Assembly (NCBI GenBank): GCA_963706575.1
Contig: CAVPNL010000001.1
Coordinates: 463,208-527,207 of the forward strand
Source of the DNA: an uncultured delta proteobacterium
Lineage (GTDB): Bacteria; Desulfobacterota; Desulfobacteria; Desulfobacterales; JAHEIW01
Direction of reading: 5' to 3'
DNA length: 64,000 nucleotides
A program made the translations under genes and the position numbers. This document shows positions 1-64,000 of this stretch, piece by piece. The notes beneath the pieces were generated by a model. The model saw only the letters and a program-made list of their open reading frames with translations, was not told the DNA's origin and made no database searches. The stretch's first letter is position 1. Every line of letters starts with the position of its first letter.

Positions 1-1896
1 CGCGCCTTCCTGGACCACTTTCACTGTGAGGGATACTGCTTCTTTGCTAAGCACCTGTCTGCCTGATTTGGGTTCCTCTGAAATTTTGAATTCAGGAATT
101 TCAATCTTACTATCCGGAATGCCGCCTATTTTTCCCTGCAGGTGGTTAACCGCCTCAACAGCAGCTGAAATTAATGCGGCATAATCATCCACGATTCGGG
201 TAACCATGCCGACATCTGCGGCTTCTTCAACCCCGAGCGGCCGGCCCAGACAAATCATTTCATGAAACAGAGCGGCACCCTGGGGCCATTTGCGGTAGGG
301 CACTACACAGCCGCCGATCCCCGGCAGGATCCCCAGCATGATTTCGGGGAACTGAAAGCTTGCGTTTTTCGTAGCGACTATCGCGTGACAGCGGATGGCC
401 ACTTCCAACCCGCCGCCAAGGGCAAATCCGTTGACGGCCGCCACCACGGGTCTTTGCATTTGATCCATATAAATCTGGACATTGGCGCAATCTCTGGCAT
501 ACTGGGCCGAAGCTCGGGCATCTCCGAGCATTTCCGGAAATTTGCCGATGTCAGCCCCTGCTGAAAAAGCGGCTGTTCCGTAACCGGTGATGACAAATCC
601 CTTGACCGCCGGGTCGACTTCGAATTCCTTGAAAACGGACAGGATTTCGTCTGTCAGCTCTTCGTTGAGGGCATTCATGGCCTGCGGACGGCGGATGGTA
701 ATCACCTTGACGCCGTCGATATCATCTACCAGGACGAAGCGCTTGAAATCCTGATATGTTCCAAGCGCTTGCTGCGGCATCGGAAATCCCGGTCGTTCTG
801 ATTGAAAGCGGTCCATGATCCGCTTGACTTCATCTTCCCCCAGTTCCCGCATCAGATCCAGCGGCCCTTTGCGAAACCCCAGGGCTACCTGACAACCGAA
901 GTTGAGATCGGCTTTGGTTCCGATCCCGCGGTCGATAATATCGAAAGACTGTGAGAACAGGATGCCCAGCAGGCGGTCACGGACGGCCGACTTTATGTCT
1001 TGCGGAACTTCCACCGGGCTGCCGGGGCGGTGCGTGAGCCAGCGATCCACCGACGCCAGAATGGAGGCGGGCAGGTAATGGGTGCCTTCTTCCATCTGCA
1101 GGCTGTTGGTTTCAATGATAATCGGATTTCCGTTGGTCATGTTCATGACAAAAAATGGTCCGGCAAAGACGAATTCTTCGGCGACTTTGTCAATCTGGCC
1201 GGCGGTTGCCTGATCCAGTAAGTAGGCGGATTCGTTGCACCAGTTGTCAAAGATGCGGTTCAGTATAAAACAGATGGCGTTGTCGGTAATGATGGGTGCT
1301 TTGCCGGTATTGGCAAAAAACCAGAACAGGTAATCCAGGGTCTCCTGGCTGCCTTTTTCCCAGGCGATGACCTCAACCGGAAGGCTTCTCCAGGCCGGCG
1401 CAAAAAAGTGGGTGATGGAGGTGCGCTGCGGGTTTTTCATATGGCAAAAGATTCTGTCAGCCGGGATTGAGGAGGTGTTTGAGGTGATGATGGTATCGGC
1501 ACTGACAATATTTTCAACGGTTTCAAAAATTTTTTGTTTCAGCGGAATGGATTCGGTGGCAGCTTCGATGACCAGCTGGCAATTTTTAATCTGCTGGTAG
1601 TCGGTGGTATAGACGATATTTTCGCGAACTGCGGCTGCTTTTTCGGGCTTCAGCTTCTTTTTGTCGATGGCCTTATCCGTGTATCCGGCAATACGCTGTT
1701 CCGCCAGTTGGAGCGGCTTCTCAACAACATCCACCAGATACAGCTTGCTGTTCGGAATGGCGCTTTTCAAATAATAACCGATATCCGGACCGATGGTGCC
1801 GGCGCCGATGACAGCGATTTCATCCGGCAGCGATCTTGAAGGCTCAATCAGCAAAGGGTTAAATGCCGTTTGATAGAGTTTTTTTTCAGCGTTCAT
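1..1896 (-). CDS. 3-hydroxyacyl-CoA dehydrogenase / enoyl-CoA hydratase fusion (IaaP-like); 3' end runs off the window
   Basis: Manually translated; missing from the ORF track because it is open at the edge. MNAEKKLYQ... AVIGAGTIG (Rossmann), VIEAATE, SNTSS, THFFAPA, then a crotonase domain (RRPQAMNALN, FSAGADI, VNGFALGGGLE). AAGGA RBS before the ATG at 1896. Confidence 0.9.
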   Translation of the reverse strand, partial: MNAEKKLYQTAFNPLLIEPSRSLPDEIAVIGAGTIGPDIGYYLKSAIPNSKLYLVDVVEKPLQLAEQRIAGYTDKAIDKKKLKPEKAAAVRENIVYTTDYQQIKNCQLVIEAATESIPLKQKIFETVENIVSADTIITSNTSSIPADRIFCHMKNPQRTSITHFFAPAWRSLPVEVIAWEKGSQETLDYLFWFFANTGKAPIITDNAICFILNRIFDNWCNESAYLLDQATAGQIDKVAEEFVFAGPFFVMNMTNGNPIIIETNSLQMEEGTHYLPASILASVDRWLTHRPGSPVEVPQDIKSAVRDRLLGILFSQSFDIIDRGIGTKADLNFGCQVALGFRKGPLDLMRELGEDEVKRIMDRFQSERPGFPMPQQALGTYQDFKRFVLVDDIDGVKVITIRRPQAMNALNEELTDEILSVFKEFEVDPAVKGFVITGYGTAAFSAGADIGKFPEMLGDARASAQYARDCANVQIYMDQMQRPVVAAVNGFALGGGLEVAIRCHAIVATKNASFQFPEIMLGILPGIGGCVVPYRKWPQGAALFHEMICLGRPLGVEEAADVGMVTRIVDDYAALISAAVEAVNHLQGKIGGIPDSKIEIPEFKISEEPKSGRQVLSKEAVSLTVKVVQEGA

Positions 1897-1990
1897 GGCG
1901 AGCATTCCTTTCCGGTAAAGTTGGGTTCAATTTATATCATTATTCGCAAAAATAAAGTAAAGAAACTGAAATAAAGCGCAAGATAATTTC

Positions 1991-2031
1991 CTTGACACGT
2001 TTTTGTATACCGTATACAAAAGTGTGTCAAG
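1991..2031. promoter_or_regulatory. Divergent promoter with central operator TGTATACCGTATACA (2004-2018)
   Basis: 41-bp near-perfect palindrome cttgacacgtttttgtataccgtatacaaaagtgtgtcaag with a TTGACA -35 hexamer on each strand, between divergent genes. Confidence 0.8.
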
Positions 2032-2232
2032 TTGGTGTAAACACCCATTTCTGAAAAGCTGGCGGGCGCATTCATTGCCTCAGCCGTTTTGCATTTTTTG
2101 CGATCGTAAAGTCACAATTACACGCACGGTTTGAGATTTTGCGAGATTATGCATATCCATTCTTGCGATTCCATTAAAACTCCACAAAAATATTATTGGC
2201 AATAGCAACACCAGTAAAAAAGGGGACATACC

Positions 2233-3813
2233 ATGAAAGTTTTAGTTAGTGACAATCTCGGAGAAGCTGGCATTCAGATGTTTGAAGAAGAAGCGGGATT
2301 TGAAGTGGATGTAAAAACCGGTCTTGAGCCTGATGAACTCAAGAAAATCATCGGAAACTATGATGCGCTGGTGATTCGCAGTGCTACCAAGGTTACGGAA
2401 GAGCTCCTGGAAGCGGCTGAAAAACTCAAGGTGGTGGGGCGGGCCGGGATCGGGCTGGATAATGTCGATATACCGGCTGCTACGAAACGGGGCGTTCTGG
2501 TGATGAATACGCCCACCGGTAACGTGGTAACCACCGCGGAGCATACGATTGCAATGATGATGGCGCTGACCCGCAATATCCCCTGGGGCACTTCGACGTT
2601 AAAAGATGGAAAATGGGAAAAGAAAAAACTGCAGGGACGTGAAATTTATAACAAAGTAATCGGTATCATCGGCTTAGGTAAAATCGGGTCCATTGTCGCT
2701 GACCGTGCCCGCGGGTTAAAGATGCAGGTAATTGTTCACGATCCCTATATTCCGGATGAGCAGATTGAAAAGGCCGGTTTTGAAGCGGTGTCTGTAGAAG
2801 ATTTATACCGCAGAGCAGATTACATCACGGTGCATGTGCCTAAATTAAAGGATACCCTGGGACTCATTAACAAAAGAGCCTTCGATCAAATGAAAGACGG
2901 CGTCATGATCATCAACTGCGCCCGCGGTGGAATTGTCGATGAGGCTGATTTGAACGAAGCCCTGAAATCTGGCAAGGTGGCCGGCGCTGCTCTGGATGTG
3001 TTTGAGAACGAGCCCCCCGGAGTTTGCCCGCTGTTTGAAATCGACCGGGTAATCTGCACGCCCCATCTGGGCGCTTCGACCCTGGAAGCCCAGACCAATG
3101 TGGCCGTTATGGTGGCGGAACAGATCATTGCTTATCTAAGAGATGCAACGGTTATCAATGCCGTCAATGTTCCGCCGGTCAGTGGCGATTTGCTTGAAAA
3201 ACTGAACCCCTATTTAACCCTGGCAGATCGTATGGGCTGTTTGCTGGCTCAGCTTTCACAGGGGGCAGTGAAAGAGATTTTGATCGAATATGCCGGTCAT
3301 TTTGACGACCTGGATCTGTCTCCGGTCACCACGGCAGTTTTAAAAGGGCTGATGACCCCCATGATTAAAGACGATGTCAACTTTGTCAACGCGCAGGTTC
3401 TGGCGAAGGAACGCGGAATTAAGATTACAGAAGCCAAGATTACCGAGTCCGAAGAATATGTAAATTTGATTACCGTCAATGCGGTTTCCGAGGAAGGTAA
3501 AAACAAAGTTGCCGGAACGATATTCGGACGGAAAAATCCAAGGGTGGTCAACATTAACAATTTTCGCCTCGAATTGGAGCCGGTGAATCGTTTTGTCTTG
3601 ATCCACAACCATGACAAACCCGGTGCCATCGGCAGTATCGGAACCCTTCTGGGAGAGAACAATATCAACATCAGCCGGATGCGGCTGGGCCAGGAAGAGG
3701 GCTCCGACAAGACCATGATATTTCTGCGGACCGATACACCGATACCTGAAGATGTGATTGAAAAAATGAGAGCATTGCCGCTGATGATCAGCGTGGCATC
3801 GTTTGAGCTCTAA
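2233..3813 (+). CDS. serA: D-3-phosphoglycerate dehydrogenase (with ASB and ACT domains)
   Basis: RAGIGLDNVD, GLGKIG, NCARGG, TPHLGAST; C-terminal HDKPGAIG ACT domain; 526 aa. Confidence 0.92.
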   Translation: MKVLVSDNLGEAGIQMFEEEAGFEVDVKTGLEPDELKKIIGNYDALVIRSATKVTEELLEAAEKLKVVGRAGIGLDNVDIPAATKRGVLVMNTPTGNVVTTAEHTIAMMMALTRNIPWGTSTLKDGKWEKKKLQGREIYNKVIGIIGLGKIGSIVADRARGLKMQVIVHDPYIPDEQIEKAGFEAVSVEDLYRRADYITVHVPKLKDTLGLINKRAFDQMKDGVMIINCARGGIVDEADLNEALKSGKVAGAALDVFENEPPGVCPLFEIDRVICTPHLGASTLEAQTNVAVMVAEQIIAYLRDATVINAVNVPPVSGDLLEKLNPYLTLADRMGCLLAQLSQGAVKEILIEYAGHFDDLDLSPVTTAVLKGLMTPMIKDDVNFVNAQVLAKERGIKITEAKITESEEYVNLITVNAVSEEGKNKVAGTIFGRKNPRVVNINNFRLELEPVNRFVLIHNHDKPGAIGSIGTLLGENNINISRMRLGQEEGSDKTMIFLRTDTPIPEDVIEKMRALPLMISVASFEL

Positions 3814-3832
3814 TAAGAATAGATTGAATTTT

Positions 3833-3932
3833 TTACCGCCGAGAACACAGAGGGCACAGAGAAAATAACTAGAAATAATTTTATAAACTTCATCATTATT
3901 AAAAGAATTAATCTCTGTGATCTCTGTGGTAA
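3833..3932. repeat. Intergenic inverted short repeat (CACAGAG / CTCTGTG family), copy 1
   Basis: ttaccgccgagaacacagagggcacagaga ... tctctgtgatctctgtggtaa; related copy at 56126-56228. Confidence 0.75.
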
Positions 3933-3965
3933 TTAATAAAGAAAAAAATAAAGGGAAATAGATCT

Positions 3966-5789
3966 GTGAGCAAGAGAAGATTATTACTGGGAAATGAAGC
4001 CATCGCGCGCGGGTTGATCGAAAGCGGATGTACCATTGCAACATCTTATCCGGGGACGCCGGCATCCGAGATTCTTGCCGCCGTGGCCTATTTTCAAAAC
4101 GAAGAATCGCTTTCCATGCATACCCAATGGGCGGTTAACGAAAAAGTCGCCTTCGAGATTGCCTATGCCGGGTGCCAGACCGGGCTGCGTGCCGCGGTCA
4201 GCATGAAGCAAGTCGGTTTGAATGTGGCTTCCGATCCGCTCATGAGTGCCGCTTATATGGGGATCAATGGCGGGTTTGTTTTGATCAGCGCCGATGATCC
4301 CGGACCCCACTCTTCACAAACTGAGCAGGACAGCCGGCTGATGGCCATGTTTGCCAAGATACCGGTGCTGGATCCGGATTCACCCCGTCAGGCCAAAGAA
4401 CTGATGGGGGTTGCGTATGAAATATCTGAATCCTTTAAAACCCCCGTGATGGTGCGGCCCACCACCCGGGTGTGCCATTCCAGGCAGGATATTTCGCTGG
4501 GCTCCATTCCGAAAAACAAACGCCGGGCGCATTTCGAAAAAAATCCGGCCCGCTGGGCTGCGACCCCTAAATTCCGACTGCAACTTCACAGGGAGTTGGA
4601 AGAAAAGCTGGCCGCCATTGCAAAGTATCGGCCGACAGCCCCCAAAAAGCTGAATCGCAAAGCCAAATCCGGCAAAGCAATTATTGCTTCGGGTGTGGCG
4701 GCCGCTCATACCAAAGACATTTTAAGAGAATTGAAAATCTGGTCAAAAATTCCTTTTTATCAGGTCATTCAACCGTTTCCGCTGCACAGCAAATTTATTG
4801 AGCATATTATCGCCAGCTATGAAGAGGCTCTGGTTATTGAAGAAACCATGGGCGTGATTGAGATGCAACTGGCCGACCGTTATCGCATCAAAGGCAAATT
4901 ATCGAATACGGTGCCAAGGGTTGGCGAACTTAGCCCTGAAAAGATAGAGGAAATTGTCAGTAAATTTGTCGGACTAAAATCCGAAGCGGTTACCATAAAA
5001 TCTATCCCTGGCAGACGCCCGACCCTGTGCCCCGGATGCCCGCATCGCGCCAGTTTTTTTGCCATAAAAAAAGCCGCTCCCAGAGGGATTTACACCAGCG
5101 ATATCGGCTGCTATACGCTGGGCCTCAATCTCGGAGCCGTCGATACGGTGCTCTGTATGGGCGCTGCCATCAGTCAGGCCGCCGGATTTTATCACGCCTA
5201 TAAAAATGAAGAAAAACGGCCGGACATTGTGGCCACCATCGGTGATTCAACTTTTTTCCATGCCGGCGTACCGGCTCTTATCGATGCGGTCGTCCAGAAT
5301 GTCGGCTTTGTGCTGGTGATCCTTGATAACCGCACCACTGCCATGACCGGCAATCAACCCACGCCGGCCACCGGCCATGGGGCCTGCGGCGAGTCCACTG
5401 AGACCGTTGATATCGAATCACTGGTTCGCGGATGCGGTGTTAAATTTATCCGGGAAAGCAATCCTTACGAACTCAAGGAGTTTACGGCTCTTCTTAAAAA
5501 GGCCGTTAAATACAGCCGCAAAAACGGACCCGCCGTGGTTATTTCAAGATATCCGTGCGTGCTGCACCGGGCCAGGCAGGGCGATACCGGGGAATATATA
5601 CCGGTCGAAGTGAGTGAAAAGTGCGACGGTTGCGGTTATTGCATCAAGCATTTTGAATGTCCGGCCCTGATCTATCATGATGACAAAGAAGAAAAACACG
5701 TCAGCATCGATCCGATTCTGTGCACTTCATGCGGCGTGTGTTTGAATGTCTGTCCCAAAGGGGCATTCGTTGAAAAAACTAGGGAGTAA
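3966..5789 (+). CDS. iorA: Indolepyruvate:ferredoxin oxidoreductase alpha subunit
   Basis: LLGNEAIARG, YPGTPASE, MKQVGLNVASD, DDPGPHSSQTEQD, LCPGCPHR, GDSTFFH (TPP) and two C-terminal 4Fe-4S motifs; GTG start. Confidence 0.92.
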   Translation: MSKRRLLLGNEAIARGLIESGCTIATSYPGTPASEILAAVAYFQNEESLSMHTQWAVNEKVAFEIAYAGCQTGLRAAVSMKQVGLNVASDPLMSAAYMGINGGFVLISADDPGPHSSQTEQDSRLMAMFAKIPVLDPDSPRQAKELMGVAYEISESFKTPVMVRPTTRVCHSRQDISLGSIPKNKRRAHFEKNPARWAATPKFRLQLHRELEEKLAAIAKYRPTAPKKLNRKAKSGKAIIASGVAAAHTKDILRELKIWSKIPFYQVIQPFPLHSKFIEHIIASYEEALVIEETMGVIEMQLADRYRIKGKLSNTVPRVGELSPEKIEEIVSKFVGLKSEAVTIKSIPGRRPTLCPGCPHRASFFAIKKAAPRGIYTSDIGCYTLGLNLGAVDTVLCMGAAISQAAGFYHAYKNEEKRPDIVATIGDSTFFHAGVPALIDAVVQNVGFVLVILDNRTTAMTGNQPTPATGHGACGESTETVDIESLVRGCGVKFIRESNPYELKEFTALLKKAVKYSRKNGPAVVISRYPCVLHRARQGDTGEYIPVEVSEKCDGCGYCIKHFECPALIYHDDKEEKHVSIDPILCTSCGVCLNVCPKGAFVEKTRE

Positions 5790-5872
5790 GCATTAAATAG
5801 TAAGCAGTAAGCACCATAGAGTAGGCAGCCGTAAATGCAAACCGGCAAACTGCTTACTGCCTATTGCTTACT
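5785..5872. repeat. Inverted heptamer tandem repeat (AGTAAGC / GCTTACT)
   Basis: agtaagcagtaagc ... tgcttactgcctattgcttact between iorA and iorB. Confidence 0.65.
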
Positions 5873-5888
5873 ATTATACGGGGGATAT

Positions 5889-6449
5889 ATGAGCAAGACA
5901 GTTAAACAGCAAATTCTGATCAGCGGAGTAGGCGGGCAGGGGGTTCTGTTTGTTACGGGCCTTCTGGCAGAAGCGGCCATCAGTAAAGGATTGGCGGTAT
6001 TTACCTCGGAAACTCACGGTATGGCTCAACGCGGAGGAACGGTTGTGTCCCATTTTAAGGTCGGCGATTTCTCGAGCCCTTTGATCCGGCCATTTAAGGC
6101 AGACGGGTTGCTGGTATTAAAGGACGAAAATATCGCCCAGCACGGGTCATTTCTAAGAAAGGGCGGCTGGGCGGTGGTTAATAGCGGTAATGATTTGAAA
6201 ATTGACAAAACATTAACGGCCAGCGGCATCGATGCGGACAAACTGGCCCAGGAAATCGCGAACCCGAAATCCGTTAATCTGATTATGCTGGGCTTTGCAC
6301 TGGCAAAGGCCGGCAAAAAAGGCGGGGGTCCAATCAATCTGTTCTGCACATTGACCGATATTAAGAAAGTTCTGCGCAAAAAATTCAGCAGCCGCAAGAA
6401 GCTGATAGATGCCTCCATTAAGGCCTTAGATACAGGCTATTATTTCTGA
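5889..6449 (+). CDS. iorB: Indolepyruvate:ferredoxin oxidoreductase beta subunit
   Basis: GVGGQG, SETHGMAQRGG; start moved to the ATG at 5889 behind a GGGGA RBS. Confidence 0.9.
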   Translation: MSKTVKQQILISGVGGQGVLFVTGLLAEAAISKGLAVFTSETHGMAQRGGTVVSHFKVGDFSSPLIRPFKADGLLVLKDENIAQHGSFLRKGGWAVVNSGNDLKIDKTLTASGIDADKLAQEIANPKSVNLIMLGFALAKAGKKGGGPINLFCTLTDIKKVLRKKFSSRKKLIDASIKALDTGYYF

Positions 6450-7702
6450 TTTTGATACTTCTTCTTGACAAATTCTAGTGATTCATCAATAGCGGTTAAT
6501 GTTAGATTCAAGTCTTCTTGTGTATGCCGATAACAGATATATGCGTGATGATAAGGCGTGAAGAAAAATCCCTTTCGAATCATCTGTGTATAAAAATCTT
6601 TTCGTTTACCTTTATATGATCCTGATTCATCTTTTTTAAAAGTAATATAAAACATGGGTGCAATACCAGTGAGTTCGGCGCCCACGTCATGATTTTCTAT
6701 GATCTCCTGAATTTTTTCCATGAACCACTCACCTTTTTTCCATATCTCCGCCAAGACATTATCTCGTTCTAAAATTTCAATGGTCTTAAGCGCTGCAATA
6801 AAGGCTTCGCTGTTGGGGAAAAAAGTTGAAGAAATGAAGAGCTTTTCTGCAGCCGCCATCATAATATCCTTTTTACCGGTGACAACCGAAATCGGATACC
6901 CGTTGGCAATAGCTTTCCCTAAAACCGAGATATCCGGATATACACCGTAAAGGGCTTGGGCGCCGCCGAGAGACAGTCTGAAACCCGTTCGGATTTCATC
7001 ATAGATCAGAACAGCTCCGTATCTGTCACTCAGGTTCCTAACCCCTTCAAGGAATCCAGATTTGGGTATTTGCATTTTTTGATGGTTGGGGTGGCCGAAT
7101 GGTGTCATTATGATAGCTGCAGTTTCGTCACCATGAGTAGCCAGAAGGTCTTCAAGTTGCTTAAGGTTATTGTACTCGAATTCAAACACGTCTTCATAGA
7201 ATTTTGATGGAATCCCACCTTTCATCTCGACACACCAGTCATGCCAGCCATGATAACCACATCGCATGACTTTAATCCGGTTCGTGTAGGCTCTTGCAAT
7301 TCGAATACTTGCCGTTGTTGCATCGGATCCGGTTTTTAAAAAAATACTCATTTCAGCGCAAGGGACAAGCTCAGCGATTTTTTTCGCCAAAACATTTTGA
7401 TATTTTTGCGTAAGCGAGAAGCAAAAACCCTTTTCTTTAATCTGTTTATAAACTGCCTCATCTACCTCTTTTTCACGGTAACCGAGGATAATGGGGCCGT
7501 AACCACACAGAAAATCAATAAATTCATTGCCGTCCACATCATAAAGCCGGCATCCTTTACCACTTTCAAGAAAAATGGGATATTCGCCAGCAATGAAATC
7601 GGTGGGTTTTCTAGCCCCCAGAACCCCACCAGCTATAAGCGCACATGCCTCTTCAAAAAGCTTTAGGCTATTTGATATATTGAGCTTGTCTGTCTCTTTC
7701 AT
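6440..7702 (-). CDS. Class III PLP aminotransferase, glutamate-1-semialdehyde-aminomutase-like; resembles 3-aminobutyryl-CoA aminotransferase (Kat)
   Basis: DVDGNEFIDF, KTGSDAT, GYHGWHDW, DEIRTGFR, LGKAIANG (PLP Lys). The Kat resemblance is from recall of motifs (GFCFSLTQ, SSTFFPNS, PYHHAYICYRH). Confidence 0.82.
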   Translation of the reverse strand: MKETDKLNISNSLKLFEEACALIAGGVLGARKPTDFIAGEYPIFLESGKGCRLYDVDGNEFIDFLCGYGPIILGYREKEVDEAVYKQIKEKGFCFSLTQKYQNVLAKKIAELVPCAEMSIFLKTGSDATTASIRIARAYTNRIKVMRCGYHGWHDWCVEMKGGIPSKFYEDVFEFEYNNLKQLEDLLATHGDETAAIIMTPFGHPNHQKMQIPKSGFLEGVRNLSDRYGAVLIYDEIRTGFRLSLGGAQALYGVYPDISVLGKAIANGYPISVVTGKKDIMMAAAEKLFISSTFFPNSEAFIAALKTIEILERDNVLAEIWKKGEWFMEKIQEIIENHDVGAELTGIAPMFYITFKKDESGSYKGKRKDFYTQMIRKGFFFTPYHHAYICYRHTQEDLNLTLTAIDESLEFVKKKYQNQK

Positions 7703-7718
7703 GAAAGGCCTCCTCGAT

Positions 7719-8867
7719 TTATTTATCTGTTTTAAACATGGAAGCTATTTTTTCAGTCTGGTGGATCCTTGCCCCTCTCTTGATAAATGCACTTAGAAAT
7801 TTGTCTGGGTCAATACAGCCCTCGGGAGCAACAACACCGGTTTCAGTCACATCACCTGCGTCCATCATTAAAGATGCTATTGATGCAGGAAGACCGGTTC
7901 CAGGAGCCATTCTTCCGACCATGTCAGCCGTATATGTGACTCTATTTCCATTTTTTTTACCATTGACGATTACCTTTAGACCTGAAGACTGCGGACCGTT
8001 GTCTCTGCCTTCGGGAATCGTTTCCCAGAGCTTAAGTGCAAGATCATAAGGTGTCACCTGAACACCCTTTATATCAATAGGCTCTGTTCCCAAAAAACCG
8101 GTATCTTTCTGTTCTTTAATCAACTCATCGACCCATAGTGGGATAAGGGCGCCTTTAATGATGACGTTTTTAACCCCTTTGATGTACTTCGGTAGGGTCA
8201 AAGGTTGGGGATGTCCCACATAACGGACATGACAGGTACCAAGGGGTTCAAGGAATTGTGCGGCCACAACCTCGGTGCCACCTTCCACATAAACCAGTTC
8301 CCCATTAATATATTGCGGGATTTTACCAAGGGTCATATGAAGACTATGATCCCAGGCAGCGCCTGCAAGTTCGGCAATACTGACCACCCAGTAAAGATAA
8401 ATGTCGTCAACCTCATCAAGACGGTCTGCATACCATTTTACCAATACATTATTGGTACCAGGATCTGACCCCATGCCGGTGAGGACAGTGATCCCAGCAT
8501 CCCTAGCCAAGTTATCTATTTCGGAGTTAAAAAGGATTTCAGTGCCCTCGTAATCATCACAAATATCGATATAATTCACCTTGGCCTCCACAGCAGCTTT
8601 TGCCACTGGTACCGCTGTTTTATAAAAAGGGCCTGCTGTGTTAATAACAACATTGACTTCCTTGAATGCATTAACCATAGATTCATGGTCATTGACATCC
8701 ATCTTGACTAGTTCGGTCTTTTCATTTTCACGCAATTTTGTTGAGAGTCTTTGAGGATCAGGGAAAAGGTCTGCTAAGATGACAGATGTAACTTTTTCCT
8801 GTTTGATTAAATCTCTAGCGACACCCTGGCCCATACCACCAACTCCACCAATGATTAATACACGCAT
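7719..8867 (-). CDS. Saccharopine dehydrogenase / lysine 6-dehydrogenase family NAD(P)-dependent oxidoreductase
   Basis: GGVGGMG Rossmann, NTAGPFY, YIDICDD, GMGSDPG, GHPQP, GVVAPE; GGAGG RBS. Confidence 0.85.
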   Translation of the reverse strand: MRVLIIGGVGGMGQGVARDLIKQEKVTSVILADLFPDPQRLSTKLRENEKTELVKMDVNDHESMVNAFKEVNVVINTAGPFYKTAVPVAKAAVEAKVNYIDICDDYEGTEILFNSEIDNLARDAGITVLTGMGSDPGTNNVLVKWYADRLDEVDDIYLYWVVSIAELAGAAWDHSLHMTLGKIPQYINGELVYVEGGTEVVAAQFLEPLGTCHVRYVGHPQPLTLPKYIKGVKNVIIKGALIPLWVDELIKEQKDTGFLGTEPIDIKGVQVTPYDLALKLWETIPEGRDNGPQSSGLKVIVNGKKNGNRVTYTADMVGRMAPGTGLPASIASLMMDAGDVTETGVVAPEGCIDPDKFLSAFIKRGARIHQTEKIASMFKTDK

Positions 8868-8933
8868 CTATTTTCCTCCTTAACATGATTTTTATGAATA
8901 ATAGAGCAGGAATCTTTTTATGGAAGCCTCATT

Positions 8934-11732
8934 CTACTCTTTTCGTTCTTTATTCTTAATCGCTTCAAGGATCTTATCCGGAGTAATGGGGTAATCGTCA
9001 AAATAGACGCCCACGGCATTGGATACGGCGGCACTGTAAGCCTGAGCTGCCGACATTGCAATGGACATGGCCGCCTCTTTGGCGCCATATGGTCCTTTGG
9101 GATCATTGGATTCCACAATAATGGAATTGATTTTGGGCATGTCCACAGCAAGCGGAACCTTGTACTCCAGCATAGTGGGGTTCATCACCCGCCCCTTGTC
9201 ATCCCAGAAATGATATTCGGTCAGCATGCCTCCCTGGCCGCCCATGGCGACCGATCCCTGGAACTGGCCTTCCAAGACCATGGGATTTAAGGCGAATCCC
9301 ACATCCTGGGCTGCAGTAACTTCCAAAACATTCACCTGACCGGTTTCAGGATCAACTTCGACCTCGACGATGGTGGTCCCATAGGAAAAGGCTTCGCAAA
9401 GCTGCCCAAAGGGATTTTTAACCCACTCACGCTTCAAATCCGGTTTCGGCCAATACCCGCCTTCGCCAACAACTCCTCTGCCTTGGATCAAGCCCATACG
9501 AATGACTTTTTTCAGGGGGATGCTTTTGTCCTGGGTTCCCTTAACATAAATCATCCGGTCCCTGGCCACCAGATCATCCTTGTTGGCCTCAAGGGCATCG
9601 GCGGCGATGTCAAACAGTTTATCCCGAGCGTTTTGAGCGGCAATCTGTACCGCATGACCGCCCACGAAGGTCGAAACCTGGGAATAGGCACCCGGGTCCG
9701 ATGGGGTCAATTCGGTATCGGCGGTGACCAGCTGGATGTCTTCGGGCCTCATCCCCAGCTCTTCTGCCGCTATTTGGACCAGCATATTGTCATTGCCCTG
9801 CCCATTATCCACAACACCGGAAATCACCGTTGCCGCGCCGTCTTCGTTGAGCTTGATAATTGCCTGAGATCCCCCTCGTATCCCCATGGGGAAACCCGTC
9901 TGCACGGAATTACAGCCAATACCGATCCCGTGATACGGCGGCAGCTTGCTGTATTTTTTGTCCCAGCCGGCTTTATCCGCTGCCTTTGCAATGGTTTCCT
10001 TCATGGCGCAGCTGCCGACATACGAACCGGTGCATGTGGTATCACCGACTTCCCGGGCGTTGCGCATCCGCATGGTCACCGGATCGATGTTCAAATGTTC
10101 GGCAATCATATCCAATTGGGTGTCTACACCGCAGGCAAATGACCGGCCGTGGACACGGATCATGCCGCGGATGGGCTTGTTGGTGTATATGCGGTAACCG
10201 TTGTAGCGGACATTCTCCATCCGATAGGCCTGTTCCATAGACAAAAAGGGCACACTGGTGGCAATGGGGCCGGTGCTGCTGTAAGCTCCCCCGTCCATGT
10301 AACAGGTGATGTCCCGGGCCAAAACCCGGCCTTCTTTATCCACACCGGTTTTGATCGTGGTGATCATGGCGTGGCCCTGACGGGTGGAAACCGTGTTTTC
10401 TTCACGAGTGTAAACAATCTTAACCGGCCGTTTGGTCTTTTGAGCCAGAAGCGCACAGATATAGTCGACGGGAGATATTTCCGATCGGCCGCCGAAGGCA
10501 CCGCCGATGGCTATTTTGCGGACCCTGACCTTGTGCAGTGGGATTCCCAGAGCATTGGACAGGGGCTTTGACTTCATGTGCGGTCCGGCATTGGGGCACC
10601 AGATGTCCAGGTTGCCGTCGGCGTCGAATTTGGCCACAACCGCATGGGGCTCAGCCTGAAAATAGGATTCCTCGGCGGCCACAAAGGTATCTTCCCTAAC
10701 GTAAAAAGACTCGGAAAAGCCTTTGTCGACATCCCCCACATCAATTGGTACGTGAATGTTGATGTTTTGGGGAAAATCTTCATGAATTAACGGCGCATCC
10801 GGGGCGATGGCGGACATAGGATCGAAAACCGCCGGCAGTTCCTCGTAGGTCACCCGGATCAGGTCGATGGCTTCAAGGGCTGTATTCTCGTCAACGGCTG
10901 CCACGGCAGCGACTTCTTCACCGAAATAGCGCACCTTTTCAATAGGCAAAAACTGCTGATCCAGCGTGTAGCGGAACACGCCCCATTTGCTGCCACTGGT
11001 GTCTTTGCCCGTTACTACCGCTTTGACACCAGGCAGTTTTTCCGCAGCCGAAGTATCGATATCAACTATGCGTGCATGGGCATGGGGGCTTCGAAGTATT
11101 TTCCCCACCAGCATTCGGGGGAAGGCCAAATCCGCCGTGAATTTAGCTTCACCAGTCACTTTGGCCCGCGTATCGACTCTTGGCATGCTCTTTCCGACGA
11201 TATCGTATTGGCTGGCAGTTCCGGTTTTGTGAAGCGCTGAAACCGGAGGTGTTGGCTCAGAAGGTTCTTCTCCTGTGGCCGCCTCTTTCACAGCTTCAAC
11301 GATCTTCTGATACCCTGTACAGCGGCAGATATTGCCGCTGAGTGCTTTGCGGATACTGTCTTCATCAGGGATGCTATCAGCAAGGGCAAACCCTTTTGCA
11401 GCCATGACCATACCTGAGGCGCAGAATCCGCACTGAATCGCTCCATGTCGGATAAATGCCTCCTGGACCGGATCCAGGCTTTCTCCCTTGGCCAAACCCT
11501 CCACTGTGAGGATGCGCTTTCTCGAAGCTTCAAGAGCTAAGGTTAGACAGGCACGGACAGGCACATCATCCATAAGCACCGTGCACGACCCGCAGACACC
11601 CTCTCCGCAGCCTTCTTTGGCCCCTGTCAGGTCCAATTGCTCCCGGAGGACCTCCAGCAATGTCCAGTGAGGCTCAACATCCAGTTCGTGGATTTCATCA
11701 TTTACATTCAGGGTCAGGGGAACGCTCTTCAT
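8934..11732 (-). CDS. Xanthine oxidase family Mo enzyme: 2x[2Fe-2S] domain fused to molybdopterin-binding subunit (HcrC+HcrA-like)
   Basis: GCGEGVCGSC and QCGFC...CRCTGY, then GGAFGGR, GMIRVHG, GQG, GAKEAAMS; second ATG (11732) has an AAGGA RBS. Confidence 0.9.
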   Translation of the reverse strand: MKSVPLTLNVNDEIHELDVEPHWTLLEVLREQLDLTGAKEGCGEGVCGSCTVLMDDVPVRACLTLALEASRKRILTVEGLAKGESLDPVQEAFIRHGAIQCGFCASGMVMAAKGFALADSIPDEDSIRKALSGNICRCTGYQKIVEAVKEAATGEEPSEPTPPVSALHKTGTASQYDIVGKSMPRVDTRAKVTGEAKFTADLAFPRMLVGKILRSPHAHARIVDIDTSAAEKLPGVKAVVTGKDTSGSKWGVFRYTLDQQFLPIEKVRYFGEEVAAVAAVDENTALEAIDLIRVTYEELPAVFDPMSAIAPDAPLIHEDFPQNINIHVPIDVGDVDKGFSESFYVREDTFVAAEESYFQAEPHAVVAKFDADGNLDIWCPNAGPHMKSKPLSNALGIPLHKVRVRKIAIGGAFGGRSEISPVDYICALLAQKTKRPVKIVYTREENTVSTRQGHAMITTIKTGVDKEGRVLARDITCYMDGGAYSSTGPIATSVPFLSMEQAYRMENVRYNGYRIYTNKPIRGMIRVHGRSFACGVDTQLDMIAEHLNIDPVTMRMRNAREVGDTTCTGSYVGSCAMKETIAKAADKAGWDKKYSKLPPYHGIGIGCNSVQTGFPMGIRGGSQAIIKLNEDGAATVISGVVDNGQGNDNMLVQIAAEELGMRPEDIQLVTADTELTPSDPGAYSQVSTFVGGHAVQIAAQNARDKLFDIAADALEANKDDLVARDRMIYVKGTQDKSIPLKKVIRMGLIQGRGVVGEGGYWPKPDLKREWVKNPFGQLCEAFSYGTTIVEVEVDPETGQVNVLEVTAAQDVGFALNPMVLEGQFQGSVAMGGQGGMLTEYHFWDDKGRVMNPTMLEYKVPLAVDMPKINSIIVESNDPKGPYGAKEAAMSIAMSAAQAYSAAVSNAVGVYFDDYPITPDKILEAIKNKERKE

Positions 11733-11757
11733 TGGAAATCCTTCCATATTTCTTTTC

Positions 11758-12051
11758 TAGAAGTGGTTTCAAAACCTCAGATCAGGTTCAAGGGCTAACA
11801 GTGCCTAAAGTGAGCTAAAATGAGCTAAAGTGACTAAAGTTTTGGTGTCGCTTTGCTCCGTCGTTTATATAGATGATAGAATTCCTTAAACTTTAGTCAC
11901 TTTAGTGCACTTCCAACTTTAGCTCACTTATTTATTGTGAGCATTTATCGGAGGACTGTGCTGCACCTTAATTTAAAAAATCAGATGCGAATCCCGCTTA
12001 GCGGGGCAACGCAGCCATTGGGTCTTAGATGGGGTTTTGAAAACACTTCTA
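11758..12051. mobile_element. MITE-like non-autonomous element, copy 1 (contains a nested CTAAA repeat element)
   Basis: Termini TAGAAGTGGTTTCAAAAC ... GTTTTGAAAACACTTCTA (inverted, 1 mismatch); last ~115 bp nearly identical to 24079-24193. Confidence 0.75.
11801..11930. repeat. Inverted tandem repeat (GAGCTAAAAT / TTTAGCTC family)
   Basis: gtgcctaaagtgagctaaaatgagctaaagtgactaaagt ... actttagtcactttag...actttagctcactt; related element at 28271-28427. Confidence 0.75.
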
Positions 12052-13050
12052 TGCATCTATGTTTCTTAATGCTTCTTTAAGCGCCCGTCGAACAAGGACC
12101 GATACCATTTGACTGCGGTAATCCACATTGGCGCCGACATTATCGACCGCAAAAGTCGAAGCTATGTCCATGCACTGACTGGCGACTTCGGCTATGACTT
12201 CTGCATCCGTTATGCTGATTCCTTCAAGAAGTCGGGCGACCTGATTGAGCAATAAGGGGGCTCTGCTCATGGAGCCGACCGCAATTCTGGCTGTCTTGAC
12301 AATTGCATCGTTTGTCTGGATAAAAACACCCACCGAAGCGATCGGGTAGTCAATGGCGGATCGATAGGCCAATCTTTTATAGGCGCTATAGGCACCCGGG
12401 TCTGATAGCGGGACATGAATGTAAGTCAGAATTTCTCCGGGTTCCAGGGTAAGCGGGTGTTCTCCCACAGTCGAGTAGAGGTCCACAAGGGGAATCCGTT
12501 TTTCACCCTGTACACCGGCAATGGTTATCTCTGCATCCAGTGCCAGCAGGGCCGTTGCGCCGTCCGATTGAAATGTGGCATGGCAGCGGTCTGAGTCCGC
12601 CCGGGCATAGCAGGTTTGCCCCCCGGCCTTGTGGCAGGGCGCTTTTCCTAAGCGCCATGCTGCAGACTGGTTGTAAAACAGGCATCTGGCGTCTTGGCAG
12701 AGGTTGCCGCCAATGGTCCCGCTGTGGTGCTGGATGGACGGGGCACCGATGGCTTCCATGGCCTGGGATAAAGCAGATAAATGTTTTTTAACGTCACTTG
12801 ATGCCGCCACGGCGGCAAGAGATGTCCGTGCACCGATGGTAAGCTCGCCATTTTGCCGGGTGATGCCGTCCAACTCATCCAAGCTCTTGAGACTCAAAAG
12901 ATAGGCCGGCTGGCAGAGCCGCTTTTTCATCCGTACCAGCAGATCGGTGCCGCCGCCGAGGATGTGGCACGCCTCGCCGTGGGTGTTTAAAAGATCCAGT
13001 GCTTTCTCAAGCGTTTCCGGTTCCAGGTACTTAAAACGGGGTAAACGCAA
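12049..13050 (-). CDS. FAD-binding subunit of Mo enzyme with [4Fe-4S] insertion (HcrB-like)
   Basis: MRLPRFKYLEP, GGGTDL, GTIGGNL, C-x15-C-x7-C-x8-C insertion, RSAIDYP; TTG start after GGAGGA. Confidence 0.9.
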   Translation of the reverse strand: MRLPRFKYLEPETLEKALDLLNTHGEACHILGGGTDLLVRMKKRLCQPAYLLSLKSLDELDGITRQNGELTIGARTSLAAVAASSDVKKHLSALSQAMEAIGAPSIQHHSGTIGGNLCQDARCLFYNQSAAWRLGKAPCHKAGGQTCYARADSDRCHATFQSDGATALLALDAEITIAGVQGEKRIPLVDLYSTVGEHPLTLEPGEILTYIHVPLSDPGAYSAYKRLAYRSAIDYPIASVGVFIQTNDAIVKTARIAVGSMSRAPLLLNQVARLLEGISITDAEVIAEVASQCMDIASTFAVDNVGANVDYRSQMVSVLVRRALKEALRNIDA

Positions 13051-13119
13051 TATGTCCTCCTGATATGATGATTATTATCTGTTTAGTCAGTTGATTATTC
13101 GAATATTTTGGAATCAGCT

Positions 13120-14268
13120 TTATAGCTTGCCCAGTACTTCCCTAGAGATAACGATCTTCTCAACCTCCTTGGTTCCTTCATAAATCTCTAAAACCTTGGC
13201 AGCGCGGTAAAATCGTTCGATATCGTAATCGTTAAAGTAGCCGTAACCGCCGTGCAGCTGCAATGCTTCATCCACGACTTCAACCGCTATATGGCAGGCA
13301 TACATTTTGGCCATGGCAGTCAATTTCGTATCCGGTTTGCCCTGATCGAGCAACCAGGCGGATTTGTAAGTCATGTTGCGGGCGGTTTCAACCTTAGTTG
13401 CCATTTCGGCAATTTTAAACTGGGTGCCCTGAAATGCGGCCAGGGGTCGACCGAATTGCTGTCTGCCCTTTACATGTTTAACTGCCATATCCAGAGCGCC
13501 CTGGGCAAGTCCGACGCCGTGAGCTGCAACATATGCCCGGGAGTGATCGAAAAATTTCATCAGCTGGATAAACCCGTTTCCTTCCACACCGATCAAATTT
13601 TCCCGGGGGACGCGGCAATTGTTAAAATAAATGGCTGCTGTATCTGACGCCCGTAGGCCCATCTTGCCATGCATCGGATCGGCCTTATACCCTTCGCGAT
13701 CGGTCTCCACCAGAATGATGCTGTGGCGGCCGGTTTTGGATTTCGCATCCGGGTCGGTAAGGCAGTAAACCAGCATATGGGTTCCAACGGTACCGTTTCC
13801 GATCATCACTTTGCTGCCGTTGATGATATAGTCATCACCGTCTTTAACGGCAGAGGTCGTAGCCGCGGCTGTATCACTGCCGGCATCCGGCTCGGTAATA
13901 GCAAACCCTAAAATGCCATCACCGGTAAAAAGTTGGGGAAGGTACTTCTTTTTTTGCTCTTCTGTGCCGAAAAGAATCAGTTCTTCAGCTCCGAATGACA
14001 CCGAGCAAAGCTCCTGCGCGATGCCCGGGTCCACTTTCCAGAACTCTTCCAGCACCAGGGCCTGCTCGAAAAAACCGAGTCCGGGTCCGCCGTATTCTTC
14101 AGGGATGAAAAGTCCGATCAGATCCAGTTCGCGCGCTTTTTTCAGGATTTCTGCCGGAAACGTTTCATTGATGTCATATTCAAGCGCAACAGCCGGAAAT
14201 TCACCCACTGCAAATTCGCGGGCTGCTCTTTGAATGTACTGCTGTTCTTTGGTCAGATCATAGTCCAT
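13120..14268 (-). CDS. Acyl-CoA dehydrogenase
   Basis: FAITEPDAGSD, INGSK, KMGLRASDT, RQQFGRP, LQLHGGYGY, IYEGT (catalytic Glu). Confidence 0.95.
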   Translation of the reverse strand: MDYDLTKEQQYIQRAAREFAVGEFPAVALEYDINETFPAEILKKARELDLIGLFIPEEYGGPGLGFFEQALVLEEFWKVDPGIAQELCSVSFGAEELILFGTEEQKKKYLPQLFTGDGILGFAITEPDAGSDTAAATTSAVKDGDDYIINGSKVMIGNGTVGTHMLVYCLTDPDAKSKTGRHSIILVETDREGYKADPMHGKMGLRASDTAAIYFNNCRVPRENLIGVEGNGFIQLMKFFDHSRAYVAAHGVGLAQGALDMAVKHVKGRQQFGRPLAAFQGTQFKIAEMATKVETARNMTYKSAWLLDQGKPDTKLTAMAKMYACHIAVEVVDEALQLHGGYGYFNDYDIERFYRAAKVLEIYEGTKEVEKIVISREVLGKL

Positions 14269-14342
14269 GGGTCGTTCCTCTCTATGTATGTTGAAATCCT
14301 TAGCATTCTAGTTTTTCAGAAACTTATTAGAATCCCCAAACC

Positions 14343-14440
14343 GGAATGATGGAATGGTGGAAAAATGGAATAATGGGTTTCGGAAGGCAGACATCCCCTT
14401 TTAAAATCAACATTCCAGCATTCCATTATTCCAATGTTCC
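14343..14440. repeat. Inverted octamer tandem repeat (TGGAATGA / CATTCCA)
   Basis: ggaatgatggaatggtggaaaaatggaataatgg ... cattccagcattccattattccaatgttcca. Confidence 0.75.
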
Positions 14441-14497
14441 AGATCGTATTTGCTCTTTCCTTAATATTTTAAATACATTTTCTATACTTAACCGGGA

Positions 14498-16060
14498 TCA
14501 CAACGGGATGTTACCGTGTCGTTTTTTGATCTCAGGTCGCTGTTTATTGCGCAGCATCCTCAGGGCTTTGATTAACTCGGGTCGCGTTTCTTTAGGCTTG
14601 ATGACGCTATCGACCAGCATATTGGAAGCTGCGTGGTAGGGATTCGAATATTTATAATCATATTCCTCGATTTTCTGCTGACGGAGTTCATCGGGATTTT
14701 CCGCAGCCTGAATTTCTTTGCGGAATATCAAATTCACGGCGGCTGTTGTATCCAGCACAACCAGTTGAGCAATCGGCCAGGCTAGCATCAGATCAACTCC
14801 CATGCCGACACAGCACATCCCCATCACGGCGCCGCCGTATTCCTTGCGCAGGGCCAGCGTGATCTTGGGCACGGTGGCTTCTGAATAGGCATAGAGCATT
14901 TTAGCGCCATGACGGATAATTCCGGCATGCTCTTGGGCCACCCCGGGAAAATAGCCGGGCACATCCACAAAATTAATCAGGGGGATATTGAACGCGTCGC
15001 AAAATCGAATGAAACGGGCGGCTTTGTCGGACGCATCGACATCCAGACACCCGGCCTTTATTCGCGGCTGATTGGCAACGATTCCGACGACATGGCCGTC
15101 CATACGGGCAAAGCCGACGATAATATTCAGGGCGTAACGGCGCAGGACTTCAAAAAAGGTTGCCTGATCGACCACTCGCTCGATGACCTGATGCATGTCA
15201 TAGGATTTTTTAAAGTCTGCGGGGACGATTTCCTTAAGCTTTTTGTCGATTCGTTCAGGATCATCACCGGTATTCACGATCGGTGGATTTTCACTATTAT
15301 TCGATGGCAGATAACTGAGCAGTTTTTTTATGAGTTCCAAACACTCTTCATCACTGTCGGCAACGAAATGCGCGGTTCCGGTGATCTCGCTGTGGACTTT
15401 GGCACCGCCGAGCTCTTCCAGACTGATATCTTCACCGGTCACTGATTTGATGATCCCGGGCCCGGTAATCACCATGTGGCTTTTGCCTTTTACCATAACG
15501 ATAAAATCGGTCAAGGCCGGCGAATAAACGGCCACCCCCGCACTGGATCCCATCATGCCGGTAATTTGAGGAATTAGGCCTGAAGCCGCCGTATTGCGAT
15601 AAAACATGCCGGCAACGCCTTTGGATGCGAAAAAGCCTTCATGCAATCGGCCGCCTCCGGAGTCATTTAAAGCCACCAGGGGCGCTTTAACTTTTATGGC
15701 CTCATCCATAATACGGCAGATTTTTTGCCCGTGGATGGTGCCGACGGACCCGCCGAGAACGGTAACGTCCTGGGCATAAGCAAATACCAGACGGCCTTCT
15801 ATGTTGCCATAACCGGTAACCACACCGTCGCCAGGTACCTTCTTTTGCTGCATACCAAAAGCAACGGACTGACTTTCGGCCAATTTGTTGACCTCCACAA
15901 AACTGCCCGGATCGAAAAGCAGGTTAAGGCGTTCTCTGGCCGTCAATTTGCCTCTTTCGTGCTGGCGGTCGACCATCTTTTGACCGCCGCCGATTTCGGC
16001 CTGTTGCTCAAGAGCCGCCAGCCTTTCCAATTCACTCTGATGTGTTTTGGATTTCGTCAT
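14498..16060 (-). CDS. Acyl-CoA carboxyltransferase (PccB / MmdA-type subunit)
   Basis: GKLTARER, PGDGVVTG, DSGGGR, RFCDAFNIP, VDVPG, GIIRHGAK, KRHGNIPL. Confidence 0.92.
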   Translation of the reverse strand: MTKSKTHQSELERLAALEQQAEIGGGQKMVDRQHERGKLTARERLNLLFDPGSFVEVNKLAESQSVAFGMQQKKVPGDGVVTGYGNIEGRLVFAYAQDVTVLGGSVGTIHGQKICRIMDEAIKVKAPLVALNDSGGGRLHEGFFASKGVAGMFYRNTAASGLIPQITGMMGSSAGVAVYSPALTDFIVMVKGKSHMVITGPGIIKSVTGEDISLEELGGAKVHSEITGTAHFVADSDEECLELIKKLLSYLPSNNSENPPIVNTGDDPERIDKKLKEIVPADFKKSYDMHQVIERVVDQATFFEVLRRYALNIIVGFARMDGHVVGIVANQPRIKAGCLDVDASDKAARFIRFCDAFNIPLINFVDVPGYFPGVAQEHAGIIRHGAKMLYAYSEATVPKITLALRKEYGGAVMGMCCVGMGVDLMLAWPIAQLVVLDTTAAVNLIFRKEIQAAENPDELRQQKIEEYDYKYSNPYHAASNMLVDSVIKPKETRPELIKALRMLRNKQRPEIKKRHGNIPL

Positions 16061-16168
16061 GGTTGTTTATCCTTTGTTGATTTCTAATGATTATAGAGGT
16101 TTCAAAGATTGAGAAGGATTAAATCAAACTATTTGTGTTTTTTGCGGCTTACCGGCATTACCTGCAAC

Positions 16169-16198
16169 TGTATACTGTATACCATATGAAACTGTCAA
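16169..16198 (-). promoter_or_regulatory. Operator TGTATACTGTATACC (16169-16183) with TTGACA -35 on the minus strand (16193-16198)
   Basis: Motif shared with 2004, 25720 and 48326; upstream of the carboxyltransferase-led minus-strand operon. Confidence 0.75.
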
Positions 16199-16354
16199 TT
16201 ATTAAAAATGTTCATTTTCATTCTAGACCTGTACTGTTTGCTTGGAATTTGATACATGAAATTTTCGCCATATTTCACAAATTAGGATCCGATTTCTTTT
16301 GTTCATATGCAACCTTCAGCAGACACTATATAATTTTTAAAGGAGAAATTGAGC

Positions 16355-17600
16355 ATGTCCGGCAAAAAGAAGAAATTTTCAAGAAGAGATTTTATTAAAT
16401 CCGCTGGTGCAGCTAGTTTAGGATCGGTTCTGGTTCCTTTAAGCACTTTGAATCAAGCGCATGGCAGTACTTCAACGAAGACGCCTGAACATATGATTGT
16501 GCCGAAGCGACCGTTTGGGAAAACAGGCGTTGATGTCTCAATCCTTTCACTGGGCGGCGTATTAAGGAGTTCTGACCTGTTAATATTCAGGCAGGCATTT
16601 AAAATGGGCGTAACCTACTGGGATACGGCGGATTCATATGGATGGGGTAAAAATGAAAAGGCAATCGGCAAATACTTTGCCAAGTTCCCAAACGATCGCG
16701 AAAAAGTGTTCTTGGTAACTAAAGGCGGCACTTCAGACCCCAAAAAACTAACTGAGAAATTAAATACCTCACTTCAAAGAATGAATACATCGTATGTCGA
16801 TTTGTATTTTATTCATTATGTAAACGATGTAAAAAGTGAATTGACAGATGAAGTCAAGGCCTGGGCTGAAAAAGCCAAATCCGAAGGAAAGATTCGGTTT
16901 TTTGGATTTAGCACCCATAAAAATATGGAAAACACGATGCTTGCGGGAGCCAAACTGGGGTGGATCGATGGCATCATGATGAGCTATAATTACAGGCTAA
17001 TGGTAAAAGATAAAATGAAAAGAGCGGTTGATGCCTGTGTTAAGGCGGGGATAGGATTGACAGCCATGAAAACACAGGCTGCTTTCTCGGCAAATTTTTA
17101 TGCTTCGATCGGCTCTGAAACCGACGATGCCCTGAAAATGACTGAAAATTTTCTTAAAAAAGGATATACCGCTGAACAGGCGAAACTTAAAGTCGTGTGG
17201 GAAAATCCAAATATTGCCAGTATCTGCTCGGCGATGTCCGAATATGACCATCCTGCAGGCAAATGTAGCCGCGGCTTTGAACAAGCAACGTCTGTCCGGA
17301 GGTGACAAACAACGTCTGGAACAATATGCACAACAAACTGCTCCCGGCTACTGTGCCGGCTGCGCAAATATTTGCGAATCAGCGGTCGATCTTGGTATCC
17401 CTATCAGCGATATATTGCGCTATTCCATGTACCATCACAGCTATGGAGATCGAGATACGGCTTTAGCGTTATTCAAGGCGCTACCAGCAAATATTAAGGT
17501 AAACATTTTTAAGGCCGACTATTCTAAAGCTGAAAAATATTGCCCCCAAAAAATTCAAATCGGTAGAGTTTTGAAAAAAACATATAAAGATTTAACTTAA
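16355..17600 (+). pseudogene. Tat-signal aldo/keto reductase with C-terminal Cys motif, interrupted by a +1 frameshift near 17237
   Basis: SRRDFIK Tat motif, KRPFGKTG, YWDTADSYG, GFSTH. The C-terminus (PNMTILQAN...YCAGCANIC...CPQKI) continues in the next frame at gcg atg t ccg aat atg. Could be an assembly error. Confidence 0.8.
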
Positions 17601-17676
17601 ACAGTACATTTTGCCACCCCGAGAAGTGGGGTTATCAGTTTCATATCTAAAATACATTTATTTTTAGGAGGCTAAA

Positions 17677-18510
17677 ATGAAAGAACAAGTAATGCATTTA
17701 CTGCCACAATTCCTTGAAACTATTGGGGTTGATGAGGAACCAATGGGTATTTTTTATACTGCTGAAAAACCAGCTGAAGGTTTTTCCCCGAAACCAATGG
17801 ATTTGCCCACTCGCGAAAAGGAAATGAAAAATGAAATTGACTGGCAAAAAGTGTTCAGTCAGTTTTCCTGTGTGATGGGAAATATTTGGCGGGCCCGAAA
17901 GAAGAAGACAGCAGCTTATTTCTCTGCCGAACAATTTGGGTGTCCTGGTGGTGCTTTCTGGCTTGGCTTTAACAAACCCCAGGCTGAAACGATGATTCAG
18001 TATGTATCCACCGGCATTCCCAATTGGACGGACGGTGAGTTTTACTGTGATTCTCCGGACAATCTAAGACAAATCTTTGAATATGTTGATCCACGACCGG
18101 CGCCCAAAACTTTTTGCGTTGTAAAGCCGCTAAGCCTATTCTGCGGTGATGAAGAGCCGGAACTTGTTGCTTTTTTTACCAGACCGGAATCACTGTGTGG
18201 GCTTCATCAACTGGCAACTTATGTGACCAATGACCCTGAAGTGGTCGCATCACCCTGGGGTCCCGGGTGCGGGAGCGTTGTCACATGGCCGCTGCACTAC
18301 TCATCAAAAGGAAAGAACAAAGCTGTGGTCGGGGGATGGGATCCTTCCGCGCGAATGTTTTTTAAAACTGATGAGCTGTCATTTACCGTGCCTTTTGCGA
18401 TGTTTATGGATATGGTCACGCGTTTTAACGAATCATTTCTAAAAACCAATAGCTGGGAAACGGTTCAGAAGAAGATCGAACGAAGTAAAAAAACATGGGG
18501 AGAGGTTTAG
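17677..18510 (+). CDS. DUF169 family protein
   Basis: CVMG, FGCPGG, PWGPGC, GGWDPSAR, DELSFTVP; AGGAGG RBS. Confidence 0.8.
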   Translation: MKEQVMHLLPQFLETIGVDEEPMGIFYTAEKPAEGFSPKPMDLPTREKEMKNEIDWQKVFSQFSCVMGNIWRARKKKTAAYFSAEQFGCPGGAFWLGFNKPQAETMIQYVSTGIPNWTDGEFYCDSPDNLRQIFEYVDPRPAPKTFCVVKPLSLFCGDEEPELVAFFTRPESLCGLHQLATYVTNDPEVVASPWGPGCGSVVTWPLHYSSKGKNKAVVGGWDPSARMFFKTDELSFTVPFAMFMDMVTRFNESFLKTNSWETVQKKIERSKKTWGEV

Positions 18511-18668
18511 TCTATAATGGTATCTTCGTTGGTGATATCCGTTACACACACCTCAAACCAGTGATTCAAATGAACGAAGTGCAGATCTAACGGTGTTTCG
18601 GACTCCCTAAAAGTGTTGGCAAAAAGATAATAACTTTGCAATTAGCCGGATAGCTTTTAACAAACCAG

Positions 18669-18700
18669 GGCAGGGCTATCATAACCCTGCCTTTTATTTT
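18669..18700 (+). terminator. Probable intrinsic terminator
   Basis: ggcaggg-ctatcataa-ccctgcc followed by ttttatttt. Confidence 0.55.
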
Positions 18701-18900
18701 CAGAAACAAATATATTGATATGAAGTGCACAATATTTTATTGTTAGCTGTTGCAAGATCACATCTCACATTTTTTTGATCCTTCTTTTCTGATTCTGCTT
18801 ATTGTTCATTTGGATCCTCTTTGCTGTAATAGCTCTATATGGTGAAGTCGTCTTAATTCAATTATTCCTAAACAACTAAAAATATTAGGGATAATTACCA

Positions 18901-19227
18901 ATGGCACCTTTCATCGCAAGAGCAATTCTATGGCTCATTTTTTCAGTTATTCTTTTTGATACCATTAAAGAATTTAACAAGCTTTTTCACCAAACTTTAA
19001 ATCCATATTTTGCCATTGTACCGGCAGTCCTTAATTTTTTGTTTGGGGAGTATATTTTCAAAAAATGGAAATTCAACCAGGAAGTTCAAATTAATAAATC
19101 AACAGCGTCCAGAATTGATAAAATTATATTTTTGATCGGTTTTATAATTGTAGGCAGCCTTATTCTTTGTGTTTTAATCGTATGGGCTTTGGTGATCTAT
19201 AAGGCATCGATAAAAGGTCGTCTATAA
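18901..19227 (+). CDS. Hypothetical membrane protein (about 3 hydrophobic segments), AT-rich
   Basis: 108-aa ORF with hydrophobic stretches; no family recognised. Confidence 0.5.
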   Translation: MAPFIARAILWLIFSVILFDTIKEFNKLFHQTLNPYFAIVPAVLNFLFGEYIFKKWKFNQEVQINKSTASRIDKIIFLIGFIIVGSLILCVLIVWALVIYKASIKGRL

Positions 19228-19477
19228 GGCATTGATGAAACTTAACATTTATTTGCTTCCAGAATTTCTTCCGCCCCAAGCGGGCCTTTTTGATTTGCCT
19301 ATTTTTTTAAACTTCTGGCGATGATGGCTCGACTCGATCGACATGGTGTATTATCTTGAAGTGTCTTTGATCCATGCTTCCTGATCGTCGTGTTTCCGAT
19401 GTGATAGTCAGTAAAGGGGAGCACAATCGTTATTGGTCAGGACGATGACAAAATGAATTAAAAAGGGGGACATTATC

Positions 19478-20221
19478 ATGCGCCATTTTATATATGTGTT
19501 TTTGCTTTTATTTGTTTCAACTGTGGCCTTTGGTGGTACGGGCGCTTCAGTGACATATCAGGTCAACGGACAATCTTATGAGGGTTATTACATCAGCCCT
19601 TCTGACCGGGCGCCGTTTGTGCTGCTGATTCATGACTGGGATGGCTTAACAGATTATGAAATCAAGCGGGCCAATATGCTTGCTGATTTGGGCTACGCGG
19701 TATTTGCTTTGGATTTGTTTGGTGCCGGCGTGCGACCGACCGAAGTAAAGGACAAACGCCAGCATACGGGCGAACTCTATAAAAACAGGGGAAAAATGCG
19801 GACTTTGATGAAAGCGGCTCTGGATACGGCTAAAAACAAAGGCGCCAACATCAAAAATGCCGTTGTATTCGGCTATTGTTTCGGCGGCGCGGCAGTGCTT
19901 GAATTGGCGCGCTCCGGGGCGGACCTGAAGGGTTTTGCCACTTTTCATGGGGGCTTAAAAACACCGCAAGGACAAAATTACAGCCAAACCCGGGGGAAAA
20001 TTTTAATTATGCACGGTTCAGCCGATACAGCGATTACCATGGATCAGTTCGCTGACCTGGCCAAAGAACTGGAATCAGCCGGAGTTGCCCACGAAATGAT
20101 CACCTATGGTGGAGCCCAACATGCCTTTACCGTTTTTGGTGCTAAACCCTATCAAAAAACTGCAGATAAAAAATCCTGGAAGCGCTTTACAGAATTCCTT
20201 GCAGAAACGTTGAAAAATTGA
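19478..20221 (+). CDS. Dienelactone hydrolase family protein with signal peptide
   Basis: HDWDGL, GYCFGG nucleophile motif, FHG, HGSAD, HAFT. Confidence 0.9.
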   Translation: MRHFIYVFLLLFVSTVAFGGTGASVTYQVNGQSYEGYYISPSDRAPFVLLIHDWDGLTDYEIKRANMLADLGYAVFALDLFGAGVRPTEVKDKRQHTGELYKNRGKMRTLMKAALDTAKNKGANIKNAVVFGYCFGGAAVLELARSGADLKGFATFHGGLKTPQGQNYSQTRGKILIMHGSADTAITMDQFADLAKELESAGVAHEMITYGGAQHAFTVFGAKPYQKTADKKSWKRFTEFLAETLKN

Positions 20222-20344
20222 AATGAATAAATTGTGAAATTTCAAAATGAAATCACAATTGCACAATTTTTTTTCGTAGCGTTGGCCTTACAGACCGGCT
20301 GCCAATTGGGTGAGGCTCTCAATGTTTAACACAGGAGGCTATCT

Positions 20345-21142
20345 TTGAGTAATCATCTGCTATTGGTACAGAAAAAAAGCAATATTTGTACCCTAACACT
20401 TAACCGGCCGGAAAAGAAAAATTCTCTTTCTCTTGAATTGATTGAACAGATTAAATCTACCATGGAAGAACTGGCTGAGGACGATGGGGTTCGGACCGTT
20501 ATCCTGCGCGGGGCAGGGGATCAGGCCTTTTGTTCGGGATTTGATATTGGGTCGTTACCCACCCAATCCAAAGGGGATGCAGAGCAAAGATTAAAATCAT
20601 TGGATCAGGTTGAGTCGCTATTTCAATGTCTGATTCGCTTTCCATACCCGGTGATTGCCATGCTGAATGGCTTTGCATTTGGACTGGGATGTGAGCTGGC
20701 CATGTGCTGTGACATTCGCATTGGCATCGAGGATATCCACATGGGGGTGCCGCCGGTCAAGCTGGGCATGGTTTATCCATGGACTGGGCTGCAGCGGTTT
20801 ATTCAGAACATCGGGCTGCAAAGCACCAAAGAAATGTTTTTTACCGGTCGCAGCTACACCGGCCGACGGATCAAAGAGCTCGGGCTGGTAGACTATCTTG
20901 TACCCGGCGATGAGTTAGAAGAATTTACTTATGGCATGGCTGAAGAAATTGCCGGGAACGCACCGCTGGCGCTAAAGGGCACCAAAAAAGTCATCAATTT
21001 GTTGATGCAATCCAACCGCTTGGATGAAACCCAAATCAAAGAAGCACAAACGATTTTTAATACAACCCTGTTGAGCGAAGATATGCAGGAAGGGCAGTCT
21101 GCATTTTTGGAAAAGCGAAAACCTCAGTTTAAGGGAAAATAG
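20345..21142 (+). CDS. Enoyl-CoA hydratase/isomerase family protein
   Basis: LNRPEKKNSL, AFCSGFDI, NGFAFGLGCEL, AFLEKRKPQFKG; TTG start after AGGAGG. Confidence 0.9.
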   Translation: MSNHLLLVQKKSNICTLTLNRPEKKNSLSLELIEQIKSTMEELAEDDGVRTVILRGAGDQAFCSGFDIGSLPTQSKGDAEQRLKSLDQVESLFQCLIRFPYPVIAMLNGFAFGLGCELAMCCDIRIGIEDIHMGVPPVKLGMVYPWTGLQRFIQNIGLQSTKEMFFTGRSYTGRRIKELGLVDYLVPGDELEEFTYGMAEEIAGNAPLALKGTKKVINLLMQSNRLDETQIKEAQTIFNTTLLSEDMQEGQSAFLEKRKPQFKGK

Positions 21143-21293
21143 ATCTGAATTATAGTTCCTCACGCAAAGACGCAAAGTCGCAAAGATTTTATAATTTGTT
21201 GTAACGGATTTAATTATTCCGGTTCCTAAATAAAAAATAAATCATTTATTTTTAAATTCTGGAACGATCAATTAGGGTGAAGAGGAGGAATAC

Positions 21294-22445
21294 ATGGAGC
21301 TCACGTCTTACAAAGCAGAAGATCTTTTTGAATGGGTGACCCGGGCAGGAGAAGAATTTTTATTGCTGGACGTTCGCGTGAATGAAGAGTTTGACCGTTT
21401 TAAAGTCGAAGGACCCTTTCTTTCCGATATGGTCAATGTCCCTTACGTGGAATTTGTTGAACACGAGGAAGAAAGTGTGGCCAAAGTACCTGCGGCTGAA
21501 AAAGTCCGGATTGTGTGTGCCAAAGAAGGCTCAGCCAAGTATGTCGGGGAAATTATGGTCAATCACGGCTTTAAAGATGTTCGCTATCTGGAGGGCGGAA
21601 TCAAAACCTGGGGCAATATGCTGGCACCAGAGCTGGTGGCATCTGATGACGGTTATAAACTCTACCAGTTCATCCGTCCGGGAAAGGCCTCTTGCAGTTA
21701 CGGACTGATATACAATGACGAAATGGTTTTGTTCGATCCATCCCGCAATGTCGATTTTTATCAGCGCTTTGCTGAAAATAACGGTGCCAGGATCGTTAAG
21801 TCCTGCGAAACCCACCTGCAGGCCGATTATATCTCCGGCAGCAAACAAATCGCTGCCGATTTCGGTGCGCATATATTGGGGCACGAAAACGATTTTAAAG
21901 AGGCAGCTTTCAAATACGAGAAGATTGTCGATGAGCAGGTTTACTCCTTTTCCAAAGGCGGCCCGGAAATCAAAGCCCTGCACATGCCGGGACACACGCC
22001 GGGCAGCACTTCTTACCTGATTGATAATAAATACCTGATTACCGGAGATACGGTATTTATTTTATCAATCGGTCGTCCGGATCTCGGAGGGAAAGCCGAG
22101 GAATGGTCAAAACTGCTGTATCACACCCTTAAAACAAAGATTGAGGAATTGAAAGCTGACCTGATCATTTTACCCGGTCATTATATGGATTGGAGTGAAG
22201 CCAATCCATCCCGGATATTTTCAGACACACTGGGGAACATAAAAAATAAGAATTCAGATATTTACGGCATATCAACCGAAAGGGAGTTTATTGAATTTAT
22301 TAAAGACAATATGCGCCCTCAGCCGGAAGTGTACGCAGAGGTTCGTAAGGTCAATGCGGGTTTATTGGAAGTTGACGCGGAAGAGCAGGAGATAATGGAT
22401 CTGGGTAAGAATGAGTGTGCTGCCAGTGCACAAAAAGCATCCTGA
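21294..22445 (+). CDS. Rhodanese domain + MBL-fold metallo-hydrolase (persulfide dioxygenase-like)
   Basis: LLDVR, VCAKEGS, LEGG (rhodanese); ETHLQADYISG, PGHTPGS, TGDT, GRPDL, PGH. Confidence 0.88.
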   Translation: MELTSYKAEDLFEWVTRAGEEFLLLDVRVNEEFDRFKVEGPFLSDMVNVPYVEFVEHEEESVAKVPAAEKVRIVCAKEGSAKYVGEIMVNHGFKDVRYLEGGIKTWGNMLAPELVASDDGYKLYQFIRPGKASCSYGLIYNDEMVLFDPSRNVDFYQRFAENNGARIVKSCETHLQADYISGSKQIAADFGAHILGHENDFKEAAFKYEKIVDEQVYSFSKGGPEIKALHMPGHTPGSTSYLIDNKYLITGDTVFILSIGRPDLGGKAEEWSKLLYHTLKTKIEELKADLIILPGHYMDWSEANPSRIFSDTLGNIKNKNSDIYGISTEREFIEFIKDNMRPQPEVYAEVRKVNAGLLEVDAEEQEIMDLGKNECAASAQKAS

Positions 22446-22481
22446 GGGTAGCTTATCTTAAAATTGAACCGGACACAGCGG

Positions 22482-22532
22482 AGGAGGGCCATTTCAAGTG
22501 CTAACAACACTAAATGGCGCCTCCTCTTTTTT
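22482..22532 (+). terminator. Probable intrinsic terminator
   Basis: gaggagggccattt ... aaatggcgcctcctc then a T run. Confidence 0.55.
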
Positions 22533-22781
22533 ATGTGAACTATAAAATTAAAACCCGAATTTTAATTAAAGTAACTATTTAAATAAAATATTCTAACAAT
22601 TTAAAAATAAATATAAAAATATAAATTAATTTTCAGTCCCTTGATTTAAACCCGCCTCTCAAATTTAACGATTTCCGGTCTAAAGAAGACTAAAGTAAAC
22701 CGATAAATTATCCGATATAAATTTCGGAAACCGTTTACTTATGGAATAACCTGCTGAACTGTACCTAATTTTTTATAAAGG

Positions 22782-23234
22782 ATGCAAACCTGTATGAAGG
22801 TTCCGGAAACTGCATTAAAAAAATACAACGTTGTTATTCCGAAATTATTTCAGATTATTTTAAATTTACCGGAGGAAAAGCAATTAGCGCTTCTGCAACA
22901 TGCCGAAGAATTGCTGGTAAAGGAAAGACGCTCCTTTATCCGGAAAAAATGCTCTATCCCGGTCAGTTACGCGACCTATGACCGCGTTTATACAAACACC
23001 ATAAAAAATATCAGTCAGAGAGGCTTGTTTATAGAAACCCAAAGGCCTTTATTTGTCGGAGAAGAGCTCGTCATGTCGTTTTCAATGAAGGGTTTTGGCA
23101 AGCCGCTTAAGGTAAAAGGCGAAATTGTGCAGGTTTCTCGCAGTGGAATCGGGGTCGAATTTAAAAACATGAGCCCCTACGTCGAAGAGATGATTGCAAA
23201 ACTTATCAACCGCATGAAAACGGAACTGGTTTAA
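22782..23234 (+). CDS. PilZ domain protein
   Basis: ERRSFIR (RxxxR) and NISQRGLFI (NxSxxG), GIGVEF. Confidence 0.85.
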   Translation: MQTCMKVPETALKKYNVVIPKLFQIILNLPEEKQLALLQHAEELLVKERRSFIRKKCSIPVSYATYDRVYTNTIKNISQRGLFIETQRPLFVGEELVMSFSMKGFGKPLKVKGEIVQVSRSGIGVEFKNMSPYVEEMIAKLINRMKTELV

Positions 23235-23240
23235 TCCCAT

Positions 23241-23849
23241 TTAACAATTGTCATACATTCTAATGATCTCGCCGGTTCCTTTCCCTTCAACGCTTTTTAC
23301 ATATCCGTTTATTACCTTTTTCATTGGAATCGGATTGTGGCCGGGGAAATAGGCCTCATATTTTTCGACTGCATCTTCAACCAATCCGGATGAAACTGCA
23401 TTGATCCTAAGTTCGTTTTTTAATTCTAAGGCGGCTGCTTTGACAAAACTGTGAATTGCTCCATTGACCATGGCAGCGCTTGTCGTCATCCTTACAGGAT
23501 GATCCGCCAATATCCCGGTCGTAAGCGTAAATGACCCTCCAGTATTCAAGTAATCCTGCCCGATCCTTACAAGATTTACCTGTCCCATTAACTTGCTCCG
23601 TAGCCCGATATCGTAATCGTCTTCCGTCAATGAATCAAATGGTGCCCATTTAGCCTCTCCGGCTATACATAAAATTGCATCTACTGCTCCAATGGATTCA
23701 AACATCGCTTTAATAGACCTCGAGTCCGCAATATCGACAGTGACATCGCCGGAAGTTCTTCCGGCAATAATAATTTCATGTGTCTTCGAGAAATGAGCTG
23801 CCACTTTTTTGCCAATTGTACCGTTACCGCCAATTACGAGAAGTTTCAT
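23241..23849 (-). CDS. Short-chain dehydrogenase
   Basis: IGGNGTIG, SKLMGQVNLV, GSFTLTTG, RINAVS. Confidence 0.88.
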   Translation of the reverse strand: MKLLVIGGNGTIGKKVAAHFSKTHEIIIAGRTSGDVTVDIADSRSIKAMFESIGAVDAILCIAGEAKWAPFDSLTEDDYDIGLRSKLMGQVNLVRIGQDYLNTGGSFTLTTGILADHPVRMTTSAAMVNGAIHSFVKAAALELKNELRINAVSSGLVEDAVEKYEAYFPGHNPIPMKKVINGYVKSVEGKGTGEIIRMYDNC

Positions 23850-23881
23850 TTTTTCTCCTTTTTAATCAATAAATATTTCGT

Positions 23882-24193
23882 TAGAAGTGGTTTCAAAATC
23901 TCAAATCAGGTTTCCCGCTTCAATGCGGGATTGCACGTCTTGATTTTAAAAAATTAATGTGTGCATCAAAGCCCCGCTAAGCGGGATTACATATCTGATC
24001 TTTAAAAATTAATGTATGCATCAAGGCGCAGGCCGATCGAGAAAGTCGTTGTTCTCAGCATACATGATGGGCTAGTATGTGAGCATTTATCGGAGGACTG
24101 TGCTGCACCTTAATTTAAAAAATCAGATGCGAATCCCGCTTAGCGGGGCAACGCAGCCATTGGGCCTCAGATGGGGTTTTGAAACCACTTCTA
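23882..24193. mobile_element. MITE-like non-autonomous element, copy 2
   Basis: Perfect 17-bp inverted termini TAGAAGTGGTTTCAAAA ... TTTTGAAACCACTTCTA; shares both ends with 11758-12051; internal duplication aaaaattaatgt(g/a)tgcatcaa. Confidence 0.78.
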
Positions 24194-24685
24194 GAGTTCA
24201 CAGGCCATGAAGGTGACCTTAAATGGTAAGTGACTGAATTCTTTGGTTTCACCTTCGATAAAGCCGAATTTCCGGTACCATTGCTTTAAGTCCGTTTGCG
24301 CTGCGATTATACCGATGCTGATTTTTTTTGATCCGAGTTTGCGCGCGTTACGAAAAATATGTCCGACCAGCTGACTCCCAAGGCCTTTTTTTCTTTCATG
24401 CGGCAAAACAGCCAGACGCTCAAGATAGCAAAGATTGTCATCAGCCTTTTCGATCGCAACGCATCCTGCCGGTATGCTCGTGCGCTCCAGTATGAAATAG
24501 CTGACACCCCTGCCAAAGTCATTTTCAATCCACTCCTCCGTACAGTTAGAAGGGTGCTTGGGACAGTTTGCCGGTGTGAGCTTGAATCTGGCGGCCACGT
24601 CGCGATAGGATTGCCGAATCAGGCGGGATAATAGAGATATGTCGTCAGAATTCGCTTCTCTGATATGGATAAGGCTGCCGGTCAT
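24191..24685 (-). CDS. GNAT family N-acetyltransferase
   Basis: LERLAVLPHERKKGLGSQL (motif A), WYRKFGF. Confidence 0.88.
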   Translation of the reverse strand: MTGSLIHIREANSDDISLLSRLIRQSYRDVAARFKLTPANCPKHPSNCTEEWIENDFGRGVSYFILERTSIPAGCVAIEKADDNLCYLERLAVLPHERKKGLGSQLVGHIFRNARKLGSKKISIGIIAAQTDLKQWYRKFGFIEGETKEFSHLPFKVTFMACEL

Positions 24686-24765
24686 CTTTTACCTAAATTG
24701 AGCGTTTCGAATATTTAAAAGGAGTCCTTCTCTCAACCAGCGGCAAATAGATTGCGACACTTATA

Positions 24766-25257
24766 TTAGCGGACTTTAAAGGCATCTAATGTGTCGGTAA
24801 TTTGATCCAGATGATCTTCCAAATGCCGAAGATAGTCGGTCATCAAGTCAAAAAGCGTAACTCTGGTTTTCGCATCAAGCTGCCAGACGTGGCTTAGGCA
24901 AGCTGAATCCACTGAGCGGATGATGTGAGCCAGCTGAATATTGAAATGGCGCCACAGGCCCAGTAATTCCTTCCATTGTCGATCCTGGTAATTCTGAATT
25001 CTGACCCAGTGTATGTTATCTTGCCCATAGTCGGGGAAAGTGAGATGCTCCACGAGCTGGAGACGCACAAACCGCTGATGGTTATTGGCAGCCGAATCAA
25101 TCAGATGACCGATGATCTCCTTGGTAGACCAGGCATCTTCTGAAGGGCGGAATTTTAGCGTTTGTTCCGGTATATCGCGCCAGCGCTCAACAGCAGCATT
25201 TACGCCTCGTTCAATGCTGTCGGCAACTTGAACCAATTTATCCCTTTTCTCTTTCAT
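24766..25257 (-). CDS. DinB family protein
   Basis: WSTKEIIGHLIDSAANNHQRF, DYLRHLEDHL. Confidence 0.88.
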   Translation of the reverse strand: MKEKRDKLVQVADSIERGVNAAVERWRDIPEQTLKFRPSEDAWSTKEIIGHLIDSAANNHQRFVRLQLVEHLTFPDYGQDNIHWVRIQNYQDRQWKELLGLWRHFNIQLAHIIRSVDSACLSHVWQLDAKTRVTLFDLMTDYLRHLEDHLDQITDTLDAFKVR

Positions 25258-25305
25258 CTATCCGATTTCATTTATATTTTTACCAGGTTGCTATCAGACT
25301 TATTT

Positions 25306-25623
25306 TCAGGGTAATACGAACAATTTCACCCCGATCGCGGCGCCCAGCCAACAACCGGAGATGACAACAGCCAGAAAGGAGATTCTGGCCCACGAATGTG
25401 GCATCCAGCGTCGTTGCAAAAGCAGGCCTACAGAGATCACATGAAACGGCACCGGAAGACCAAGGGAAAGTACAACCAAGGCTTTCGACACGGATTCCTG
25501 CGATTCAGGGAAAAGCTGAGCGGCCAGAGAACCGCTTACGGCACCATAAATCATCCTGGCAAACAGATAAAGCCCTACTAAAATTGCGACGTTAGCAATT
25601 AATCTGATAACCATCCGGGACAT
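25306..25623 (-). CDS. Hypothetical membrane protein
   Basis: Three hydrophobic helices; start uncertain. Confidence 0.6.
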   Translation of the reverse strand: MSRMVIRLIANVAILVGLYLFARMIYGAVSGSLAAQLFPESQESVSKALVVLSLGLPVPFHVISVGLLLQRRWMPHSWARISFLAVVISGCWLGAAIGVKLFVLP

Positions 25624-25704
25624 ACAAATTTCTTTTAGGCTTTTGCGCACGTCAAATCAACCATTTAAAATTAATAAAAATCGCCTACCGGCGCAAAACA
25701 TCTC

Positions 25705-25734
25705 TTGACATTTGTACATTGTATACCGTATACA
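25705..25734 (+). promoter_or_regulatory. TTGACA -35 (25705-25710) plus operator TGTATACCGTATACA (25720-25734)
   Basis: Perfect copy of the palindrome, with an extra degenerate half-site (TGTACAT); upstream of the operon that contains the GntR gene. Confidence 0.8.
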
Positions 25735-25829
25735 AAAACCTGCCGAATCCACACCTTTTGTATCGCCGGCTCTGAAACAAATGGCCTCACAATCTTTGAT
25801 CCCCAACTCAAATGCCAATGGAGAGGACA

Positions 25830-27020
25830 ATGGATTTTTTCAATAACCTTACAGTGGTTTCTCTGGAGCAGGCGACGGTGCTGCCGTATTTAACCTACCG
25901 CCTGGCTCAGGATGGAATGAATATCATTCGCCTGGAACATCCGATTTATGGTGATCCCAATCGATTCATCGGTGAAAATGTTCTCAATGAAGAACGAATG
26001 AATTCATACTTCTTGTGCATCAATGCCGGTAAAAAAGCGCTGACACTGAATTTGGCAGAGGATGAGGGGCAGCAAATTTTTCATTCTTTGATTAAAGAAC
26101 TCGAAGTGGATATTTTTGCGACCAATCAGCTTCCTAAAAATTATCAGAAGCTGGGAATTGATTACGACAGTTTAAAGTCTCTCAAACCGGATATCATCTG
26201 GCTGGGAGTGACCGGGTTTGGCCCTGACAGCAATGAAGCCGCTTACGACCCGATATTGCAGGCCCGATCGGGTTTAATGGAATTGACCGGTGAAGCCGAA
26301 GGCGATCCCCAGGTTATGGGCATCCCCCTGCCGGATATGGGCACCAGTGAGCACGCATATGGAATGGTAATGAAAGCCCTTTACAAACGCCAGTTGACCG
26401 CTAAGGGCAGTTGCATCAATATGGCCATGTTTGAATCAACGGTATCATGGCTTACGGTACCCATCACCTTGACTGACAGTTTTGGAAAAAGTATCAGCCG
26501 CAGGGGAAACACCCATGAATTCTTTGCACCGGTTTCGGTTTACCAGACTAAAAACGGATTTATCTATCTGGCGGTCGGCAACGACCGTCAGTGGAAAACA
26601 ATGGTTTCCCAGGAAATTTTTAAGAGTCTTGATCAGCCGGACTATGAAAGAAATGAGGGCCGCATAAAGGATGTGAAGAATTTGAATCAGGCGATTAATG
26701 CGATTACGCGCCACCACACAACTGAAGATCTGATTGAATTGTTCACCGCCATCACCGTTCCCATCAGTAAAATTAAACTAGTCGATGAAGTTATTCAAGA
26801 TCCGCTGGTCAAACGACGACTGCTGCATGCCCAGGATTCAGCCACCGGTACCCGCATAACTCTGGCTCCTCCGCCGAATATGACACCGTTTTTGGAACAA
26901 TCCGACCGTCGGCTTTCGTTTCCCCCGCGATTCGGTGAACAAAACAGCGAAATATACGGCAAGAAATTGGGATATTCTGAGGATGATCTTAGCCGCTTGA
27001 AAGAAAAGGGCGTTATATGA
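25830..27020 (+). CDS. Class III (CaiB/BaiF) CoA transferase (IaaL-like role inferred)
   Basis: NAGKKALTLNL, LGIDY, GFG, YDPILQARSGLM, LPDMG (catalytic Asp), PPRFGEQ; GAGAGGA RBS. Confidence 0.9.
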   Translation: MDFFNNLTVVSLEQATVLPYLTYRLAQDGMNIIRLEHPIYGDPNRFIGENVLNEERMNSYFLCINAGKKALTLNLAEDEGQQIFHSLIKELEVDIFATNQLPKNYQKLGIDYDSLKSLKPDIIWLGVTGFGPDSNEAAYDPILQARSGLMELTGEAEGDPQVMGIPLPDMGTSEHAYGMVMKALYKRQLTAKGSCINMAMFESTVSWLTVPITLTDSFGKSISRRGNTHEFFAPVSVYQTKNGFIYLAVGNDRQWKTMVSQEIFKSLDQPDYERNEGRIKDVKNLNQAINAITRHHTTEDLIELFTAITVPISKIKLVDEVIQDPLVKRRLLHAQDSATGTRITLAPPPNMTPFLEQSDRRLSFPPRFGEQNSEIYGKKLGYSEDDLSRLKEKGVI

Positions 27021-27114
27021 ATAGCGCTTAAAGATTGCAGGATTCAAGGAATTTAGGAAACCGAGGGTTTATCTTTTTAAGGGTTATAATTCCCAGAAAT
27101 TTTAAGGTAACATT

Positions 27115-27822
27115 ATGAGAAAAAGGGCAGAGTTAAATGACTTGGATCTTGGGCCGCTACAGGCGTTTCAGGAGCGAAAATCTTTAGGGGAGCATGTTTT
27201 TGAAAGCCTGAAGCATTCGATTGTCAGGGGAAAAATTTCTTCGGGTGAATGGCTGGTTGAAAGCCATATTGCTGAAACTTTGGGAATCAGCCGAACCCCT
27301 GTAAGAGAGGCGATTCACAAACTTGAACGTGAAGGGCTCATTGAGCGCCAGCCCCGGGGGGGGTTCACGGTTCTCGGTCTTGAGCGCGATGATATCGAAG
27401 AGACCTTCGGTATTCGCAGCGTACTTGAAGGGTATGCCGCCCGGCTGGCCGCTGTCAAGCATGATGCGCAAGAACTGGAGCAATTGGAGAACAAAATTGA
27501 TGAATTTCAAAATGCGCTGGATCAAAAAAAAATGAATTTGCTGCCGGGAATCAATACCGAATTTCATGATTTGCTCTACAGCCTGAGTAAAAGCCCTAAA
27601 TTGATCAATATGATTAATGGCCTGCACGATCAGATTTACCGCTACCGGCAAATGATCCTTAAAGAAAAAAAATTTGCATCGACCAGCAACCTGGATCACA
27701 AAAAGATGTTGAAATATATTCGCAGGCAGGATGCTGAAGGTGCGGAGCGCCTGGTCCGGGATCACATCTTAAGAGGGAAGGAAATGGTATTAAAGGAATA
27801 TGACCGGCAACGGCAGGATTAG
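27115..27822 (+). CDS. GntR family transcriptional regulator with FCD domain
   Basis: LGISRTPVREA wHTH, RSVLEG, NTEFH, C-terminal H..M...I...D.E.A...H. Confidence 0.93.
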   Translation: MRKRAELNDLDLGPLQAFQERKSLGEHVFESLKHSIVRGKISSGEWLVESHIAETLGISRTPVREAIHKLEREGLIERQPRGGFTVLGLERDDIEETFGIRSVLEGYAARLAAVKHDAQELEQLENKIDEFQNALDQKKMNLLPGINTEFHDLLYSLSKSPKLINMINGLHDQIYRYRQMILKEKKFASTSNLDHKKMLKYIRRQDAEGAERLVRDHILRGKEMVLKEYDRQRQD

Positions 27823-27852
27823 CCACTTCTAGAATCATCAGGGGAATATAAT

Positions 27853-28248
27853 ATGACCACAAAGAAGATAAAAATACTGATCGGCAAGCCCGGTCTGGAC
27901 GGGCATGATCGCGGGGCCAAGGTAACCGCTCTGGCGCTAAGAGATGCCGGCATGGAAGTGATTTACACCGGACTCCATCAGACTGTGGAACAGATTGTCC
28001 GAACGGCCATACAGGAAGCGGTGGATGTGGTCGGCTTAAGCATTATGTCCGGCGCCCACATCCCCATTTGCCAGAAGCTTTTAGAAATGATGAAAAATGA
28101 AGGACTTCAGGAAATTCCGGTGGTCGTGGGAGGGGTTATTCCCAAGCAGGATATACCCAAACTAAATAAACAGGGTATTGCCGGTGTTTTTCCCGGAGGC
28201 ACGACCTTTGATGAAATTGTGGCCGGTATTAATGAAGTGGTTACTTAA
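27853..28248 (+). CDS. B12-binding small subunit of acyl-CoA mutase
   Basis: KPGLDGHDRGAKV (DxHxxG), GLSIMSGAH, GGVIP. Confidence 0.93.
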   Translation: MTTKKIKILIGKPGLDGHDRGAKVTALALRDAGMEVIYTGLHQTVEQIVRTAIQEAVDVVGLSIMSGAHIPICQKLLEMMKNEGLQEIPVVVGGVIPKQDIPKLNKQGIAGVFPGGTTFDEIVAGINEVVT

Positions 28249-28270
28249 TTGTAAAAGGCCTTAAAAAGCA

Positions 28271-28427
28271 AATGAGCTAAAATTAAAAATGATCTAAAAT
28301 GCCTAAAATTGAGGAGTTCTATCCATTTTAAAAAAGATGGAGCATCACGCGGCGCAAGCGCCTGCGCTGCGCGAGCGATGCCACAACTTTAGGCATTTTA
28401 GCTCATTTTAGCTCATTTTAGGCATTT
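28271..28427. repeat. Inverted tandem repeat (GAGCTAAAAT / ATTTTAGCTC family)
   Basis: aatgagctaaaa...gatctaaaatgcctaaaa ... tttaggcattttagctcattttagctcattttaggcattt. Confidence 0.75.
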
Positions 28428-28441
28428 ATTAAGGAGTCATT

Positions 28442-30076
28442 ATGGGAGTCGCAAAATACATTAAAGACGAAAAAGATGCGGTTAAGGAAGTCATCTACCA
28501 GTCGGGCATCAAGATCAAAGCGGTTTACACTCCCCAAGATCTCGCAGAGGCCGGTTTTGAGTACGAAAACGATCTGGGGGACCCCGGAGAATATCCTTTC
28601 ACCCGCAGCCTGCATCCCCAGGGTTACCGTTCCCGGGCCTGGACTACACGGCAGTACACTGGCTTTGGCACGCCCCAGGAGACCAATGAACGCTTTAAGT
28701 TAATGATTTCTCACGGGCAGACCGGTTTGAATGTCGCTTTTGATTTGCCGACACAGATGGGATACGATTCGGATGATCCTATGGCTCTGGGTGAGGTCGG
28801 TCGGGTCGGGATGGCCATCGATTCGCTGCGTGACTTTGAAATCGCTTTTGACGGCATACCGCTGGATCGTATCGGGTCCGGACTGACCATCAATGCGGTC
28901 GCCTCAATCATGCTGGCTATGTATCAGGCCACAGCGGAAAAATTCGGCTATCCCAAAGAAAAAATCAGTGCGACTCCGCAAAACGACATCCTCAAAGAAA
29001 TGATTGGCCGCGGGGCCTGGATATTTCCGGTTGAACCCGCCGTGCGTTTGGTGGGAGACAGCATTGAATATGCGGTCAGAGAGCTGCCGCGCTGCAATCC
29101 GGTCAGTATCTGCGGATATCATATCCGCGAATCCGGGGCCAACCCTGCGCAGGAAATCGCCTGTGCTTTTGAAATCGCCAGGGCTTATATCGAAGATGTT
29201 AAGTCCAGAGGATTGGCGGTCGAAGATTTCGTGGGGCGGTTTTCATTTAACCTGAATGTCTTTGGCAATCTGTGGGAACAGATCGCTAAATTCCGGGCGG
29301 CCCGCAAGTTGTGGGCAAAGATGCTGAAGGAAGAATATGGTGTTCAGGAAAAGAAAAAGTTATTTCTCAGAGGACTTTTCGGCGGCGGCGGCAGCGGCCT
29401 GACCAAAGATCAGCCGGAAAACAATATTATGCGCGGGGCCTTTTATGCCCTGGGTGCTGCGCTCAGCGGCGCCCAAACCACCGCCCTGTGCTCCTTTGAC
29501 GAAGCCTATACAATTCCAACCCCGAGAGCAGCGTTGTTATCTTTGCGGACCCTTGAAATCATTATGGACGAGGTCGGTCTACGCGATACGGTTGACCCGC
29601 TGGCGGGTTCGTATTTTATAGAGACCCTGACCAAACAGATGGAAGAAAAAATCCTGGATGAAATGCAACAGATTCAGAAAGTGGGCGGCATGGTTCACGC
29701 GGTCGCCAGCGGTTTTATCCAGCGAAAAGTCGCCCAGCAGGCATACGAATATGAAAGCGGGCTTCAAAAAGGCGAATACATTAAAGTCGGCGTCAACAAA
29801 TACACGGAAGGCGCCGAAGCGCAAACCGATGTGGAACTTCACGAATACAATGAACAATGGGTCGAGAATCAAAAGGCCGGCCTCAAGGAGCTCCGCAGGA
29901 CCCGCGATAACCGAGAAGTTACGCGGCTACTCAAAGAATTGGAAAAATGTGCGCGCGATGGCAGAAATGTGATGCCGCTACTGGTCGACTGTTGCCGGGC
30001 CTATGCAACCGTTGGAGAAATGGCCGGCGTATTTCGAGATGTTTTCGGTGAATGGGACGAACCCAGTATTTTTTGA
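28442..30076 (+). CDS. B12-dependent acyl-CoA mutase large subunit (methylmalonyl-CoA mutase family, altered pocket)
   Basis: PGEYPFTR, WTTRQYTGF, AFDLPTQMGYDSD, QNDILKE, CGYHIRESGA, VDPLAGSY, ATVGE. Confidence 0.93.
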   Translation: MGVAKYIKDEKDAVKEVIYQSGIKIKAVYTPQDLAEAGFEYENDLGDPGEYPFTRSLHPQGYRSRAWTTRQYTGFGTPQETNERFKLMISHGQTGLNVAFDLPTQMGYDSDDPMALGEVGRVGMAIDSLRDFEIAFDGIPLDRIGSGLTINAVASIMLAMYQATAEKFGYPKEKISATPQNDILKEMIGRGAWIFPVEPAVRLVGDSIEYAVRELPRCNPVSICGYHIRESGANPAQEIACAFEIARAYIEDVKSRGLAVEDFVGRFSFNLNVFGNLWEQIAKFRAARKLWAKMLKEEYGVQEKKKLFLRGLFGGGGSGLTKDQPENNIMRGAFYALGAALSGAQTTALCSFDEAYTIPTPRAALLSLRTLEIIMDEVGLRDTVDPLAGSYFIETLTKQMEEKILDEMQQIQKVGGMVHAVASGFIQRKVAQQAYEYESGLQKGEYIKVGVNKYTEGAEAQTDVELHEYNEQWVENQKAGLKELRRTRDNREVTRLLKELEKCARDGRNVMPLLVDCCRAYATVGEMAGVFRDVFGEWDEPSIF

Positions 30077-30257
30077 TTGCGGATTTCAGATTTCGGATTG
30101 CGGAATTTAAAAGAAACAAAAGAATTAATTTTTTAATTATCAATCTTAGACGATTAAGAAAATACAAAAGGACTGAGTAATGGAAGAACTGCGCGGAAGC
30201 GGGAATAATAAAACTGAGAAAGAAACAAATCCGCAATCCGCAATCCGCAATCCGAAT
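30075..30257. repeat. Inverted heptamer element (TTGCGGA/TTTCGGA ... TCCGCAA); right arm lies inside the next CDS
   Basis: gattgcggatttcagatttcggattgcgga ... aatccgcaatccgcaatccgcaatccgaat. Confidence 0.8.
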
Positions 30258-32342
30258 TCGACTTATCGACTGGGTTGTGACATCGGCGGTACCTTTACAG
30301 ACTTTGTGCTGGTTGATGATGAAACCGGTGAGTTTCAGATTAACAAGTGTTTGACGACACCGGCTGACCCTTCAGATGCGGTGGAAGAGGGTATCCGCGG
30401 TTTGCTGGAACGGGTTCCGGGGTTTATGCCTAAAATTGATGAAATTATCCATGGCACCACCCTGGTGATCAATGCCATTATTGAAAGAAAAGGCGCTAAG
30501 ACAGCGTTGATCACCACCCGCGGATTTCGGGATGTCCTGGAGCTGGGGCGCGAGATGCGATATGACGCCTATGATATATTTGCCGAATATCCGGAGCCGC
30601 TCGTACCGCGATCGCTCCGCAAAGAAGTAACCGAACGGATTACTGCCGACGGCCGTGTCATTGTGAAGTTAAATTCCGAAGAGGTCAACCAGGTGCTTGC
30701 CGGGCTTTGTGATTCGGGGATCGAGTCTCTGGCCGTATGCTTGATTAATTCTTATGAGAATCCATCCCACGAAGTCCGGATTAAAGAAATTGTAAACAAA
30801 ATCGCACCCGATCTATCTTTGTCTACCTCTTATGAAGTATTGCCCCAGATCCGTGAATACGAACGAACCTGCACCACCGCAACCAATGCCTATGTCAAGC
30901 CGATTACAGCGAAATACCTGACCAAGCTATCCGCAAGATTAGAATCCCTTGGCTTTCAGGGAAAGCTTTTCATCATGCTTTCAAGCGGGGGGATTACCTC
31001 TGTTGAAACCGCCCGCGAATATCCGGTAAGAATCATTGAATCGGGTCCGACAGCAGCAGTCATCGCTTCGCAGCATTATGGCAAAATGTTTCAGATTAAA
31101 GATATGTTTTGCTTTGATATGGGTGGCACGACCGCCAAATCCTGCCTGATTCAAAAAGGTCATGCCGGGCTGGTATCCACTTTTGAAGTTGGTCGCGTTC
31201 AGCGGTTCAAGAAAGGCAGCGGCCTTCCCATACAGGTTCCGGTGGTGGATTTGATGGAAATCGGAGCCGGAGGCGGCAGTATTGCCCATATGAGCAAAAT
31301 GGGACTTTTGCAGGTCGGCCCGGAAAGCGCCGGCGCCGATCCGGGACCGGCCAGCTACAAGCGCGGTGGGAATAACCCTACCGTGACGGATGCGGATCTG
31401 GTGCTGGGATATCTGGATCCAAATTATTTTCTAGGTGGAACTATGCCGCTGGACAAATCGGCTGCAGAAAAAGCCATTGAAGAAAAAGTTGCCAAACCCT
31501 TAGGGACCCAGGTTACGGAAGCCGCCTTCGGTATTCACGATCTGATTAACGAGACCATGGCGGCGGCAGCCAAAACCCATATCGCCGAAAAAGGCGGTAA
31601 TCCGAATATCGTCACCATCTCTGCATTTGGCGGCGCCGGACCGGTTCACGCTTACGGCCTGGCCAAAAAAATTGGTGCTCCGCGCGTTATGGTCCCGCCC
31701 CTTGCCGGAGTCGGATCTGCTCTTGGATTCTTTACGGCACCGGTGGCATTTGATCTGACGCGCAGTCATCGTGAAGCCCTGGATGATGCTGATTTTAAAC
31801 ATATAGAGCAGTTATTTGAGGCACTCGAAAAAGAAGGCGCTGCGATTCTGCAAGAAGCGGAAAAGGATCAAAAAATAATATTTGAACGAACACTGATGAT
31901 GCGGTTCGTGGGGCAGGGCGCTGAAACGGACCTTAGCATTGACAACAAACCCTTTGATCAATGGAAAAAAGCGGAAATCAGAGCTCTTTTTGATGCAGTT
32001 TATCAAAAGCTGTACGGTCGAACCTATCCTGAAACACCGGTCGAATTTGTTACGTTTAAAGTGCGCGCAAGCCTGCCGGAGCGGCCTTTTCGCATTCCAC
32101 AATTGAAAAATTCGGGAAAGTCAGTTGAAGAATGCTTGAAAGGTGAACGACAGGCGTATTCTCTAATAAAAAAAGCGTATATCCCTTATCAGGTGTTTGA
32201 TCGTTTCAAACTCTTTGCGGGCGCTTCGTTGAGCGGGCCGGCGATCATCGAAGAAAAGGAGTCAACGATAATCGTTGGAGAAGATGCCAAAGCGTCTGTT
32301 GATGAGTACGGATTCGTCTGGATCACTTTGAATGCGGAATGA
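30180..32342 (+). CDS. Hydantoinase/oxoprolinase A subunit (IaaC/E-type ATP-dependent lactamase), copy 1
   Basis: GCDIGGTFTD, HGTT, REYER, ESGP, DMGGTT, IGAGGGSIA, VGPESAGADPGP, TVTDA, FGGAGP. Confidence 0.93.
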   Translation: MEELRGSGNNKTEKETNPQSAIRNPNSTYRLGCDIGGTFTDFVLVDDETGEFQINKCLTTPADPSDAVEEGIRGLLERVPGFMPKIDEIIHGTTLVINAIIERKGAKTALITTRGFRDVLELGREMRYDAYDIFAEYPEPLVPRSLRKEVTERITADGRVIVKLNSEEVNQVLAGLCDSGIESLAVCLINSYENPSHEVRIKEIVNKIAPDLSLSTSYEVLPQIREYERTCTTATNAYVKPITAKYLTKLSARLESLGFQGKLFIMLSSGGITSVETAREYPVRIIESGPTAAVIASQHYGKMFQIKDMFCFDMGGTTAKSCLIQKGHAGLVSTFEVGRVQRFKKGSGLPIQVPVVDLMEIGAGGGSIAHMSKMGLLQVGPESAGADPGPASYKRGGNNPTVTDADLVLGYLDPNYFLGGTMPLDKSAAEKAIEEKVAKPLGTQVTEAAFGIHDLINETMAAAAKTHIAEKGGNPNIVTISAFGGAGPVHAYGLAKKIGAPRVMVPPLAGVGSALGFFTAPVAFDLTRSHREALDDADFKHIEQLFEALEKEGAAILQEAEKDQKIIFERTLMMRFVGQGAETDLSIDNKPFDQWKKAEIRALFDAVYQKLYGRTYPETPVEFVTFKVRASLPERPFRIPQLKNSGKSVEECLKGERQAYSLIKKAYIPYQVFDRFKLFAGASLSGPAIIEEKESTIIVGEDAKASVDEYGFVWITLNAE

Positions 32343-32552
32343 TTCGATTGCAGATTGCAGATTTCGGATTGCGGAATGATTCAATTTCGGATTTCGGAAT
32401 TCAAAATAACTGCTAAAAATCATATTCCCAGTTAATATTTACACATATCAAAAAATTCTAAAGGACCAAGAAATGAAAGATAAACGCGGAAGCCGGGAAA
32501 ATATATCAAAAAAAGAAACAGATCCGCAATCCGCAATCCGAAATCCAAAATC
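32341..32552. repeat. Inverted heptamer element (same family as 30075-30257)
   Basis: gattgcagattgcagatttcggattgcgga...atttcggatttcgga ... atccgcaatccgcaatccgaaatccaaaatc. Confidence 0.8.
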
Positions 32553-34272
32553 TCAGTTTGATCCGATTACGCTGGAGATTTTGTGGCGTCGATTGATTTC
32601 GATTGTTGATGAAGCCGACGCTTCTGTTGCCCGAACCGCCTTTTCCAGCCTTTTGCGAGATGCCCACGACTATACCTGTATGTTTACCGACAGCCGGGGG
32701 CAGGAACTGGTTCAGGGCACCTTTTGCACACCGGGGCAGGCCGGCGCGATGGCCTTAGGGGTCAAAACGATCATCAATTCGATTCCGTTGGAGGATTATC
32801 GGCCGGAGGATGTGTATATTGTGAACGATCCCTGGTTGCTGGCGGGCCATTTAAATGACGTCTGTGTGTTAAGCCCGATATTTTATAAGGAAAAACCGGT
32901 GGCATTTACCGCCTGTGTCTTCCACCACTCGGATATCGGCGGCAGAGTGGCTTCCGATAACCGTCAGGTCTATGAAGAAGGGTTGTTTATCCCACCGATA
33001 AAACTCTATGATGCCGGCGTCTTAAATGAATCGGTACTCAATATGATCCGATGGAATGTGAGAACTCCCGAAGAAGTCACCGGGGATATCCGCTCTCAGG
33101 TAGCTGCCAACCATGTTTGCTCGCAAAAGATCATCGAAATGCTAGCAGATGAGGGCCTGGATACGCTGGATGATCTGGCAGATGAGATTATTGGCCGGAC
33201 TGAAACCAGCATGCGGGCCGCCATCGCAAAAATTCCCGATGGAATCTACCCTTACCAAGGTATTATTGAAGGGGCCGGCAAACGCAAGGATATCACCATT
33301 AAATTAAGCGTACAGGTCGAGGGCAGCGATATTCATATCGACTTTGACGGAACATCTCCTCAAGTCGATTGGGGCGGCAATGTTGTCTATAATTTTACCT
33401 ATGCTTATGTTTTTATGGCGGTTAAAAGTGCATTCGATCCGGAAATCCCCATCAATGAGGGCGCTATCCGGCCTGTAAAGATGACCGCGCCGGAGGGCAG
33501 TGTGGTCAATTGCAAGTTTCCGGCAGCTGTGGCCGCCCGTATGCAAATCGGTCATTTTATGACCGAGATGGTGTTTAAAGCATTAGCGAACGCAACACCG
33601 GATAACATCATTGCCGAAAGCGGCGGCACACCGGCGCAGACCAACATTTTTTACGGCAAGCGCCATAACGGCAAGCCCTGGCTGACCATGATCATTCGCG
33701 GTGGCGGAATGGGCGCCAGCAGTAAAATGGATGGCCACCATTGCGCCATTTTCCCGGCAAACGGCGCGAATACCCCTGCGGAAATCTTTGAAAGCGACAC
33801 GCCGCTCATTGTGGAAGAGCGCAGCCTGATGCGCGATTCCGGTGGGCCCGGGAAGATGCGCGGCGGGTTGGGAAGAAAATTTGTGATCCGGGTACCGAAT
33901 GATGAATTTGCACCTGAACCACCGACTTCCATAGCGATTCAGGCGGGAAGGTTTCGTTACCCACCCCAGGGTTTGTTTCACGGAGGTGCTGCTAACAAGG
34001 CAAAATTCATCGTTAATGAGCAGCCAGGGGATCCCAGCGGTTTGACCCTATGTGAATCCGGTGATGTTATTCAATTCCAAAGCGCCGGTGGAGGTGGTTA
34101 CGGTGACCCGTTAAAGAGAGACCCGCTGGCAGTTGAACAGGACGTTCTTAACGAATATGTGAGCATTGAACAGGCGCGCAAGGATTACGGGGTGGTTATT
34201 CATCCGAAAACCCTGAAAGTTGATTTGGAGGAAACCAACAAGCTGCGCGCAGCTAGAAAAGGGAGTGAGTAA
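32473..34272 (+). CDS. Hydantoinase B/oxoprolinase subunit, copy 1
   Basis: DPITLEI, RTAFS, NDPW..GHLND, HHSDIGG, EEGL, DSGGPGKMRGG, GGGGYGDP. Confidence 0.93.
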   Translation: MKDKRGSRENISKKETDPQSAIRNPKSQFDPITLEILWRRLISIVDEADASVARTAFSSLLRDAHDYTCMFTDSRGQELVQGTFCTPGQAGAMALGVKTIINSIPLEDYRPEDVYIVNDPWLLAGHLNDVCVLSPIFYKEKPVAFTACVFHHSDIGGRVASDNRQVYEEGLFIPPIKLYDAGVLNESVLNMIRWNVRTPEEVTGDIRSQVAANHVCSQKIIEMLADEGLDTLDDLADEIIGRTETSMRAAIAKIPDGIYPYQGIIEGAGKRKDITIKLSVQVEGSDIHIDFDGTSPQVDWGGNVVYNFTYAYVFMAVKSAFDPEIPINEGAIRPVKMTAPEGSVVNCKFPAAVAARMQIGHFMTEMVFKALANATPDNIIAESGGTPAQTNIFYGKRHNGKPWLTMIIRGGGMGASSKMDGHHCAIFPANGANTPAEIFESDTPLIVEERSLMRDSGGPGKMRGGLGRKFVIRVPNDEFAPEPPTSIAIQAGRFRYPPQGLFHGGAANKAKFIVNEQPGDPSGLTLCESGDVIQFQSAGGGGYGDPLKRDPLAVEQDVLNEYVSIEQARKDYGVVIHPKTLKVDLEETNKLRAARKGSE

Positions 34273-34281
34273 GCCTAAATA

Positions 34282-34388
34282 ATTGCGGATTTCAGATTTC
34301 GGATTTCGGAATTGTTGACAGAATGAGCGACAGCGATTTAAGTCCAGGCCCTTTTCAATCCGAAATCCGCAATCTGCAATGCAAAATC
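34282..34388. repeat. Inverted heptamer element (same family)
   Basis: attgcggatttcagatttcggatttcgga ... aatccgaaatccgcaatctgcaat. Confidence 0.78.
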
Positions 34389-34403
34389 AGGGAGAGTCCG
34401 ACT

Positions 34404-35696
34404 ATGCCCAAAACCTTTATGCCCTCATTTACGAATATCGAAGATCTGAAAGCACATCAATTAAAGGGTCTTCAGTGGACGGTTGCCCATGCTTTTCAGG
34501 GCTCTGATTTTTATCGCGCAAAACTCGACGAAGCCGGGATCAGCCCCGCGGACATACGGTCTTTGGATGACATTTTAAGCTTACCGTTTACCACAGCAGA
34601 TGATCTGCGAGATGGGTATCCGTTTCCGTTGCTTTCAGTGCCCGAATCAAAGGTTGTAAGAATACATGCGTCATCCGGTACCACCGGTAAACGTAAAATT
34701 CTGTCATATACTCAGAAGGATATCGACGATTGGATACATTTTTTTGCCCGATGCTATGAGTTGGCCGGTTTGACTCAGGAAGACCGGGTGCAGATCGCAG
34801 TCGGCTACGGCGTTTGGACGGCCGGGGTGGGATTTCAAATGGGGTGCGAAAAGTTTGGTGCAATGGCGCTTCCGGTCGGTCCCGGTAATGTGGACATGCA
34901 ATGTCAGTTTCTGGTGGATATACAACCTACTGCCATGTGCTGCACGGCCTCCATGGGCCTGCTGATGGCAGAAGAAATCAGAAAAAGAGGCTTGAAGGAT
35001 AAAATTGCCCTTAAAAAAATGATATTCGGCTCCGAGCGCAGCAGCGATGCCATGCGCAAGCATATAAAAGAACTGCTGGGTCTGGAAGACATGTTTGATA
35101 TTCCCGGCATGACGGAACTTTACGGACCGGGCACCGGGCTGGACTGTTACAAACATGAAGGTATCCACTACTGGGCGGATTACTTCATCATCGAGATCGT
35201 CGATCCGGTAACACTGGAACCGGTAACGACGGGCGAAACCGGCGAAATGGTACTCACCACTTTGTGCAAGGAAGCGGCGCCTCTAATTCGTTATCGAACC
35301 CGGGATTTGACACGGCTGATCGATCATCCGTGTTCATGCGGCAATATTTTACCGATGCACGACCGCATTTTAGGGCGGTCGGACGATATGATCATATTTA
35401 GGGCCGTTAACATTTATCCCGGCCAGATTGACCAGGTGCTTTCGGCCATTCCCGATGCCAGTTGCGAATATCAGGTCCACCTGGACAGAAAAGAAGACGG
35501 CAAAGACCACATGTCCATTCGGGTGGAGTGCGGGGAAGACTTTGATCAATCGCGCAAACCGGAGCTCGCCCAGACAATTGTTAAGGAAATTAAAAACAAG
35601 ATAATGGTCAGTGCTGAGGTGGAAGTGCTGGACTATGGGTCTCTGCCCAGATCGGAAAGGAAATCCAAACGGTTTTTCGATAACCGCTTAGATTAG
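34404..35696 (+). CDS. Phenylacetate-CoA ligase (PaaK) family aryl-acetate CoA ligase, copy 1
   Basis: RIHASSGTTGK, GMTE..GPG, PLIRYRTRD, GRSDDMII.RAVNIYP; GGGAGA RBS before the ATG at 34404. Confidence 0.92.
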   Translation: MPKTFMPSFTNIEDLKAHQLKGLQWTVAHAFQGSDFYRAKLDEAGISPADIRSLDDILSLPFTTADDLRDGYPFPLLSVPESKVVRIHASSGTTGKRKILSYTQKDIDDWIHFFARCYELAGLTQEDRVQIAVGYGVWTAGVGFQMGCEKFGAMALPVGPGNVDMQCQFLVDIQPTAMCCTASMGLLMAEEIRKRGLKDKIALKKMIFGSERSSDAMRKHIKELLGLEDMFDIPGMTELYGPGTGLDCYKHEGIHYWADYFIIEIVDPVTLEPVTTGETGEMVLTTLCKEAAPLIRYRTRDLTRLIDHPCSCGNILPMHDRILGRSDDMIIFRAVNIYPGQIDQVLSAIPDASCEYQVHLDRKEDGKDHMSIRVECGEDFDQSRKPELAQTIVKEIKNKIMVSAEVEVLDYGSLPRSERKSKRFFDNRLD

Positions 35697-35883
35697 CCTT
35701 GGTGTATCAAAAAAAGCACTTATTTTAAGAATAACGTTTAACCAATATCGCGAAAATTGGTTAATTGTTATTCGAATGTATCGAATAAAAGGATTCAGCG
35801 GTCAGTTTTAAACTAATAACCAATAATAAATAACTTTGAACACGAATTCCGGTCGGACCGGAATTAGAAGGGAGGATATTGAG

Positions 35884-37074
35884 ATGCTGCAAAAAGCGTT
35901 TATACCGTATGGAGGATATTTCAGCTCGCCGTTTTCCCGCTGGCAGGGGAGTCTGGCCAATGAGAACGCAATTACGTTAGGCGCCGCCACCGCCAAACGA
36001 TGGCTGGCCCATAAAAATTGGGACCCGAAAGCAATCGAGTATCTGGTATTCGGGATTACGATTCATCAAATTTATGGCTTTTACGGCAGCCCTTATGCGG
36101 CAGCGTTGATGGGGTGCCCGAATATTCCAGGCGTGCTTCTCAGCCAGGCCTGCACCACTTCAACTACCGGTATCTGGCAGGCCGCCATCGGTATTGAGAC
36201 CGGGACCTATGAGAATTGCTTCTGTCTGATGGTCGATCGCTGTTCCAACGGCCCGCATGCCATCTGGCCAAACCCCCAGGGACCCGGCGGCCAGGTCATA
36301 TCCGAAGACTGGGTGATGGATAATTTCGCCAAGGATCCGTGGGCCGGCGGCGCCATGATCCAAACGGCGGAAAATGTGGCCAAGGATGCCGGTATTACCC
36401 GGGAGCAATGTGATGCCCTGACTTTGAGACGCTACCAGCAGTATCAGGATGCCTTGGCAGACGACCGCGCCTTTCAAAAACGCTACATGTTTCCCGTCGA
36501 GGTCGCGGTTTCCCGAAAGAAGACCATTCTGGTGGAGGCTGACGAAGGTGTGATGGAGACCACCGCCGAAGGACTGGCCGGACTCAAACCGGTCATGCAG
36601 GATGGTGTGCATACCTTCGGCGCTCAGACTCATCCGGCTGACGGAAACTGTGGTCTGGCGGTAACGACCCGTGAAAAAGCCAAAGAGCTGAGTGCTGATC
36701 CGAATATTGAAATTCAACTGATCTCTTATGGCTATGCACGCGCCAAAAAGGGCTATATGGCCGCAGCCGTGTATCCGGCTGCGCAAATGGCGCTCGACAA
36801 AGCCGGTATCAGTGCGCAGGACGCTAAGGCTATCAAAACCCACAACCCCTTTGCGGTCAACGACATTTACCTGGCCCAGAAATTAAATGTGGATGTCGAT
36901 CAGATCAACAACTATGGCTGTTCGATGATATACGGCCATCCTCAGGCACCCACTGCCGGGCGCAGCATCATAGAGGGAATTGAGGCCGTGGTTATGGCCG
37001 GCGGCGGCTATTTGCTCTGGGGCGGCTGTGCGGCAGGAGATACCGGCGGCGGAATGGTACTGAAAATTGGATAA
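35884..37074 (+). CDS. Thiolase family protein (atypical motifs)
   Basis: QACTTS (nucleophilic Cys), HPADG, THNPFA, GHPQAPT, GCAAGD; GGAGGA RBS before the ATG at 35884. Confidence 0.88.
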   Translation: MLQKAFIPYGGYFSSPFSRWQGSLANENAITLGAATAKRWLAHKNWDPKAIEYLVFGITIHQIYGFYGSPYAAALMGCPNIPGVLLSQACTTSTTGIWQAAIGIETGTYENCFCLMVDRCSNGPHAIWPNPQGPGGQVISEDWVMDNFAKDPWAGGAMIQTAENVAKDAGITREQCDALTLRRYQQYQDALADDRAFQKRYMFPVEVAVSRKKTILVEADEGVMETTAEGLAGLKPVMQDGVHTFGAQTHPADGNCGLAVTTREKAKELSADPNIEIQLISYGYARAKKGYMAAAVYPAAQMALDKAGISAQDAKAIKTHNPFAVNDIYLAQKLNVDVDQINNYGCSMIYGHPQAPTAGRSIIEGIEAVVMAGGGYLLWGGCAAGDTGGGMVLKIG

Positions 37075-37169
37075 AAATACGAATCACCTTTTGCTGTTTA
37101 CCTGAATAAATTAATTTATTAATCTACTTTAAATAGTTCGCTTAAATAATTGTTATTTAAGAGGTTTAT

Positions 37170-38069
37170 ATGAGACAATTCACCTATCTCATGCCAAAAA
37201 CATTAGATGAAGCCATTTCCTTACTGGAATCTCATGGAGAGCGGGCCAAATACATGGCCGGAGGAACTGACGTATTGGTTAAAATCAAAGAGGGCAAAGT
37301 CGCACCGGATTATCTGATTTCCTTGAAACATATCATCGGTCAGGATCGCCCCTTTTTGAATCATGAAACCGGAGAGCTTTATATTGGCGCGTTTTGCACC
37401 CATCGTTCGATAGAACTATCAACACTGGTGCAGCATCAATACCCCATTATCCATGATGCCGTAAAAAATATCGGATCGGTGCAGATCCGGAATGTGGCAA
37501 CCATTGGCGGGAATCTGGTCAACGCCGTACCTTCGGCCGATGGTGCCATTCCGCTAATTGCGCTGGACGCGAAAGCCAATATTTATGGCACAAAGGGCTT
37601 GCGTTCGATTGATCTCAAACGGTTTTTTCTGGGACCGGGGCAATGCGATCTCGAGGGAGGAGAAATACTAACCGAGATCGTGATTCCCCCTTTAGCGCCT
37701 CGAACCGGCAATGCGTATATAAAACATGGCAGAAGAGAAGCCATGGAGCTGCCCATGCTGGGGGTAGGGGTTCTAGTGAGTCTAGAGGAAGACATGGCCA
37801 CCTGCGCGAAAGCAAGGATTTGTCTGGGGGTTGCGGCTCCCACACCTTTCAGGGCGTTGGAGGCCGAGAAATACCTTAAAGGAAAAACCGTAGACGAAAT
37901 TAACCTGTCTGAGGCCGGCAGGATCGCCGGCCAGGAATCCAGGGTTCGAGATAGCATCCGGGGAGTTGCCTGGTACCGCAGGGAAATGGTCGGCGTGCTT
38001 GTCAAACGCATGGGTTTGAAGGCTCTGGAGCGGGCCAAGGAGAAGAATAAAAAAAGTGATGAGGACTGA
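37170..38069 (+). CDS. Xanthine dehydrogenase family FAD-binding (medium) subunit
   Basis: AGGTD, IGSVQIRNVATIGGNL, PSADG; no Cys insertion. Confidence 0.92.
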   Translation: MRQFTYLMPKTLDEAISLLESHGERAKYMAGGTDVLVKIKEGKVAPDYLISLKHIIGQDRPFLNHETGELYIGAFCTHRSIELSTLVQHQYPIIHDAVKNIGSVQIRNVATIGGNLVNAVPSADGAIPLIALDAKANIYGTKGLRSIDLKRFFLGPGQCDLEGGEILTEIVIPPLAPRTGNAYIKHGRREAMELPMLGVGVLVSLEEDMATCAKARICLGVAAPTPFRALEAEKYLKGKTVDEINLSEAGRIAGQESRVRDSIRGVAWYRREMVGVLVKRMGLKALERAKEKNKKSDED

Positions 38070-38160
38070 GGACTGAGAGGAAGAATTGCGGATAGAAACG
38101 AGGAGTAAGATCTAAAACAGAAATAATCTAACGATTGATAAATAAAATCCGGAGGATTTT

Positions 38161-38682
38161 ATGGCAAGAGAAATATCGTTTGTGTTTAACGGAAATCCAA
38201 TGAAAATGATGATCGCGGACCATTGGACGCTGTTGCATCTGATTCGGGAAGAATTGGGTTATACCGGAACCAAGGAGGGTTGCGGCAGCGGTGAATGCGG
38301 GGCCTGTACGGTTATTGTGGACAACGAAGCCGTCAACTCCTGTCTTTACCTGGCAGCAGAAATCGACGGCAAACAGTTAACCACGATTGAAGGATTGGCC
38401 GCCGCAGATGGAACCCTGCACCCCATTCAGAAGTCTTTTGTCGAAAATGGCGGCATTCAGTGCGGATTCTGCTCGCCGGGTATGATCCTGTCGGCCAAGG
38501 CCCTGCTGGATAAAACACCCAACGCTCCCGAGGAAGAGATCAAGGAGGCGATTGCCGGTAATTTATGCCGCTGTACCGGATATGTTCAGATCATCGACTC
38601 GATTAAAGCCGTTAGCGGACACGGCGAAGATGAACCTCGCGTGGTTGCTTTTAAGGCCGAAAACGGAGATCGCGGAGAATAA
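38161..38682 (+). CDS. Xanthine dehydrogenase family 2x[2Fe-2S] (small) subunit
   Basis: GTKEGCGSGECGACT, QCGFCSPG, GNLCRCTGY. Confidence 0.95.
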   Translation: MAREISFVFNGNPMKMMIADHWTLLHLIREELGYTGTKEGCGSGECGACTVIVDNEAVNSCLYLAAEIDGKQLTTIEGLAAADGTLHPIQKSFVENGGIQCGFCSPGMILSAKALLDKTPNAPEEEIKEAIAGNLCRCTGYVQIIDSIKAVSGHGEDEPRVVAFKAENGDRGE

Positions 38683-38695
38683 AATTCGCTATTGC

Positions 38696-38788
38696 ATCGC
38701 GGCAAGATGCCGCTCCCACATATTTTTTATAGGGTTAGACATAAGTGTTGTGATTGAATAGATAGTGGGAGTGGCTTCCAGCCTCGAT
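38696..38788. repeat. REP-like inverted pair
   Basis: atcgcggcaagatgccgctcccac ... gtgggagtggcttccagcctcgat. Confidence 0.6.
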
Positions 38789-38822
38789 TTGTACCGAGTT
38801 TAATAATTTGAGGAGAAAATCG

Positions 38823-41150
38823 ATGCAAAACTTGTGTTCAGTCGGAAAAAGAGTTCCCAAGCTGGATGCGGTGGATAAGGCCACCGGGCGGGTCAAATAT
38901 ATTCAAGATCTTAAAGTCCCGGGGATGCTGTACGGGAAAATTCTTTACAGCAAGTATGCCCATGCGAAAATTGTAAAAATTGATACATCAAAAGCCAGGG
39001 AACTGCCCGGTGTTCTGGCGGTACTGACCGGGGAAGATATACCCGATATCCGCATGGGGGTCTATAAAGACAATCGCCCGTTAAAGAAGGGAAAAGTGTG
39101 CTCTTTTCGCGACGAGGTCGCGGCTGTGGCGGCCACCACACCTGAAATCGCCCAGGAGGCGTTGAAACTCATCGAGGTGACCTATGAAGCCCTGCCGGCC
39201 GTTTTTGACCCTGAGGAGGCCATGAAGGAGGGTGCGCCTCTGGTTCATGAAGCCCACAAGACCAATCTGCTGAAAATGCCATGGAAGCTGCATTATGGAG
39301 ACGTAGATGCAGCTAAAAAAGAGGCTGCTTATGTCGTTGAAGATCGATTCAGTACCACCTGGGTAACTCACTGCTGCCTGGGCACCAGCGGCGCCATTGC
39401 CGAGTTTGATCCCACCAATAATCTGACCATTCATTCCAATACCCAGATCCCGTCACTGGCGCAGAAGGATTTTCTCGATGTCCTCAAAACGATGGGACTA
39501 AAAGATCGCAGGGTCAGGGTAATCAAACCCTGCATCGGCGGCGGCTTTGGCAGCAAACTGGACACCTATGCCTATGAATATATTGCCATTTTACTGGCAT
39601 TTTACACTCGCCGACCGGTGAAGATTGAATTTGATCGTACTGAAGAATTTGTTGCGACCTCCACCCGGCAGCCGACAATTGCTTATATCTCACAGGGGTG
39701 CGACAAAAACGGAAAATTACTATTCCGGGATGTGTCCATGATTTTAGACAATGGTGCCCATACATCATGGGGCGCCACCACGCCGCATGTGATGATGATG
39801 GCCATGACAACCCTGTATCGGATGCCCAATGTTCGCTATGAAGCCAAATGTGTTTACACCAACAACACCTATGCTCAGGCGATGCGCGGCTATGGTAACC
39901 CCCAGGCAACTTTTGTGGTCGAAAGCTCGATGGACATGTTGGCTGAAGCGGCCGGTATTGATCCTGCTGAATTTCGGCGCATAAATGCCAACCAGTCCGG
40001 AGATGTGTCCACCCAGGGCCTGCGCATCACCACTTGCGGTCTGGAAGAATGCATGGATACGGTCAAGAAACAGCTCAAATGGGATCAACCGAAAAAGGAA
40101 GGTGAAGGGGTCGGCATGGCATCCCTGATTCATGTTGGGGGCGGTGCTCGGGTCTACAAATCAGATGGCTGTGGGACTATAATTAAAATGGACGACTTTG
40201 CCAAAGTCGATGTTTTTACCGGCGCCACCGATATGGGGCAGGGGTCGGATACGGTTATCGCCCAGATCGTGGCCGAAGAGCTCGGCCTGGAAATCGAAGA
40301 TATTCATGTTATTCACAGCGACACGGATGTTTGTCCATGGGATGTCGGCGCGCATGCGAGCCGGACCACTTTTGTGGCCGGCAATTCGGCGCTGGGCGCA
40401 GCTCGCAAGATCAAGGCTCGTATTCTTGAGCTGGGCGCCAAACAACTCGAAGCGCCTCTGGAAAAAATACATTTACAAAACCGACATCTCATTCATAAAG
40501 AGGATCCGGAAAGGAAGATGGAAATCGGAAAGCTTTTGAGAAAAGCGCATTTCAGCCACGGTGGACAAATGCTGATGGCCGAATATTTTTACGACCCGGA
40601 CAACGAAAATGTTGGAAAAGATTTCCGTGGCAACACCTCTATGACCTATACTTTCGGTACGCATGGCGTCAGGGTAAAGATAGACGAAGAAACCGGAAAG
40701 ATAAAAATTCTTAAATATGTTGCCGCGCATGATATCGGCAAAGCCATCAATCCACTGCTTCTGGAAGGTCAGGTGTACGGCGGTGTTATGATGGGTGTCG
40801 GTTATGCACTGACCGAACAGATTCTCTGCGAAAAGGGACAAAATATGAACCCGAATTTCAGGGATTATAAGATTCTGACCGCCAAAGATGTCGTACCGAT
40901 TGAGGCACCGGTTCTTGAAACTTACGATGAAGACGGGCCTTTCGGCGCCAAAGGCATCGGTGAGCCGGGCTGTGTACCGACGGCTCCGGCAATCGCGAAT
41001 GCGATTTACAATGCCATCGGAGTGCGCATCAAAGATTTACCGATTACACCAGAAAGAGTTCTGGCAGCAATCAGAGAGAAGAAAGGTCTGGATCTGTGCG
41101 GACAGGAATCGGGAAAAGATGATGCGGAGGAATGTATCATAGAGGAGTAA
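38823..41150 (+). CDS. Xanthine dehydrogenase family molybdopterin-binding (large) subunit
   Basis: GGGFGSK, AMRGYG, DMGQG, ASRTT, GAKGIGEPG (catalytic Glu retained); GAGGAG RBS. Confidence 0.95.
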   Translation: MQNLCSVGKRVPKLDAVDKATGRVKYIQDLKVPGMLYGKILYSKYAHAKIVKIDTSKARELPGVLAVLTGEDIPDIRMGVYKDNRPLKKGKVCSFRDEVAAVAATTPEIAQEALKLIEVTYEALPAVFDPEEAMKEGAPLVHEAHKTNLLKMPWKLHYGDVDAAKKEAAYVVEDRFSTTWVTHCCLGTSGAIAEFDPTNNLTIHSNTQIPSLAQKDFLDVLKTMGLKDRRVRVIKPCIGGGFGSKLDTYAYEYIAILLAFYTRRPVKIEFDRTEEFVATSTRQPTIAYISQGCDKNGKLLFRDVSMILDNGAHTSWGATTPHVMMMAMTTLYRMPNVRYEAKCVYTNNTYAQAMRGYGNPQATFVVESSMDMLAEAAGIDPAEFRRINANQSGDVSTQGLRITTCGLEECMDTVKKQLKWDQPKKEGEGVGMASLIHVGGGARVYKSDGCGTIIKMDDFAKVDVFTGATDMGQGSDTVIAQIVAEELGLEIEDIHVIHSDTDVCPWDVGAHASRTTFVAGNSALGAARKIKARILELGAKQLEAPLEKIHLQNRHLIHKEDPERKMEIGKLLRKAHFSHGGQMLMAEYFYDPDNENVGKDFRGNTSMTYTFGTHGVRVKIDEETGKIKILKYVAAHDIGKAINPLLLEGQVYGGVMMGVGYALTEQILCEKGQNMNPNFRDYKILTAKDVVPIEAPVLETYDEDGPFGAKGIGEPGCVPTAPAIANAIYNAIGVRIKDLPITPERVLAAIREKKGLDLCGQESGKDDAEECIIEE

Positions 41151-41159
41151 CCTCGCCAG

Positions 41160-41247
41160 GATTTCGGATTTTAGATTTCGGATTTGTTGCAAATGATGTT
41201 CAACAAAGTATCAAATTTCAGGTTATCTTCAAAAATCCGCAATCTGC
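41160..41247. repeat. Inverted heptamer element (same family, degenerate)
   Basis: gatttcggattttagatttcggattt ... aaaatccgcaatctgc. Confidence 0.65.
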
Positions 41248-41295
41248 TTTTTGATGTATTTTTAATCGACGCAATCCAAAATTTAACAATTGCCT

Positions 41296-43402
41296 ATGAA
41301 CTTCAAGATTGGAATTGATGTAGGGGGAACATTTACCGATTTTTTACTGGTCCTGGATGACGGTTCCTCCAAAATCTACAAGGTTCTTTCCACCCCACAG
41401 GACCCTTCCATAGCGACCATGACCGGCCTTGGCGAAATGGCATCCGATCAGAATCTGAGTCTCGCAGGAATTTTTGGAGCGTGTCGCCGTTATTGTTCAT
41501 GGAACAACGGTAACGACCAATGCCGTTCTGACCTATACCGGTTCTAAAACCGCCCTGCTGACCACCGAAGGGCTGCGAGACACTCTTGAGATGCGAAGAG
41601 GCATCCGGGAGCGTCAATACGACAACCGTTATCCGAATGTTGAGCCGCTTGTCGAACGATACCTGAGAATACCCGTGGAAGAACGAATCGATTATAATGG
41701 CGAAGTCGTTATTGCATTAAAGCGGGCGGATGTGGAAAATGCCGTCGATTTTATGGTTCAGGAGGGCGTTGAAGCCATCGGCGTTTGTTTTATGAATGCC
41801 TTCGCAAACAATCAGCATGAGGAAGAGGTGGGCGGAATCATTCAGCAAAGGATTCCACAGGCCTATCTGACGATATCGAGTCGGCTGCTGCCATCCATTC
41901 GTTTTTACGACCGGGTGAGTACCACGGTTCTAAATTCTTATGTCGGCCCTACGCTAAAACGCTACCTCTCCGCTTTGATCTCTAAACTGCAGCAGGCAAA
42001 ATACGAAGGTATCCTCCTGATCATGCAATCCAACGGTGGTGTCGTGTCTCCGGAAGTGGCGATCGAAAGAGCTGCGGTTACCCTACTGTCAGGGCCCGCC
42101 GGCGGTCCGGTGGCAGGGGTGGAATATGCCGCTGCACAGGGATATGATGATTGCATCACCGTTGACATGGGTGGGACCAGTTTTGATGCTTCGATGGTCA
42201 AGGATAAAACGCCCATGGTGACGACCAGCGGAGAGATCAACCGGCTCAAGCTTGCCCTGCCGATGCTGAATGTTGTCACGATAGGTGCCGGCGGCGGCAG
42301 CATTGGCTGGATCGATGAGGGCGGGCTGCTAAAGATGGGGCCTCAAAGTGCCGGCGCCAATCCGGGACCGGCGTGTTATGACCTTGGCGGGGAATTGCCG
42401 ACCTGTACCGATGCGGATCTGGTGCTGGGATACCTGGACAAGGACTTTTTCGCAGGCGGACGCATTTCTCTGAATCTGAATAAAAGCCGGGATTCGATTG
42501 AGAAGCATATTGCCGGGCCATTGAAGCTCGATTTAGCAGAAGCTGCAGCCGGAATGTACAGCGTGATCAATGTAAATATGGCAGCTGCTGTTCGTGAAGT
42601 TTCGGTCAAGCAGGGATATGATCCCCGGGATTTTCCGCTGGTGATTGCAGGGGGGGCAGGTCCGAATCATGCGTGCATGATCGCCTTGGAACTGGAGATT
42701 CCGGTTATGATCATTCCCAAGGAATCATCAATCTTTTGTGCGGCCGGGATGCTCAGGTCTGATTTAAAGCACGATTTCGTAAACACCTATGCAACAGAGC
42801 TAGACGCTGCCGATCCCGCCAGATTTAAAAAGTCATTTGGGGATATGAAAGCACAGGGAATCGAGCTTTTAATATCCGAAGGAATTCCGCAAAATCGGAT
42901 TGAGCATATTTTTTCCCTGGATTTGAGATATGTAAAGCAGTACCATGAGGTCAATGTCGAAATCTCCTTGCAAGAAATCGAACGGGCAGACTTCGGCTCT
43001 ATCGCCACCCGTTTTCATAAAAAGCACAATGCGCTATTTGGCTATTCACTTGAAGAAGAACAAACTCCCGTGGAGCTGATTAACCTCAGGGTCATGTGCA
43101 TCGGTCAAACCGCAAAACCAAAATTTCAGCTGGAAGCATATGACGGTTCAGATCCGTCAAAGGCCCACAAGAAAAGCCGGCAAATCTATTTGTCCCTGCA
43201 AAAGTCCTTTAAAACGGTGGATGTTTTTGACGGCGCCAAACTTAGATTCGGTAACAAGGTCGTTGGGCCCGCTGTCATCGAGCAGGTCAATACCACCACC
43301 TTTGTAGCGCCGGAATTCAGCCTGCTGGTGGATAAATTCGGGTCGTATACCATGTACATGAAAACCCATGAAGAAGCGGCCGAAAAAAGAATATTGAATT
43401 AA
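41296..43402 (+). pseudogene. Hydantoinase/oxoprolinase A subunit, copy 2, split by a +1 frameshift near 41464-41468
   Basis: N-terminal GIDVGGTFTD...KVLSTP in one frame; HGTT...DMGGTS...GPQSAGANPGP in the next frame (ctc gca g gaa ttt ttg gag). May be an assembly error. Confidence 0.85.
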
Positions 43403-43409
43403 GCAAGCG

Positions 43410-43503
43410 TGTTTAGTATTTGGTGTTTAGTGTTTAGAATTCTAAAAAAGTGATATAACGCCTTATAGGTTATACTAAACACAAAACACGAAAAACCAAA
43501 CAC
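43410..43503. repeat. Inverted heptamer tandem repeat (TGTTTAG / CTAAACA)
   Basis: tgtttagtatttggtgtttagtgtttag ... ctaaacacaaaacacgaaaaaccaaacac. Confidence 0.7.
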
Positions 43504-43568
43504 CTGATGAATTCAGCTTTTTACGAATTCATCAAACTTTAGCGGTAAAAAATTAGGGAATTTAGGAA

Positions 43569-44351
43569 TTGAACGATAAAATTATTTTTGCGTTGCAGGG
43601 CATTTCAATCAGCTTTGGCGGGCTGCAGGCTGTCGCCGATTGCTCATTTGAAATATGCGACGGCGAAATTTTTTCTCTGATCGGGCCCAACGGCGCCGGT
43701 AAAACAACCATATTTAATATTATTAATGCGCTTTACAAACCCGATAGCGGTCGCGTTTTGCTGGAAGGTGAAGATTTAGTTTCCCTGAAACCGCATCAAA
43801 TCGCAAGGCGTGGAATTGCGCGCACATTTCAAAATATCGAGCTTTTCAGTGAGATGAGTGTGCTGGAAAATATTCTGGTGGGCCGGCACTTTTTTTTCAA
43901 ATCAGGTGTTTTAGCCAACAGTCTGGCATTCGGTAATTCTAAAAATGAAGAAGCCCAAAATATAGAAACAGCTACTGAAATTATCTCGTTTTTGGAATTG
44001 GAAGAATACGAGAACCAGAAAGTCACCGACCTGTCTTTCGGGATTCAAAAGCGTGTCGAGCTGGCCCGGGCGCTGGCACTGAACCCCAAAGTGCTGCTGC
44101 TGGATGAACCCGCAGGAGGATTAAACCCCCAGGAGACAGAACACCTGATGGAAGTCATCAAAGCCATCCGGGATAAACGTGGCATTACGATTTTCCTGGT
44201 CGAACACGACATGCGCCTGGTGATGGGGCTCTCGGACAGAATATGTGTGCTGCATTTCGGTGTCAAAATTGCAGAGGGAACTCCGGAGGTCATCCAAAAA
44301 GACCCCAAAGTTATCGAAGCCTACTTAGGAACTACCCGAACCCATGCTTGA
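43569..44351 (+). CDS. livG: Branched-chain-amino-acid-type ABC transporter ATPase
   Basis: GPNGAGKTT, GIARTFQ, LLLDEPAGG, VEHDM, EAYLG. Confidence 0.92.
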   Translation: MNDKIIFALQGISISFGGLQAVADCSFEICDGEIFSLIGPNGAGKTTIFNIINALYKPDSGRVLLEGEDLVSLKPHQIARRGIARTFQNIELFSEMSVLENILVGRHFFFKSGVLANSLAFGNSKNEEAQNIETATEIISFLELEEYENQKVTDLSFGIQKRVELARALALNPKVLLLDEPAGGLNPQETEHLMEVIKAIRDKRGITIFLVEHDMRLVMGLSDRICVLHFGVKIAEGTPEVIQKDPKVIEAYLGTTRTHA

Positions 44352-45051
44352 ATTAAAATCGATAGAGTCATATTACGGCAAGATACAGGCCCTCAAAGGG
44401 ATAGACCTGGAGGTGCCCGAAGGCGGAATCGTTGCCATATTGGGCGCTAACGGTGCCGGCAAAAGTACGACCTTGAAGACGATTTCAGGATTGATTCAAC
44501 CACTGCGAGGCCAGATTTTGTTCCAGGGGCAATCCATCCATAAAAGTGAACCGCATCAAATTGTGCGCATGGGAATTTGTCAGGTGCCGGAGGGGCGCGA
44601 TATCTTTATGGGTCTGACGGTGCAGGAAAACTTGAAGATGGGCGCCTTTACCCGCAAAGACACGAAGGACATTCAGAATGATCTGGAACGGATTTTTCAA
44701 TCGTTTCCGATATTACAAGAACGGGCAAGGCAACAGGCGGGGACGCTGAGCGGCGGCGAACAACAGATGCTGGCGATTGCCAGAGGATTGATGTCAAACC
44801 CCAAATTGATGCTGCTGGACGAGCCGTCCCTGGGATTGGCGCCACTGATGGTGGCAGAAATATTTCAGATTATCGCAGAAATAAATAAAGAAGGCGTCAC
44901 CATTTTGCTGGTGGAGCAAAATGCCAATATGGCACTGCAAACCGCCCAGTACGGCTATGTGATGGAAACTGGAAGTGTTGCCCTGCATGATTCCGCAGAG
45001 AATCTGATCCAGAACGATTACGTCCGGCAAGTATATTTGGGCGCCGGCTAA
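44344..45051 (+). CDS. livF: Branched-chain-amino-acid-type ABC transporter ATPase
   Basis: GANGAGKST, VPEGR, LSGGEQQM, DEPSLGLAP, VEQNA. Confidence 0.93.
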   Translation: MLELKSIESYYGKIQALKGIDLEVPEGGIVAILGANGAGKSTTLKTISGLIQPLRGQILFQGQSIHKSEPHQIVRMGICQVPEGRDIFMGLTVQENLKMGAFTRKDTKDIQNDLERIFQSFPILQERARQQAGTLSGGEQQMLAIARGLMSNPKLMLLDEPSLGLAPLMVAEIFQIIAEINKEGVTILLVEQNANMALQTAQYGYVMETGSVALHDSAENLIQNDYVRQVYLGAG

Positions 45052-45106
45052 CTAAAAGGGATGAAGTTTCCCTGGGGCCCCGATTGGACCCCAGGGGTGT
45101 AGTTTC

Positions 45107-46315
45107 TTACTGTTTTAACGGTACGAGTCTGCCGTCTTGCAAAGTCAGCCAGCTTGAGATGGATCGGAATACGCTTTGCTGGACTTCCACCATAAAACCG
45201 GAATTTTGGGCGAGGTGATCCGTCGCTGAAAAACTGACCGGTGGCGCAATTCCGCTCTCCCAATTCTTAATCCCTTCAAGGGCGGCAATATAACTTTCAC
45301 GGGTGACATTTTTACCGGCCCTTTTGAGACCCTCAACAAACAGCTTGGCATAATAGTAGCCGAACAGGCTGTAACGATTCGGCGTTTTGTCTCTATCCTC
45401 ACCGTACTGGTCTACGATTTTTCTGTATTCCACCACAGCCGGGTCCTGAGAATGCACCGGATCAGGCCACAGAGAGAGTCCCCAGACACCTTCACCGACA
45501 CCGCCGGACAGGTTGATATATTTTTCGTCCGTCAGCGGACCCGAGGATATGATCTTGGTGTCTTTCCAACCCTGTTTATGGGCTTCTTTCAGGAAAGTGG
45601 CTCCCGGCGGGGGCGTGGCCACCAGCAGACAGGCATCCAGCTTGGCTTTGCGCAACTTGGCTACCTGGGCGCTCAGATCCTTGGCCCCGCGCTTGTAAGA
45701 CTCTGCTGCTGCCCAGTTCAACCCTAATTTCTGGAGTGTTTTTTGACCGGGATCCCTGAAAGTGTGACCATAGGCATCGTCCTGATACAGGATGCCGATT
45801 CTTTTAAACCCTTTGACCTTTACCAGCCAGGTGACAACCAGCTCTGATTGATTCGAATACGGCGTAAAAGATGTAAATATCGTCTTTTGGCCTGAAATCG
45901 GTACCCCTTGAAACGGGAATAGCAGGGGCACTTTGTTTTGCGTTAAATACTTTACCGTTGCCATGACGGGTCCGGTCCCCTGGGAAGAAAGGATTGCGAA
46001 AACCTTATCCTGTTCCACCAGTCGCTTGGTGTTAGCAACGGCATTCTGGGGTTTATAGCCGTCGTCGTAAAATTTAGTATCGATTTTCCTGCCGTTAACT
46101 CCGCCCTGGGCGTTGATATATCCGATGTAAGATTTCAGCCCGTTGTTCACCAGCTGGGTGCCCGGATAAACCAGGGGCCCCGAAAAACTGTTGGAGCACC
46201 CGACCAGGATCGAGTTATCGGTGACACCCACTTCGGCGTTCACATCGTTTGCCGCGAAGCAGAGTGCAACCATAACGATAAGTCCGAAAGTGGATAAGTA
46301 CCTCAGTTTAAGCAT
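45107..46315 (-). CDS. ABC substrate-binding protein, Liv/HAAT family (IaaM-like role inferred)
   Basis: Signal peptide, GVTDNSILVG, INAQGGVNGRKI, DDGYKP, LYQDDAYG; AAGGAGG RBS before the ATG at 46315. Confidence 0.9.
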   Translation of the reverse strand: MLKLRYLSTFGLIVMVALCFAANDVNAEVGVTDNSILVGCSNSFSGPLVYPGTQLVNNGLKSYIGYINAQGGVNGRKIDTKFYDDGYKPQNAVANTKRLVEQDKVFAILSSQGTGPVMATVKYLTQNKVPLLFPFQGVPISGQKTIFTSFTPYSNQSELVVTWLVKVKGFKRIGILYQDDAYGHTFRDPGQKTLQKLGLNWAAAESYKRGAKDLSAQVAKLRKAKLDACLLVATPPPGATFLKEAHKQGWKDTKIISSGPLTDEKYINLSGGVGEGVWGLSLWPDPVHSQDPAVVEYRKIVDQYGEDRDKTPNRYSLFGYYYAKLFVEGLKRAGKNVTRESYIAALEGIKNWESGIAPPVSFSATDHLAQNSGFMVEVQQSVFRSISSWLTLQDGRLVPLKQ

Positions 46316-46414
46316 AATGGAACCTCCTTTCATGGTGGGATTGATTGAGATAAGAAAATTCGTTTATTTTTTTGCCACTGCCTTTTCGTGTTTGGTTGTA
46401 CAGCGCATGCAGCG

Positions 46415-47356
46415 TTAAAGAAACCTTTCTTTGAGATCGGTTAACATGCCGACAATACCTCTGGGCATAAATATCATAAAGATGATCAAAGACAAGCCAA
46501 AAATCAATATCTGCAGGTCCAGCAAGCCAGCAAATGCCTGTTGGATACCGGTCAGAATGACCGCCCCGATTATGGATCCTAAAATCGAGCCCATCCCGCC
46601 GATGACGATCATGGCGATAAAGTCAATCGAAAGTTCAATCGTAAAGGCATCCGGGGATAAAAACGTAATTAAATAGGCAAACAGGCCGCCGGCAACACCG
46701 GTGTAGAAGGCGCTGATGGCAAAGGCGATGGTTTTATACTTGGCCAGATCGACTCCGATGGTCTGGGCAGCGACTTCACTCTCTCTCAAAGCAATAAACG
46801 CTCTGCCGATATAACCATTGACCAGATTTTTTGCCAAGAGGGTCATAATAACTGTTACCGGGATGATCAGATAAAAAAGCTTGAAATCGGAATCAAACAC
46901 AAAGCTGCCGATTCTGGCTGTGGGCACACTGAAGCCGTCATCACCGCCGGTCACCGAGCTCCACTGCAGAATAATCTCACTGATGACCACGCCGAATGCC
47001 AATGTGGCCATGGCGATGTAAAAACCTTTTAAACGCAGGATCGGTATACCCAGCAGAAAGCCGATCAGTCCGCTGATGGTGCCGGCCAGCAAAAGCGTCA
47101 GCGGGCAGGGTAGCCATTCCAAATTGGCCGTAACGATAGCGGTGACATAGGCACCGATAGCCAGAAATCCGGCATGCCCGGCAGCGATCTGGCCGGTATA
47201 GCCCATCAACAGGTTCAAACCCAGGGAAACCAGGGCATAAATAGACAGCAGACTTAGGAGGAAAACAGAGTATTTCCCTAAAAACAAGGGCATGATGAGC
47301 AAGACGACCAAAGCGCTTATCCAACCCAATATTTTCCATTTACCCGATAATTGCAT
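46415..47356 (-). CDS. livM: ABC permease
   Basis: LNLLMGYTGQ, RLKGFYIAMATLAF, GRAFIALRESE, IGGMGS. Confidence 0.92.
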   Translation of the reverse strand: MQLSGKWKILGWISALVVLLIMPLFLGKYSVFLLSLLSIYALVSLGLNLLMGYTGQIAAGHAGFLAIGAYVTAIVTANLEWLPCPLTLLLAGTISGLIGFLLGIPILRLKGFYIAMATLAFGVVISEIILQWSSVTGGDDGFSVPTARIGSFVFDSDFKLFYLIIPVTVIMTLLAKNLVNGYIGRAFIALRESEVAAQTIGVDLAKYKTIAFAISAFYTGVAGGLFAYLITFLSPDAFTIELSIDFIAMIVIGGMGSILGSIIGAVILTGIQQAFAGLLDLQILIFGLSLIIFMIFMPRGIVGMLTDLKERFL

Positions 47357-47370
47357 TAAAAATCACCTGT

Positions 47371-48237
47371 TTAAACCTTGGTAAAGCGCTCTACGCCCAT
47401 GATTCCCTTGGGGCGGATGACCAGTACAATGAAAATCACCGCAAAGGGAACCACATTTTTGATTTGAGAAGGCAGATACAGGGGCGCCACATTATCGATG
47501 ACGCCCAGCAGCATGCCGCCAATAATCGCACCCGGGATGCTGCCCCAGCCGCCTAGTATCGCCGCGGCAAAACCGTTGATAACCACGATTCCCATGTGGG
47601 TGCTGAGAAATACGACCGGTGCCATCAGAATACCAGCCACCGCCGCCACCAGAAAGCTAATAGCCCAGGTGACGGCAAAGGATTGCTTGACATTCACCCC
47701 CATCAGTAAAGCCGCACTCTGGCTTTCACTTACCGCCCGCATGGCCGTTCCATAACGCGTGTACATGAAAAATGCATACAGAATCACCATGAGCAGGACG
47801 GTGGCGCTGATATTTCCCAGACCGATCAAATCAATGGTGGCGCCGCCGATAGAAATGGTTTCATCGGGAAAGACACTGGGGTAGGGATAGTCATTGTGAC
47901 TCCAGATAAAGCCGGACAGGCTTTTCATCACAATCGACACCCCCAGGGTTATGATAAAGATATTGAAATGTGGGGCCCGCATGGCCGGGCGGATAAAGAG
48001 CCGCTCGGTGATGATCCCCAGCAGGGCTGATATCACAAGGGTCAGCAAAATAGCGATCCAGAGCGAAAGCCCCAGCATACTAAAAAAAGTAAATCCCACA
48101 AAAGCAGAAACCATCGACATTTCGCCCTGGGCAAAATTGACATGTTCGGTTGTATTGTAGATTAAAGCTAACCCCAGGGCCACAAGGGCATAGATACTGC
48201 CGGTGGCCAGACCGCTGAATATGACCTGAAGTAGCAT
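47371..48237 (-). CDS. livH: ABC permease
   Basis: GSIYALVALG, VNFAQGE, GTAMRAVS, AAILGGWGS, RPKG; start at the ATG at 48237. Confidence 0.92.
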   Translation of the reverse strand: MLLQVIFSGLATGSIYALVALGLALIYNTTEHVNFAQGEMSMVSAFVGFTFFSMLGLSLWIAILLTLVISALLGIITERLFIRPAMRAPHFNIFIITLGVSIVMKSLSGFIWSHNDYPYPSVFPDETISIGGATIDLIGLGNISATVLLMVILYAFFMYTRYGTAMRAVSESQSAALLMGVNVKQSFAVTWAISFLVAAVAGILMAPVVFLSTHMGIVVINGFAAAILGGWGSIPGAIIGGMLLGVIDNVAPLYLPSQIKNVVPFAVIFIVLVIRPKGIMGVERFTKV

Positions 48238-48311
48238 ATGATCTCCCTTGTGGGGCTTTAGAAGAGATTTGAGATTAGAATGTGTGAGTCTGTCTTGGCC
48301 AGGACCTGTCG

Positions 48312-48340
48312 TTGACAACCATTTTCGTATACTGTATACA
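48312..48340 (+). promoter_or_regulatory. TTGACA -35 (48312-48317) plus operator CGTATACTGTATACA (48326-48340) in a divergent intergenic region
   Basis: Fourth copy of the motif; a TATACA -10 candidate lies 17 nt after the -35. Confidence 0.75.
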
Positions 48341-48450
48341 ACCGGATAGCATAAGCCATCTTGACTGTCAACCGAGGCCTCTGAAAAATGCTGCCTCGAA
48401 CCTCTCCCGCGTTGATTGTTAATTTAAATTCCGGGGTCGGGGTGTTTTTC

Positions 48451-48527
48451 CCGTTATGCCCGCGTAGGCGGGCATCCAGGTTGCTGCACTCAATTTTTCT
48501 GGATTCCTGCCTTCGCAGGAATGACGG
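48451..48527. repeat. Palindromic element (RPE/REP-like)
   Basis: ccgttatgcccgcgtaggcgggcatccag ... ctggattcctgccttcgcaggaatgacgg. Confidence 0.7.
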
Positions 48528-48571
48528 ATCTTAGCACAGAAAACATCGCTACTGCTCAATTAAATTAGAAA

Positions 48572-48973
48572 ATGGCAATTTTCAAGAAATTTGATCATAT
48601 CGGCGTTGTTGTCGAAGACCTCCGGAAAGCTATGGATGAGCTTTCGGATTTCTTTGGTTTAGAGTGTCAGGAGGTAATGGAAATTAAAGATGCCGGAATT
48701 CGAATCGCCTTTTATCCTTTGGGCTCCGGGCAAATGGAGCTTATTGAATTTCAAAAACCGATAGCGGATGTTGATCCGATCGTCACCCGCCCAGGAGCCG
48801 GAGTTCAGCACGTTGCCTTTCAGGTTGATGATTTTCAACTGGCATTAGAGACGCTGACCGCTAAAGGATTGAAGCTGGTCAAAGGCTTTCCGAGAAGCGG
48901 TGCTCACGGACAGGTGGCCTTCTTTTATCCGACCGAGGGGTTGGATCTGTTGATAGAGATATGTGAATCTTGA
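48572..48973 (+). CDS. VOC-family protein, methylmalonyl-CoA epimerase-like
   Basis: DHIGVVV, IAF, ELIE, GVQHVAF.V, PRSGAHG.VAF, LIE. Confidence 0.85.
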   Translation: MAIFKKFDHIGVVVEDLRKAMDELSDFFGLECQEVMEIKDAGIRIAFYPLGSGQMELIEFQKPIADVDPIVTRPGAGVQHVAFQVDDFQLALETLTAKGLKLVKGFPRSGAHGQVAFFYPTEGLDLLIEICES

Positions 48974-50351
48974 GGTTCCGATAAAAAGTCCAATGGAAGC
49001 AAAACGCAAATTCTGGAACGAAGACGTTGAAACACTTTCTGCGCAAGACATGAAAGCGCTCCAATGGAAACGGCTAAAAAAGCAACTGCGCTATAATTTT
49101 GATAATTCGATCTATTATCGCGAGGAAAAATTCCAGAAAGCCGGGCTGACCCCTGACGATATTCAAACCTTCGAAGATTTCCAAAAGATACCGCTGTTAA
49201 CCAAAGATGAGCACCGGCAGATACAGGTAGATTCCATTCAGCAATTCGGGCATCCCTATGGTTTGATCACCTGTGCACCCCGGGATAAAATTGTTCGAAT
49301 CAATTCAACCAGCGGCACCACCGGCCAGCCCACCCTGTATACGTTGACCCAAAATGATATCAACGTGCTCAACGAGATGCATTGCCGCAAGTACTGGCGA
49401 ACCGGTCTGAGACCGGGCCATATTGTACTGCAGGCGCTTTCTTTGAGCATGTTTACCGGCGGACTTCCCCTTTCCGATGGCCTGCAATCTATGGGGCTTT
49501 GCGTGGTGCCTGTGGGAATCGAGGGTGGAACCCGACGGGTGCTCGATTTTACGCTTTTAACGAAGCCCGACGTTTTGATCGCCACCCCGTCGTTCGGCGA
49601 ATACCTTATCGAACAGGCCCCCAAACTTATCGGCAAAGACGCTCGCGAGCTGGGTATTCGGTGGTTTTATTGTGCCGGTGAGCCCGGAGCCGGGATTGCT
49701 TCTTTGCGCAAAAAGTTGCAGGAGGGTTTCGGCGCGAAAGTGTTTGACCATACCGGCGGCGGACATGCCTTTCATGGGATATCATGCGAAACCGAGCCGT
49801 ACCCTGGGATGCACTTTGTTTCCGCCGATCACTGTATTCTGGAACTGGTTGATGCGGAGACCAAAGACCCTATTGAGATCTCTGACGGGGCCATGGGCGA
49901 AATGGTGTTCACCTTTATTGGGTGGGAAGGCGGACCGTTTATGCGCTATGCGCTGGGCGATTTGATCCAAATATACACCGCAACCTGCAGTTGCGGCTGG
50001 CCGGAGATGCGGTTTAAAATTTTGGGGCGGGCGGATGACATGCTCATCATCAAAGGCGTCAATTTCTACCCATCGGCGCTAAAAGGACTGGTCAGTGAGC
50101 TTGAGCCCCGCACCACCGGAGCGCTGCGAATTATTCTGGAACAACCGGGCCCTCTGGTTAAGCCGCCGCTTAAAATTCGCATCGAGCATGGTTTGCAGAA
50201 TTCGAACAATGAAGACAAACAGCAGCTAATGAAAGAACTCGGCGAACTTATAAAAGATCGACTGCGTATCAACCCGGATATCGAACTTGTTGAACCGTTT
50301 TCCCTGCCGCGGGAATCCGGCAAAACTTCTTTGATCGAAATAAAAAAGTGA
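48963..50351 (+). CDS. Phenylacetate-CoA ligase (PaaK) family CoA ligase, copy 2
   Basis: RINSTSGTTGQP, ATPS, AGEPG, RYALGD, GRADDMLIIKGVNFYP; start uncertain (GTG 48963 or ATG 48993). Confidence 0.9.
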   Translation: MNLEVPIKSPMEAKRKFWNEDVETLSAQDMKALQWKRLKKQLRYNFDNSIYYREEKFQKAGLTPDDIQTFEDFQKIPLLTKDEHRQIQVDSIQQFGHPYGLITCAPRDKIVRINSTSGTTGQPTLYTLTQNDINVLNEMHCRKYWRTGLRPGHIVLQALSLSMFTGGLPLSDGLQSMGLCVVPVGIEGGTRRVLDFTLLTKPDVLIATPSFGEYLIEQAPKLIGKDARELGIRWFYCAGEPGAGIASLRKKLQEGFGAKVFDHTGGGHAFHGISCETEPYPGMHFVSADHCILELVDAETKDPIEISDGAMGEMVFTFIGWEGGPFMRYALGDLIQIYTATCSCGWPEMRFKILGRADDMLIIKGVNFYPSALKGLVSELEPRTTGALRIILEQPGPLVKPPLKIRIEHGLQNSNNEDKQQLMKELGELIKDRLRINPDIELVEPFSLPRESGKTSLIEIKK

Positions 50352-50379
50352 AATTGGCTTGCCGATTAGAACATCAAAC

Positions 50380-50435
50380 GTAGGGCCGGCCTCTGTGCCG
50401 GCCATCATGAAAGCCGCCGCAGAGGGCGGCCCTAC
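50380..50435. repeat. GTAG...CTAC REP-like doublet
   Basis: gtagggccggcctctgtgccggcc ... gccgccgcagagggcggccctac. Confidence 0.7.
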
Positions 50436-50484
50436 TTCTGAAGGCGGATATTTGAAACGCGTTTAATGCCTGAAACAAGTCGCT

Positions 50485-52239
50485 ATGGAAGCCAAAGCAA
50501 AGACAGACAAAGTGCTAACATCCATTATCCAGTGCCGCTTGAAGGCCATCACGGAGGAAATGGGCTATACACTGTTGCGCACCAGCCGGTCCCCCATTCT
50601 CAATGAAGCCCGGGATTTTGTTACCGGTCTATATGATGCCAGGGGTCGAATGCTGGAGCAGGCGGAATATATTCCTGTGCTTGCTTTCGCAATTCAGCCG
50701 GTGTGCCAGAAGATCGTTGAATATTTCGGCAACGATATACACCCCGGCGATGTCATTTTACATAACGACGTATTTAGCGGTGGCAACCAGAATGCCGATG
50801 TGGCCGTATTCAAGCCCATTTTTCACAACGATGTCTTATTTGCCTGGGCAGCTGTGAAAGGGCATCAGGCCGATATCGGCGGTGCGGTAGCCGGCGGTTA
50901 TAACCCGGCTGCCCGTGAAATCTGGCAGGAAGCGCTGCGCATAACACCGGTTAAGGTTGTCGAGCAGGGGAAACTGCGGCGCGATGTATGGGATCTGATT
51001 TTTGCCAATATCCGGTATCCCATTGTGGCCGAAGACATCAAAGCCCAGATGGGTGCCTGTTCGGTGGGAGAAAGGCTGGTGAATTCGCTTCTGCAGCGAT
51101 ATGGCTTTGATCAATTGCGCAACCAGATTAAACTTCTGTTTGATTCGACTGAAAAAATGGTGCGCGCTGAAATCCGGCGGATTCCCGATGGAGAATATCG
51201 AGGCCAGAGCTGGATGTACTATGACGGTATTCATGACGGTTCCAGATTCAAGATAAACCTCACAATCACCGTTAAAAACGATGAGATTTATTTTGACTAT
51301 AGCGGTACGGACAAGCAAACTGAAGGGTTTGCCAACGCGCCACTGGGGGCCAGCATGTCAGCCGTGATTCTGACCTTTTTGATGTTAATCGATCCCGATA
51401 TCCCGCATAACGACGGTCTGTTGAGGCCATTGCACGTCCATATCCCGCCGGGAACCTTTTTGAACGCAAACTTTCCGGCGGCCACCACCTTTGGCAACAG
51501 CATCACCGGCCCCAATGCAGATGCCATCTTAAAAGCACTTGCAAAAGCGATTCCGCATAAAGTCACGGCAGGTTGGAATCGGATGCTGGCGTTGGCTGTA
51601 TCCGGCATTGATCCGCGTTCAAACCGTCCTTACGTGGATATTCTTTTTAATGCCCTGAAAGGAGGTTCGGGGGCGGTTGAGGGTTGTGACGGCTATGACC
51701 ATATTGGCTTGATTAACTGTGCCGGTGGAATACTGGCGCAGGATCCCGAAATGTTTGAGCTGCAGACGCCGAACCTGATTGCCAAACACGAATATGCGCT
51801 GGATTCGGCCGGTGCCGGACGATGGCGAGGAGGCCTGGGGGTAGAGACCATCATTCGATTTGGTGGTGAGAAATCCAAAGGCGTTGTATTTGGTGATGGG
51901 GTCGATGAAGAAACCCGGGCTTTCGGGCTTTTTGGCGGAAACATCGGCAGCATAAATGAGATGGAATTCAAATTTCCGGATGGCAGCCGACACCGGCCAA
52001 AATCCAAAGAGATCGTTTCCGATATACCCCCGGGGACGATTCTGCATCAGGTGGCCGGCGGAGGCGGCGGATACGGCAAACCGATCCTAAGACCGGCAGA
52101 GCAGGTCATACGGGAGGTGAGAAACGGCACCCTTTCATTGCGGAAAGCCAAGCAAGAATATGGTATCGTGCTCGATCCGATGACGATGGAACTAAAACAA
52201 ACCGAGACGGAACAGCTACGAGGAAAGAGTAAAAAGTGA
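50485..52239 (+). CDS. Hydantoinase B/oxoprolinase subunit, copy 2
   Basis: EEMG..L.RTSRSP, EARDF, HQADIGG, DSAGAGRWRGG, GGGGGYG.P. Confidence 0.92.
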   Translation: MEAKAKTDKVLTSIIQCRLKAITEEMGYTLLRTSRSPILNEARDFVTGLYDARGRMLEQAEYIPVLAFAIQPVCQKIVEYFGNDIHPGDVILHNDVFSGGNQNADVAVFKPIFHNDVLFAWAAVKGHQADIGGAVAGGYNPAAREIWQEALRITPVKVVEQGKLRRDVWDLIFANIRYPIVAEDIKAQMGACSVGERLVNSLLQRYGFDQLRNQIKLLFDSTEKMVRAEIRRIPDGEYRGQSWMYYDGIHDGSRFKINLTITVKNDEIYFDYSGTDKQTEGFANAPLGASMSAVILTFLMLIDPDIPHNDGLLRPLHVHIPPGTFLNANFPAATTFGNSITGPNADAILKALAKAIPHKVTAGWNRMLALAVSGIDPRSNRPYVDILFNALKGGSGAVEGCDGYDHIGLINCAGGILAQDPEMFELQTPNLIAKHEYALDSAGAGRWRGGLGVETIIRFGGEKSKGVVFGDGVDEETRAFGLFGGNIGSINEMEFKFPDGSRHRPKSKEIVSDIPPGTILHQVAGGGGGYGKPILRPAEQVIREVRNGTLSLRKAKQEYGIVLDPMTMELKQTETEQLRGKSKK

Positions 52240-52313
52240 GAATGCGGAAAGCGGAAGGGGGAATTGGAAAAACTTTAGGAAGATAGCGTCCAGAAGTTGG
52301 ACCTGACGAAACC

Positions 52314-52937
52314 TCACTTTGCTTTTTTGAGGTTCTTTTTCAGTCGTTCAAAATCTTGCGGGGTGTCGACATCAAAAAAACAGATCGGATCTTCCATTTC
52401 AACGCCTAACACCCGATCCGGGTTGTCATCGATCAATTGGCGGGCACCCATATCGCCTTTAATGCCCATCAGCTGGGTGTAAAAACGGCGCCTGAATATG
52501 GCGGGCGTTTTTCTTTTGCCCTGATAAATGGGAACGCATATGTCCTTTTCATCGGCCCAGAATCTTTCCAGCAAAACATTGATGGCCGCAGTGTTCAGCA
52601 TGGGCTGATCACCCAGTAGAAACATCACTGCCGGGTAATCGTCTTTAACCTTTGATAACCCGGTCTGAAGGGAAAGGCTTTGACCTTTTTCATATTGCGG
52701 GTTGATTGCGACCAGAAGCTTTGAGTGCTGTAATTTTTCACCCAGTGCTTGCAGGATTTTTTGATGGGCGTATCCTAAAACCAGCACAATTCTGTTAAGC
52801 TCGGATTTTAAAGCCGCATCGAGCACCCAATCAAGCAGGCACTTATCTTTTAGCCGCAAGAGTTGTTTCGGTTCGCCGAATCGTGTCGATGCACCGGCGG
52901 CTAAAATAATTCCGGCAGTTGGTTTTTCCTTCATCAT
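52314..52937 (-). CDS. mocA: Molybdenum cofactor cytidylyltransferase (MocA/YgfJ-like)
   Basis: ILAAGASTRFGEPKQL, LGDQP, GDMGAR, DVDTPQD. Confidence 0.85.
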   Translation of the reverse strand: MMKEKPTAGIILAAGASTRFGEPKQLLRLKDKCLLDWVLDAALKSELNRIVLVLGYAHQKILQALGEKLQHSKLLVAINPQYEKGQSLSLQTGLSKVKDDYPAVMFLLGDQPMLNTAAINVLLERFWADEKDICVPIYQGKRKTPAIFRRRFYTQLMGIKGDMGARQLIDDNPDRVLGVEMEDPICFFDVDTPQDFERLKKNLKKAK

Positions 52938-52941
52938 GCTG

Positions 52942-53277
52942 TTAGAAAATCATGGGGATATACCCCGCTTTAATGGAATCGGAAATTAAGGCGCCCACGT
53001 ATTCGACATTAAAGCCCAGCTCTTCAAGCTTGTCACTGGCACCGGATTTATCCGATAAAAATTTGCAGGCAATCGGCGTCTGGTATTCCAGCAATTCCGA
53101 GGCTGCCTGGATGACGTCTTCGTCTTCGCAAAGCAGATTTTCAAAAGGGCCGAAAAAGATGACTCTGACATTATCAACCCATTTATTTTTCTGAGCATTT
53201 TTTGCGTACAAAATGCCGGTCAGCGCTTTGTCCTTTTCTGCGGTCGAAATGATAACCATAACGTTGGATGACATCAT
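52942..53277 (-). CDS. DsrE-like small protein
   Basis: VIIST, VIFFGP.E, PIACK, VEYVG; AAGGAGG RBS. Confidence 0.75.
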   Translation of the reverse strand: MMSSNVMVIISTAEKDKALTGILYAKNAQKNKWVDNVRVIFFGPFENLLCEDEDVIQAASELLEYQTPIACKFLSDKSGASDKLEELGFNVEYVGALISDSIKAGYIPMIF

Positions 53278-53401
53278 AACCTCCTTGGTATTGAAAAATT
53301 TTCGCGGAATGTAACATAAGCGAATCCTTTTTTCTACACAACTTTTGACGCGTGATAACATTGTTTGATATACGAAGCTAAATCTTTAGGAGACAATCGA
53401 T

Positions 53402-54103
53402 ATGAGCTTTGAACATAAGAAATATCTTAACGCAACACCCATCCTCGATTCAGATTCAAAGATAATCATTAATTTTGCCATGTCCGCAATCAAAGATGCC
53501 GATGATGATCCGATTTCTAAGGCGATCAATCTGTATTATGCCGTCAGAGATGGAATCTGGTATGATCCTTATACCCCGTTTTACCTGCCGGAGCATTATC
53601 GTTCCAGCAACGTACTGAAAAGAGGACGGGCGTTTTGTATCGGTAAAGCCGGCCTGTTATGCGCTGTCGGCAGGGCCTGCGGCATCCCCACCCGGCTCGG
53701 TTTCGCCGATGTCCACAACCATCTGGCCACCCAGCAATTGATCGATTATCTGGGGTCCAATATTTTTTCCTATCACGGATTCATGGAATTTTATCTGGAC
53801 GGCAAATGGGTTAAAGCGACGCCGGCTTTCAACAAAGAGCTCTGCCGTAGAGCCAAGGTGACGCCGCTGGAATTCAACGGTCGCGAAGATTCGATATTTC
53901 AGCCTTACAATGAGGAAAAAAAATTATTTATGGAATACATAAGGGATCACGGAACCCATGCGGATATTCCGGTTGATCAAATCGTTGAGGCCTGGAAAAC
54001 GACATACGGTCAGGAGCGTGTTAGACGTTGGATTGCATCTTTTGAGAAATCCGGTGGAAAGCGCAATCGGAAATTTGAAAATGAAGACTGGGTGAAGGAT
54101 TAA
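53402..54103 (+). CDS. Transglutaminase-like family protein
   Basis: VRDGIWYDPY, FCIGKA (Cys), GIPTRLGFADV.NHL, HG, WVKATPAFN. Confidence 0.88.
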   Translation: MSFEHKKYLNATPILDSDSKIIINFAMSAIKDADDDPISKAINLYYAVRDGIWYDPYTPFYLPEHYRSSNVLKRGRAFCIGKAGLLCAVGRACGIPTRLGFADVHNHLATQQLIDYLGSNIFSYHGFMEFYLDGKWVKATPAFNKELCRRAKVTPLEFNGREDSIFQPYNEEKKLFMEYIRDHGTHADIPVDQIVEAWKTTYGQERVRRWIASFEKSGGKRNRKFENEDWVKD

Positions 54104-54145
54104 ATCAGAATACGAGATTACACTTGTTGAGGCTGAGAATCTGCG

Positions 54146-55165
54146 ATGAAAAAAGTAAAAGTCGAAAATGCGGTCGGAATGGTTCTGGTTCATGACATTA
54201 CGCGTATCATTCCGGGAAAATTTAAAGGGGTTGGCTTTAAAAAAGGGCATATCGTTAAAGAAAAAGATATTCCCGAATTGTTAAAACTCGGCAAAAAACA
54301 TCTGTATGTTTTGAATTTTACGGCAAACCATCTGCACGAAGATGACGCTGCTTTGCGTATTGCCCGAGCAATATGTGGAACGCAACTCCACTGGACAGAT
54401 CCGTCCGAAGGAAAATCAAACATTATCAGCCAAGCTGACGGCATTTTAAAAGTGAATCGCGCAGCGCTTTTAAAAATCAATAAACTAGGCAAAATTATTG
54501 TCTCGACGTTGAAAAATAATTTTCCAGTTCAAAAAGATCAAATTGTCGCCGCGACTCGAATCATTCCCTTGACGATAAATGTGAAGAAGATCGAACGATT
54601 GGAAAATATCGCCGAAAAGCAGCACCCGGTTATAAGCATCATGCCCTACCGGCAATTAAAGGTGGGGGCTGTGGTAACCGGCTCCGAGATTTATGACGGG
54701 ATCATTAAGGATGAATTTGATAAATATGTCGGCAAAAAGGTGAGTGCATACGGCTCCAGGATCATAAAAAAAATTCTGGTGACGGACAAGGTAGCCAGCA
54801 TTGCAAAGGCAGTCGCTGAACTCATAAACCTGGGTTGCGACCTTATTCTGACAACCGGTGGACTATCAGTGGATCCGGATGACGTGACGCGCCAGGGAGT
54901 TAAAAGAATCGGAGCGGAAATTGTGGCATACGGTGCTCCTGTTCTTCCGGGGGCCATGTTTCTGTATGCCAGATTGAAGGGCACGCCGATCCTCGGTTTA
55001 CCGGCCTGCGTCTACTACCATGAATCAACCATTTTTGATCTGGTATTCCCCAGGGTTCTGGCGGGAGACCGTATTGACAAAAACGAAATTGCAGAAATGG
55101 GACACGGCGGCCTGTGTCTGAATTGCGACCGATGCCAGTTTCCAGTGTGTCCGTTTGGGAAGTAG
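54146..55165 (+). CDS. Molybdopterin-binding protein (MoeA/MoCF domain) with C-terminal Cys cluster
   Basis: HDITRI, HEDDAA, VTGSE, TGGLSVDPDDVT, YGAPVLPGAM, GLPAC, GGLCLNCDRCQFPVCPFGK. Confidence 0.88.
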   Translation: MKKVKVENAVGMVLVHDITRIIPGKFKGVGFKKGHIVKEKDIPELLKLGKKHLYVLNFTANHLHEDDAALRIARAICGTQLHWTDPSEGKSNIISQADGILKVNRAALLKINKLGKIIVSTLKNNFPVQKDQIVAATRIIPLTINVKKIERLENIAEKQHPVISIMPYRQLKVGAVVTGSEIYDGIIKDEFDKYVGKKVSAYGSRIIKKILVTDKVASIAKAVAELINLGCDLILTTGGLSVDPDDVTRQGVKRIGAEIVAYGAPVLPGAMFLYARLKGTPILGLPACVYYHESTIFDLVFPRVLAGDRIDKNEIAEMGHGGLCLNCDRCQFPVCPFGK

Positions 55166-55288
55166 TATTGGAAAACTGGGTATTTGGTATTGGGTATTCG
55201 TTCGTTAAAAGGACTGAGTGCTGAGGACTGGGCGGCAGTACTGAATGGTCTTTTATAAAATATTAAGAATATTATGGAGGACTGAAAA

Positions 55289-56089
55289 ATTAAACTGAAT
55301 GAACTCATTGTGGCGGTCAAAGGAGCAGGGGAGATGGCCAGTGCGGTTGCCTGGCGGATTTATATGTCCAATATTCGTCGGATTCTGATGCTGGAGACCC
55401 CTTCTCCCCAAGCCGTGCGGCGGAAAGTTTCATTTTGCGAGGCAGTGCTTGACGGCAGCCAAAGCGTAGAAGGTGTCGAAGCGTGCATGGCGGACAATGA
55501 GACCGCCATTCGCGAGACCTGGACCCGGGGAAAAATTGCAGTCGTTGTTGACCCTGAATGGAAAATGCTTGATCACCTTAAGCCCCATGTAGTGATCGAC
55601 GCGATATTAGCCAAAAAAAACATGGGCACCCATTTGGACGAGGCGCCGCTGGTTATCGGACTCGGTCCCGGTTTTATTGCCGGGCAGGATGTCCATCTCG
55701 TCATCGAAACCAATCGCGGCCATAATTTGGGTAAAATTATGGCTTCCGGTAGTGCAGAGCCGAACACAGGGATACCGGGTCCCATCGGTGGCTATGCCGA
55801 AGAAAGGGTTCTGCGGGCCCCCTGCGACGGAGAATTTAAGGCCAGATGCGCAATCGGTGATCGAGTAAAAAAAGGCGATACGGTTGCAACAGTTGCGGCC
55901 GATACGGTCCAGGCAAAGATCGATGGGGTGCTGCGAGGGCTGATGCGTTCATCCTCACACGTTCGCCAGGGATTGAAACTGGGTGATATCGACCCCAGAG
56001 GAAATGTTGATTATTGCCACACGATTTCTGATAAAGCGCGCGCGATTTCCGGATCGGTGCTGGAAGCAATTCTGCGCCAATATAATTGA
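55289..56089 (+). CDS. yqeB: Selenium-dependent molybdenum hydroxylase accessory protein YqeB
   Basis: KGAGEMAS, AVRRKVSF.EA, DAILAKKN, GLGPGF, ETNRGH.LG, ERVLRAP, GDIDPR, ISDKARAI. Start uncertain (ATT 55289 after GGAGG; ORF track uses GTG 55310). Confidence 0.88.
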   Translation: MKLNELIVAVKGAGEMASAVAWRIYMSNIRRILMLETPSPQAVRRKVSFCEAVLDGSQSVEGVEACMADNETAIRETWTRGKIAVVVDPEWKMLDHLKPHVVIDAILAKKNMGTHLDEAPLVIGLGPGFIAGQDVHLVIETNRGHNLGKIMASGSAEPNTGIPGPIGGYAEERVLRAPCDGEFKARCAIGDRVKKGDTVATVAADTVQAKIDGVLRGLMRSSSHVRQGLKLGDIDPRGNVDYCHTISDKARAISGSVLEAILRQYN

Positions 56090-56125
56090 CGGGCACAATT
56101 CGATATGATTGTTTTTCTGAATAAT

Positions 56126-56228
56126 TTACCACAGAGTTCACAGAGGACACAGAGAAAAACTAAAATCTGTTATGGCTTTCGTTGTTTTTCAGCATAGATT
56201 CTCAGAGTTCTCTGTGCTCTCTGTGGTA
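56126..56228. repeat. Intergenic inverted short repeat (CACAGAG / CTCTGTG family), copy 2
   Basis: ttaccacagagttcacagaggacacagaga ... ctcagagttctctgtgctctctgtggta. Confidence 0.78.
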
Positions 56229-56257
56229 GATAAAAAAAAGTATTTTGGAACGCGGAA

Positions 56258-57037
56258 ATGACATCATTACGACATAGTTTGCAGCTAAACAAAGGCGGTG
56301 TAATCAGCCTGGTGGGCGCCGGCGGCAAAACATCGTTGATGTTTCGCCTTGCCCGTGAGCTGTCCAGACAGGGTGCTGCGGTGCTATCGACGACGACAAC
56401 CAAAATCTACACACCCCGCCGGAAACAATCATCTGTTGTAATGATCTCCGCGTCTGCCAGAGACCTCGCAATGGAAGCCAGAAAAATTTTAGGGCGAAAA
56501 CCACACATTTCAGCCGCTAGCCGGCTGATTCCTTTCCAGAACAAGTTGAAAGGATTCCCGCCTGAAACAATTGATGCCATCTGGCAATCCGGGGTTTTTC
56601 GCTGGGTTGTCGTTGAAGCGGATGGTGCCGCCGGCAAATCCTTAAAAGCGCCGGCTGGGCATGAACCCGTTATTCCGCAATGCACAAAATGGGTCATTGG
56701 AATTGTCAGCCTGGAGGCGGTCGGCAAACCGCTGACCGAAAAATGGGCATTTCGACCGCAGTTGGTGTCGAAAATAACGGGTCTGGCTCAGGGCGCATCG
56801 ATTACTGAATCTGCCGTTGCAGAAGTATTAACAAACGCAAACGGTATAATGAAAGGTTTTCCAGCGCAGGCAAAGCGCTTTGCATTTCTCAACCAGGCCG
56901 AATCTCAGGTCCGGCTGAAAGCCGGGCGGCGGATTGCCGAAATGATCTGTTCGCATAAGGCAGCCGGATTTACAGGCGTTCTGATCGGTCAAACCCTTTA
57001 CGAACCATATGTTAAGGAATATTATCCAGCAGATTGA
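56258..57037 (+). CDS. yqeC: Selenium-dependent hydroxylase accessory protein YqeC
   Basis: VGAGGKTS, STTTTK, VEADGAAGKSLKAPAGHEPVIP, LNQA. Confidence 0.88.
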   Translation: MTSLRHSLQLNKGGVISLVGAGGKTSLMFRLARELSRQGAAVLSTTTTKIYTPRRKQSSVVMISASARDLAMEARKILGRKPHISAASRLIPFQNKLKGFPPETIDAIWQSGVFRWVVVEADGAAGKSLKAPAGHEPVIPQCTKWVIGIVSLEAVGKPLTEKWAFRPQLVSKITGLAQGASITESAVAEVLTNANGIMKGFPAQAKRFAFLNQAESQVRLKAGRRIAEMICSHKAAGFTGVLIGQTLYEPYVKEYYPAD

Positions 57038-57045
57038 TCCGAAAT

Positions 57046-58263
57046 ATGGATATATCTTCAAAGCCTTCCGAAACCCATGGAAGTAAAAAAAAATCCGCCA
57101 ATTCCTTTTTTAATCATCTGGGTCCGCTGCTTATTCTGACATCTATTTTTTTCTTTAACTTTGTCTCCCGAATCATACCGGCACCTCTGATCCCGCGGAT
57201 TGAAATCGATCTGAATCTGACCCACGCAGGTGCCGGGATGTTGTTTTTTATGATTTCAGTCGGGTACTTTATCACCCTGATCGGGTCCGGATTCGTATCC
57301 TCACGTTTCGACCATAAACGAACGATTGTCATCTCCAATACCGCTCTGGGTCTCGCGTTAATCGGAACCTCATTTTGTACGGGCCTCTGGAGCATGCGGC
57401 TGGGCTTATTTGCGGTCGGAATGGCAGCGGGACTGTACTTACCTTCCGCCATTGTCTCCCTGACAGCCTTAATTCCTTCGCGGCACTGGGGCAAAGCCCT
57501 TGCCGTTCATGATATAGCGCCCAATTTGAGTTTCGTTGCTGCCCCCTTGATCTGCGAAGTTCTTCTGGTATGGTTTTCCTGGCGTGCGGTCTTTTTGCTA
57601 ACGGGTGTTGGGGCCTTGATAATAGGTCCGGTTTTCGTGGGGTATAGCCATGCAGGGGAGTTCCGGGGCGAAGCTCCCGGCTTTGTATCTTTTCGGCAAC
57701 TGTTTGGCAATTTGTCCGTTTGGGTAATGGTTTTTTTGTTCAGTCTGGGTGTTATCAGTACCATGGGTATCTATACCATGTTACCGCTTTATCTGGTATC
57801 GGAGCACGCTATGGATACCAATCTGGCCAATACCCTGATAGCGCTATCCAGAATACCGAGCATCATAATCGTATTTTTAGGTGGGTGGGCAACCGATCGT
57901 ATTGGAGCGCGGCGGACGATGAAAATTGTTTTACTCTTCACCGGTCTGATGACCTTTTTATTGGGAATTGCATCCCGTTCGCTTATAAGTTACATTGTAT
58001 TTTTACAGCCACTGGTGGCCGCATGCTTTTTCCCTGCCGGATTTGCGGCCATATCTTTAATGGTACCCGCCCAATTAAGGAGCATTGCTGTTTCACTCAT
58101 TATACCGCTGACCATCGTTTTCGGCGGCGGCCTGGCTCCGGTATTTATCGGTTTCATCGGCGATCTGGGCAGCTTTGGATTGGCATTCATAATTTGTGGC
58201 GGTCTGATTACCGCTGGATCGTTTTTTACCGGTGTGCTTAAATATTATGATCAACAATCTTGA
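57046..58263 (+). CDS. MFS transporter
   Basis: About 12 hydrophobic helices; GFVSSRFDHK and GWATDRIGAR loop motifs; start uncertain. Confidence 0.9.
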   Translation: MDISSKPSETHGSKKKSANSFFNHLGPLLILTSIFFFNFVSRIIPAPLIPRIEIDLNLTHAGAGMLFFMISVGYFITLIGSGFVSSRFDHKRTIVISNTALGLALIGTSFCTGLWSMRLGLFAVGMAAGLYLPSAIVSLTALIPSRHWGKALAVHDIAPNLSFVAAPLICEVLLVWFSWRAVFLLTGVGALIIGPVFVGYSHAGEFRGEAPGFVSFRQLFGNLSVWVMVFLFSLGVISTMGIYTMLPLYLVSEHAMDTNLANTLIALSRIPSIIIVFLGGWATDRIGARRTMKIVLLFTGLMTFLLGIASRSLISYIVFLQPLVAACFFPAGFAAISLMVPAQLRSIAVSLIIPLTIVFGGGLAPVFIGFIGDLGSFGLAFIICGGLITAGSFFTGVLKYYDQQS

Positions 58264-58275
58264 AAGGATACACCT

Positions 58276-58791
58276 ATGAATCTAGAGATCTTTGATAAAA
58301 TGGAAAAGGAGGATCTCCGCAACTATATTGAGTTTCTTCTGTGGCACTATCGGGTTGTCGACGCCTTTTGGTTTATTTATGCGGCAGAACGTTTTGATCA
58401 ACCCACTGCCGAACGTCTGAATGAACAGGTCTGGGGCCGGGTGTCTTCGATGGCTGCCAGGGATTTGAAGAAAAAATTCCAGATCACCGAAAAAGGGTTG
58501 GAAGGCTTTGTAAAAGCACTGAAGTTATTTCCATGGTGTATTCTGGCTGAATATAAAATTGAACAAAATGATGATGATGTGTGCGTGTGCGTACCTTCCT
58601 GCCCGGTCCAACAGGCACGGCTGCGAAGAGGTCTGGATGAATTTGTTTGTAAAGAAATGCACCGGGGTGAATTTGCTACTTTCGCAAAGGAAATTGACGA
58701 ACGCGTAACAGTTGAATGCCTATTTGCCCCGCCTGATCCGCATCCGGATGATATGTTTTGCAAATGGCGGTTTTTTCTAAGTGACGCATAG
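58276..58791 (+). CDS. DUF6125-like conserved protein (V4R/HNOB-like Cys pattern)
   Basis: [33 protein letters not shown]...CKW.F. Confidence 0.75.
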
Positions 58792-58904
58792 GGCTTAATA
58801 AAAGGCGCAGAGCGCAGCGGTTGAGCGTTTTTAACGCCAGGCGCCAAGCGCTTTGCGCTCTGCTTTAAACCGAAAGCTAAAACCTTAAGAAATCAGAGAA
58901 CCCA

Positions 58905-59489
58905 ATGCCGCTCGCCTTTAAATCGATGAGTCATGGGACCATTGCATTCGGTTTTTTCAATATCGATTCGGATATGCTTCTGTTAGAACATCATTTTTTA
59001 TTTGGATCGGAATTCTGTCAGCATATCAGTGAAATGGCGGAAAATGTTGATGCGGAGCAATTTAAATCGAACTGGTCGGTATATACGATAGAAGATCGGG
59101 AAAAAATCGGCGATTTAATGGGCGCGATTCACGGCATCCGCTTCAGCGGTTTCATCGGAGAATTATACCGCAGGTATCCTTTTCCGTCGGAACCTGCAGA
59201 TTTCAAACAAAAGCCGGAGGGTTATCGAAACCAGGATGTTGTTCGAGATATGGTTTGCGCTTATGCCAGTCAGGCCCTGTTACCCGTTGAAGCAAATCAC
59301 CGGACGCTTGAGGTCGATATTGGATTGTATAAATTCAATCGCAAGGCTTTCCAGGAACTTATTATATATGTCTGGAAAGGAGGTTATCCCCGTTGGAGGG
59401 ATGAGATCCGACCGGATTATGTCATGGACATGAAAACCAGAATACAAGGCAATCGTCGGGGACTATTCGAAGAGATTCAGTTTGAATGA
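58905..59489 (+). CDS. Conserved hypothetical protein
   Basis: 194-aa ORF with a normal coding pattern (SHGTIAFGFFNIDSDMLLL, YVWKGGYPRW); no function recognised. Confidence 0.75.
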   Translation: MPLAFKSMSHGTIAFGFFNIDSDMLLLEHHFLFGSEFCQHISEMAENVDAEQFKSNWSVYTIEDREKIGDLMGAIHGIRFSGFIGELYRRYPFPSEPADFKQKPEGYRNQDVVRDMVCAYASQALLPVEANHRTLEVDIGLYKFNRKAFQELIIYVWKGGYPRWRDEIRPDYVMDMKTRIQGNRRGLFEEIQFE

Positions 59490-59622
59490 TTTGCGGAATG
59501 GTTGCTGCCAGGAAATATTTTGGTCGGAAATAATAATTTCAAATCATTTTGACAATTGAGGCGACAGATTGTATGAACGGCGCCATAACGACAACCTGAA
59601 CAACATTTTATAAAGAATACAT

Positions 59623-61863
59623 ATGGATGCCTACAATTATCTTAAAGAAGAGATTTTAAAAATCAATCAGGATATTCTACAGTTGATTTCGAAGTCCAAA
59701 TCAATGCCCGGTATGGCGGAAACCAGTTTCGGCGATTGGGAGAAAACCTGCCGGGGGCTGCCGGACCAGATGGCAGAAGATATTATGCGCGTGGCGGTGG
59801 TGGGCCCGATTAAATCCGGTAAGAGCACGTTTTTAAACTCTATGTTGAAAGGCGATTATTTAAAAAGAGGCGCCGGCGTAGTCACATCAATTGTCACGCG
59901 CGTGCGATCCGGTGATCGATTGAGCGCGCATCTTTACTTTAAGTCCTGGGATGAAGTCAATGCGGAAATGGAACAGGCACTGGTTTTGTTCCCTTCACTG
60001 GAGTGGCGCAAGAATAATTCCAATTTCGACATCAGAAGTCAAAATGAACGCCACCAAATTCAACAGGCTTTAAAATCATTGAGCTCAGAACAATTGATAT
60101 CGCATGACACCCGCAATCTTAATAATGTACTTCTGACTTCATATATCAAAGGTTATGACCGCGTTTACGATATTCTCTCCTCTGACGATACAACCCGTCG
60201 CTATGAAGAAGCCACTTTTGCTGAACATAAAAGATTTGTGGGAAATGAAGACCTGGCTGTCTATCTAAAAGATGTTCAATTGCAGATCCCGTCAGCTGGA
60301 ACGGACGAGAATATCGAAATTGCTGATTGCCAGGGAAGCGATTCTTCGAATCCAATGCATCTGGCGATGATTCAGGATTATTTGCTGCTTACGCATTTGA
60401 TTGTTTATGTTATCAGCAGCCGGACGGGCTTGCGGCAAGCAGATATCCAGTTTTTATCCATGATTAAAAAAATGGGTATCCTGGACAATATTCTGTTTGT
60501 TGTTAATTGCGATTTTAGCGAACATGAATCCATAGAAGAGCTTGAAATTCTGGTTAACAAGGTGAAGGAAGAACTGGCCTTGATCAAACCCGATCCAGAA
60601 GTGTATACCTTTTCGGCTCTGTTTAATCTGTTTTCCTCACCGCAGTTGGCACTTTCAGAAAAAGATCAGCTGCGAATGCTGCAATGGAAAGCTGAAGAAG
60701 AACTGACGGATTTCTCTGTCAGGGAAACGATGCGATTCCAGGCGGCTTTTGATTTAAAATTCAGCAGCGGTCGGGGAGCTGTTTTATTGCAAAATCATCT
60801 AGAGCGGCTCAGTGTTGTTTTATCCGGAATGGACAATTGGATCGGAATCAATCGGGATATCCTCGCCCGTGATTCTGAAAGTACCCGGGAAATGAAGCAA
60901 AAGCTTAAGACCCATCAGGAACGGGTTGATCAAATGAAGGCCGTGTTGAAAACGACAATTTCCGGGGCTGTTGTCAAAATCAAAAAAAAGCTCAATGTCG
61001 ACGTAAACCGTTTTTTCGATGTGCATTCCGGTGATATTATCAAAAAGATCTTTACGTTTATAAAAGATTACAAAGGGTTGACCCAGCCGGCGAAAGGAAA
61101 GGCAGATTTGCCCGGTGTTTCCAGGACCATGTACCTGGGTTATCAGGATTTTAAACAATCTCTGGACAAATTTATTACCGAGGAGATTAACCCGGAGGTC
61201 ATCCGTTTTGTAAAAATGCAGGAAAAGGAAATTGGGACGTATTTTGAAACAATTACAAAGCCTTACAATGCAATGCTTTCAGACGCCTACGATGAATATA
61301 TTGGCATGATGAAAAAACTTGGTGTGTCTTTAAACCTTGAAGAACAGCCGAAGATCGAGTTGCCGGACATGGTTGCCCAGCTTCAACAGTCGGGACTGAA
61401 TCCACCCAAAATTGTGACCACAATGCATTATTCTGCCAGAATTAAAACGGTTGCAATTCTGCGGCTCGGTGTATACAGCCTCCAGCGGAATTTAAAAAAA
61501 ATATTGAAAAAACCGGCCGGCAAAAGAGCTGAAGTCTTTCGCCAGGCGCTTCATAGCGGTACTCAGCAAATGAAACGCGAAACGTTAAAGTCGGTCGTCG
61601 AGCAGTTGAAGGATTTCCGGGAAAACTTAAAGTTTGCCTTTTTGCTTAAGCTTGTCGAAAAATTCGCTGAAAATTTATCGGATCTGATGATTGATCGTTT
61701 TCAACTGTTTTTTACCGATCTTAGCTCGGTGGCCGATCGGCTGGACAGCACCAAAACTGACAAACAGCACATCTCAAAAATTTTAGAAGAAATGAATCAG
61801 CAGGCTGCGGAGGTTAAAGGTAGTATTGGCCATTTACGTCGCCGGATAGAGCAGACAGACTAG
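59623..61863 (+). CDS. Bacterial dynamin-like GTPase
   Basis: [16 protein letters not shown] (G1), VVTS (G2), IADCQG (G3-like), FVVNCD (G4-like), long helical C-terminal half. Confidence 0.8.
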
Positions 61864-61878
61864 TGTAAGGAACAATTA

Positions 61879-61985
61879 GGTTTCGGGTGTCAGGTGTCAG
61901 GAGTACGAACCCGATGATGCGGAAATTATCAGATTCCGCATCATGTCATCTTTTTCCTGACACCCGAAACCTGACACCTGAAACC
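61879..61985. repeat. Inverted heptamer tandem repeat (GGTGTCA / TGACACC)
   Basis: ggtttcgggtgtcaggtgtcagg ... cctgacacccgaaacctgacacctgaaacc between convergent genes. Confidence 0.78.
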
Positions 61986-62071
61986 ATAGACATGGTGTTG
62001 TTTAAAGAATTTAATCGAACTAAAATATACCACACGAATTTTGTAACATTTTTGCGGGACACAACACTGGG

Positions 62072-63814
62072 TCAGGCATCCTGGTCTTTCAGTTTTTCCA
62101 GATTTTCCCTGGCAAATTCAATCGAATCATCAAGGGTAAGGGCCATCTCATAATATCGGATCGCTTTTGCGGGTTGGCCCATATCGCGATAATTTGAAGC
62201 GATATTGGCATAATCAATTGCTGATGACGGATCGAGCTGAATGACCGTTTTGAAATTTTTAATGGCCGCCTCGTGTTCTTTTAACATGAAATGGCAGAAC
62301 CCCATCAGATTGTAGATATCCGTTCTTTCCTGATCCAGTTCTTCACCTTTTTTGAGTATACTCAAAGCCTGTCGGTATTCTCCCATATCTTTTAAAGCTA
62401 CGCCCATATAAGAGCAGATGCTGGGAACATCCTGTTCATTCGGTTCCAGATTCAAAGCCGCTTCCAAATAAGCAAGCGCCGTCTTGGGATCACCCAGCGC
62501 AATATGACAGGACCCCATATAAAACTTTACATAATATTTTCCGGGGAGCTCCTTATCGATTTTATTCAGCTCGGCAATGGCCGCCTGTGGAGGCTGGTTA
62601 TCGGCGATGTGTTTGCTTGCAAACATACCGACACTGGTTCCCAATGCCCGTTCCCTGAAGTGTGCTCCCGGTATAATGGCATAAAATGCGGGGATTTCAA
62701 GGTCTGGATGCATCGTGTTAATAAGTAATACGTCCATTCCAATAGGGGCCAGGGCGGCCAGGCAGTTTTCAATTTCGACTTTGATATTATCATCCGATAA
62801 ATTTGGCAGCGCGCTAATATCAGTCATTTTTCCGGGATTCATGACATAATCGGCATCCGCCAGATCTGTGAATTTGGGCAATCCACTGGCCACGTAATTG
62901 GCGCCTGTATCAAAATCACCCGCCAGCTGCGCAACTTCGGTAAGCGCACGGCTGAAAGCCTTCTGGGGATCCGGTGTTGTCCCGGCGGTCCAGACAATTT
63001 CACTGAGTTCCGGGAATGTGGCCGGATCGTATGCCAGGACGCCGACGCTGGGAATACCGGTATCAAGGGTGAAATCAGAGACGAAAAGTTTTACGCCTGC
63101 GTTGCGATATTTAACGATCATTTCAACCACCAGCGGATCGGTGGCGGATTCGGCCCGAATGGCCGGAACCTTCAAACGTTTGTGGCTGATGACAGCGGAC
63201 GTGTGCCTTTCGATGATTTCACAAATTCCCTGGCTGATCGCTTCTTCTTGGCAGTTGCCAGCAGAAGGGCCATTGAATTCGTTAATCGAGAAAAACCAGT
63301 CAAAAGGCACCAGAATTTCTTTTTTACGGGTCAGGTTATAAGCCCAGGTCCATTTCAAGGGTAAATTTTCAAAAATTTTACGGGCAGCCGGCAAATCATC
63401 CGATTCATCGTGGACCGATTTAGCAATCATATCAAAAGGAATGACTGCAGTTTTATCTTGAATATTGCGAAACCGTTCAGTAAAAAAATTATCCGGGTTT
63501 TTTACGAAGCTGAAAAAACTGAAGCGTTCGGCCAGTTCCATTACCGCACTGGCTTCGGATTGGCTCGGGGTGCCGCCTTTGCCCATCTGTTTCTTTGTTC
63601 CAATGATGTGATAGGCGTCTTGGCCGCATATGCTGAAATAAATCGGGATATCCAATCGACCATTGTCAATACGGATGGTGCGCTTTAATATATCCAGATT
63701 CACTTTTTTCAATTTTTCCTTAAAGCGTTTGACCGTATCTTCCGGGGACAAAATTTTATCCTGATCAAAGGTATACGTTTTGTGAGCATCATTTAACTCA
63801 ACTCGAAATTTCAT
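62072..63814 (-). CDS. YcaO-family protein with C-terminal TPR repeats
   Basis: QMGKG, SAVMELAERFS, NGPSAGN, GICEIIERH, RALTEVAQ; TPR-like C-terminus; AGGAGA RBS before the ATG at 63814. Confidence 0.88.
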   Translation of the reverse strand: MKFRVELNDAHKTYTFDQDKILSPEDTVKRFKEKLKKVNLDILKRTIRIDNGRLDIPIYFSICGQDAYHIIGTKKQMGKGGTPSQSEASAVMELAERFSFFSFVKNPDNFFTERFRNIQDKTAVIPFDMIAKSVHDESDDLPAARKIFENLPLKWTWAYNLTRKKEILVPFDWFFSINEFNGPSAGNCQEEAISQGICEIIERHTSAVISHKRLKVPAIRAESATDPLVVEMIVKYRNAGVKLFVSDFTLDTGIPSVGVLAYDPATFPELSEIVWTAGTTPDPQKAFSRALTEVAQLAGDFDTGANYVASGLPKFTDLADADYVMNPGKMTDISALPNLSDDNIKVEIENCLAALAPIGMDVLLINTMHPDLEIPAFYAIIPGAHFRERALGTSVGMFASKHIADNQPPQAAIAELNKIDKELPGKYYVKFYMGSCHIALGDPKTALAYLEAALNLEPNEQDVPSICSYMGVALKDMGEYRQALSILKKGEELDQERTDIYNLMGFCHFMLKEHEAAIKNFKTVIQLDPSSAIDYANIASNYRDMGQPAKAIRYYEMALTLDDSIEFARENLEKLKDQDA

Positions 63815-63936
63815 GAATTTTCTCCTGAATATCAGATTTCGGCTATCACCATACATTCAGTACAGAGCTCAGAATTATCCAAATAAAATTTAGATTGACC
63901 GCTTTTTGATGATTTGATATGAAAACGGTCTCTTGT

Positions 63937-64000
63937 GGGGATGTAGCTCAGATGGGAGAGCGCGGCGTTCGCAATGCCGAGGTCAGGGGTTCGATCCCCC
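63937..64000 (+). tRNA. tRNA-Ala (anticodon CGC), 3' end truncated by the window edge
   Basis: GGGGATGTAGCTCAGATGGGAGAGC D-arm, anticodon arm CGGCG-TTCGCAA-TGCCG, T-arm GGGGTTCGATCCCC. Confidence 0.93.

Follow-up and report, generated by a model that had tools for sequence, protein, structure and literature searches.

We propose that a 64,000-nucleotide stretch of contig C1 of an uncultured sediment delta proteobacterium (the window) probably encodes a GntR-repressed regulon, in four runs of genes sharing one operator, for degrading tryptophan and indole-3-acetate (IAA) without oxygen by a pathway of the iaa type, in which a pair of other enzymes likely replaces IaaF. The source genome (5.67 Mb) is 92% complete. 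Comparisons were made with 50 related genomes, hand-picked from 80 loci, mutually related and mostly fragmentary, and with a phylum sample of 201 genomes for counts of the mutase, bamA and TrpB2. Fisher tests disregard the kinship of genomes and carry no weight here. The reference iaa cluster, locus L086, is a metagenome contig retrieved through a perfect hit of the published iaaF primer; it is not strain EbN1 (the forward primer is unmatched). The genes listed in an earlier note on this DNA are all present, each as an open reading frame with the expected family match, although that inventory lacked serA (2233-3813) and all four sites of the operator. No tRNA was found within the window. RNA runs account for minor parts of this DNA only; one of them, in the form of contigs, is uninformative on expression.

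The operator, the palindrome TGTATAC-N-GTATACA, marks the heads of four operons, each time next to a perfect -35 box:

1992..2030, no strand assigned: operator TTGTATACCGTATACAA at 2003-2019 in a symmetric divergent promoter, with TTGACA on both strands
16168..16198, minus strand: operator at 16168-16184 and -35 TTGACA, at the head of the run from carboxyltransferase to transaminase
25705..25735, plus strand: -35 TTGACA and operator at 25719-25735, heading the core run
48312..48341, plus strand: -35 TTGACA and operator at 48325-48341, heading the epimerase, ligase 2 and hyuB2
27115..27822, plus strand: GntR-family regulator

Shuffled sequences gave a mean of 0.16 matches, against the four seen, and 0 of 100 shuffles reached four; only six sites with at most one mismatch occur in the 5.67 Mb genome. 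The operator is also found upstream of the GntR gene of the reference (one mismatch) and of the CoA-transferase in many relatives, and the motif heads other GntR loci as well as a paralogous cluster. Its presence at four operon heads suggests that the left arm and the core of the locus are likely one regulon, for whose definition the operator is a direct handle; the GntR regulator is the protein likely to bind this operator.

The genes that carry the iaa-type assignment are the following:

1..1905, minus strand: 3-hydroxyacyl-CoA dehydrogenase/enoyl-CoA hydratase fusion (predicted IaaP role)
25812..27020, plus strand: class III CoA-transferase (IaaL role; 37% to the reference IaaL)
27853..30076, plus strand: small and large subunits of a B12 mutase, orthologs of IaaG and IaaH (52% and 54%; pocket motifs, tree)
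35836..37074, plus strand: thiolase, IaaA ortholog (49%; next genome match 28%)
37170..41150, plus strand: three-subunit Mo hydroxylase (IaaIJK role), KGIGE motif kept

Reference orthology and co-conservation in relatives support the earlier note's proposal of a pathway of the iaa type, longer than the Aromatoleum one, here in a Desulfobacterota organism. In the reference comparison that it had advised, the window supplies the genome's best matches for the mutase, the thiolase, the large Mo subunit and one lactamase pair, at 48-57% (IaaH 54, IaaG 52, IaaC 55, IaaE 57, IaaA 49, IaaK 48%). Its description of the window as the iaa inventory does not stand as worded: the YEG-motif dehydrogenase is not IaaF, and IaaB and IaaM are without an ortholog in the window (IaaB has no match there; the binding protein is 22% identical to IaaM). 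The mutase pocket motifs, LFGGGGSG and LCSFDEA, agree with IaaH and are unlike those of the genome's own methylmalonyl-CoA mutase (MCM) and three paralogs; the MCM pocket motifs HCQTSG and TNSFDEA are absent, and a separate MCM with canonical motifs is encoded on contig C6. This IaaH-type, non-MCM pocket rules out a true methylmalonyl-CoA mutase, the alternative that the note had named. No mutase in a search of plasmids exceeded 46%. Other subunits match less distinctly: IaaK is a near tie between the window (47.9%, 747 bits) and a paralog (47.8%, 675 bits), IaaI has 34% identity in the window, IaaJ matches paralogs elsewhere slightly better than the window, and a paralog elsewhere scores slightly higher for IaaL (39% against 37%); the position of the CoA-transferase is conserved in relatives. 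The fusion protein (677 aa) extends 129 bp past the window start; the reference locus stops short of iaaP. Orthologs of it (68-84%) adjoin the cluster in G002, G004, G008, G009 and G025; an ortholog search in five genomes gave only 32-33% or no match in four of them.

From orthology and co-occurrence, we predict all reactions of the route. Indolepyruvate would be converted to IAA-CoA by IorAB, or IAA to IAA-CoA by the first PaaK-type ligase; the Mo hydroxylase would then yield 2-oxo-IAA-CoA, whose ring would be opened by an ATP-dependent lactamase. A CoA shift by the CoA-transferase and a B12-dependent rearrangement would produce (2-aminobenzyl)malonyl-CoA. Biotin-dependent decarboxylation to 3-(2-aminophenyl)propionyl-CoA, followed by oxidation to 2-aminocinnamoyl-CoA, is a highly probable next stage, the carboxyl group likely being passed to a Na+ pump or a pyruvate carboxylase encoded elsewhere, and beta-oxidation would release acetyl-CoA and 2-aminobenzoyl-CoA.

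The stage at which the window departs from IaaF involves two genes:

13120..14268, minus strand: conventional acyl-CoA dehydrogenase, YEG motif, partner of the carboxyltransferase
14498..16060, minus strand: biotin-dependent carboxyltransferase, PccB/MmdA fold, subfamily-specific pocket

No IaaF (GGG motif) was found in the 92% complete genome, where the best match to IaaF-type queries is 38-39%; the window dehydrogenase was rejected as IaaF on account of its YEG motif in place of GGG. Among the 50 genomes, 31 have the IaaF type, 18 the carboxyltransferase and YEG pair, none both, and one neither: the carboxyltransferase (at least 70% identity) never occurs with the IaaF type, and the YEG dehydrogenase (at least 71%) is found in exactly the same 18 genomes. 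On a quick mutase tree the label switches between the two types six times, two of these forced by strong branches. We suggest that the carboxyltransferase and the ordinary dehydrogenase likely replace IaaF, offering a way round it, and that the former is likely a (2-aminobenzyl)malonyl-CoA decarboxylase subunit. It matches GcdA weakly. Neither a biotin carrier nor a Na+-pump subunit was found in the window; decarboxylase beta subunits are on contigs C6 and C9, and biotin carriers on C15 and C6, away from the carboxyltransferase.

The left arm also encodes candidate entry enzymes:

2233..3813, plus strand: SerA (TIGR01327, above cut-off), sharing the operator
3966..6449, plus strand: IorA and IorB, indolepyruvate:ferredoxin oxidoreductase

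IorA is above the TIGR03336 cut-off, IorB slightly below that of NF004916, and besides SerA no full-length phosphoglycerate dehydrogenase was found in the genome. SerA likely supplies O-phosphoserine for TrpB2; that free indole would thereby enter as tryptophan is a more tentative proposal. TrpB2 is encoded outside the window and is common in the phylum (143/201), so its presence alone is uninformative. In relatives, serA adjoins TrpB2, 8 of 43 genomes have TrpB2 no more than about 25 kb from the mutase, and 5 of the 17 neighbourhoods fetched hold a TrpB2-aminotransferase-iorBA run (one holds serA-TrpB2-iorAB-serC); this association of serA with TrpB2 and IorAB suggests indole entry via tryptophan. 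However, it has nearly an even chance that SerA, SerC and TrpB2 only salvage tryptophan in a TrpA-less organism, in which case tryptophan and IAA would be the catabolic substrates and indole would not; this contests the entry step only. No trpA was found in the organism's own 92% complete genome, which has a single TrpB-type gene, and TrpB2 and SerA may accordingly be anabolic. The wide distribution of TrpB2 agrees with this, as does the operator, which lies within 400 bp upstream of 5 of 26 TrpB2 copies (at divergent promoters, which may serve the other gene) and is absent upstream of the other 21; the 458-aa TrpB of D. anilini is abundant on all four substrates tested. Against salvage alone, TrpB2 points in the same direction as the genes of a class I aminotransferase and of IorAB, both consumers of tryptophan; serA opens the iorAB run after the operator; and D. 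anilini, with separate trpA and trpB, still has a gene of TrpB2 size two loci away from iorA. In the parts of PMC6221969 available, oxindole, isatin and anthranilate are reported for indole in D. indolicum, which counts against the proposed route.

A further set of genes may remove the nitrogen of 2-aminobenzoyl-CoA:

6440..7702, minus strand: class III PLP transaminase, Kat-like (putative beta-aminoacyl-CoA transaminase)
7719..8867, minus strand: saccharopine/carboxyspermidine-dehydrogenase-like protein (putative NAD(P)H C=N reductase)
8934..11747, minus strand: HcrC-HcrA-like fusion, 2Fe-2S plus Mo subunit
12049..13050, minus strand: HcrB-like FAD subunit with [4Fe-4S] insert (Cys123/139/147/156)

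The second Mo enzyme of the earlier note is present and can be described more specifically as 4-hydroxybenzoyl-CoA-reductase-like, 1rm6 being the best PDB match for both subunits. Scores stay under the TIGR03194 and TIGR03195 cut-offs (676 < 995, 255 < 405); the four cysteines of the HcrB-like subunit align with 1rm6_B, so the [4Fe-4S] insert is kept. The position of HcrA Glu726, which we take to be a conserved Mo-site glutamate with a catalytic role, is Met in the window and in eight of nine orthologs and Leu in the ninth. The fusion has an ortholog, and the transaminase a homolog of at least 70% identity, in 31 of the 50 genomes each; 29 genomes have both and 17 (including the single-contig G025) have neither, a co-occurrence of 29/33, and the saccharopine-dehydrogenase-like gene usually adjoins the transaminase in relatives. 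Of the 120 closest homologs of the transaminase, five carry the JGI name 3-aminobutanoyl-CoA transaminase (Kat itself is not in the alignment), and a search of 50% clusters yielded no names. On balance we favour a role of the Hcr-like enzyme, the dehydrogenase-like enzyme and the transaminase in nitrogen removal from 2-aminobenzoyl-CoA. The chemistry that we prefer, held with low confidence, would begin with reduction of the ring by two electrons, giving an enamine that NAD(P)H would reduce to a beta-aminoacyl-CoA; transamination would then yield 6-oxocyclohexene-carbonyl-CoA, for BamA. On a possible link between the Hcr module and the type of benzoyl-CoA reductase, bzdO is above cut-off in only 2 of 51 genomes, and BamB is indistinguishable among 18 AOR-family matches.

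A competing and likewise rather unlikely chemistry is direct deamination of 2-aminobenzoyl-CoA to benzoyl-CoA by the Hcr-like enzyme, as 4-HBCR dehydroxylates its substrate, with the transaminase and dehydrogenase-like enzyme clearing a side product; it contests only how the nitrogen leaves. The best PDB match is indeed 4-HBCR, an Azoarcus evansii '2-aminobenzoyl-CoA reductase' yielding benzoyl-CoA is stated in the part of PMC4539516 available, and Hcr-like proteins of D. anilini (likened here by description, not by sequence) are induced on 4-aminobenzoate and proposed as a deaminating reductase (PMC7500099, in part). It leaves unexplained, however, the co-occurrence with a beta-aminoacyl-CoA-type transaminase, and the replacement of Glu726 also speaks against it.

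The remaining genes bear on the range of substrates:

30180..34272, plus strand: ATP-dependent lactamase pair 1, HyuA1/HyuB1 (37%/31% to IaaC/E)
34323..35696, plus strand: PaaK-type CoA ligase 1, not an IaaB ortholog
41296..43402, plus strand: A subunit of lactamase pair 2, hyuA2, IaaC ortholog (55%)
43569..48318: Liv-type ABC transporter, livG and livF on the plus strand, livK, livM and livH on the minus strand
48572..52239, plus strand: accessory module of epimerase-like glyoxalase, PaaK-type ligase 2 and B subunit of lactamase pair 2
52314..57037, no strand assigned: Mo/Se maturation genes (MocA, MoeA-like, YqeB, YqeC) and two small passenger ORFs

Both lactamase pairs of the earlier note are present, but it is its 'second' pair that is orthologous to IaaCE (55/57%), the B subunit grouping with IaaE in the tree. 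The hyuA2 gene starts near 41296 and has a one-base frameshift near 41464-41465, which is absent in related contigs from two runs and is likely an assembly error. Pair 1 is the usual type among close relatives and likely does the IaaCE job. Depending on the relative, the place behind the mutase is taken by one type or the other, an indication that both do the same job; distinct substrates were rejected as the main reading on this ground, and the earlier suggestion of several heterocycles finds little support. Ligase 1, with at least 50% identity in 47 of the 80 loci, is likely the indoleacetate-CoA ligase. The transporter module recurs in G001, and the maturation genes, which have no operator upstream, recur next to the cluster in relatives.

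That the substrate cannot be read from the DNA, as had been stated, was too cautious: the IaaH pocket, IorAB, the TrpB2 linkage and the co-occurrence with bamA point to indole-3-acetyl-CoA. Quinoline and nicotinate pathways were rejected, nothing beyond family names being in their favour. A different or wider set of substrates, for example 2-oxo-tetrahydroquinoline lactams or indoles with hydroxy or halo groups, is improbable; on that reading the Hcr-like enzyme would strip a substituent from the ring. Such a range would fit the presence of two ligases, two lactamases and an ABC importer under the same operator, a paralogous cluster about 25-60 kb upstream, and ligases and a binding protein that are not IaaB or IaaM orthologs; but the lactamase types are positionally interchangeable, the accessory module has an ortholog in only 2 of 50 genomes, and the wide distribution of the core among genomes of syntrophs and sulfate reducers agrees with a common substrate.

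Between the arms, 16349-25650 encodes AKR, DUF169, dienelactone hydrolase, crotonase, MBL, PilZ, SDR, GNAT and DinB proteins; it lacks the operator, and of the 80 loci just four, those of the closest relatives (L002, L003, L009, L039), have it next to the mutase. It is an unrelated insert. The synteny across relatives that the earlier note had looked to is indeed found, left arm and core being one run in a Desulfobacula-type genome (L023+L095), and also in L017+L097 and L020+L098. That the arms are unrelated modules is largely refuted and very improbable: contig C1 is rich in Mo enzymes, mutases and ligases, the 9.3 kb insert divides the arms and the strands are mixed, but the same operator heads both, they form one run in the relatives just named, and the carboxyltransferase/YEG pair and IaaF are mutually exclusive. 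A mutase of the IaaH type is encoded by 43 of the 201 genomes sampled from the phylum, and bamA by 34 of these 43 against 20 of the other 158; with the mutase in 34 of 54 bamA carriers, the pathway is probably a common route by which tryptophan and indole are turned over in sediments and digesters.

Taken jointly, the proposals would have Desulfobacterota fix free indole onto phosphoserine (SerA/SerC/TrpB2), degrade tryptophan via iaa, save energy through a biotin-dependent decarboxylase in place of IaaF, and dearomatise 2-aminobenzoyl-CoA by means of a Mo reductase lacking the Glu, together with an imine reductase and a beta-transaminase, bypassing benzoyl-CoA reductase; that all of these hold together is improbable.

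The occurrence of iaa operons in sulfate reducers is already in print: the available sections of PMC8360864 predict them in D. anilini, NaphS2, D. indianensis and F. placidus, with IaaF and a dedicated ETF, a form resembling the IaaF type of 31 of our 50 genomes, and give the physiological electron acceptor of IaaF as unknown. Those sections contain no IaaF-free form, operator or nitrogen-removal module, and an open-access literature search found no description of the IaaF-free variant; some of the extra genes may already be described in Ebenau-Jehle 2012, Schuhle 2016 or supplements. This suggests that the carboxyltransferase/YEG variant, the Hcr-like/transaminase deamination candidate and serA under the shared operator are new. 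No genes for anaerobic 2-aminobenzoyl-CoA deamination or strict-anaerobe indole use were identified in the parts of PMC4539516, PMC6221969 and PMC7500099 available, and the locus names concrete candidates for both.

With the iaa cluster of Aromatoleum aromaticum and Azoarcus evansii, as given in the same sections of PMC8360864, the window shares IaaGH, IaaA, IaaCE, the Mo hydroxylase, the class III CoA-transferase and GntR; it differs in that no IaaF was found, in a PaaK-type instead of an IaaB-type ligase and in an extra lactamase type, and one operator additionally covers IorAB, SerA and the Hcr-like module. TrpB2 indole salvage (Busch 2014, Hettwer 2002, cited in PMC11917138) is similarly O-phosphoserine-dependent with high indole affinity, but is known there, as far as the part available goes, as anabolic; the catabolic entry role is our suggestion. 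Like Kat (3-aminobutyryl-CoA transaminase), the window enzyme is a HemL-like class III transaminase with homologs so named by JGI, and a 60% Kat homolog of unknown function is reported in NaphS2 (PMC3149608, in part). Unlike Kat, it has no lysine-fermentation context, and the likeness is one of family and names, not of alignment. Thauera aromatica HcrCAB (PDB 1rm6) shares the Mo and FAD subunits and the [4Fe-4S] insert; in the window, C and A are instead fused, Met stands for Glu726, NCBIfam scores are below cut-off, and the enzyme is linked to transaminase and dehydrogenase-like genes. Two solutions are known for glutaryl-CoA: a decarboxylating dehydrogenase, and a non-decarboxylating form with a Na+-pumping glutaconyl-CoA decarboxylase. 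There too, strict anaerobes split the oxidative decarboxylation and save energy, whereas we propose here that decarboxylation would precede oxidation, with a PccB/MmdA-like carboxyltransferase.

Every gene listed in the earlier note, which had read the stretch as an expanded version of iaa, the anaerobic indole-3-acetate (IAA) cluster of Aromatoleum aromaticum and Azoarcus evansii, was located in the window, which forms the end of contig C1 in a 5.67-Mb genome (completeness 92%, contamination 6.4%). Judged by the mutase, it is most closely related (72-94% identity) to MAGs from Desulfobacterales and elsewhere in Desulfobacterota, and the three sequencing runs with at least one fifth of the sampled words are all estuary or sediment metagenomes. 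The window includes:

11756-12051, 23882-24195, 28286-28426, 30059-30259, 32330-32552, 34265-34386 and 41159-41188, intergenic repeat families, probably REP-like: a 116-nt direct repeat (97%) and short GATTGCG/GATTTCG arrays
16349-25650, an insert without relation to the cluster
16349-17600, an aldo/keto reductase divided between two overlapping ORFs, probably by a frameshift
30180-34272, lactamase pair 1
41296-43402, A subunit of lactamase pair 2; its gene has one surplus base, absent from related contigs of two runs
48572-52239, holding the B subunit of pair 2
57034-59489, MFS transporter, DUF6125 and a 194-aa unknown protein, recurrent in relatives next to the cluster or TrpB2, which may be part of the cluster
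59623-63856, at the contig end, a dynamin-like GTPase and a YcaO-TPR protein, unrelated to the cluster

As a proxy iaa reference we used a metagenome locus, L086, recovered with the iaaF primer given in PMC8360864 (in excerpt) as query. It has 67% GC and carries, in a single run, a regulator, thiolase, ligase, lactamase A and B, a GGG-type dehydrogenase, mutase, Mo enzyme, CoA-transferase and binding protein. We take the Iaa letters of these genes from their order there. The lactamase A of L086 is 708 aa long, and IaaC is listed as 707 aa (PMC8453981, in excerpt). When its proteins were used as queries, IaaA, C, E, G, H, I and K found their best match in the genome inside the window (34-57%), for IaaL and IaaJ paralogs outside scored slightly above the window proteins, and IaaB, IaaF and IaaM had no ortholog in the window. 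The pocket motifs of the window mutase are those of IaaH, unlike those of the genome's own methylmalonyl-CoA mutase and three paralogs. Among 201 genomes sampled across the phylum the mutase occurs in 43 and bamA in 54, and their co-occurrence (in 34) makes it very likely that the pathway product is aromatic. To judge from sequence, the cluster is real and iaa-type. What is established here are the genes, their orthology to L086, the motifs, the sites of the operator and the patterns of co-occurrence; from these we infer all reactions.

IaaF, the decarboxylating dehydrogenase, is marked by GGG where others have YEG (PMC8360864, in excerpt). In numerous relatives a GGG dehydrogenase lies between the CoA-transferase and the GntR regulator; the acyl-CoA dehydrogenase of the window carries YEG, and a search of this 92% complete genome yielded no IaaF ortholog. 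We searched 50 whole genomes, chosen from 80 loci (27 have an IaaF-type gene at the locus and 23 lack one there). The carboxyltransferase (at least 70% identity) and the YEG dehydrogenase (at least 71%) occur in an identical set of 18, the best matches in the remainder being 57% (a fragment) and 60%. IaaF-type matches occur in 29 genomes, a count that includes four with an off-locus match accepted on sequence similarity, and two more have a frameshifted copy at the locus; IaaF-type and the carboxyltransferase/YEG pair are together in no genome, and one has neither. A quick mutase tree requires six changes between these states, two of them forced by strong branches, and both states occur within one clade whose loci are labelled Desulfobacula and Desulfotignum. 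In a further phylum set (19 loci, taken from 42 for their long contigs) we saw the GGG enzyme in 12, a variant in one and none in view in six. The carboxyltransferase was found at none of these 19, and so the IaaF-free form seems confined to genomes of the Desulfobacterales type. The pocket of the carboxyltransferase has conserved changes relative to the housekeeping copy. We consider it probable that the carboxyltransferase and YEG dehydrogenase have replaced IaaF, the best supported of our new claims. The genome has its genes for Na+-pump beta subunits and for biotin carriers only outside the window, which makes energy conservation no more than a likely motive. Two Na+-decarboxylase beta loci (C6:8001-16000 and C9:25001-33000) are near-duplicates, possibly through contamination or duplication.

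Pair 1 is the lactamase type usual in close relatives, seen at 66 and 59 of the 80 loci, yet its identity to IaaC/E is just 37/31%. Pair 2, the one orthologous to IaaCE, is present in 2/50 genomes; in one, G001, it belongs to an intact module together with the ABC importer, epimerase and second ligase. At five of the 19 further phylum loci an IaaCE-type pair occupies the slot of pair 1, and from this shared slot both types probably have one function; a broader range of substrates is possible.

A repeat scan revealed an inverted pair (1996-2019 with 25719-25742), and its core palindrome, TGTATAC-N-GTATACA, has four sites in the window against 0.16 expected; no shuffle in 100 reached four. A perfect TTGACA stands immediately 5' of each, on the same strand as the run that follows; at the first site both strands have one. 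With at most one mismatch the genome holds six sites: these four, one on contig C5, and C1:404037, which heads a paralogous cluster. Across 141 loci, 75 of 76 matches (a few counted twice through overlapping loci) lie upstream of a cluster gene at a distance of 450 bp or less, one such gene being GntR of the reference cluster. We infer that GntR binds the operator; a similar motif may serve paralogous regulators, and the cluster genes are likely co-regulated.

The paralogous cluster (C1:403208-441256) encodes a different B12 mutase, a Mo enzyme with CoxG, an epimerase, isochorismatase- and creatinase-type hydrolases, a carboxyltransferase, a dehydrogenase, iorAB, TrpB2, serC and a CoA-transferase 70% identical to that of the window. 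A third mutase/epimerase/carboxyltransferase set (C1:244001-284000) accompanies two further Hcr-like Mo enzymes, one of which has in its vicinity another saccharopine-dehydrogenase-like gene and a methyltransferase of the MTTB family. Next to the bamA region, C1:320728-322908 encodes one BcrAD-type ATPase and one HGD-D subunit, under benzoyl-CoA reductase cut-offs and possibly an atypical reductase or dehydratase. At L136:11201-12481, benzoyl-CoA pathway genes have as neighbours an OYE-type oxidoreductase and a reductive dehalogenase that scores over the TIGR02486 cut-off.

Free indole may enter as tryptophan via SerA and TrpB2, a reading we hold tentatively. The sole full-length serA of the genome comes first in the iorAB run behind an operator, and TrpB2 is reported to use O-phosphoserine and to bind indole tightly (excerpt of PMC11917138). 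The distance from TrpB2 to the mutase is at most about 25 kb in 8/43 genomes and at most 50 kb in 12, and in the complete genome G067 it is 15 kb; 17 fetched neighbourhoods gave TrpB2-aminotransferase-iorBA five times, serA-TrpB2-iorAB-serC once and no such partner five times. Against this, TrpB2 is present in 143 of the 201 phylum genomes, just 5/26 copies have the operator upstream, the genome's own copy belongs to the paralogous cluster, some 75 kb away from the mutase, no trpA was found in this 92% complete genome, and for D. indolicum a route through oxindole and isatin has been reported (PMC6221969, in excerpt).

The nearest relative of the second Mo enzyme is 4-hydroxybenzoyl-CoA reductase, whose [4Fe-4S] cysteines it retains, and this points to a reductase. 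The Mo enzyme and the Kat-like transaminase are both present in 29/50 genomes and both absent from 17, with a single one in four; the saccharopine-dehydrogenase-like gene adjoins the transaminase in three of five genomes tested and is absent from the other two, both without the module. Five of 120 close transaminase homologs bear the name 3-aminobutanoyl-CoA transaminase, and a Kat homolog of unknown function was noted in NaphS2 (PMC3149608, in excerpt). Ring-reduced 2-aminobenzoyl-CoA would be a beta-enamino or beta-amino thioester, an intermediate consistent with all three enzymes. Direct reductive deamination by the Hcr-like enzyme is a rival with a precedent in D. anilini (excerpt of PMC7500099); that the whole module takes nitrogen off 2-aminobenzoyl-CoA is plausible, and we lean slightly towards it. 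Because the module was not found in 17/50 genomes, the single-contig G025 among them, it is dispensable.

For IaaF replacement, nitrogen removal by this module and indole entry, we found no description in the open-access literature searched. Compared with 4-hydroxybenzoyl-CoA reductase, the window enzyme falls under the family cut-offs and has, like 8/9 orthologs, Met in place of Glu726; a closer Hcr-like paralog, at C1:279731, has Glu. An iaa-type operon in a sulfate reducer is not new, such operons having already been predicted in print (PMC8360864, in excerpt).

What the first reader, a model, noticed from the sequence alone, without database searches (positions are those of the whole stretch)
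8934..13050. 4-hydroxybenzoyl-CoA-reductase-like Mo enzyme with the catalytic Glu replaced by Met
Seen: the FAD subunit has a C-x15-C-x7-C-x8-C insertion and the Fe-S and Mo subunits are fused. Active-site loops read GGAFGGR, GMIRVHG and GAKEAAMS, whereas the second Mo enzyme in this window has GGGFGSK, AMRGYG and GAKGIGEP. Met (codon 9066-9068) aligns with the Glu. Established: that Glu is the near-invariant catalytic residue of the xanthine oxidase family. The extra [4Fe-4S] cluster and RGHG-type loop are features of the reductive HcrABC enzyme, though some oxidative members also carry the cluster. Inference: a reductase with novel chemistry, for example the long-postulated deaminating aminobenzoyl-CoA reductase or a dehydroxylase for a substituted intermediate.
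Basis: partly seen in the sequence, partly recalled or inferred. Interest (0 to 1): 0.78.

Follow-up and report, generated by a model that had tools for sequence, protein, structure and literature searches.

The report
Glutamate-less molybdenum enzyme in auxin breakdown
A widespread, untested molybdenum enzyme of anaerobic bacteria has lost the catalytic glutamate that its family normally needs, and across genomes it stands in for the usual water-adding and oxidising step of oxygen-free indoleacetate (auxin) breakdown, which hints at a new way of removing an amino group from an aromatic ring.

Summary
Observation confirmed. Met894 aligns without gaps to HcrA Glu726. A second canonical residue, HcrA Gln214, is Ala387. 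Met is invariant in 120 of 120 close homologs; a sister group has Leu (119 of 119). This is a conserved Glu-less subfamily of HcrABC-like enzymes, not a private mutation. The FeS-Mo fusion is incidental (5 of 120).

Of 70 genomes carrying it, 69 carry anaerobic indoleacetate (iaa) genes. Among 83 iaa-positive genomes it is nearly mutually exclusive with a hydratase/3-hydroxyacyl-CoA dehydrogenase fusion: 68 Mo only, 10 fusion only, 1 both, 4 neither. Here it follows a decarboxylase and an acyl-CoA dehydrogenase, and precedes an imine-reductase-like gene and a Kat-like beta-aminoacyl-CoA transaminase.

Best reading (0.45): it acts on 2-aminocinnamoyl-CoA, removes the ring amino group and leads on to benzoylacetyl-CoA. 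No activity is shown. The scan noted this operon twice on other DNA, as a nitrogen-handling part of the iaa pathway.

The parts
8934..11747 (-). Fused 2x[2Fe-2S] + molybdenum (MCD-type) subunit, HcrC+HcrA-like, Glu-less subfamily
   Evidence: TIGR03194 676 bits, below cut-off 994.55
9066..9068 (-). Met894 at the catalytic-Glu position (HcrA Glu726)
   Evidence: Met in 120 of 120
10587..10589 (-). Ala387 at the position of HcrA Gln214
   Evidence: Ala 76, Gly 44 of 120
10152..10154 (-). Val532 in place of the Gly of the R-G-x-G loop
   Evidence: V, I, T or M in 120 of 120
12049..13050 (-). FAD subunit, HcrB-like, with a four-Cys [4Fe-4S]-type insertion (12583-12684)
   Evidence: motif in 67 of 69 relatives, the 2 misses being ORFs cut at locus starts
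7719..8867 (-). Saccharopine/carboxyspermidine-dehydrogenase-like NAD(P) oxidoreductase (imine-reductase-like by inference)
6440..7702 (-). Class III PLP aminotransferase, Kat-like (beta-aminoacyl-CoA transaminase); Lys263 in the GKAIANG motif
13120..14268 (-). Acyl-CoA dehydrogenase with YEG motif; orthologs at 71-80% in six other iaa clusters where no IaaF-type gene was seen
14498..16060 (-). Carboxyltransferase/decarboxylase (MmdA-like), paired with that dehydrogenase; proposed 2-aminobenzylmalonyl-CoA decarboxylase
1..1905 (-). 3-hydroxyacyl-CoA dehydrogenase/enoyl-CoA hydratase fusion (IaaP-like; that name is recalled), running off the window start; the alternative to the Mo enzyme in other genomes
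25812..41150 (+). iaa-type upper pathway: CoA transferase, GntR, B12 mutase pair, hydantoinase pair, CoA ligase, thiolase and the Glu-keeping Mo hydroxylase (IaaIJK-like, 37170-41150)
3966..6449 (+). Indolepyruvate:ferredoxin oxidoreductase alpha and beta (entry from tryptophan)
   Evidence: TIGR03336 above cut-off

Best explanation
A Mo-FeS-flavin enzyme of the anaerobic indoleacetate/tryptophan pathway of Desulfobacterota that acts on 2-aminocinnamoyl-CoA and makes the usual hydratase/dehydrogenase unnecessary. SHOWN: the active-site changes, the iaa linkage, the near mutual exclusivity with the fusion, the operon order and the Kat-like neighbour. INFERRED: the decarboxylase and acyl-CoA dehydrogenase make 2-aminocinnamoyl-CoA. 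Reduced Mo then cleaves the aryl C-N bond by HcrA-like chemistry, with the thioester stabilising a radical anion through the vinyl group. Either it stops at cinnamoyl-CoA plus ammonia (about 0.15), or the re-oxidised Mo delivers N or O to the beta-carbon, giving a beta-enamino or beta-keto thioester (about 0.3). The SDH-like enzyme would reduce the enamine/imine, and the Kat-like enzyme would turn beta-phenylalanyl-CoA into benzoylacetyl-CoA plus glutamate. The pair is optional because the enamine can hydrolyse by itself. Thiolase then gives benzoyl-CoA. No water-activating base is needed if the group moved is nitrogen, which would explain losing both Glu and Gln.
For: 69 of 70 carrier genomes have iaa genes; in the class sample none of the 123 genomes without the iaa hydantoinase carries it. 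Among 83 iaa-positive genomes: 68 Mo only, 10 fusion only, 1 both, 4 neither, with switches inside families f106 and f55. In G438 the fusion sits divergent from the CoA transferase, the slot the Mo operon fills in many other clusters. No ortholog of the fusion was found in 100 other loci around the Mo genes; only 25-31% crotonase-family hits in 2. Two carriers of 1.5-1.8 Mb have a single 3-hydroxyacyl-CoA dehydrogenase, beside a crotonase-family gene. The aminotransferase's top Atlas cluster is 3-aminobutyryl-CoA aminotransferase (0.99), and Kat converts the beta-phenylalanyl thioester to the benzoylacetyl thioester (PMC3149608). SDH and Kat orthologs occur in the same 18 of 21 class carriers. 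All 21 have the Oah ring hydrolase, one as a partial match. The HcrA pocket residues R248, E250, H360 and Y521 are kept.
Against: No assay and no cofactor data. Both known reductive members compared here keep the Glu. The window's own genome has both routes, and four iaa genomes show neither (G325, G354, G363, G406). Kin are not independent, and two inherited cluster types could mimic replacement. The 66% identity cut for the fusion was set after seeing the data: carrier G057 has a 53% paralog elsewhere. Kat was not found in 3 of 21 class carriers or in 3 of 5 small genomes. The cluster-type thiolase was not found in those 5, and Oah passed its cut-off in only 3 of them. Large genomes hold many other hydratases and dehydrogenases that could serve either scheme.
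Confidence: 0.45

Rival explanations
1. One reading: a deaminating 2-aminobenzoyl-CoA reductase acting after thiolysis, while unrelated housekeeping enzymes do the side-chain beta-oxidation.
For: Closest solved relative is HcrABC, with the extra Cys cluster. The iaa pathway ends in 2-aminobenzoyl-CoA (PMC9613470) and a reductase for it is postulated (PMC4539516). Oah is present in 21 of 21 class carriers.
Against: It does not explain why carriers lack the hydratase/dehydrogenase fusion (68 of 69 iaa-positive carriers). Five iaa-positive, Oah-positive genomes have no such enzyme although they should make 2-aminobenzoyl-CoA. It gives SDH and Kat no substrate.
Confidence: 0.2
2. An oxidative beta-hydroxylase: it adds water-derived O to the beta-carbon of 2-aminocinnamoyl-CoA and removes a hydride, giving 2-aminobenzoylacetyl-CoA. 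This is a one-for-one replacement of hydratase plus dehydrogenase, with the amino group staying on the ring.
For: Simplest account of the mutual exclusivity. A xanthine-oxidase-family enzyme, MhyADH, was reported to take an enone to a diketone (PMC3044224), though a later paper questions its hydratase step (PMC4052635, listing only).
Against: Hydroxylation in this family needs the Glu to activate the Mo-bound oxygen (PMC10420851), and it is absent throughout the clade. SDH and Kat remain unexplained.
Confidence: 0.17
3. A side-branch or degenerate role: it salvages lactam or quinolinone by-products that ortho-amino thioesters form spontaneously, or the Mo site is inactive and the complex serves electron transfer or substrate binding.
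For: Three Mo-proximal positions are changed, and part of the Leu group also lacks the R of R-x-H-G. The FAD subunit diverges faster than its Mo subunit: 49% against 75% identity, compared with 60% against 71% for the IaaIJK-like pair, in 24 loci. The window has a second hydantoinase pair.
Against: Pocket and cofactor-binding motifs (GG.FG, GQG, EGQ, G.K) are nearly invariant at 73-99% overall identity. A salvage enzyme would not exclude the main beta-oxidation gene.
Confidence: 0.13
4. An ordinary hydroxylase or 4-hydroxybenzoyl-CoA reductase with a private mutation or sequencing error.
For: Databases label homologs '4-hydroxybenzoyl-CoA reductase alpha'.
Against: Met in 120 of 120 and Leu in 119 of 119. 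The score is below the HcrA family cut-off. The same genome has three further HcrA-like genes that keep the Glu, each near a four-Cys FAD subunit.
Confidence: 0.02

Closest known systems
4-hydroxybenzoyl-CoA reductase HcrABC, Thauera aromatica (PDB 1RM6/1SB3)
   Same: Best sequence hit (E 1.3e-138) and best fold hit (TM 0.87, 36% identity); four-Cys insertion in the FAD subunit; R248, E250, H360, Y521 equivalents and the GAKE motif kept.
   Different: Glu726 is Met or Leu, Gln214 is Ala/Gly/Ser, Gly359 is a side-chain residue, Ser523 is Gln690; scores below the TIGR03194 and TIGR03195 cut-offs; lies in iaa clusters.
Urolithin C 9-OH dehydroxylase UcdCFO (Ucdh), Enterocloster bolteae
   Same: [quoted passage not shown]
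   Different: Keeps the conserved Glu741; removes OH; not compared by sequence here.
iaa pathway of Aromatoleum aromaticum / A. evansii (iaaA-R)
   Same: Same set of upper-pathway genes; the clusters' acyl-CoA dehydrogenase (one member inspected) has the IaaF-specific GGG motif (against PMC8360864).
   Different: Described route continues from 2-aminocinnamoyl-CoA by beta-oxidation to 2-aminobenzoyl-CoA. The passages read name no second Mo enzyme, SDH-like or Kat-like gene. The window uses a decarboxylase plus YEG dehydrogenase; no IaaF ortholog was found in its genome (best 38%).
Kat, 3-aminobutyryl-CoA aminotransferase of Ca. Cloacamonas acidaminovorans (for the neighbour 6440-7702)
   Same: Top Atlas cluster, score 0.99; HemL-like class III enzyme; Kat needs a thioester and accepts the beta-phenylalanyl thioester.
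   Different: No direct alignment to Kat could be run; Kat works in lysine fermentation.
MhyADH of Alicycliphilus denitrificans
   Same: Xanthine-oxidase-family enzyme reported to take an alpha,beta-unsaturated carbonyl to the beta-dicarbonyl.
   Different: Acts on free enones; hydratase step disputed; its active-site Glu was not checked here.

Membership tests
Xanthine oxidase family (Mo hydroxylase fold) | Hammerhead plus two Mo-cofactor-binding domains, 2x[2Fe-2S] and FAD subunits | tested here: met
   Pfam above cut-offs; TM 0.87 to 1RM6
Xanthine oxidase family (Mo hydroxylase fold) | Catalytic Glu near the C-terminus (HcrA E726) | tested here: not met
   Met894; Met 120 of 120, Leu 119 of 119; Glu in 130 of 149 more distant representatives
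Xanthine oxidase family (Mo hydroxylase fold) | Gln at the HcrA Q214 position (its contact with the apical oxo is recalled) | tested here: not met
   Ala387; Ala, Gly or Ser in the whole clade
Xanthine oxidase family (Mo hydroxylase fold) | Bound Mo-pyranopterin with a sulfido ligand | not testable with these tools
   Binding motifs are kept; a MobA-like transferase, a molybdopterin-binding gene and YqeC lie in the window but could serve the second Mo enzyme
4-hydroxybenzoyl-CoA reductase HcrABC | Scores above the curated cut-offs of TIGR03194, TIGR03195, TIGR03193 | tested here: not met
   676 vs 994.55; 255 vs 404.55; 148 vs 257.8 bits
4-hydroxybenzoyl-CoA reductase HcrABC | Extra four-Cys cluster insertion in the FAD subunit | tested here: met
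   C123/C139/C147/C156; 67 of 69 relatives; 0 of 27 IaaIJK-type FAD subunits
4-hydroxybenzoyl-CoA reductase HcrABC | Reductive dehydroxylation of 4-hydroxybenzoyl-CoA | not testable with these tools
   Needs an assay; gene context points elsewhere
Anaerobic indoleacetate (iaa) pathway gene set | Co-occurrence with the hydantoinase pair, B12 mutase, CoA transferase, IaaF-type dehydrogenase and a Glu-keeping Mo hydroxylase | tested here: met
   69 of 70 carriers have the hydantoinase or mutase ortholog; GGG motif in the one cluster dehydrogenase inspected
Kat beta-aminoacyl-CoA transaminases (neighbour gene) | Sequence kinship with Kat and activity on beta-amino thioesters | tested here: inconclusive
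   Top Atlas cluster at 0.99 is a lead; no alignment or assay

The most novel reading that the evidence does not exclude
A molybdenum 'amino-shifting' enzyme. 2-Aminocinnamoyl-CoA and beta-aminocinnamoyl-CoA are isomers. One Mo site could cleave the aryl C-N bond reductively and re-oxidise itself by aminating (or hydroxylating) the side-chain beta-carbon. That redox-neutral cycle would recall pyrogallol transhydroxylase but with nitrogen. It would remove the ring amine and replace two beta-oxidation steps at once, with the SDH-like and Kat-like enzymes capturing the nitrogen as glutamate.
Probability: 0.2. Interest if true: 0.93.

Novelty: new variant of a known kind. Interest (0 to 1): 0.7.

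Why it matters
The catalytic glutamate is treated as essential in the xanthine oxidase family. Here a large, highly conserved subfamily lacks it, together with the conserved Gln. It was found in 50 of 301 sampled genomes of the phylum, and hits were also named as Anaerolineae and Spirochaetes. No xanthine-oxidase-family enzyme that cleaves an aryl C-N bond turned up in my searches, and how strict anaerobes remove the ortho-amino group in tryptophan, indole and indoleacetate breakdown is open. The comparison names a substrate that can be synthesised, 2-aminocinnamoyl-CoA, and three alternative products that one LC-MS assay can tell apart. It also corrects a common database label ('4-hydroxybenzoyl-CoA reductase').

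Tried and rejected
GAKE Glu in the catalytic position: rejected, because HcrA and many paralogs have both Glu residues.

Met as a metal ligand: unlikely, because Leu replaces it in the sister group.

A CO-dehydrogenase-like Cys: part of the Leu group has Y-R-C-H-G-R, but the Cys is not conserved and is absent from the Met group; the likeness to CoxL is recalled.

Fusion as a meaningful trait: rejected.

A general benzoyl-CoA pathway role: only 21 of 49 Oah-positive genomes carry the enzyme.

Ring dearomatisation of 2-aminobenzoyl-CoA with SDH and Kat downstream: fits Kat's regiochemistry but not the exclusivity, and looks thermodynamically too hard (own judgement).

The best Mo hits in G325 and G354 proved to be Glu-keeping paralogs.

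BamB: the own genome has 18 AOR-family matches, none assigned.

The promoter/terminator scan was at chance level.

RNA-library contigs from mangrove and estuary runs cover parts of the operon, but no silent control was laid, so expression is not claimed.

Three papers were not held: Ebenau-Jehle 2012 and a Mo-enzyme review; the HcrA structure paper was seen only as a citation. PMC9765128, PMC10107677, PMC4207700 and PMC2988823 gave nothing relevant (passages). No supplements were read; those of the iaa papers may discuss these genes.
Full report
OBSERVATION. The ORF at 8934-11747 (-) is a 937-residue fusion of two [2Fe-2S] domains and a molybdenum subunit. Its best solved relative is HcrA, by sequence (E 1.3e-138) and by fold (AF2 model of the Mo part, pLDDT 77, TM 0.87). 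It scores below the curated Hcr cut-offs. Met894 (codon 9068-9066) aligns without gaps to HcrA Glu726 and to the Glu of four other solved members. The nearby Glu891 equals HcrA Glu723. Numbering read shows further changes: Gln214 to Ala387, Gly359 to Val532, Ser523 to Gln690. Arg248, Glu250, His360 and Tyr521 are kept. The FAD subunit has the four-Cys insertion. The Glu's role in activating the Mo-bound oxygen is stated in PMC10420851 (passages); the Gln's contact with the apical oxo is recalled.

CONSERVATION. All 120 listed homologs (73-99% identity) have Met, with Ala (76) or Gly (44) at 387. Among 149 distant representatives (one 325-residue fragment of 150 dropped), 130 keep Glu. The three nearest (Leu, Met, Ile) group with the Met proteins at FastTree support 0.999, midpoint-rooted. 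A search from the Leu protein gave 119 further listed hits, all Leu with Ala or Ser at 387, some named Anaerolineae or Spirochaetes. This is one Glu-less, Gln-less clade. Scattered non-Glu residues occur in 16 other representatives, so the Glu is near-invariant rather than universal. Fusion occurs in only 5 of 120 homologs.

CONTEXT. In 81 loci (80 fetched plus the window; many cut by contig ends) the recurring neighbours were as follows: the four-Cys FAD subunit (69), an SDH-like gene (42), a class III aminotransferase (41), CoA ligase (27), a second FAD subunit of a Glu-keeping Mo enzyme (27), a hydantoinase pair (24 and 20), thiolase (18), a VOC protein (18), B12 mutase (12) and CoA transferase (12), plus ETF, TrpB2 and IOR. 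My short labels for these clusters rest on similarity to window genes scanned, or on recall. This is the anaerobic indoleacetate (iaa) gene set. One cluster dehydrogenase inspected has the GGG motif that PMC8360864 gives for IaaF (I read part 1 of that paper, part 1 of its Discussion, and passages). Leu-type members lie in the same contexts (20 regions). The window itself holds IOR, the upper iaa cluster and a Glu-keeping IaaIJK-like hydroxylase.

GENOME-WIDE PATTERN. In a class sample of 151 genomes the enzyme was found in 21, single copy. All 21 have the iaa hydantoinase (28 of 151 overall), 20 have the mutase and all 21 have Oah, one partial (49 of 151). SDH and Kat orthologs occur in the same 18 of the 21; one further genome has a 62% aminotransferase in another setting. 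In a phylum sample of 301 the enzyme was found in 50. Of these, 32 have the hydantoinase, and 17 of the other 18 have the mutase (run on 30 chosen genomes).

THE DECISIVE RESULT concerns the 3-hydroxyacyl-CoA dehydrogenase/enoyl-CoA hydratase fusion at window 1-1905 (the name IaaP is recalled). Orthologs at 66-70% occur in all 7 iaa-positive class genomes lacking the Mo enzyme. Among the 21 carriers only the own genome has one, plus a 53% paralog on another contig of G057. In the phylum sample the three orthologs at 68-69% lie in iaa clusters of non-carriers; five paralogs at 51-63% are in genomes without the iaa mutase. Pooled over 83 iaa-positive genomes: 68 Mo only, 10 fusion only, 1 both, 4 neither. 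The Fisher p of 4e-9 overstates, since kin are not independent. Still, the fusion-only genomes span six families, and two families contain both states. Limits: the genomes are mostly draft assemblies, the identity cut was chosen afterwards, only 3-4 candidates per genome were scored in the phylum searches, and iaa genomes with a divergent hydantoinase and neither gene could have been missed.

OPERON LOGIC. No IaaF ortholog was found in the own genome (best 38%; 92% complete). Directly upstream of the FAD gene lie a carboxyltransferase-type decarboxylase and a YEG dehydrogenase. Their orthologs (71-80%) form a pair in six other carriers' iaa clusters where no IaaF-type gene was seen. By inference they make 2-aminocinnamoyl-CoA in two steps, and the Mo genes come next. 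Downstream, the aminotransferase's top Atlas cluster is 3-aminobutyryl-CoA aminotransferase (0.99). Kat needs a thioester and converts the beta-phenylalanyl to the benzoylacetyl thioester (PMC3149608, parts 1-2 of 6 read). The SDH-like protein is a distant relative of carboxyspermidine dehydrogenase (E 1e-9), a C=N oxidoreductase. By tblastn SDH and Kat occurred together in 41 of 80 loci, SDH alone in 3 at locus ends, and Kat alone in none.

MECHANISM (inferred). The enzyme most likely takes 2-aminocinnamoyl-CoA. Without the Glu, base-assisted hydroxylation is hard to run, while the Hcr-like pocket and extra cluster suit reductive cleavage of a ring substituent conjugated to a thioester. Early removal of the ortho-amine would also avoid lactam formation (general chemistry). 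Plain deamination to cinnamoyl-CoA would still need a hydratase and dehydrogenase, so it explains the exclusivity poorly. Coupling deamination to beta-amination or beta-hydroxylation explains four things: the exclusivity, the beta-specific transaminase, the optional imine reductase and the missing base. A rough estimate from recalled formation energies makes the net reaction to benzoylacetyl-CoA plus ammonia exergonic by some tens of kJ/mol; this was not computed with a tool. The FAD subunit diverges faster than its partner, which weakly fits a reduced need for outside electrons.

AGAINST. HcrA and UcdO keep the Glu. Kat, the cluster thiolase and Oah are not found in all carriers. The own genome has both routes, and four genomes show neither. 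Odds: nitrogen-removing action on 2-aminocinnamoyl-CoA 0.45 (coupled about 0.3, plain about 0.15); 2-aminobenzoyl-CoA reductase 0.2; beta-hydroxylase 0.17; salvage or degenerate site 0.13; ordinary enzyme 0.02.

KNOWN WORK. Searches found no description of this subfamily, of a Glu-less member of the family, or of an enzyme for 2-aminocinnamoyl-CoA beyond IaaF. The library lacks most subscription papers, and Ebenau-Jehle 2012 was not held; Schuhle 2016 was seen only as a citation. PMC12771579 (passages) lists 4-HBCR, Ucdh, a urate reducer and an aryl C-S cleaving enzyme as reductive members. Two earlier notes of this scan read the same operon on other DNA as a nitrogen-handling part of the iaa pathway. 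They agree with my reading but are not independent evidence; as shown to me they did not mention the active-site loss, the exclusivity or Kat.

VERDICT. A real, conserved new variant of the HcrABC type. It works like Hcr in architecture, but it is not a member of that family by cut-off or by catalytic residues. Interest 0.7; if the amino shift holds, 0.93.

Noticed in passing
window 11750-12050: A 300-base non-coding gap separates the FAD gene from the FeS-Mo gene. Its ends recur at high depth in unrelated contigs, with joints that skip it, which suggests a small repeated mobile element inserted in the operon. A similar repeat lies near 14340-14420.
   Followed up: partly
window 13120-16060; L129, L134, L136, L139, L140, L141: A carboxyltransferase-type decarboxylase plus YEG acyl-CoA dehydrogenase appears to replace IaaF and its ETF in several iaa clusters: a second, undescribed pathway variant.
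   Followed up: partly
window 41474-52239; L085: A second hydantoinase pair with its own CoA ligase, VOC protein and ABC transporter, 66-83% identical to a block in G045. It may reopen lactam by-products or take up a related indole compound.
   Followed up: no
G000:C1:116270, 261937, 279731: Three further HcrA-like genes that keep the Glu, each near a four-Cys FAD subunit. The one at 261937 has Met at the Gln position and falls in the sister group of the Glu-less clade.
   Followed up: partly
P0159, P0193, P0197, P0155, P0144, P0161: Other distant Mo subunits also lack the Glu (Met or Ser) outside this clade, so the loss has arisen more than once.
   Followed up: no
P0123 group: Part of the Leu group has Y-R-C-H-G-R in the loop where aerobic CO dehydrogenase carries its copper-binding Cys (recalled); other members have Ser or Ala there and lack the Arg.
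   Followed up: partly
L142 (G123:C2:29000-48900): An SDH-like (53%) and Kat-like (62-65%) pair beside a CoA ligase and a different Mo enzyme, in a genome without iaa genes: the pair may serve another amino-acyl-CoA pathway.
   Followed up: no
G000 whole genome: 18 matches to the tungsten AOR family and 12 to xanthine-oxidase-family large subunits, three of them pieces of one split gene: an unusually large set of Mo/W enzymes.
   Followed up: no
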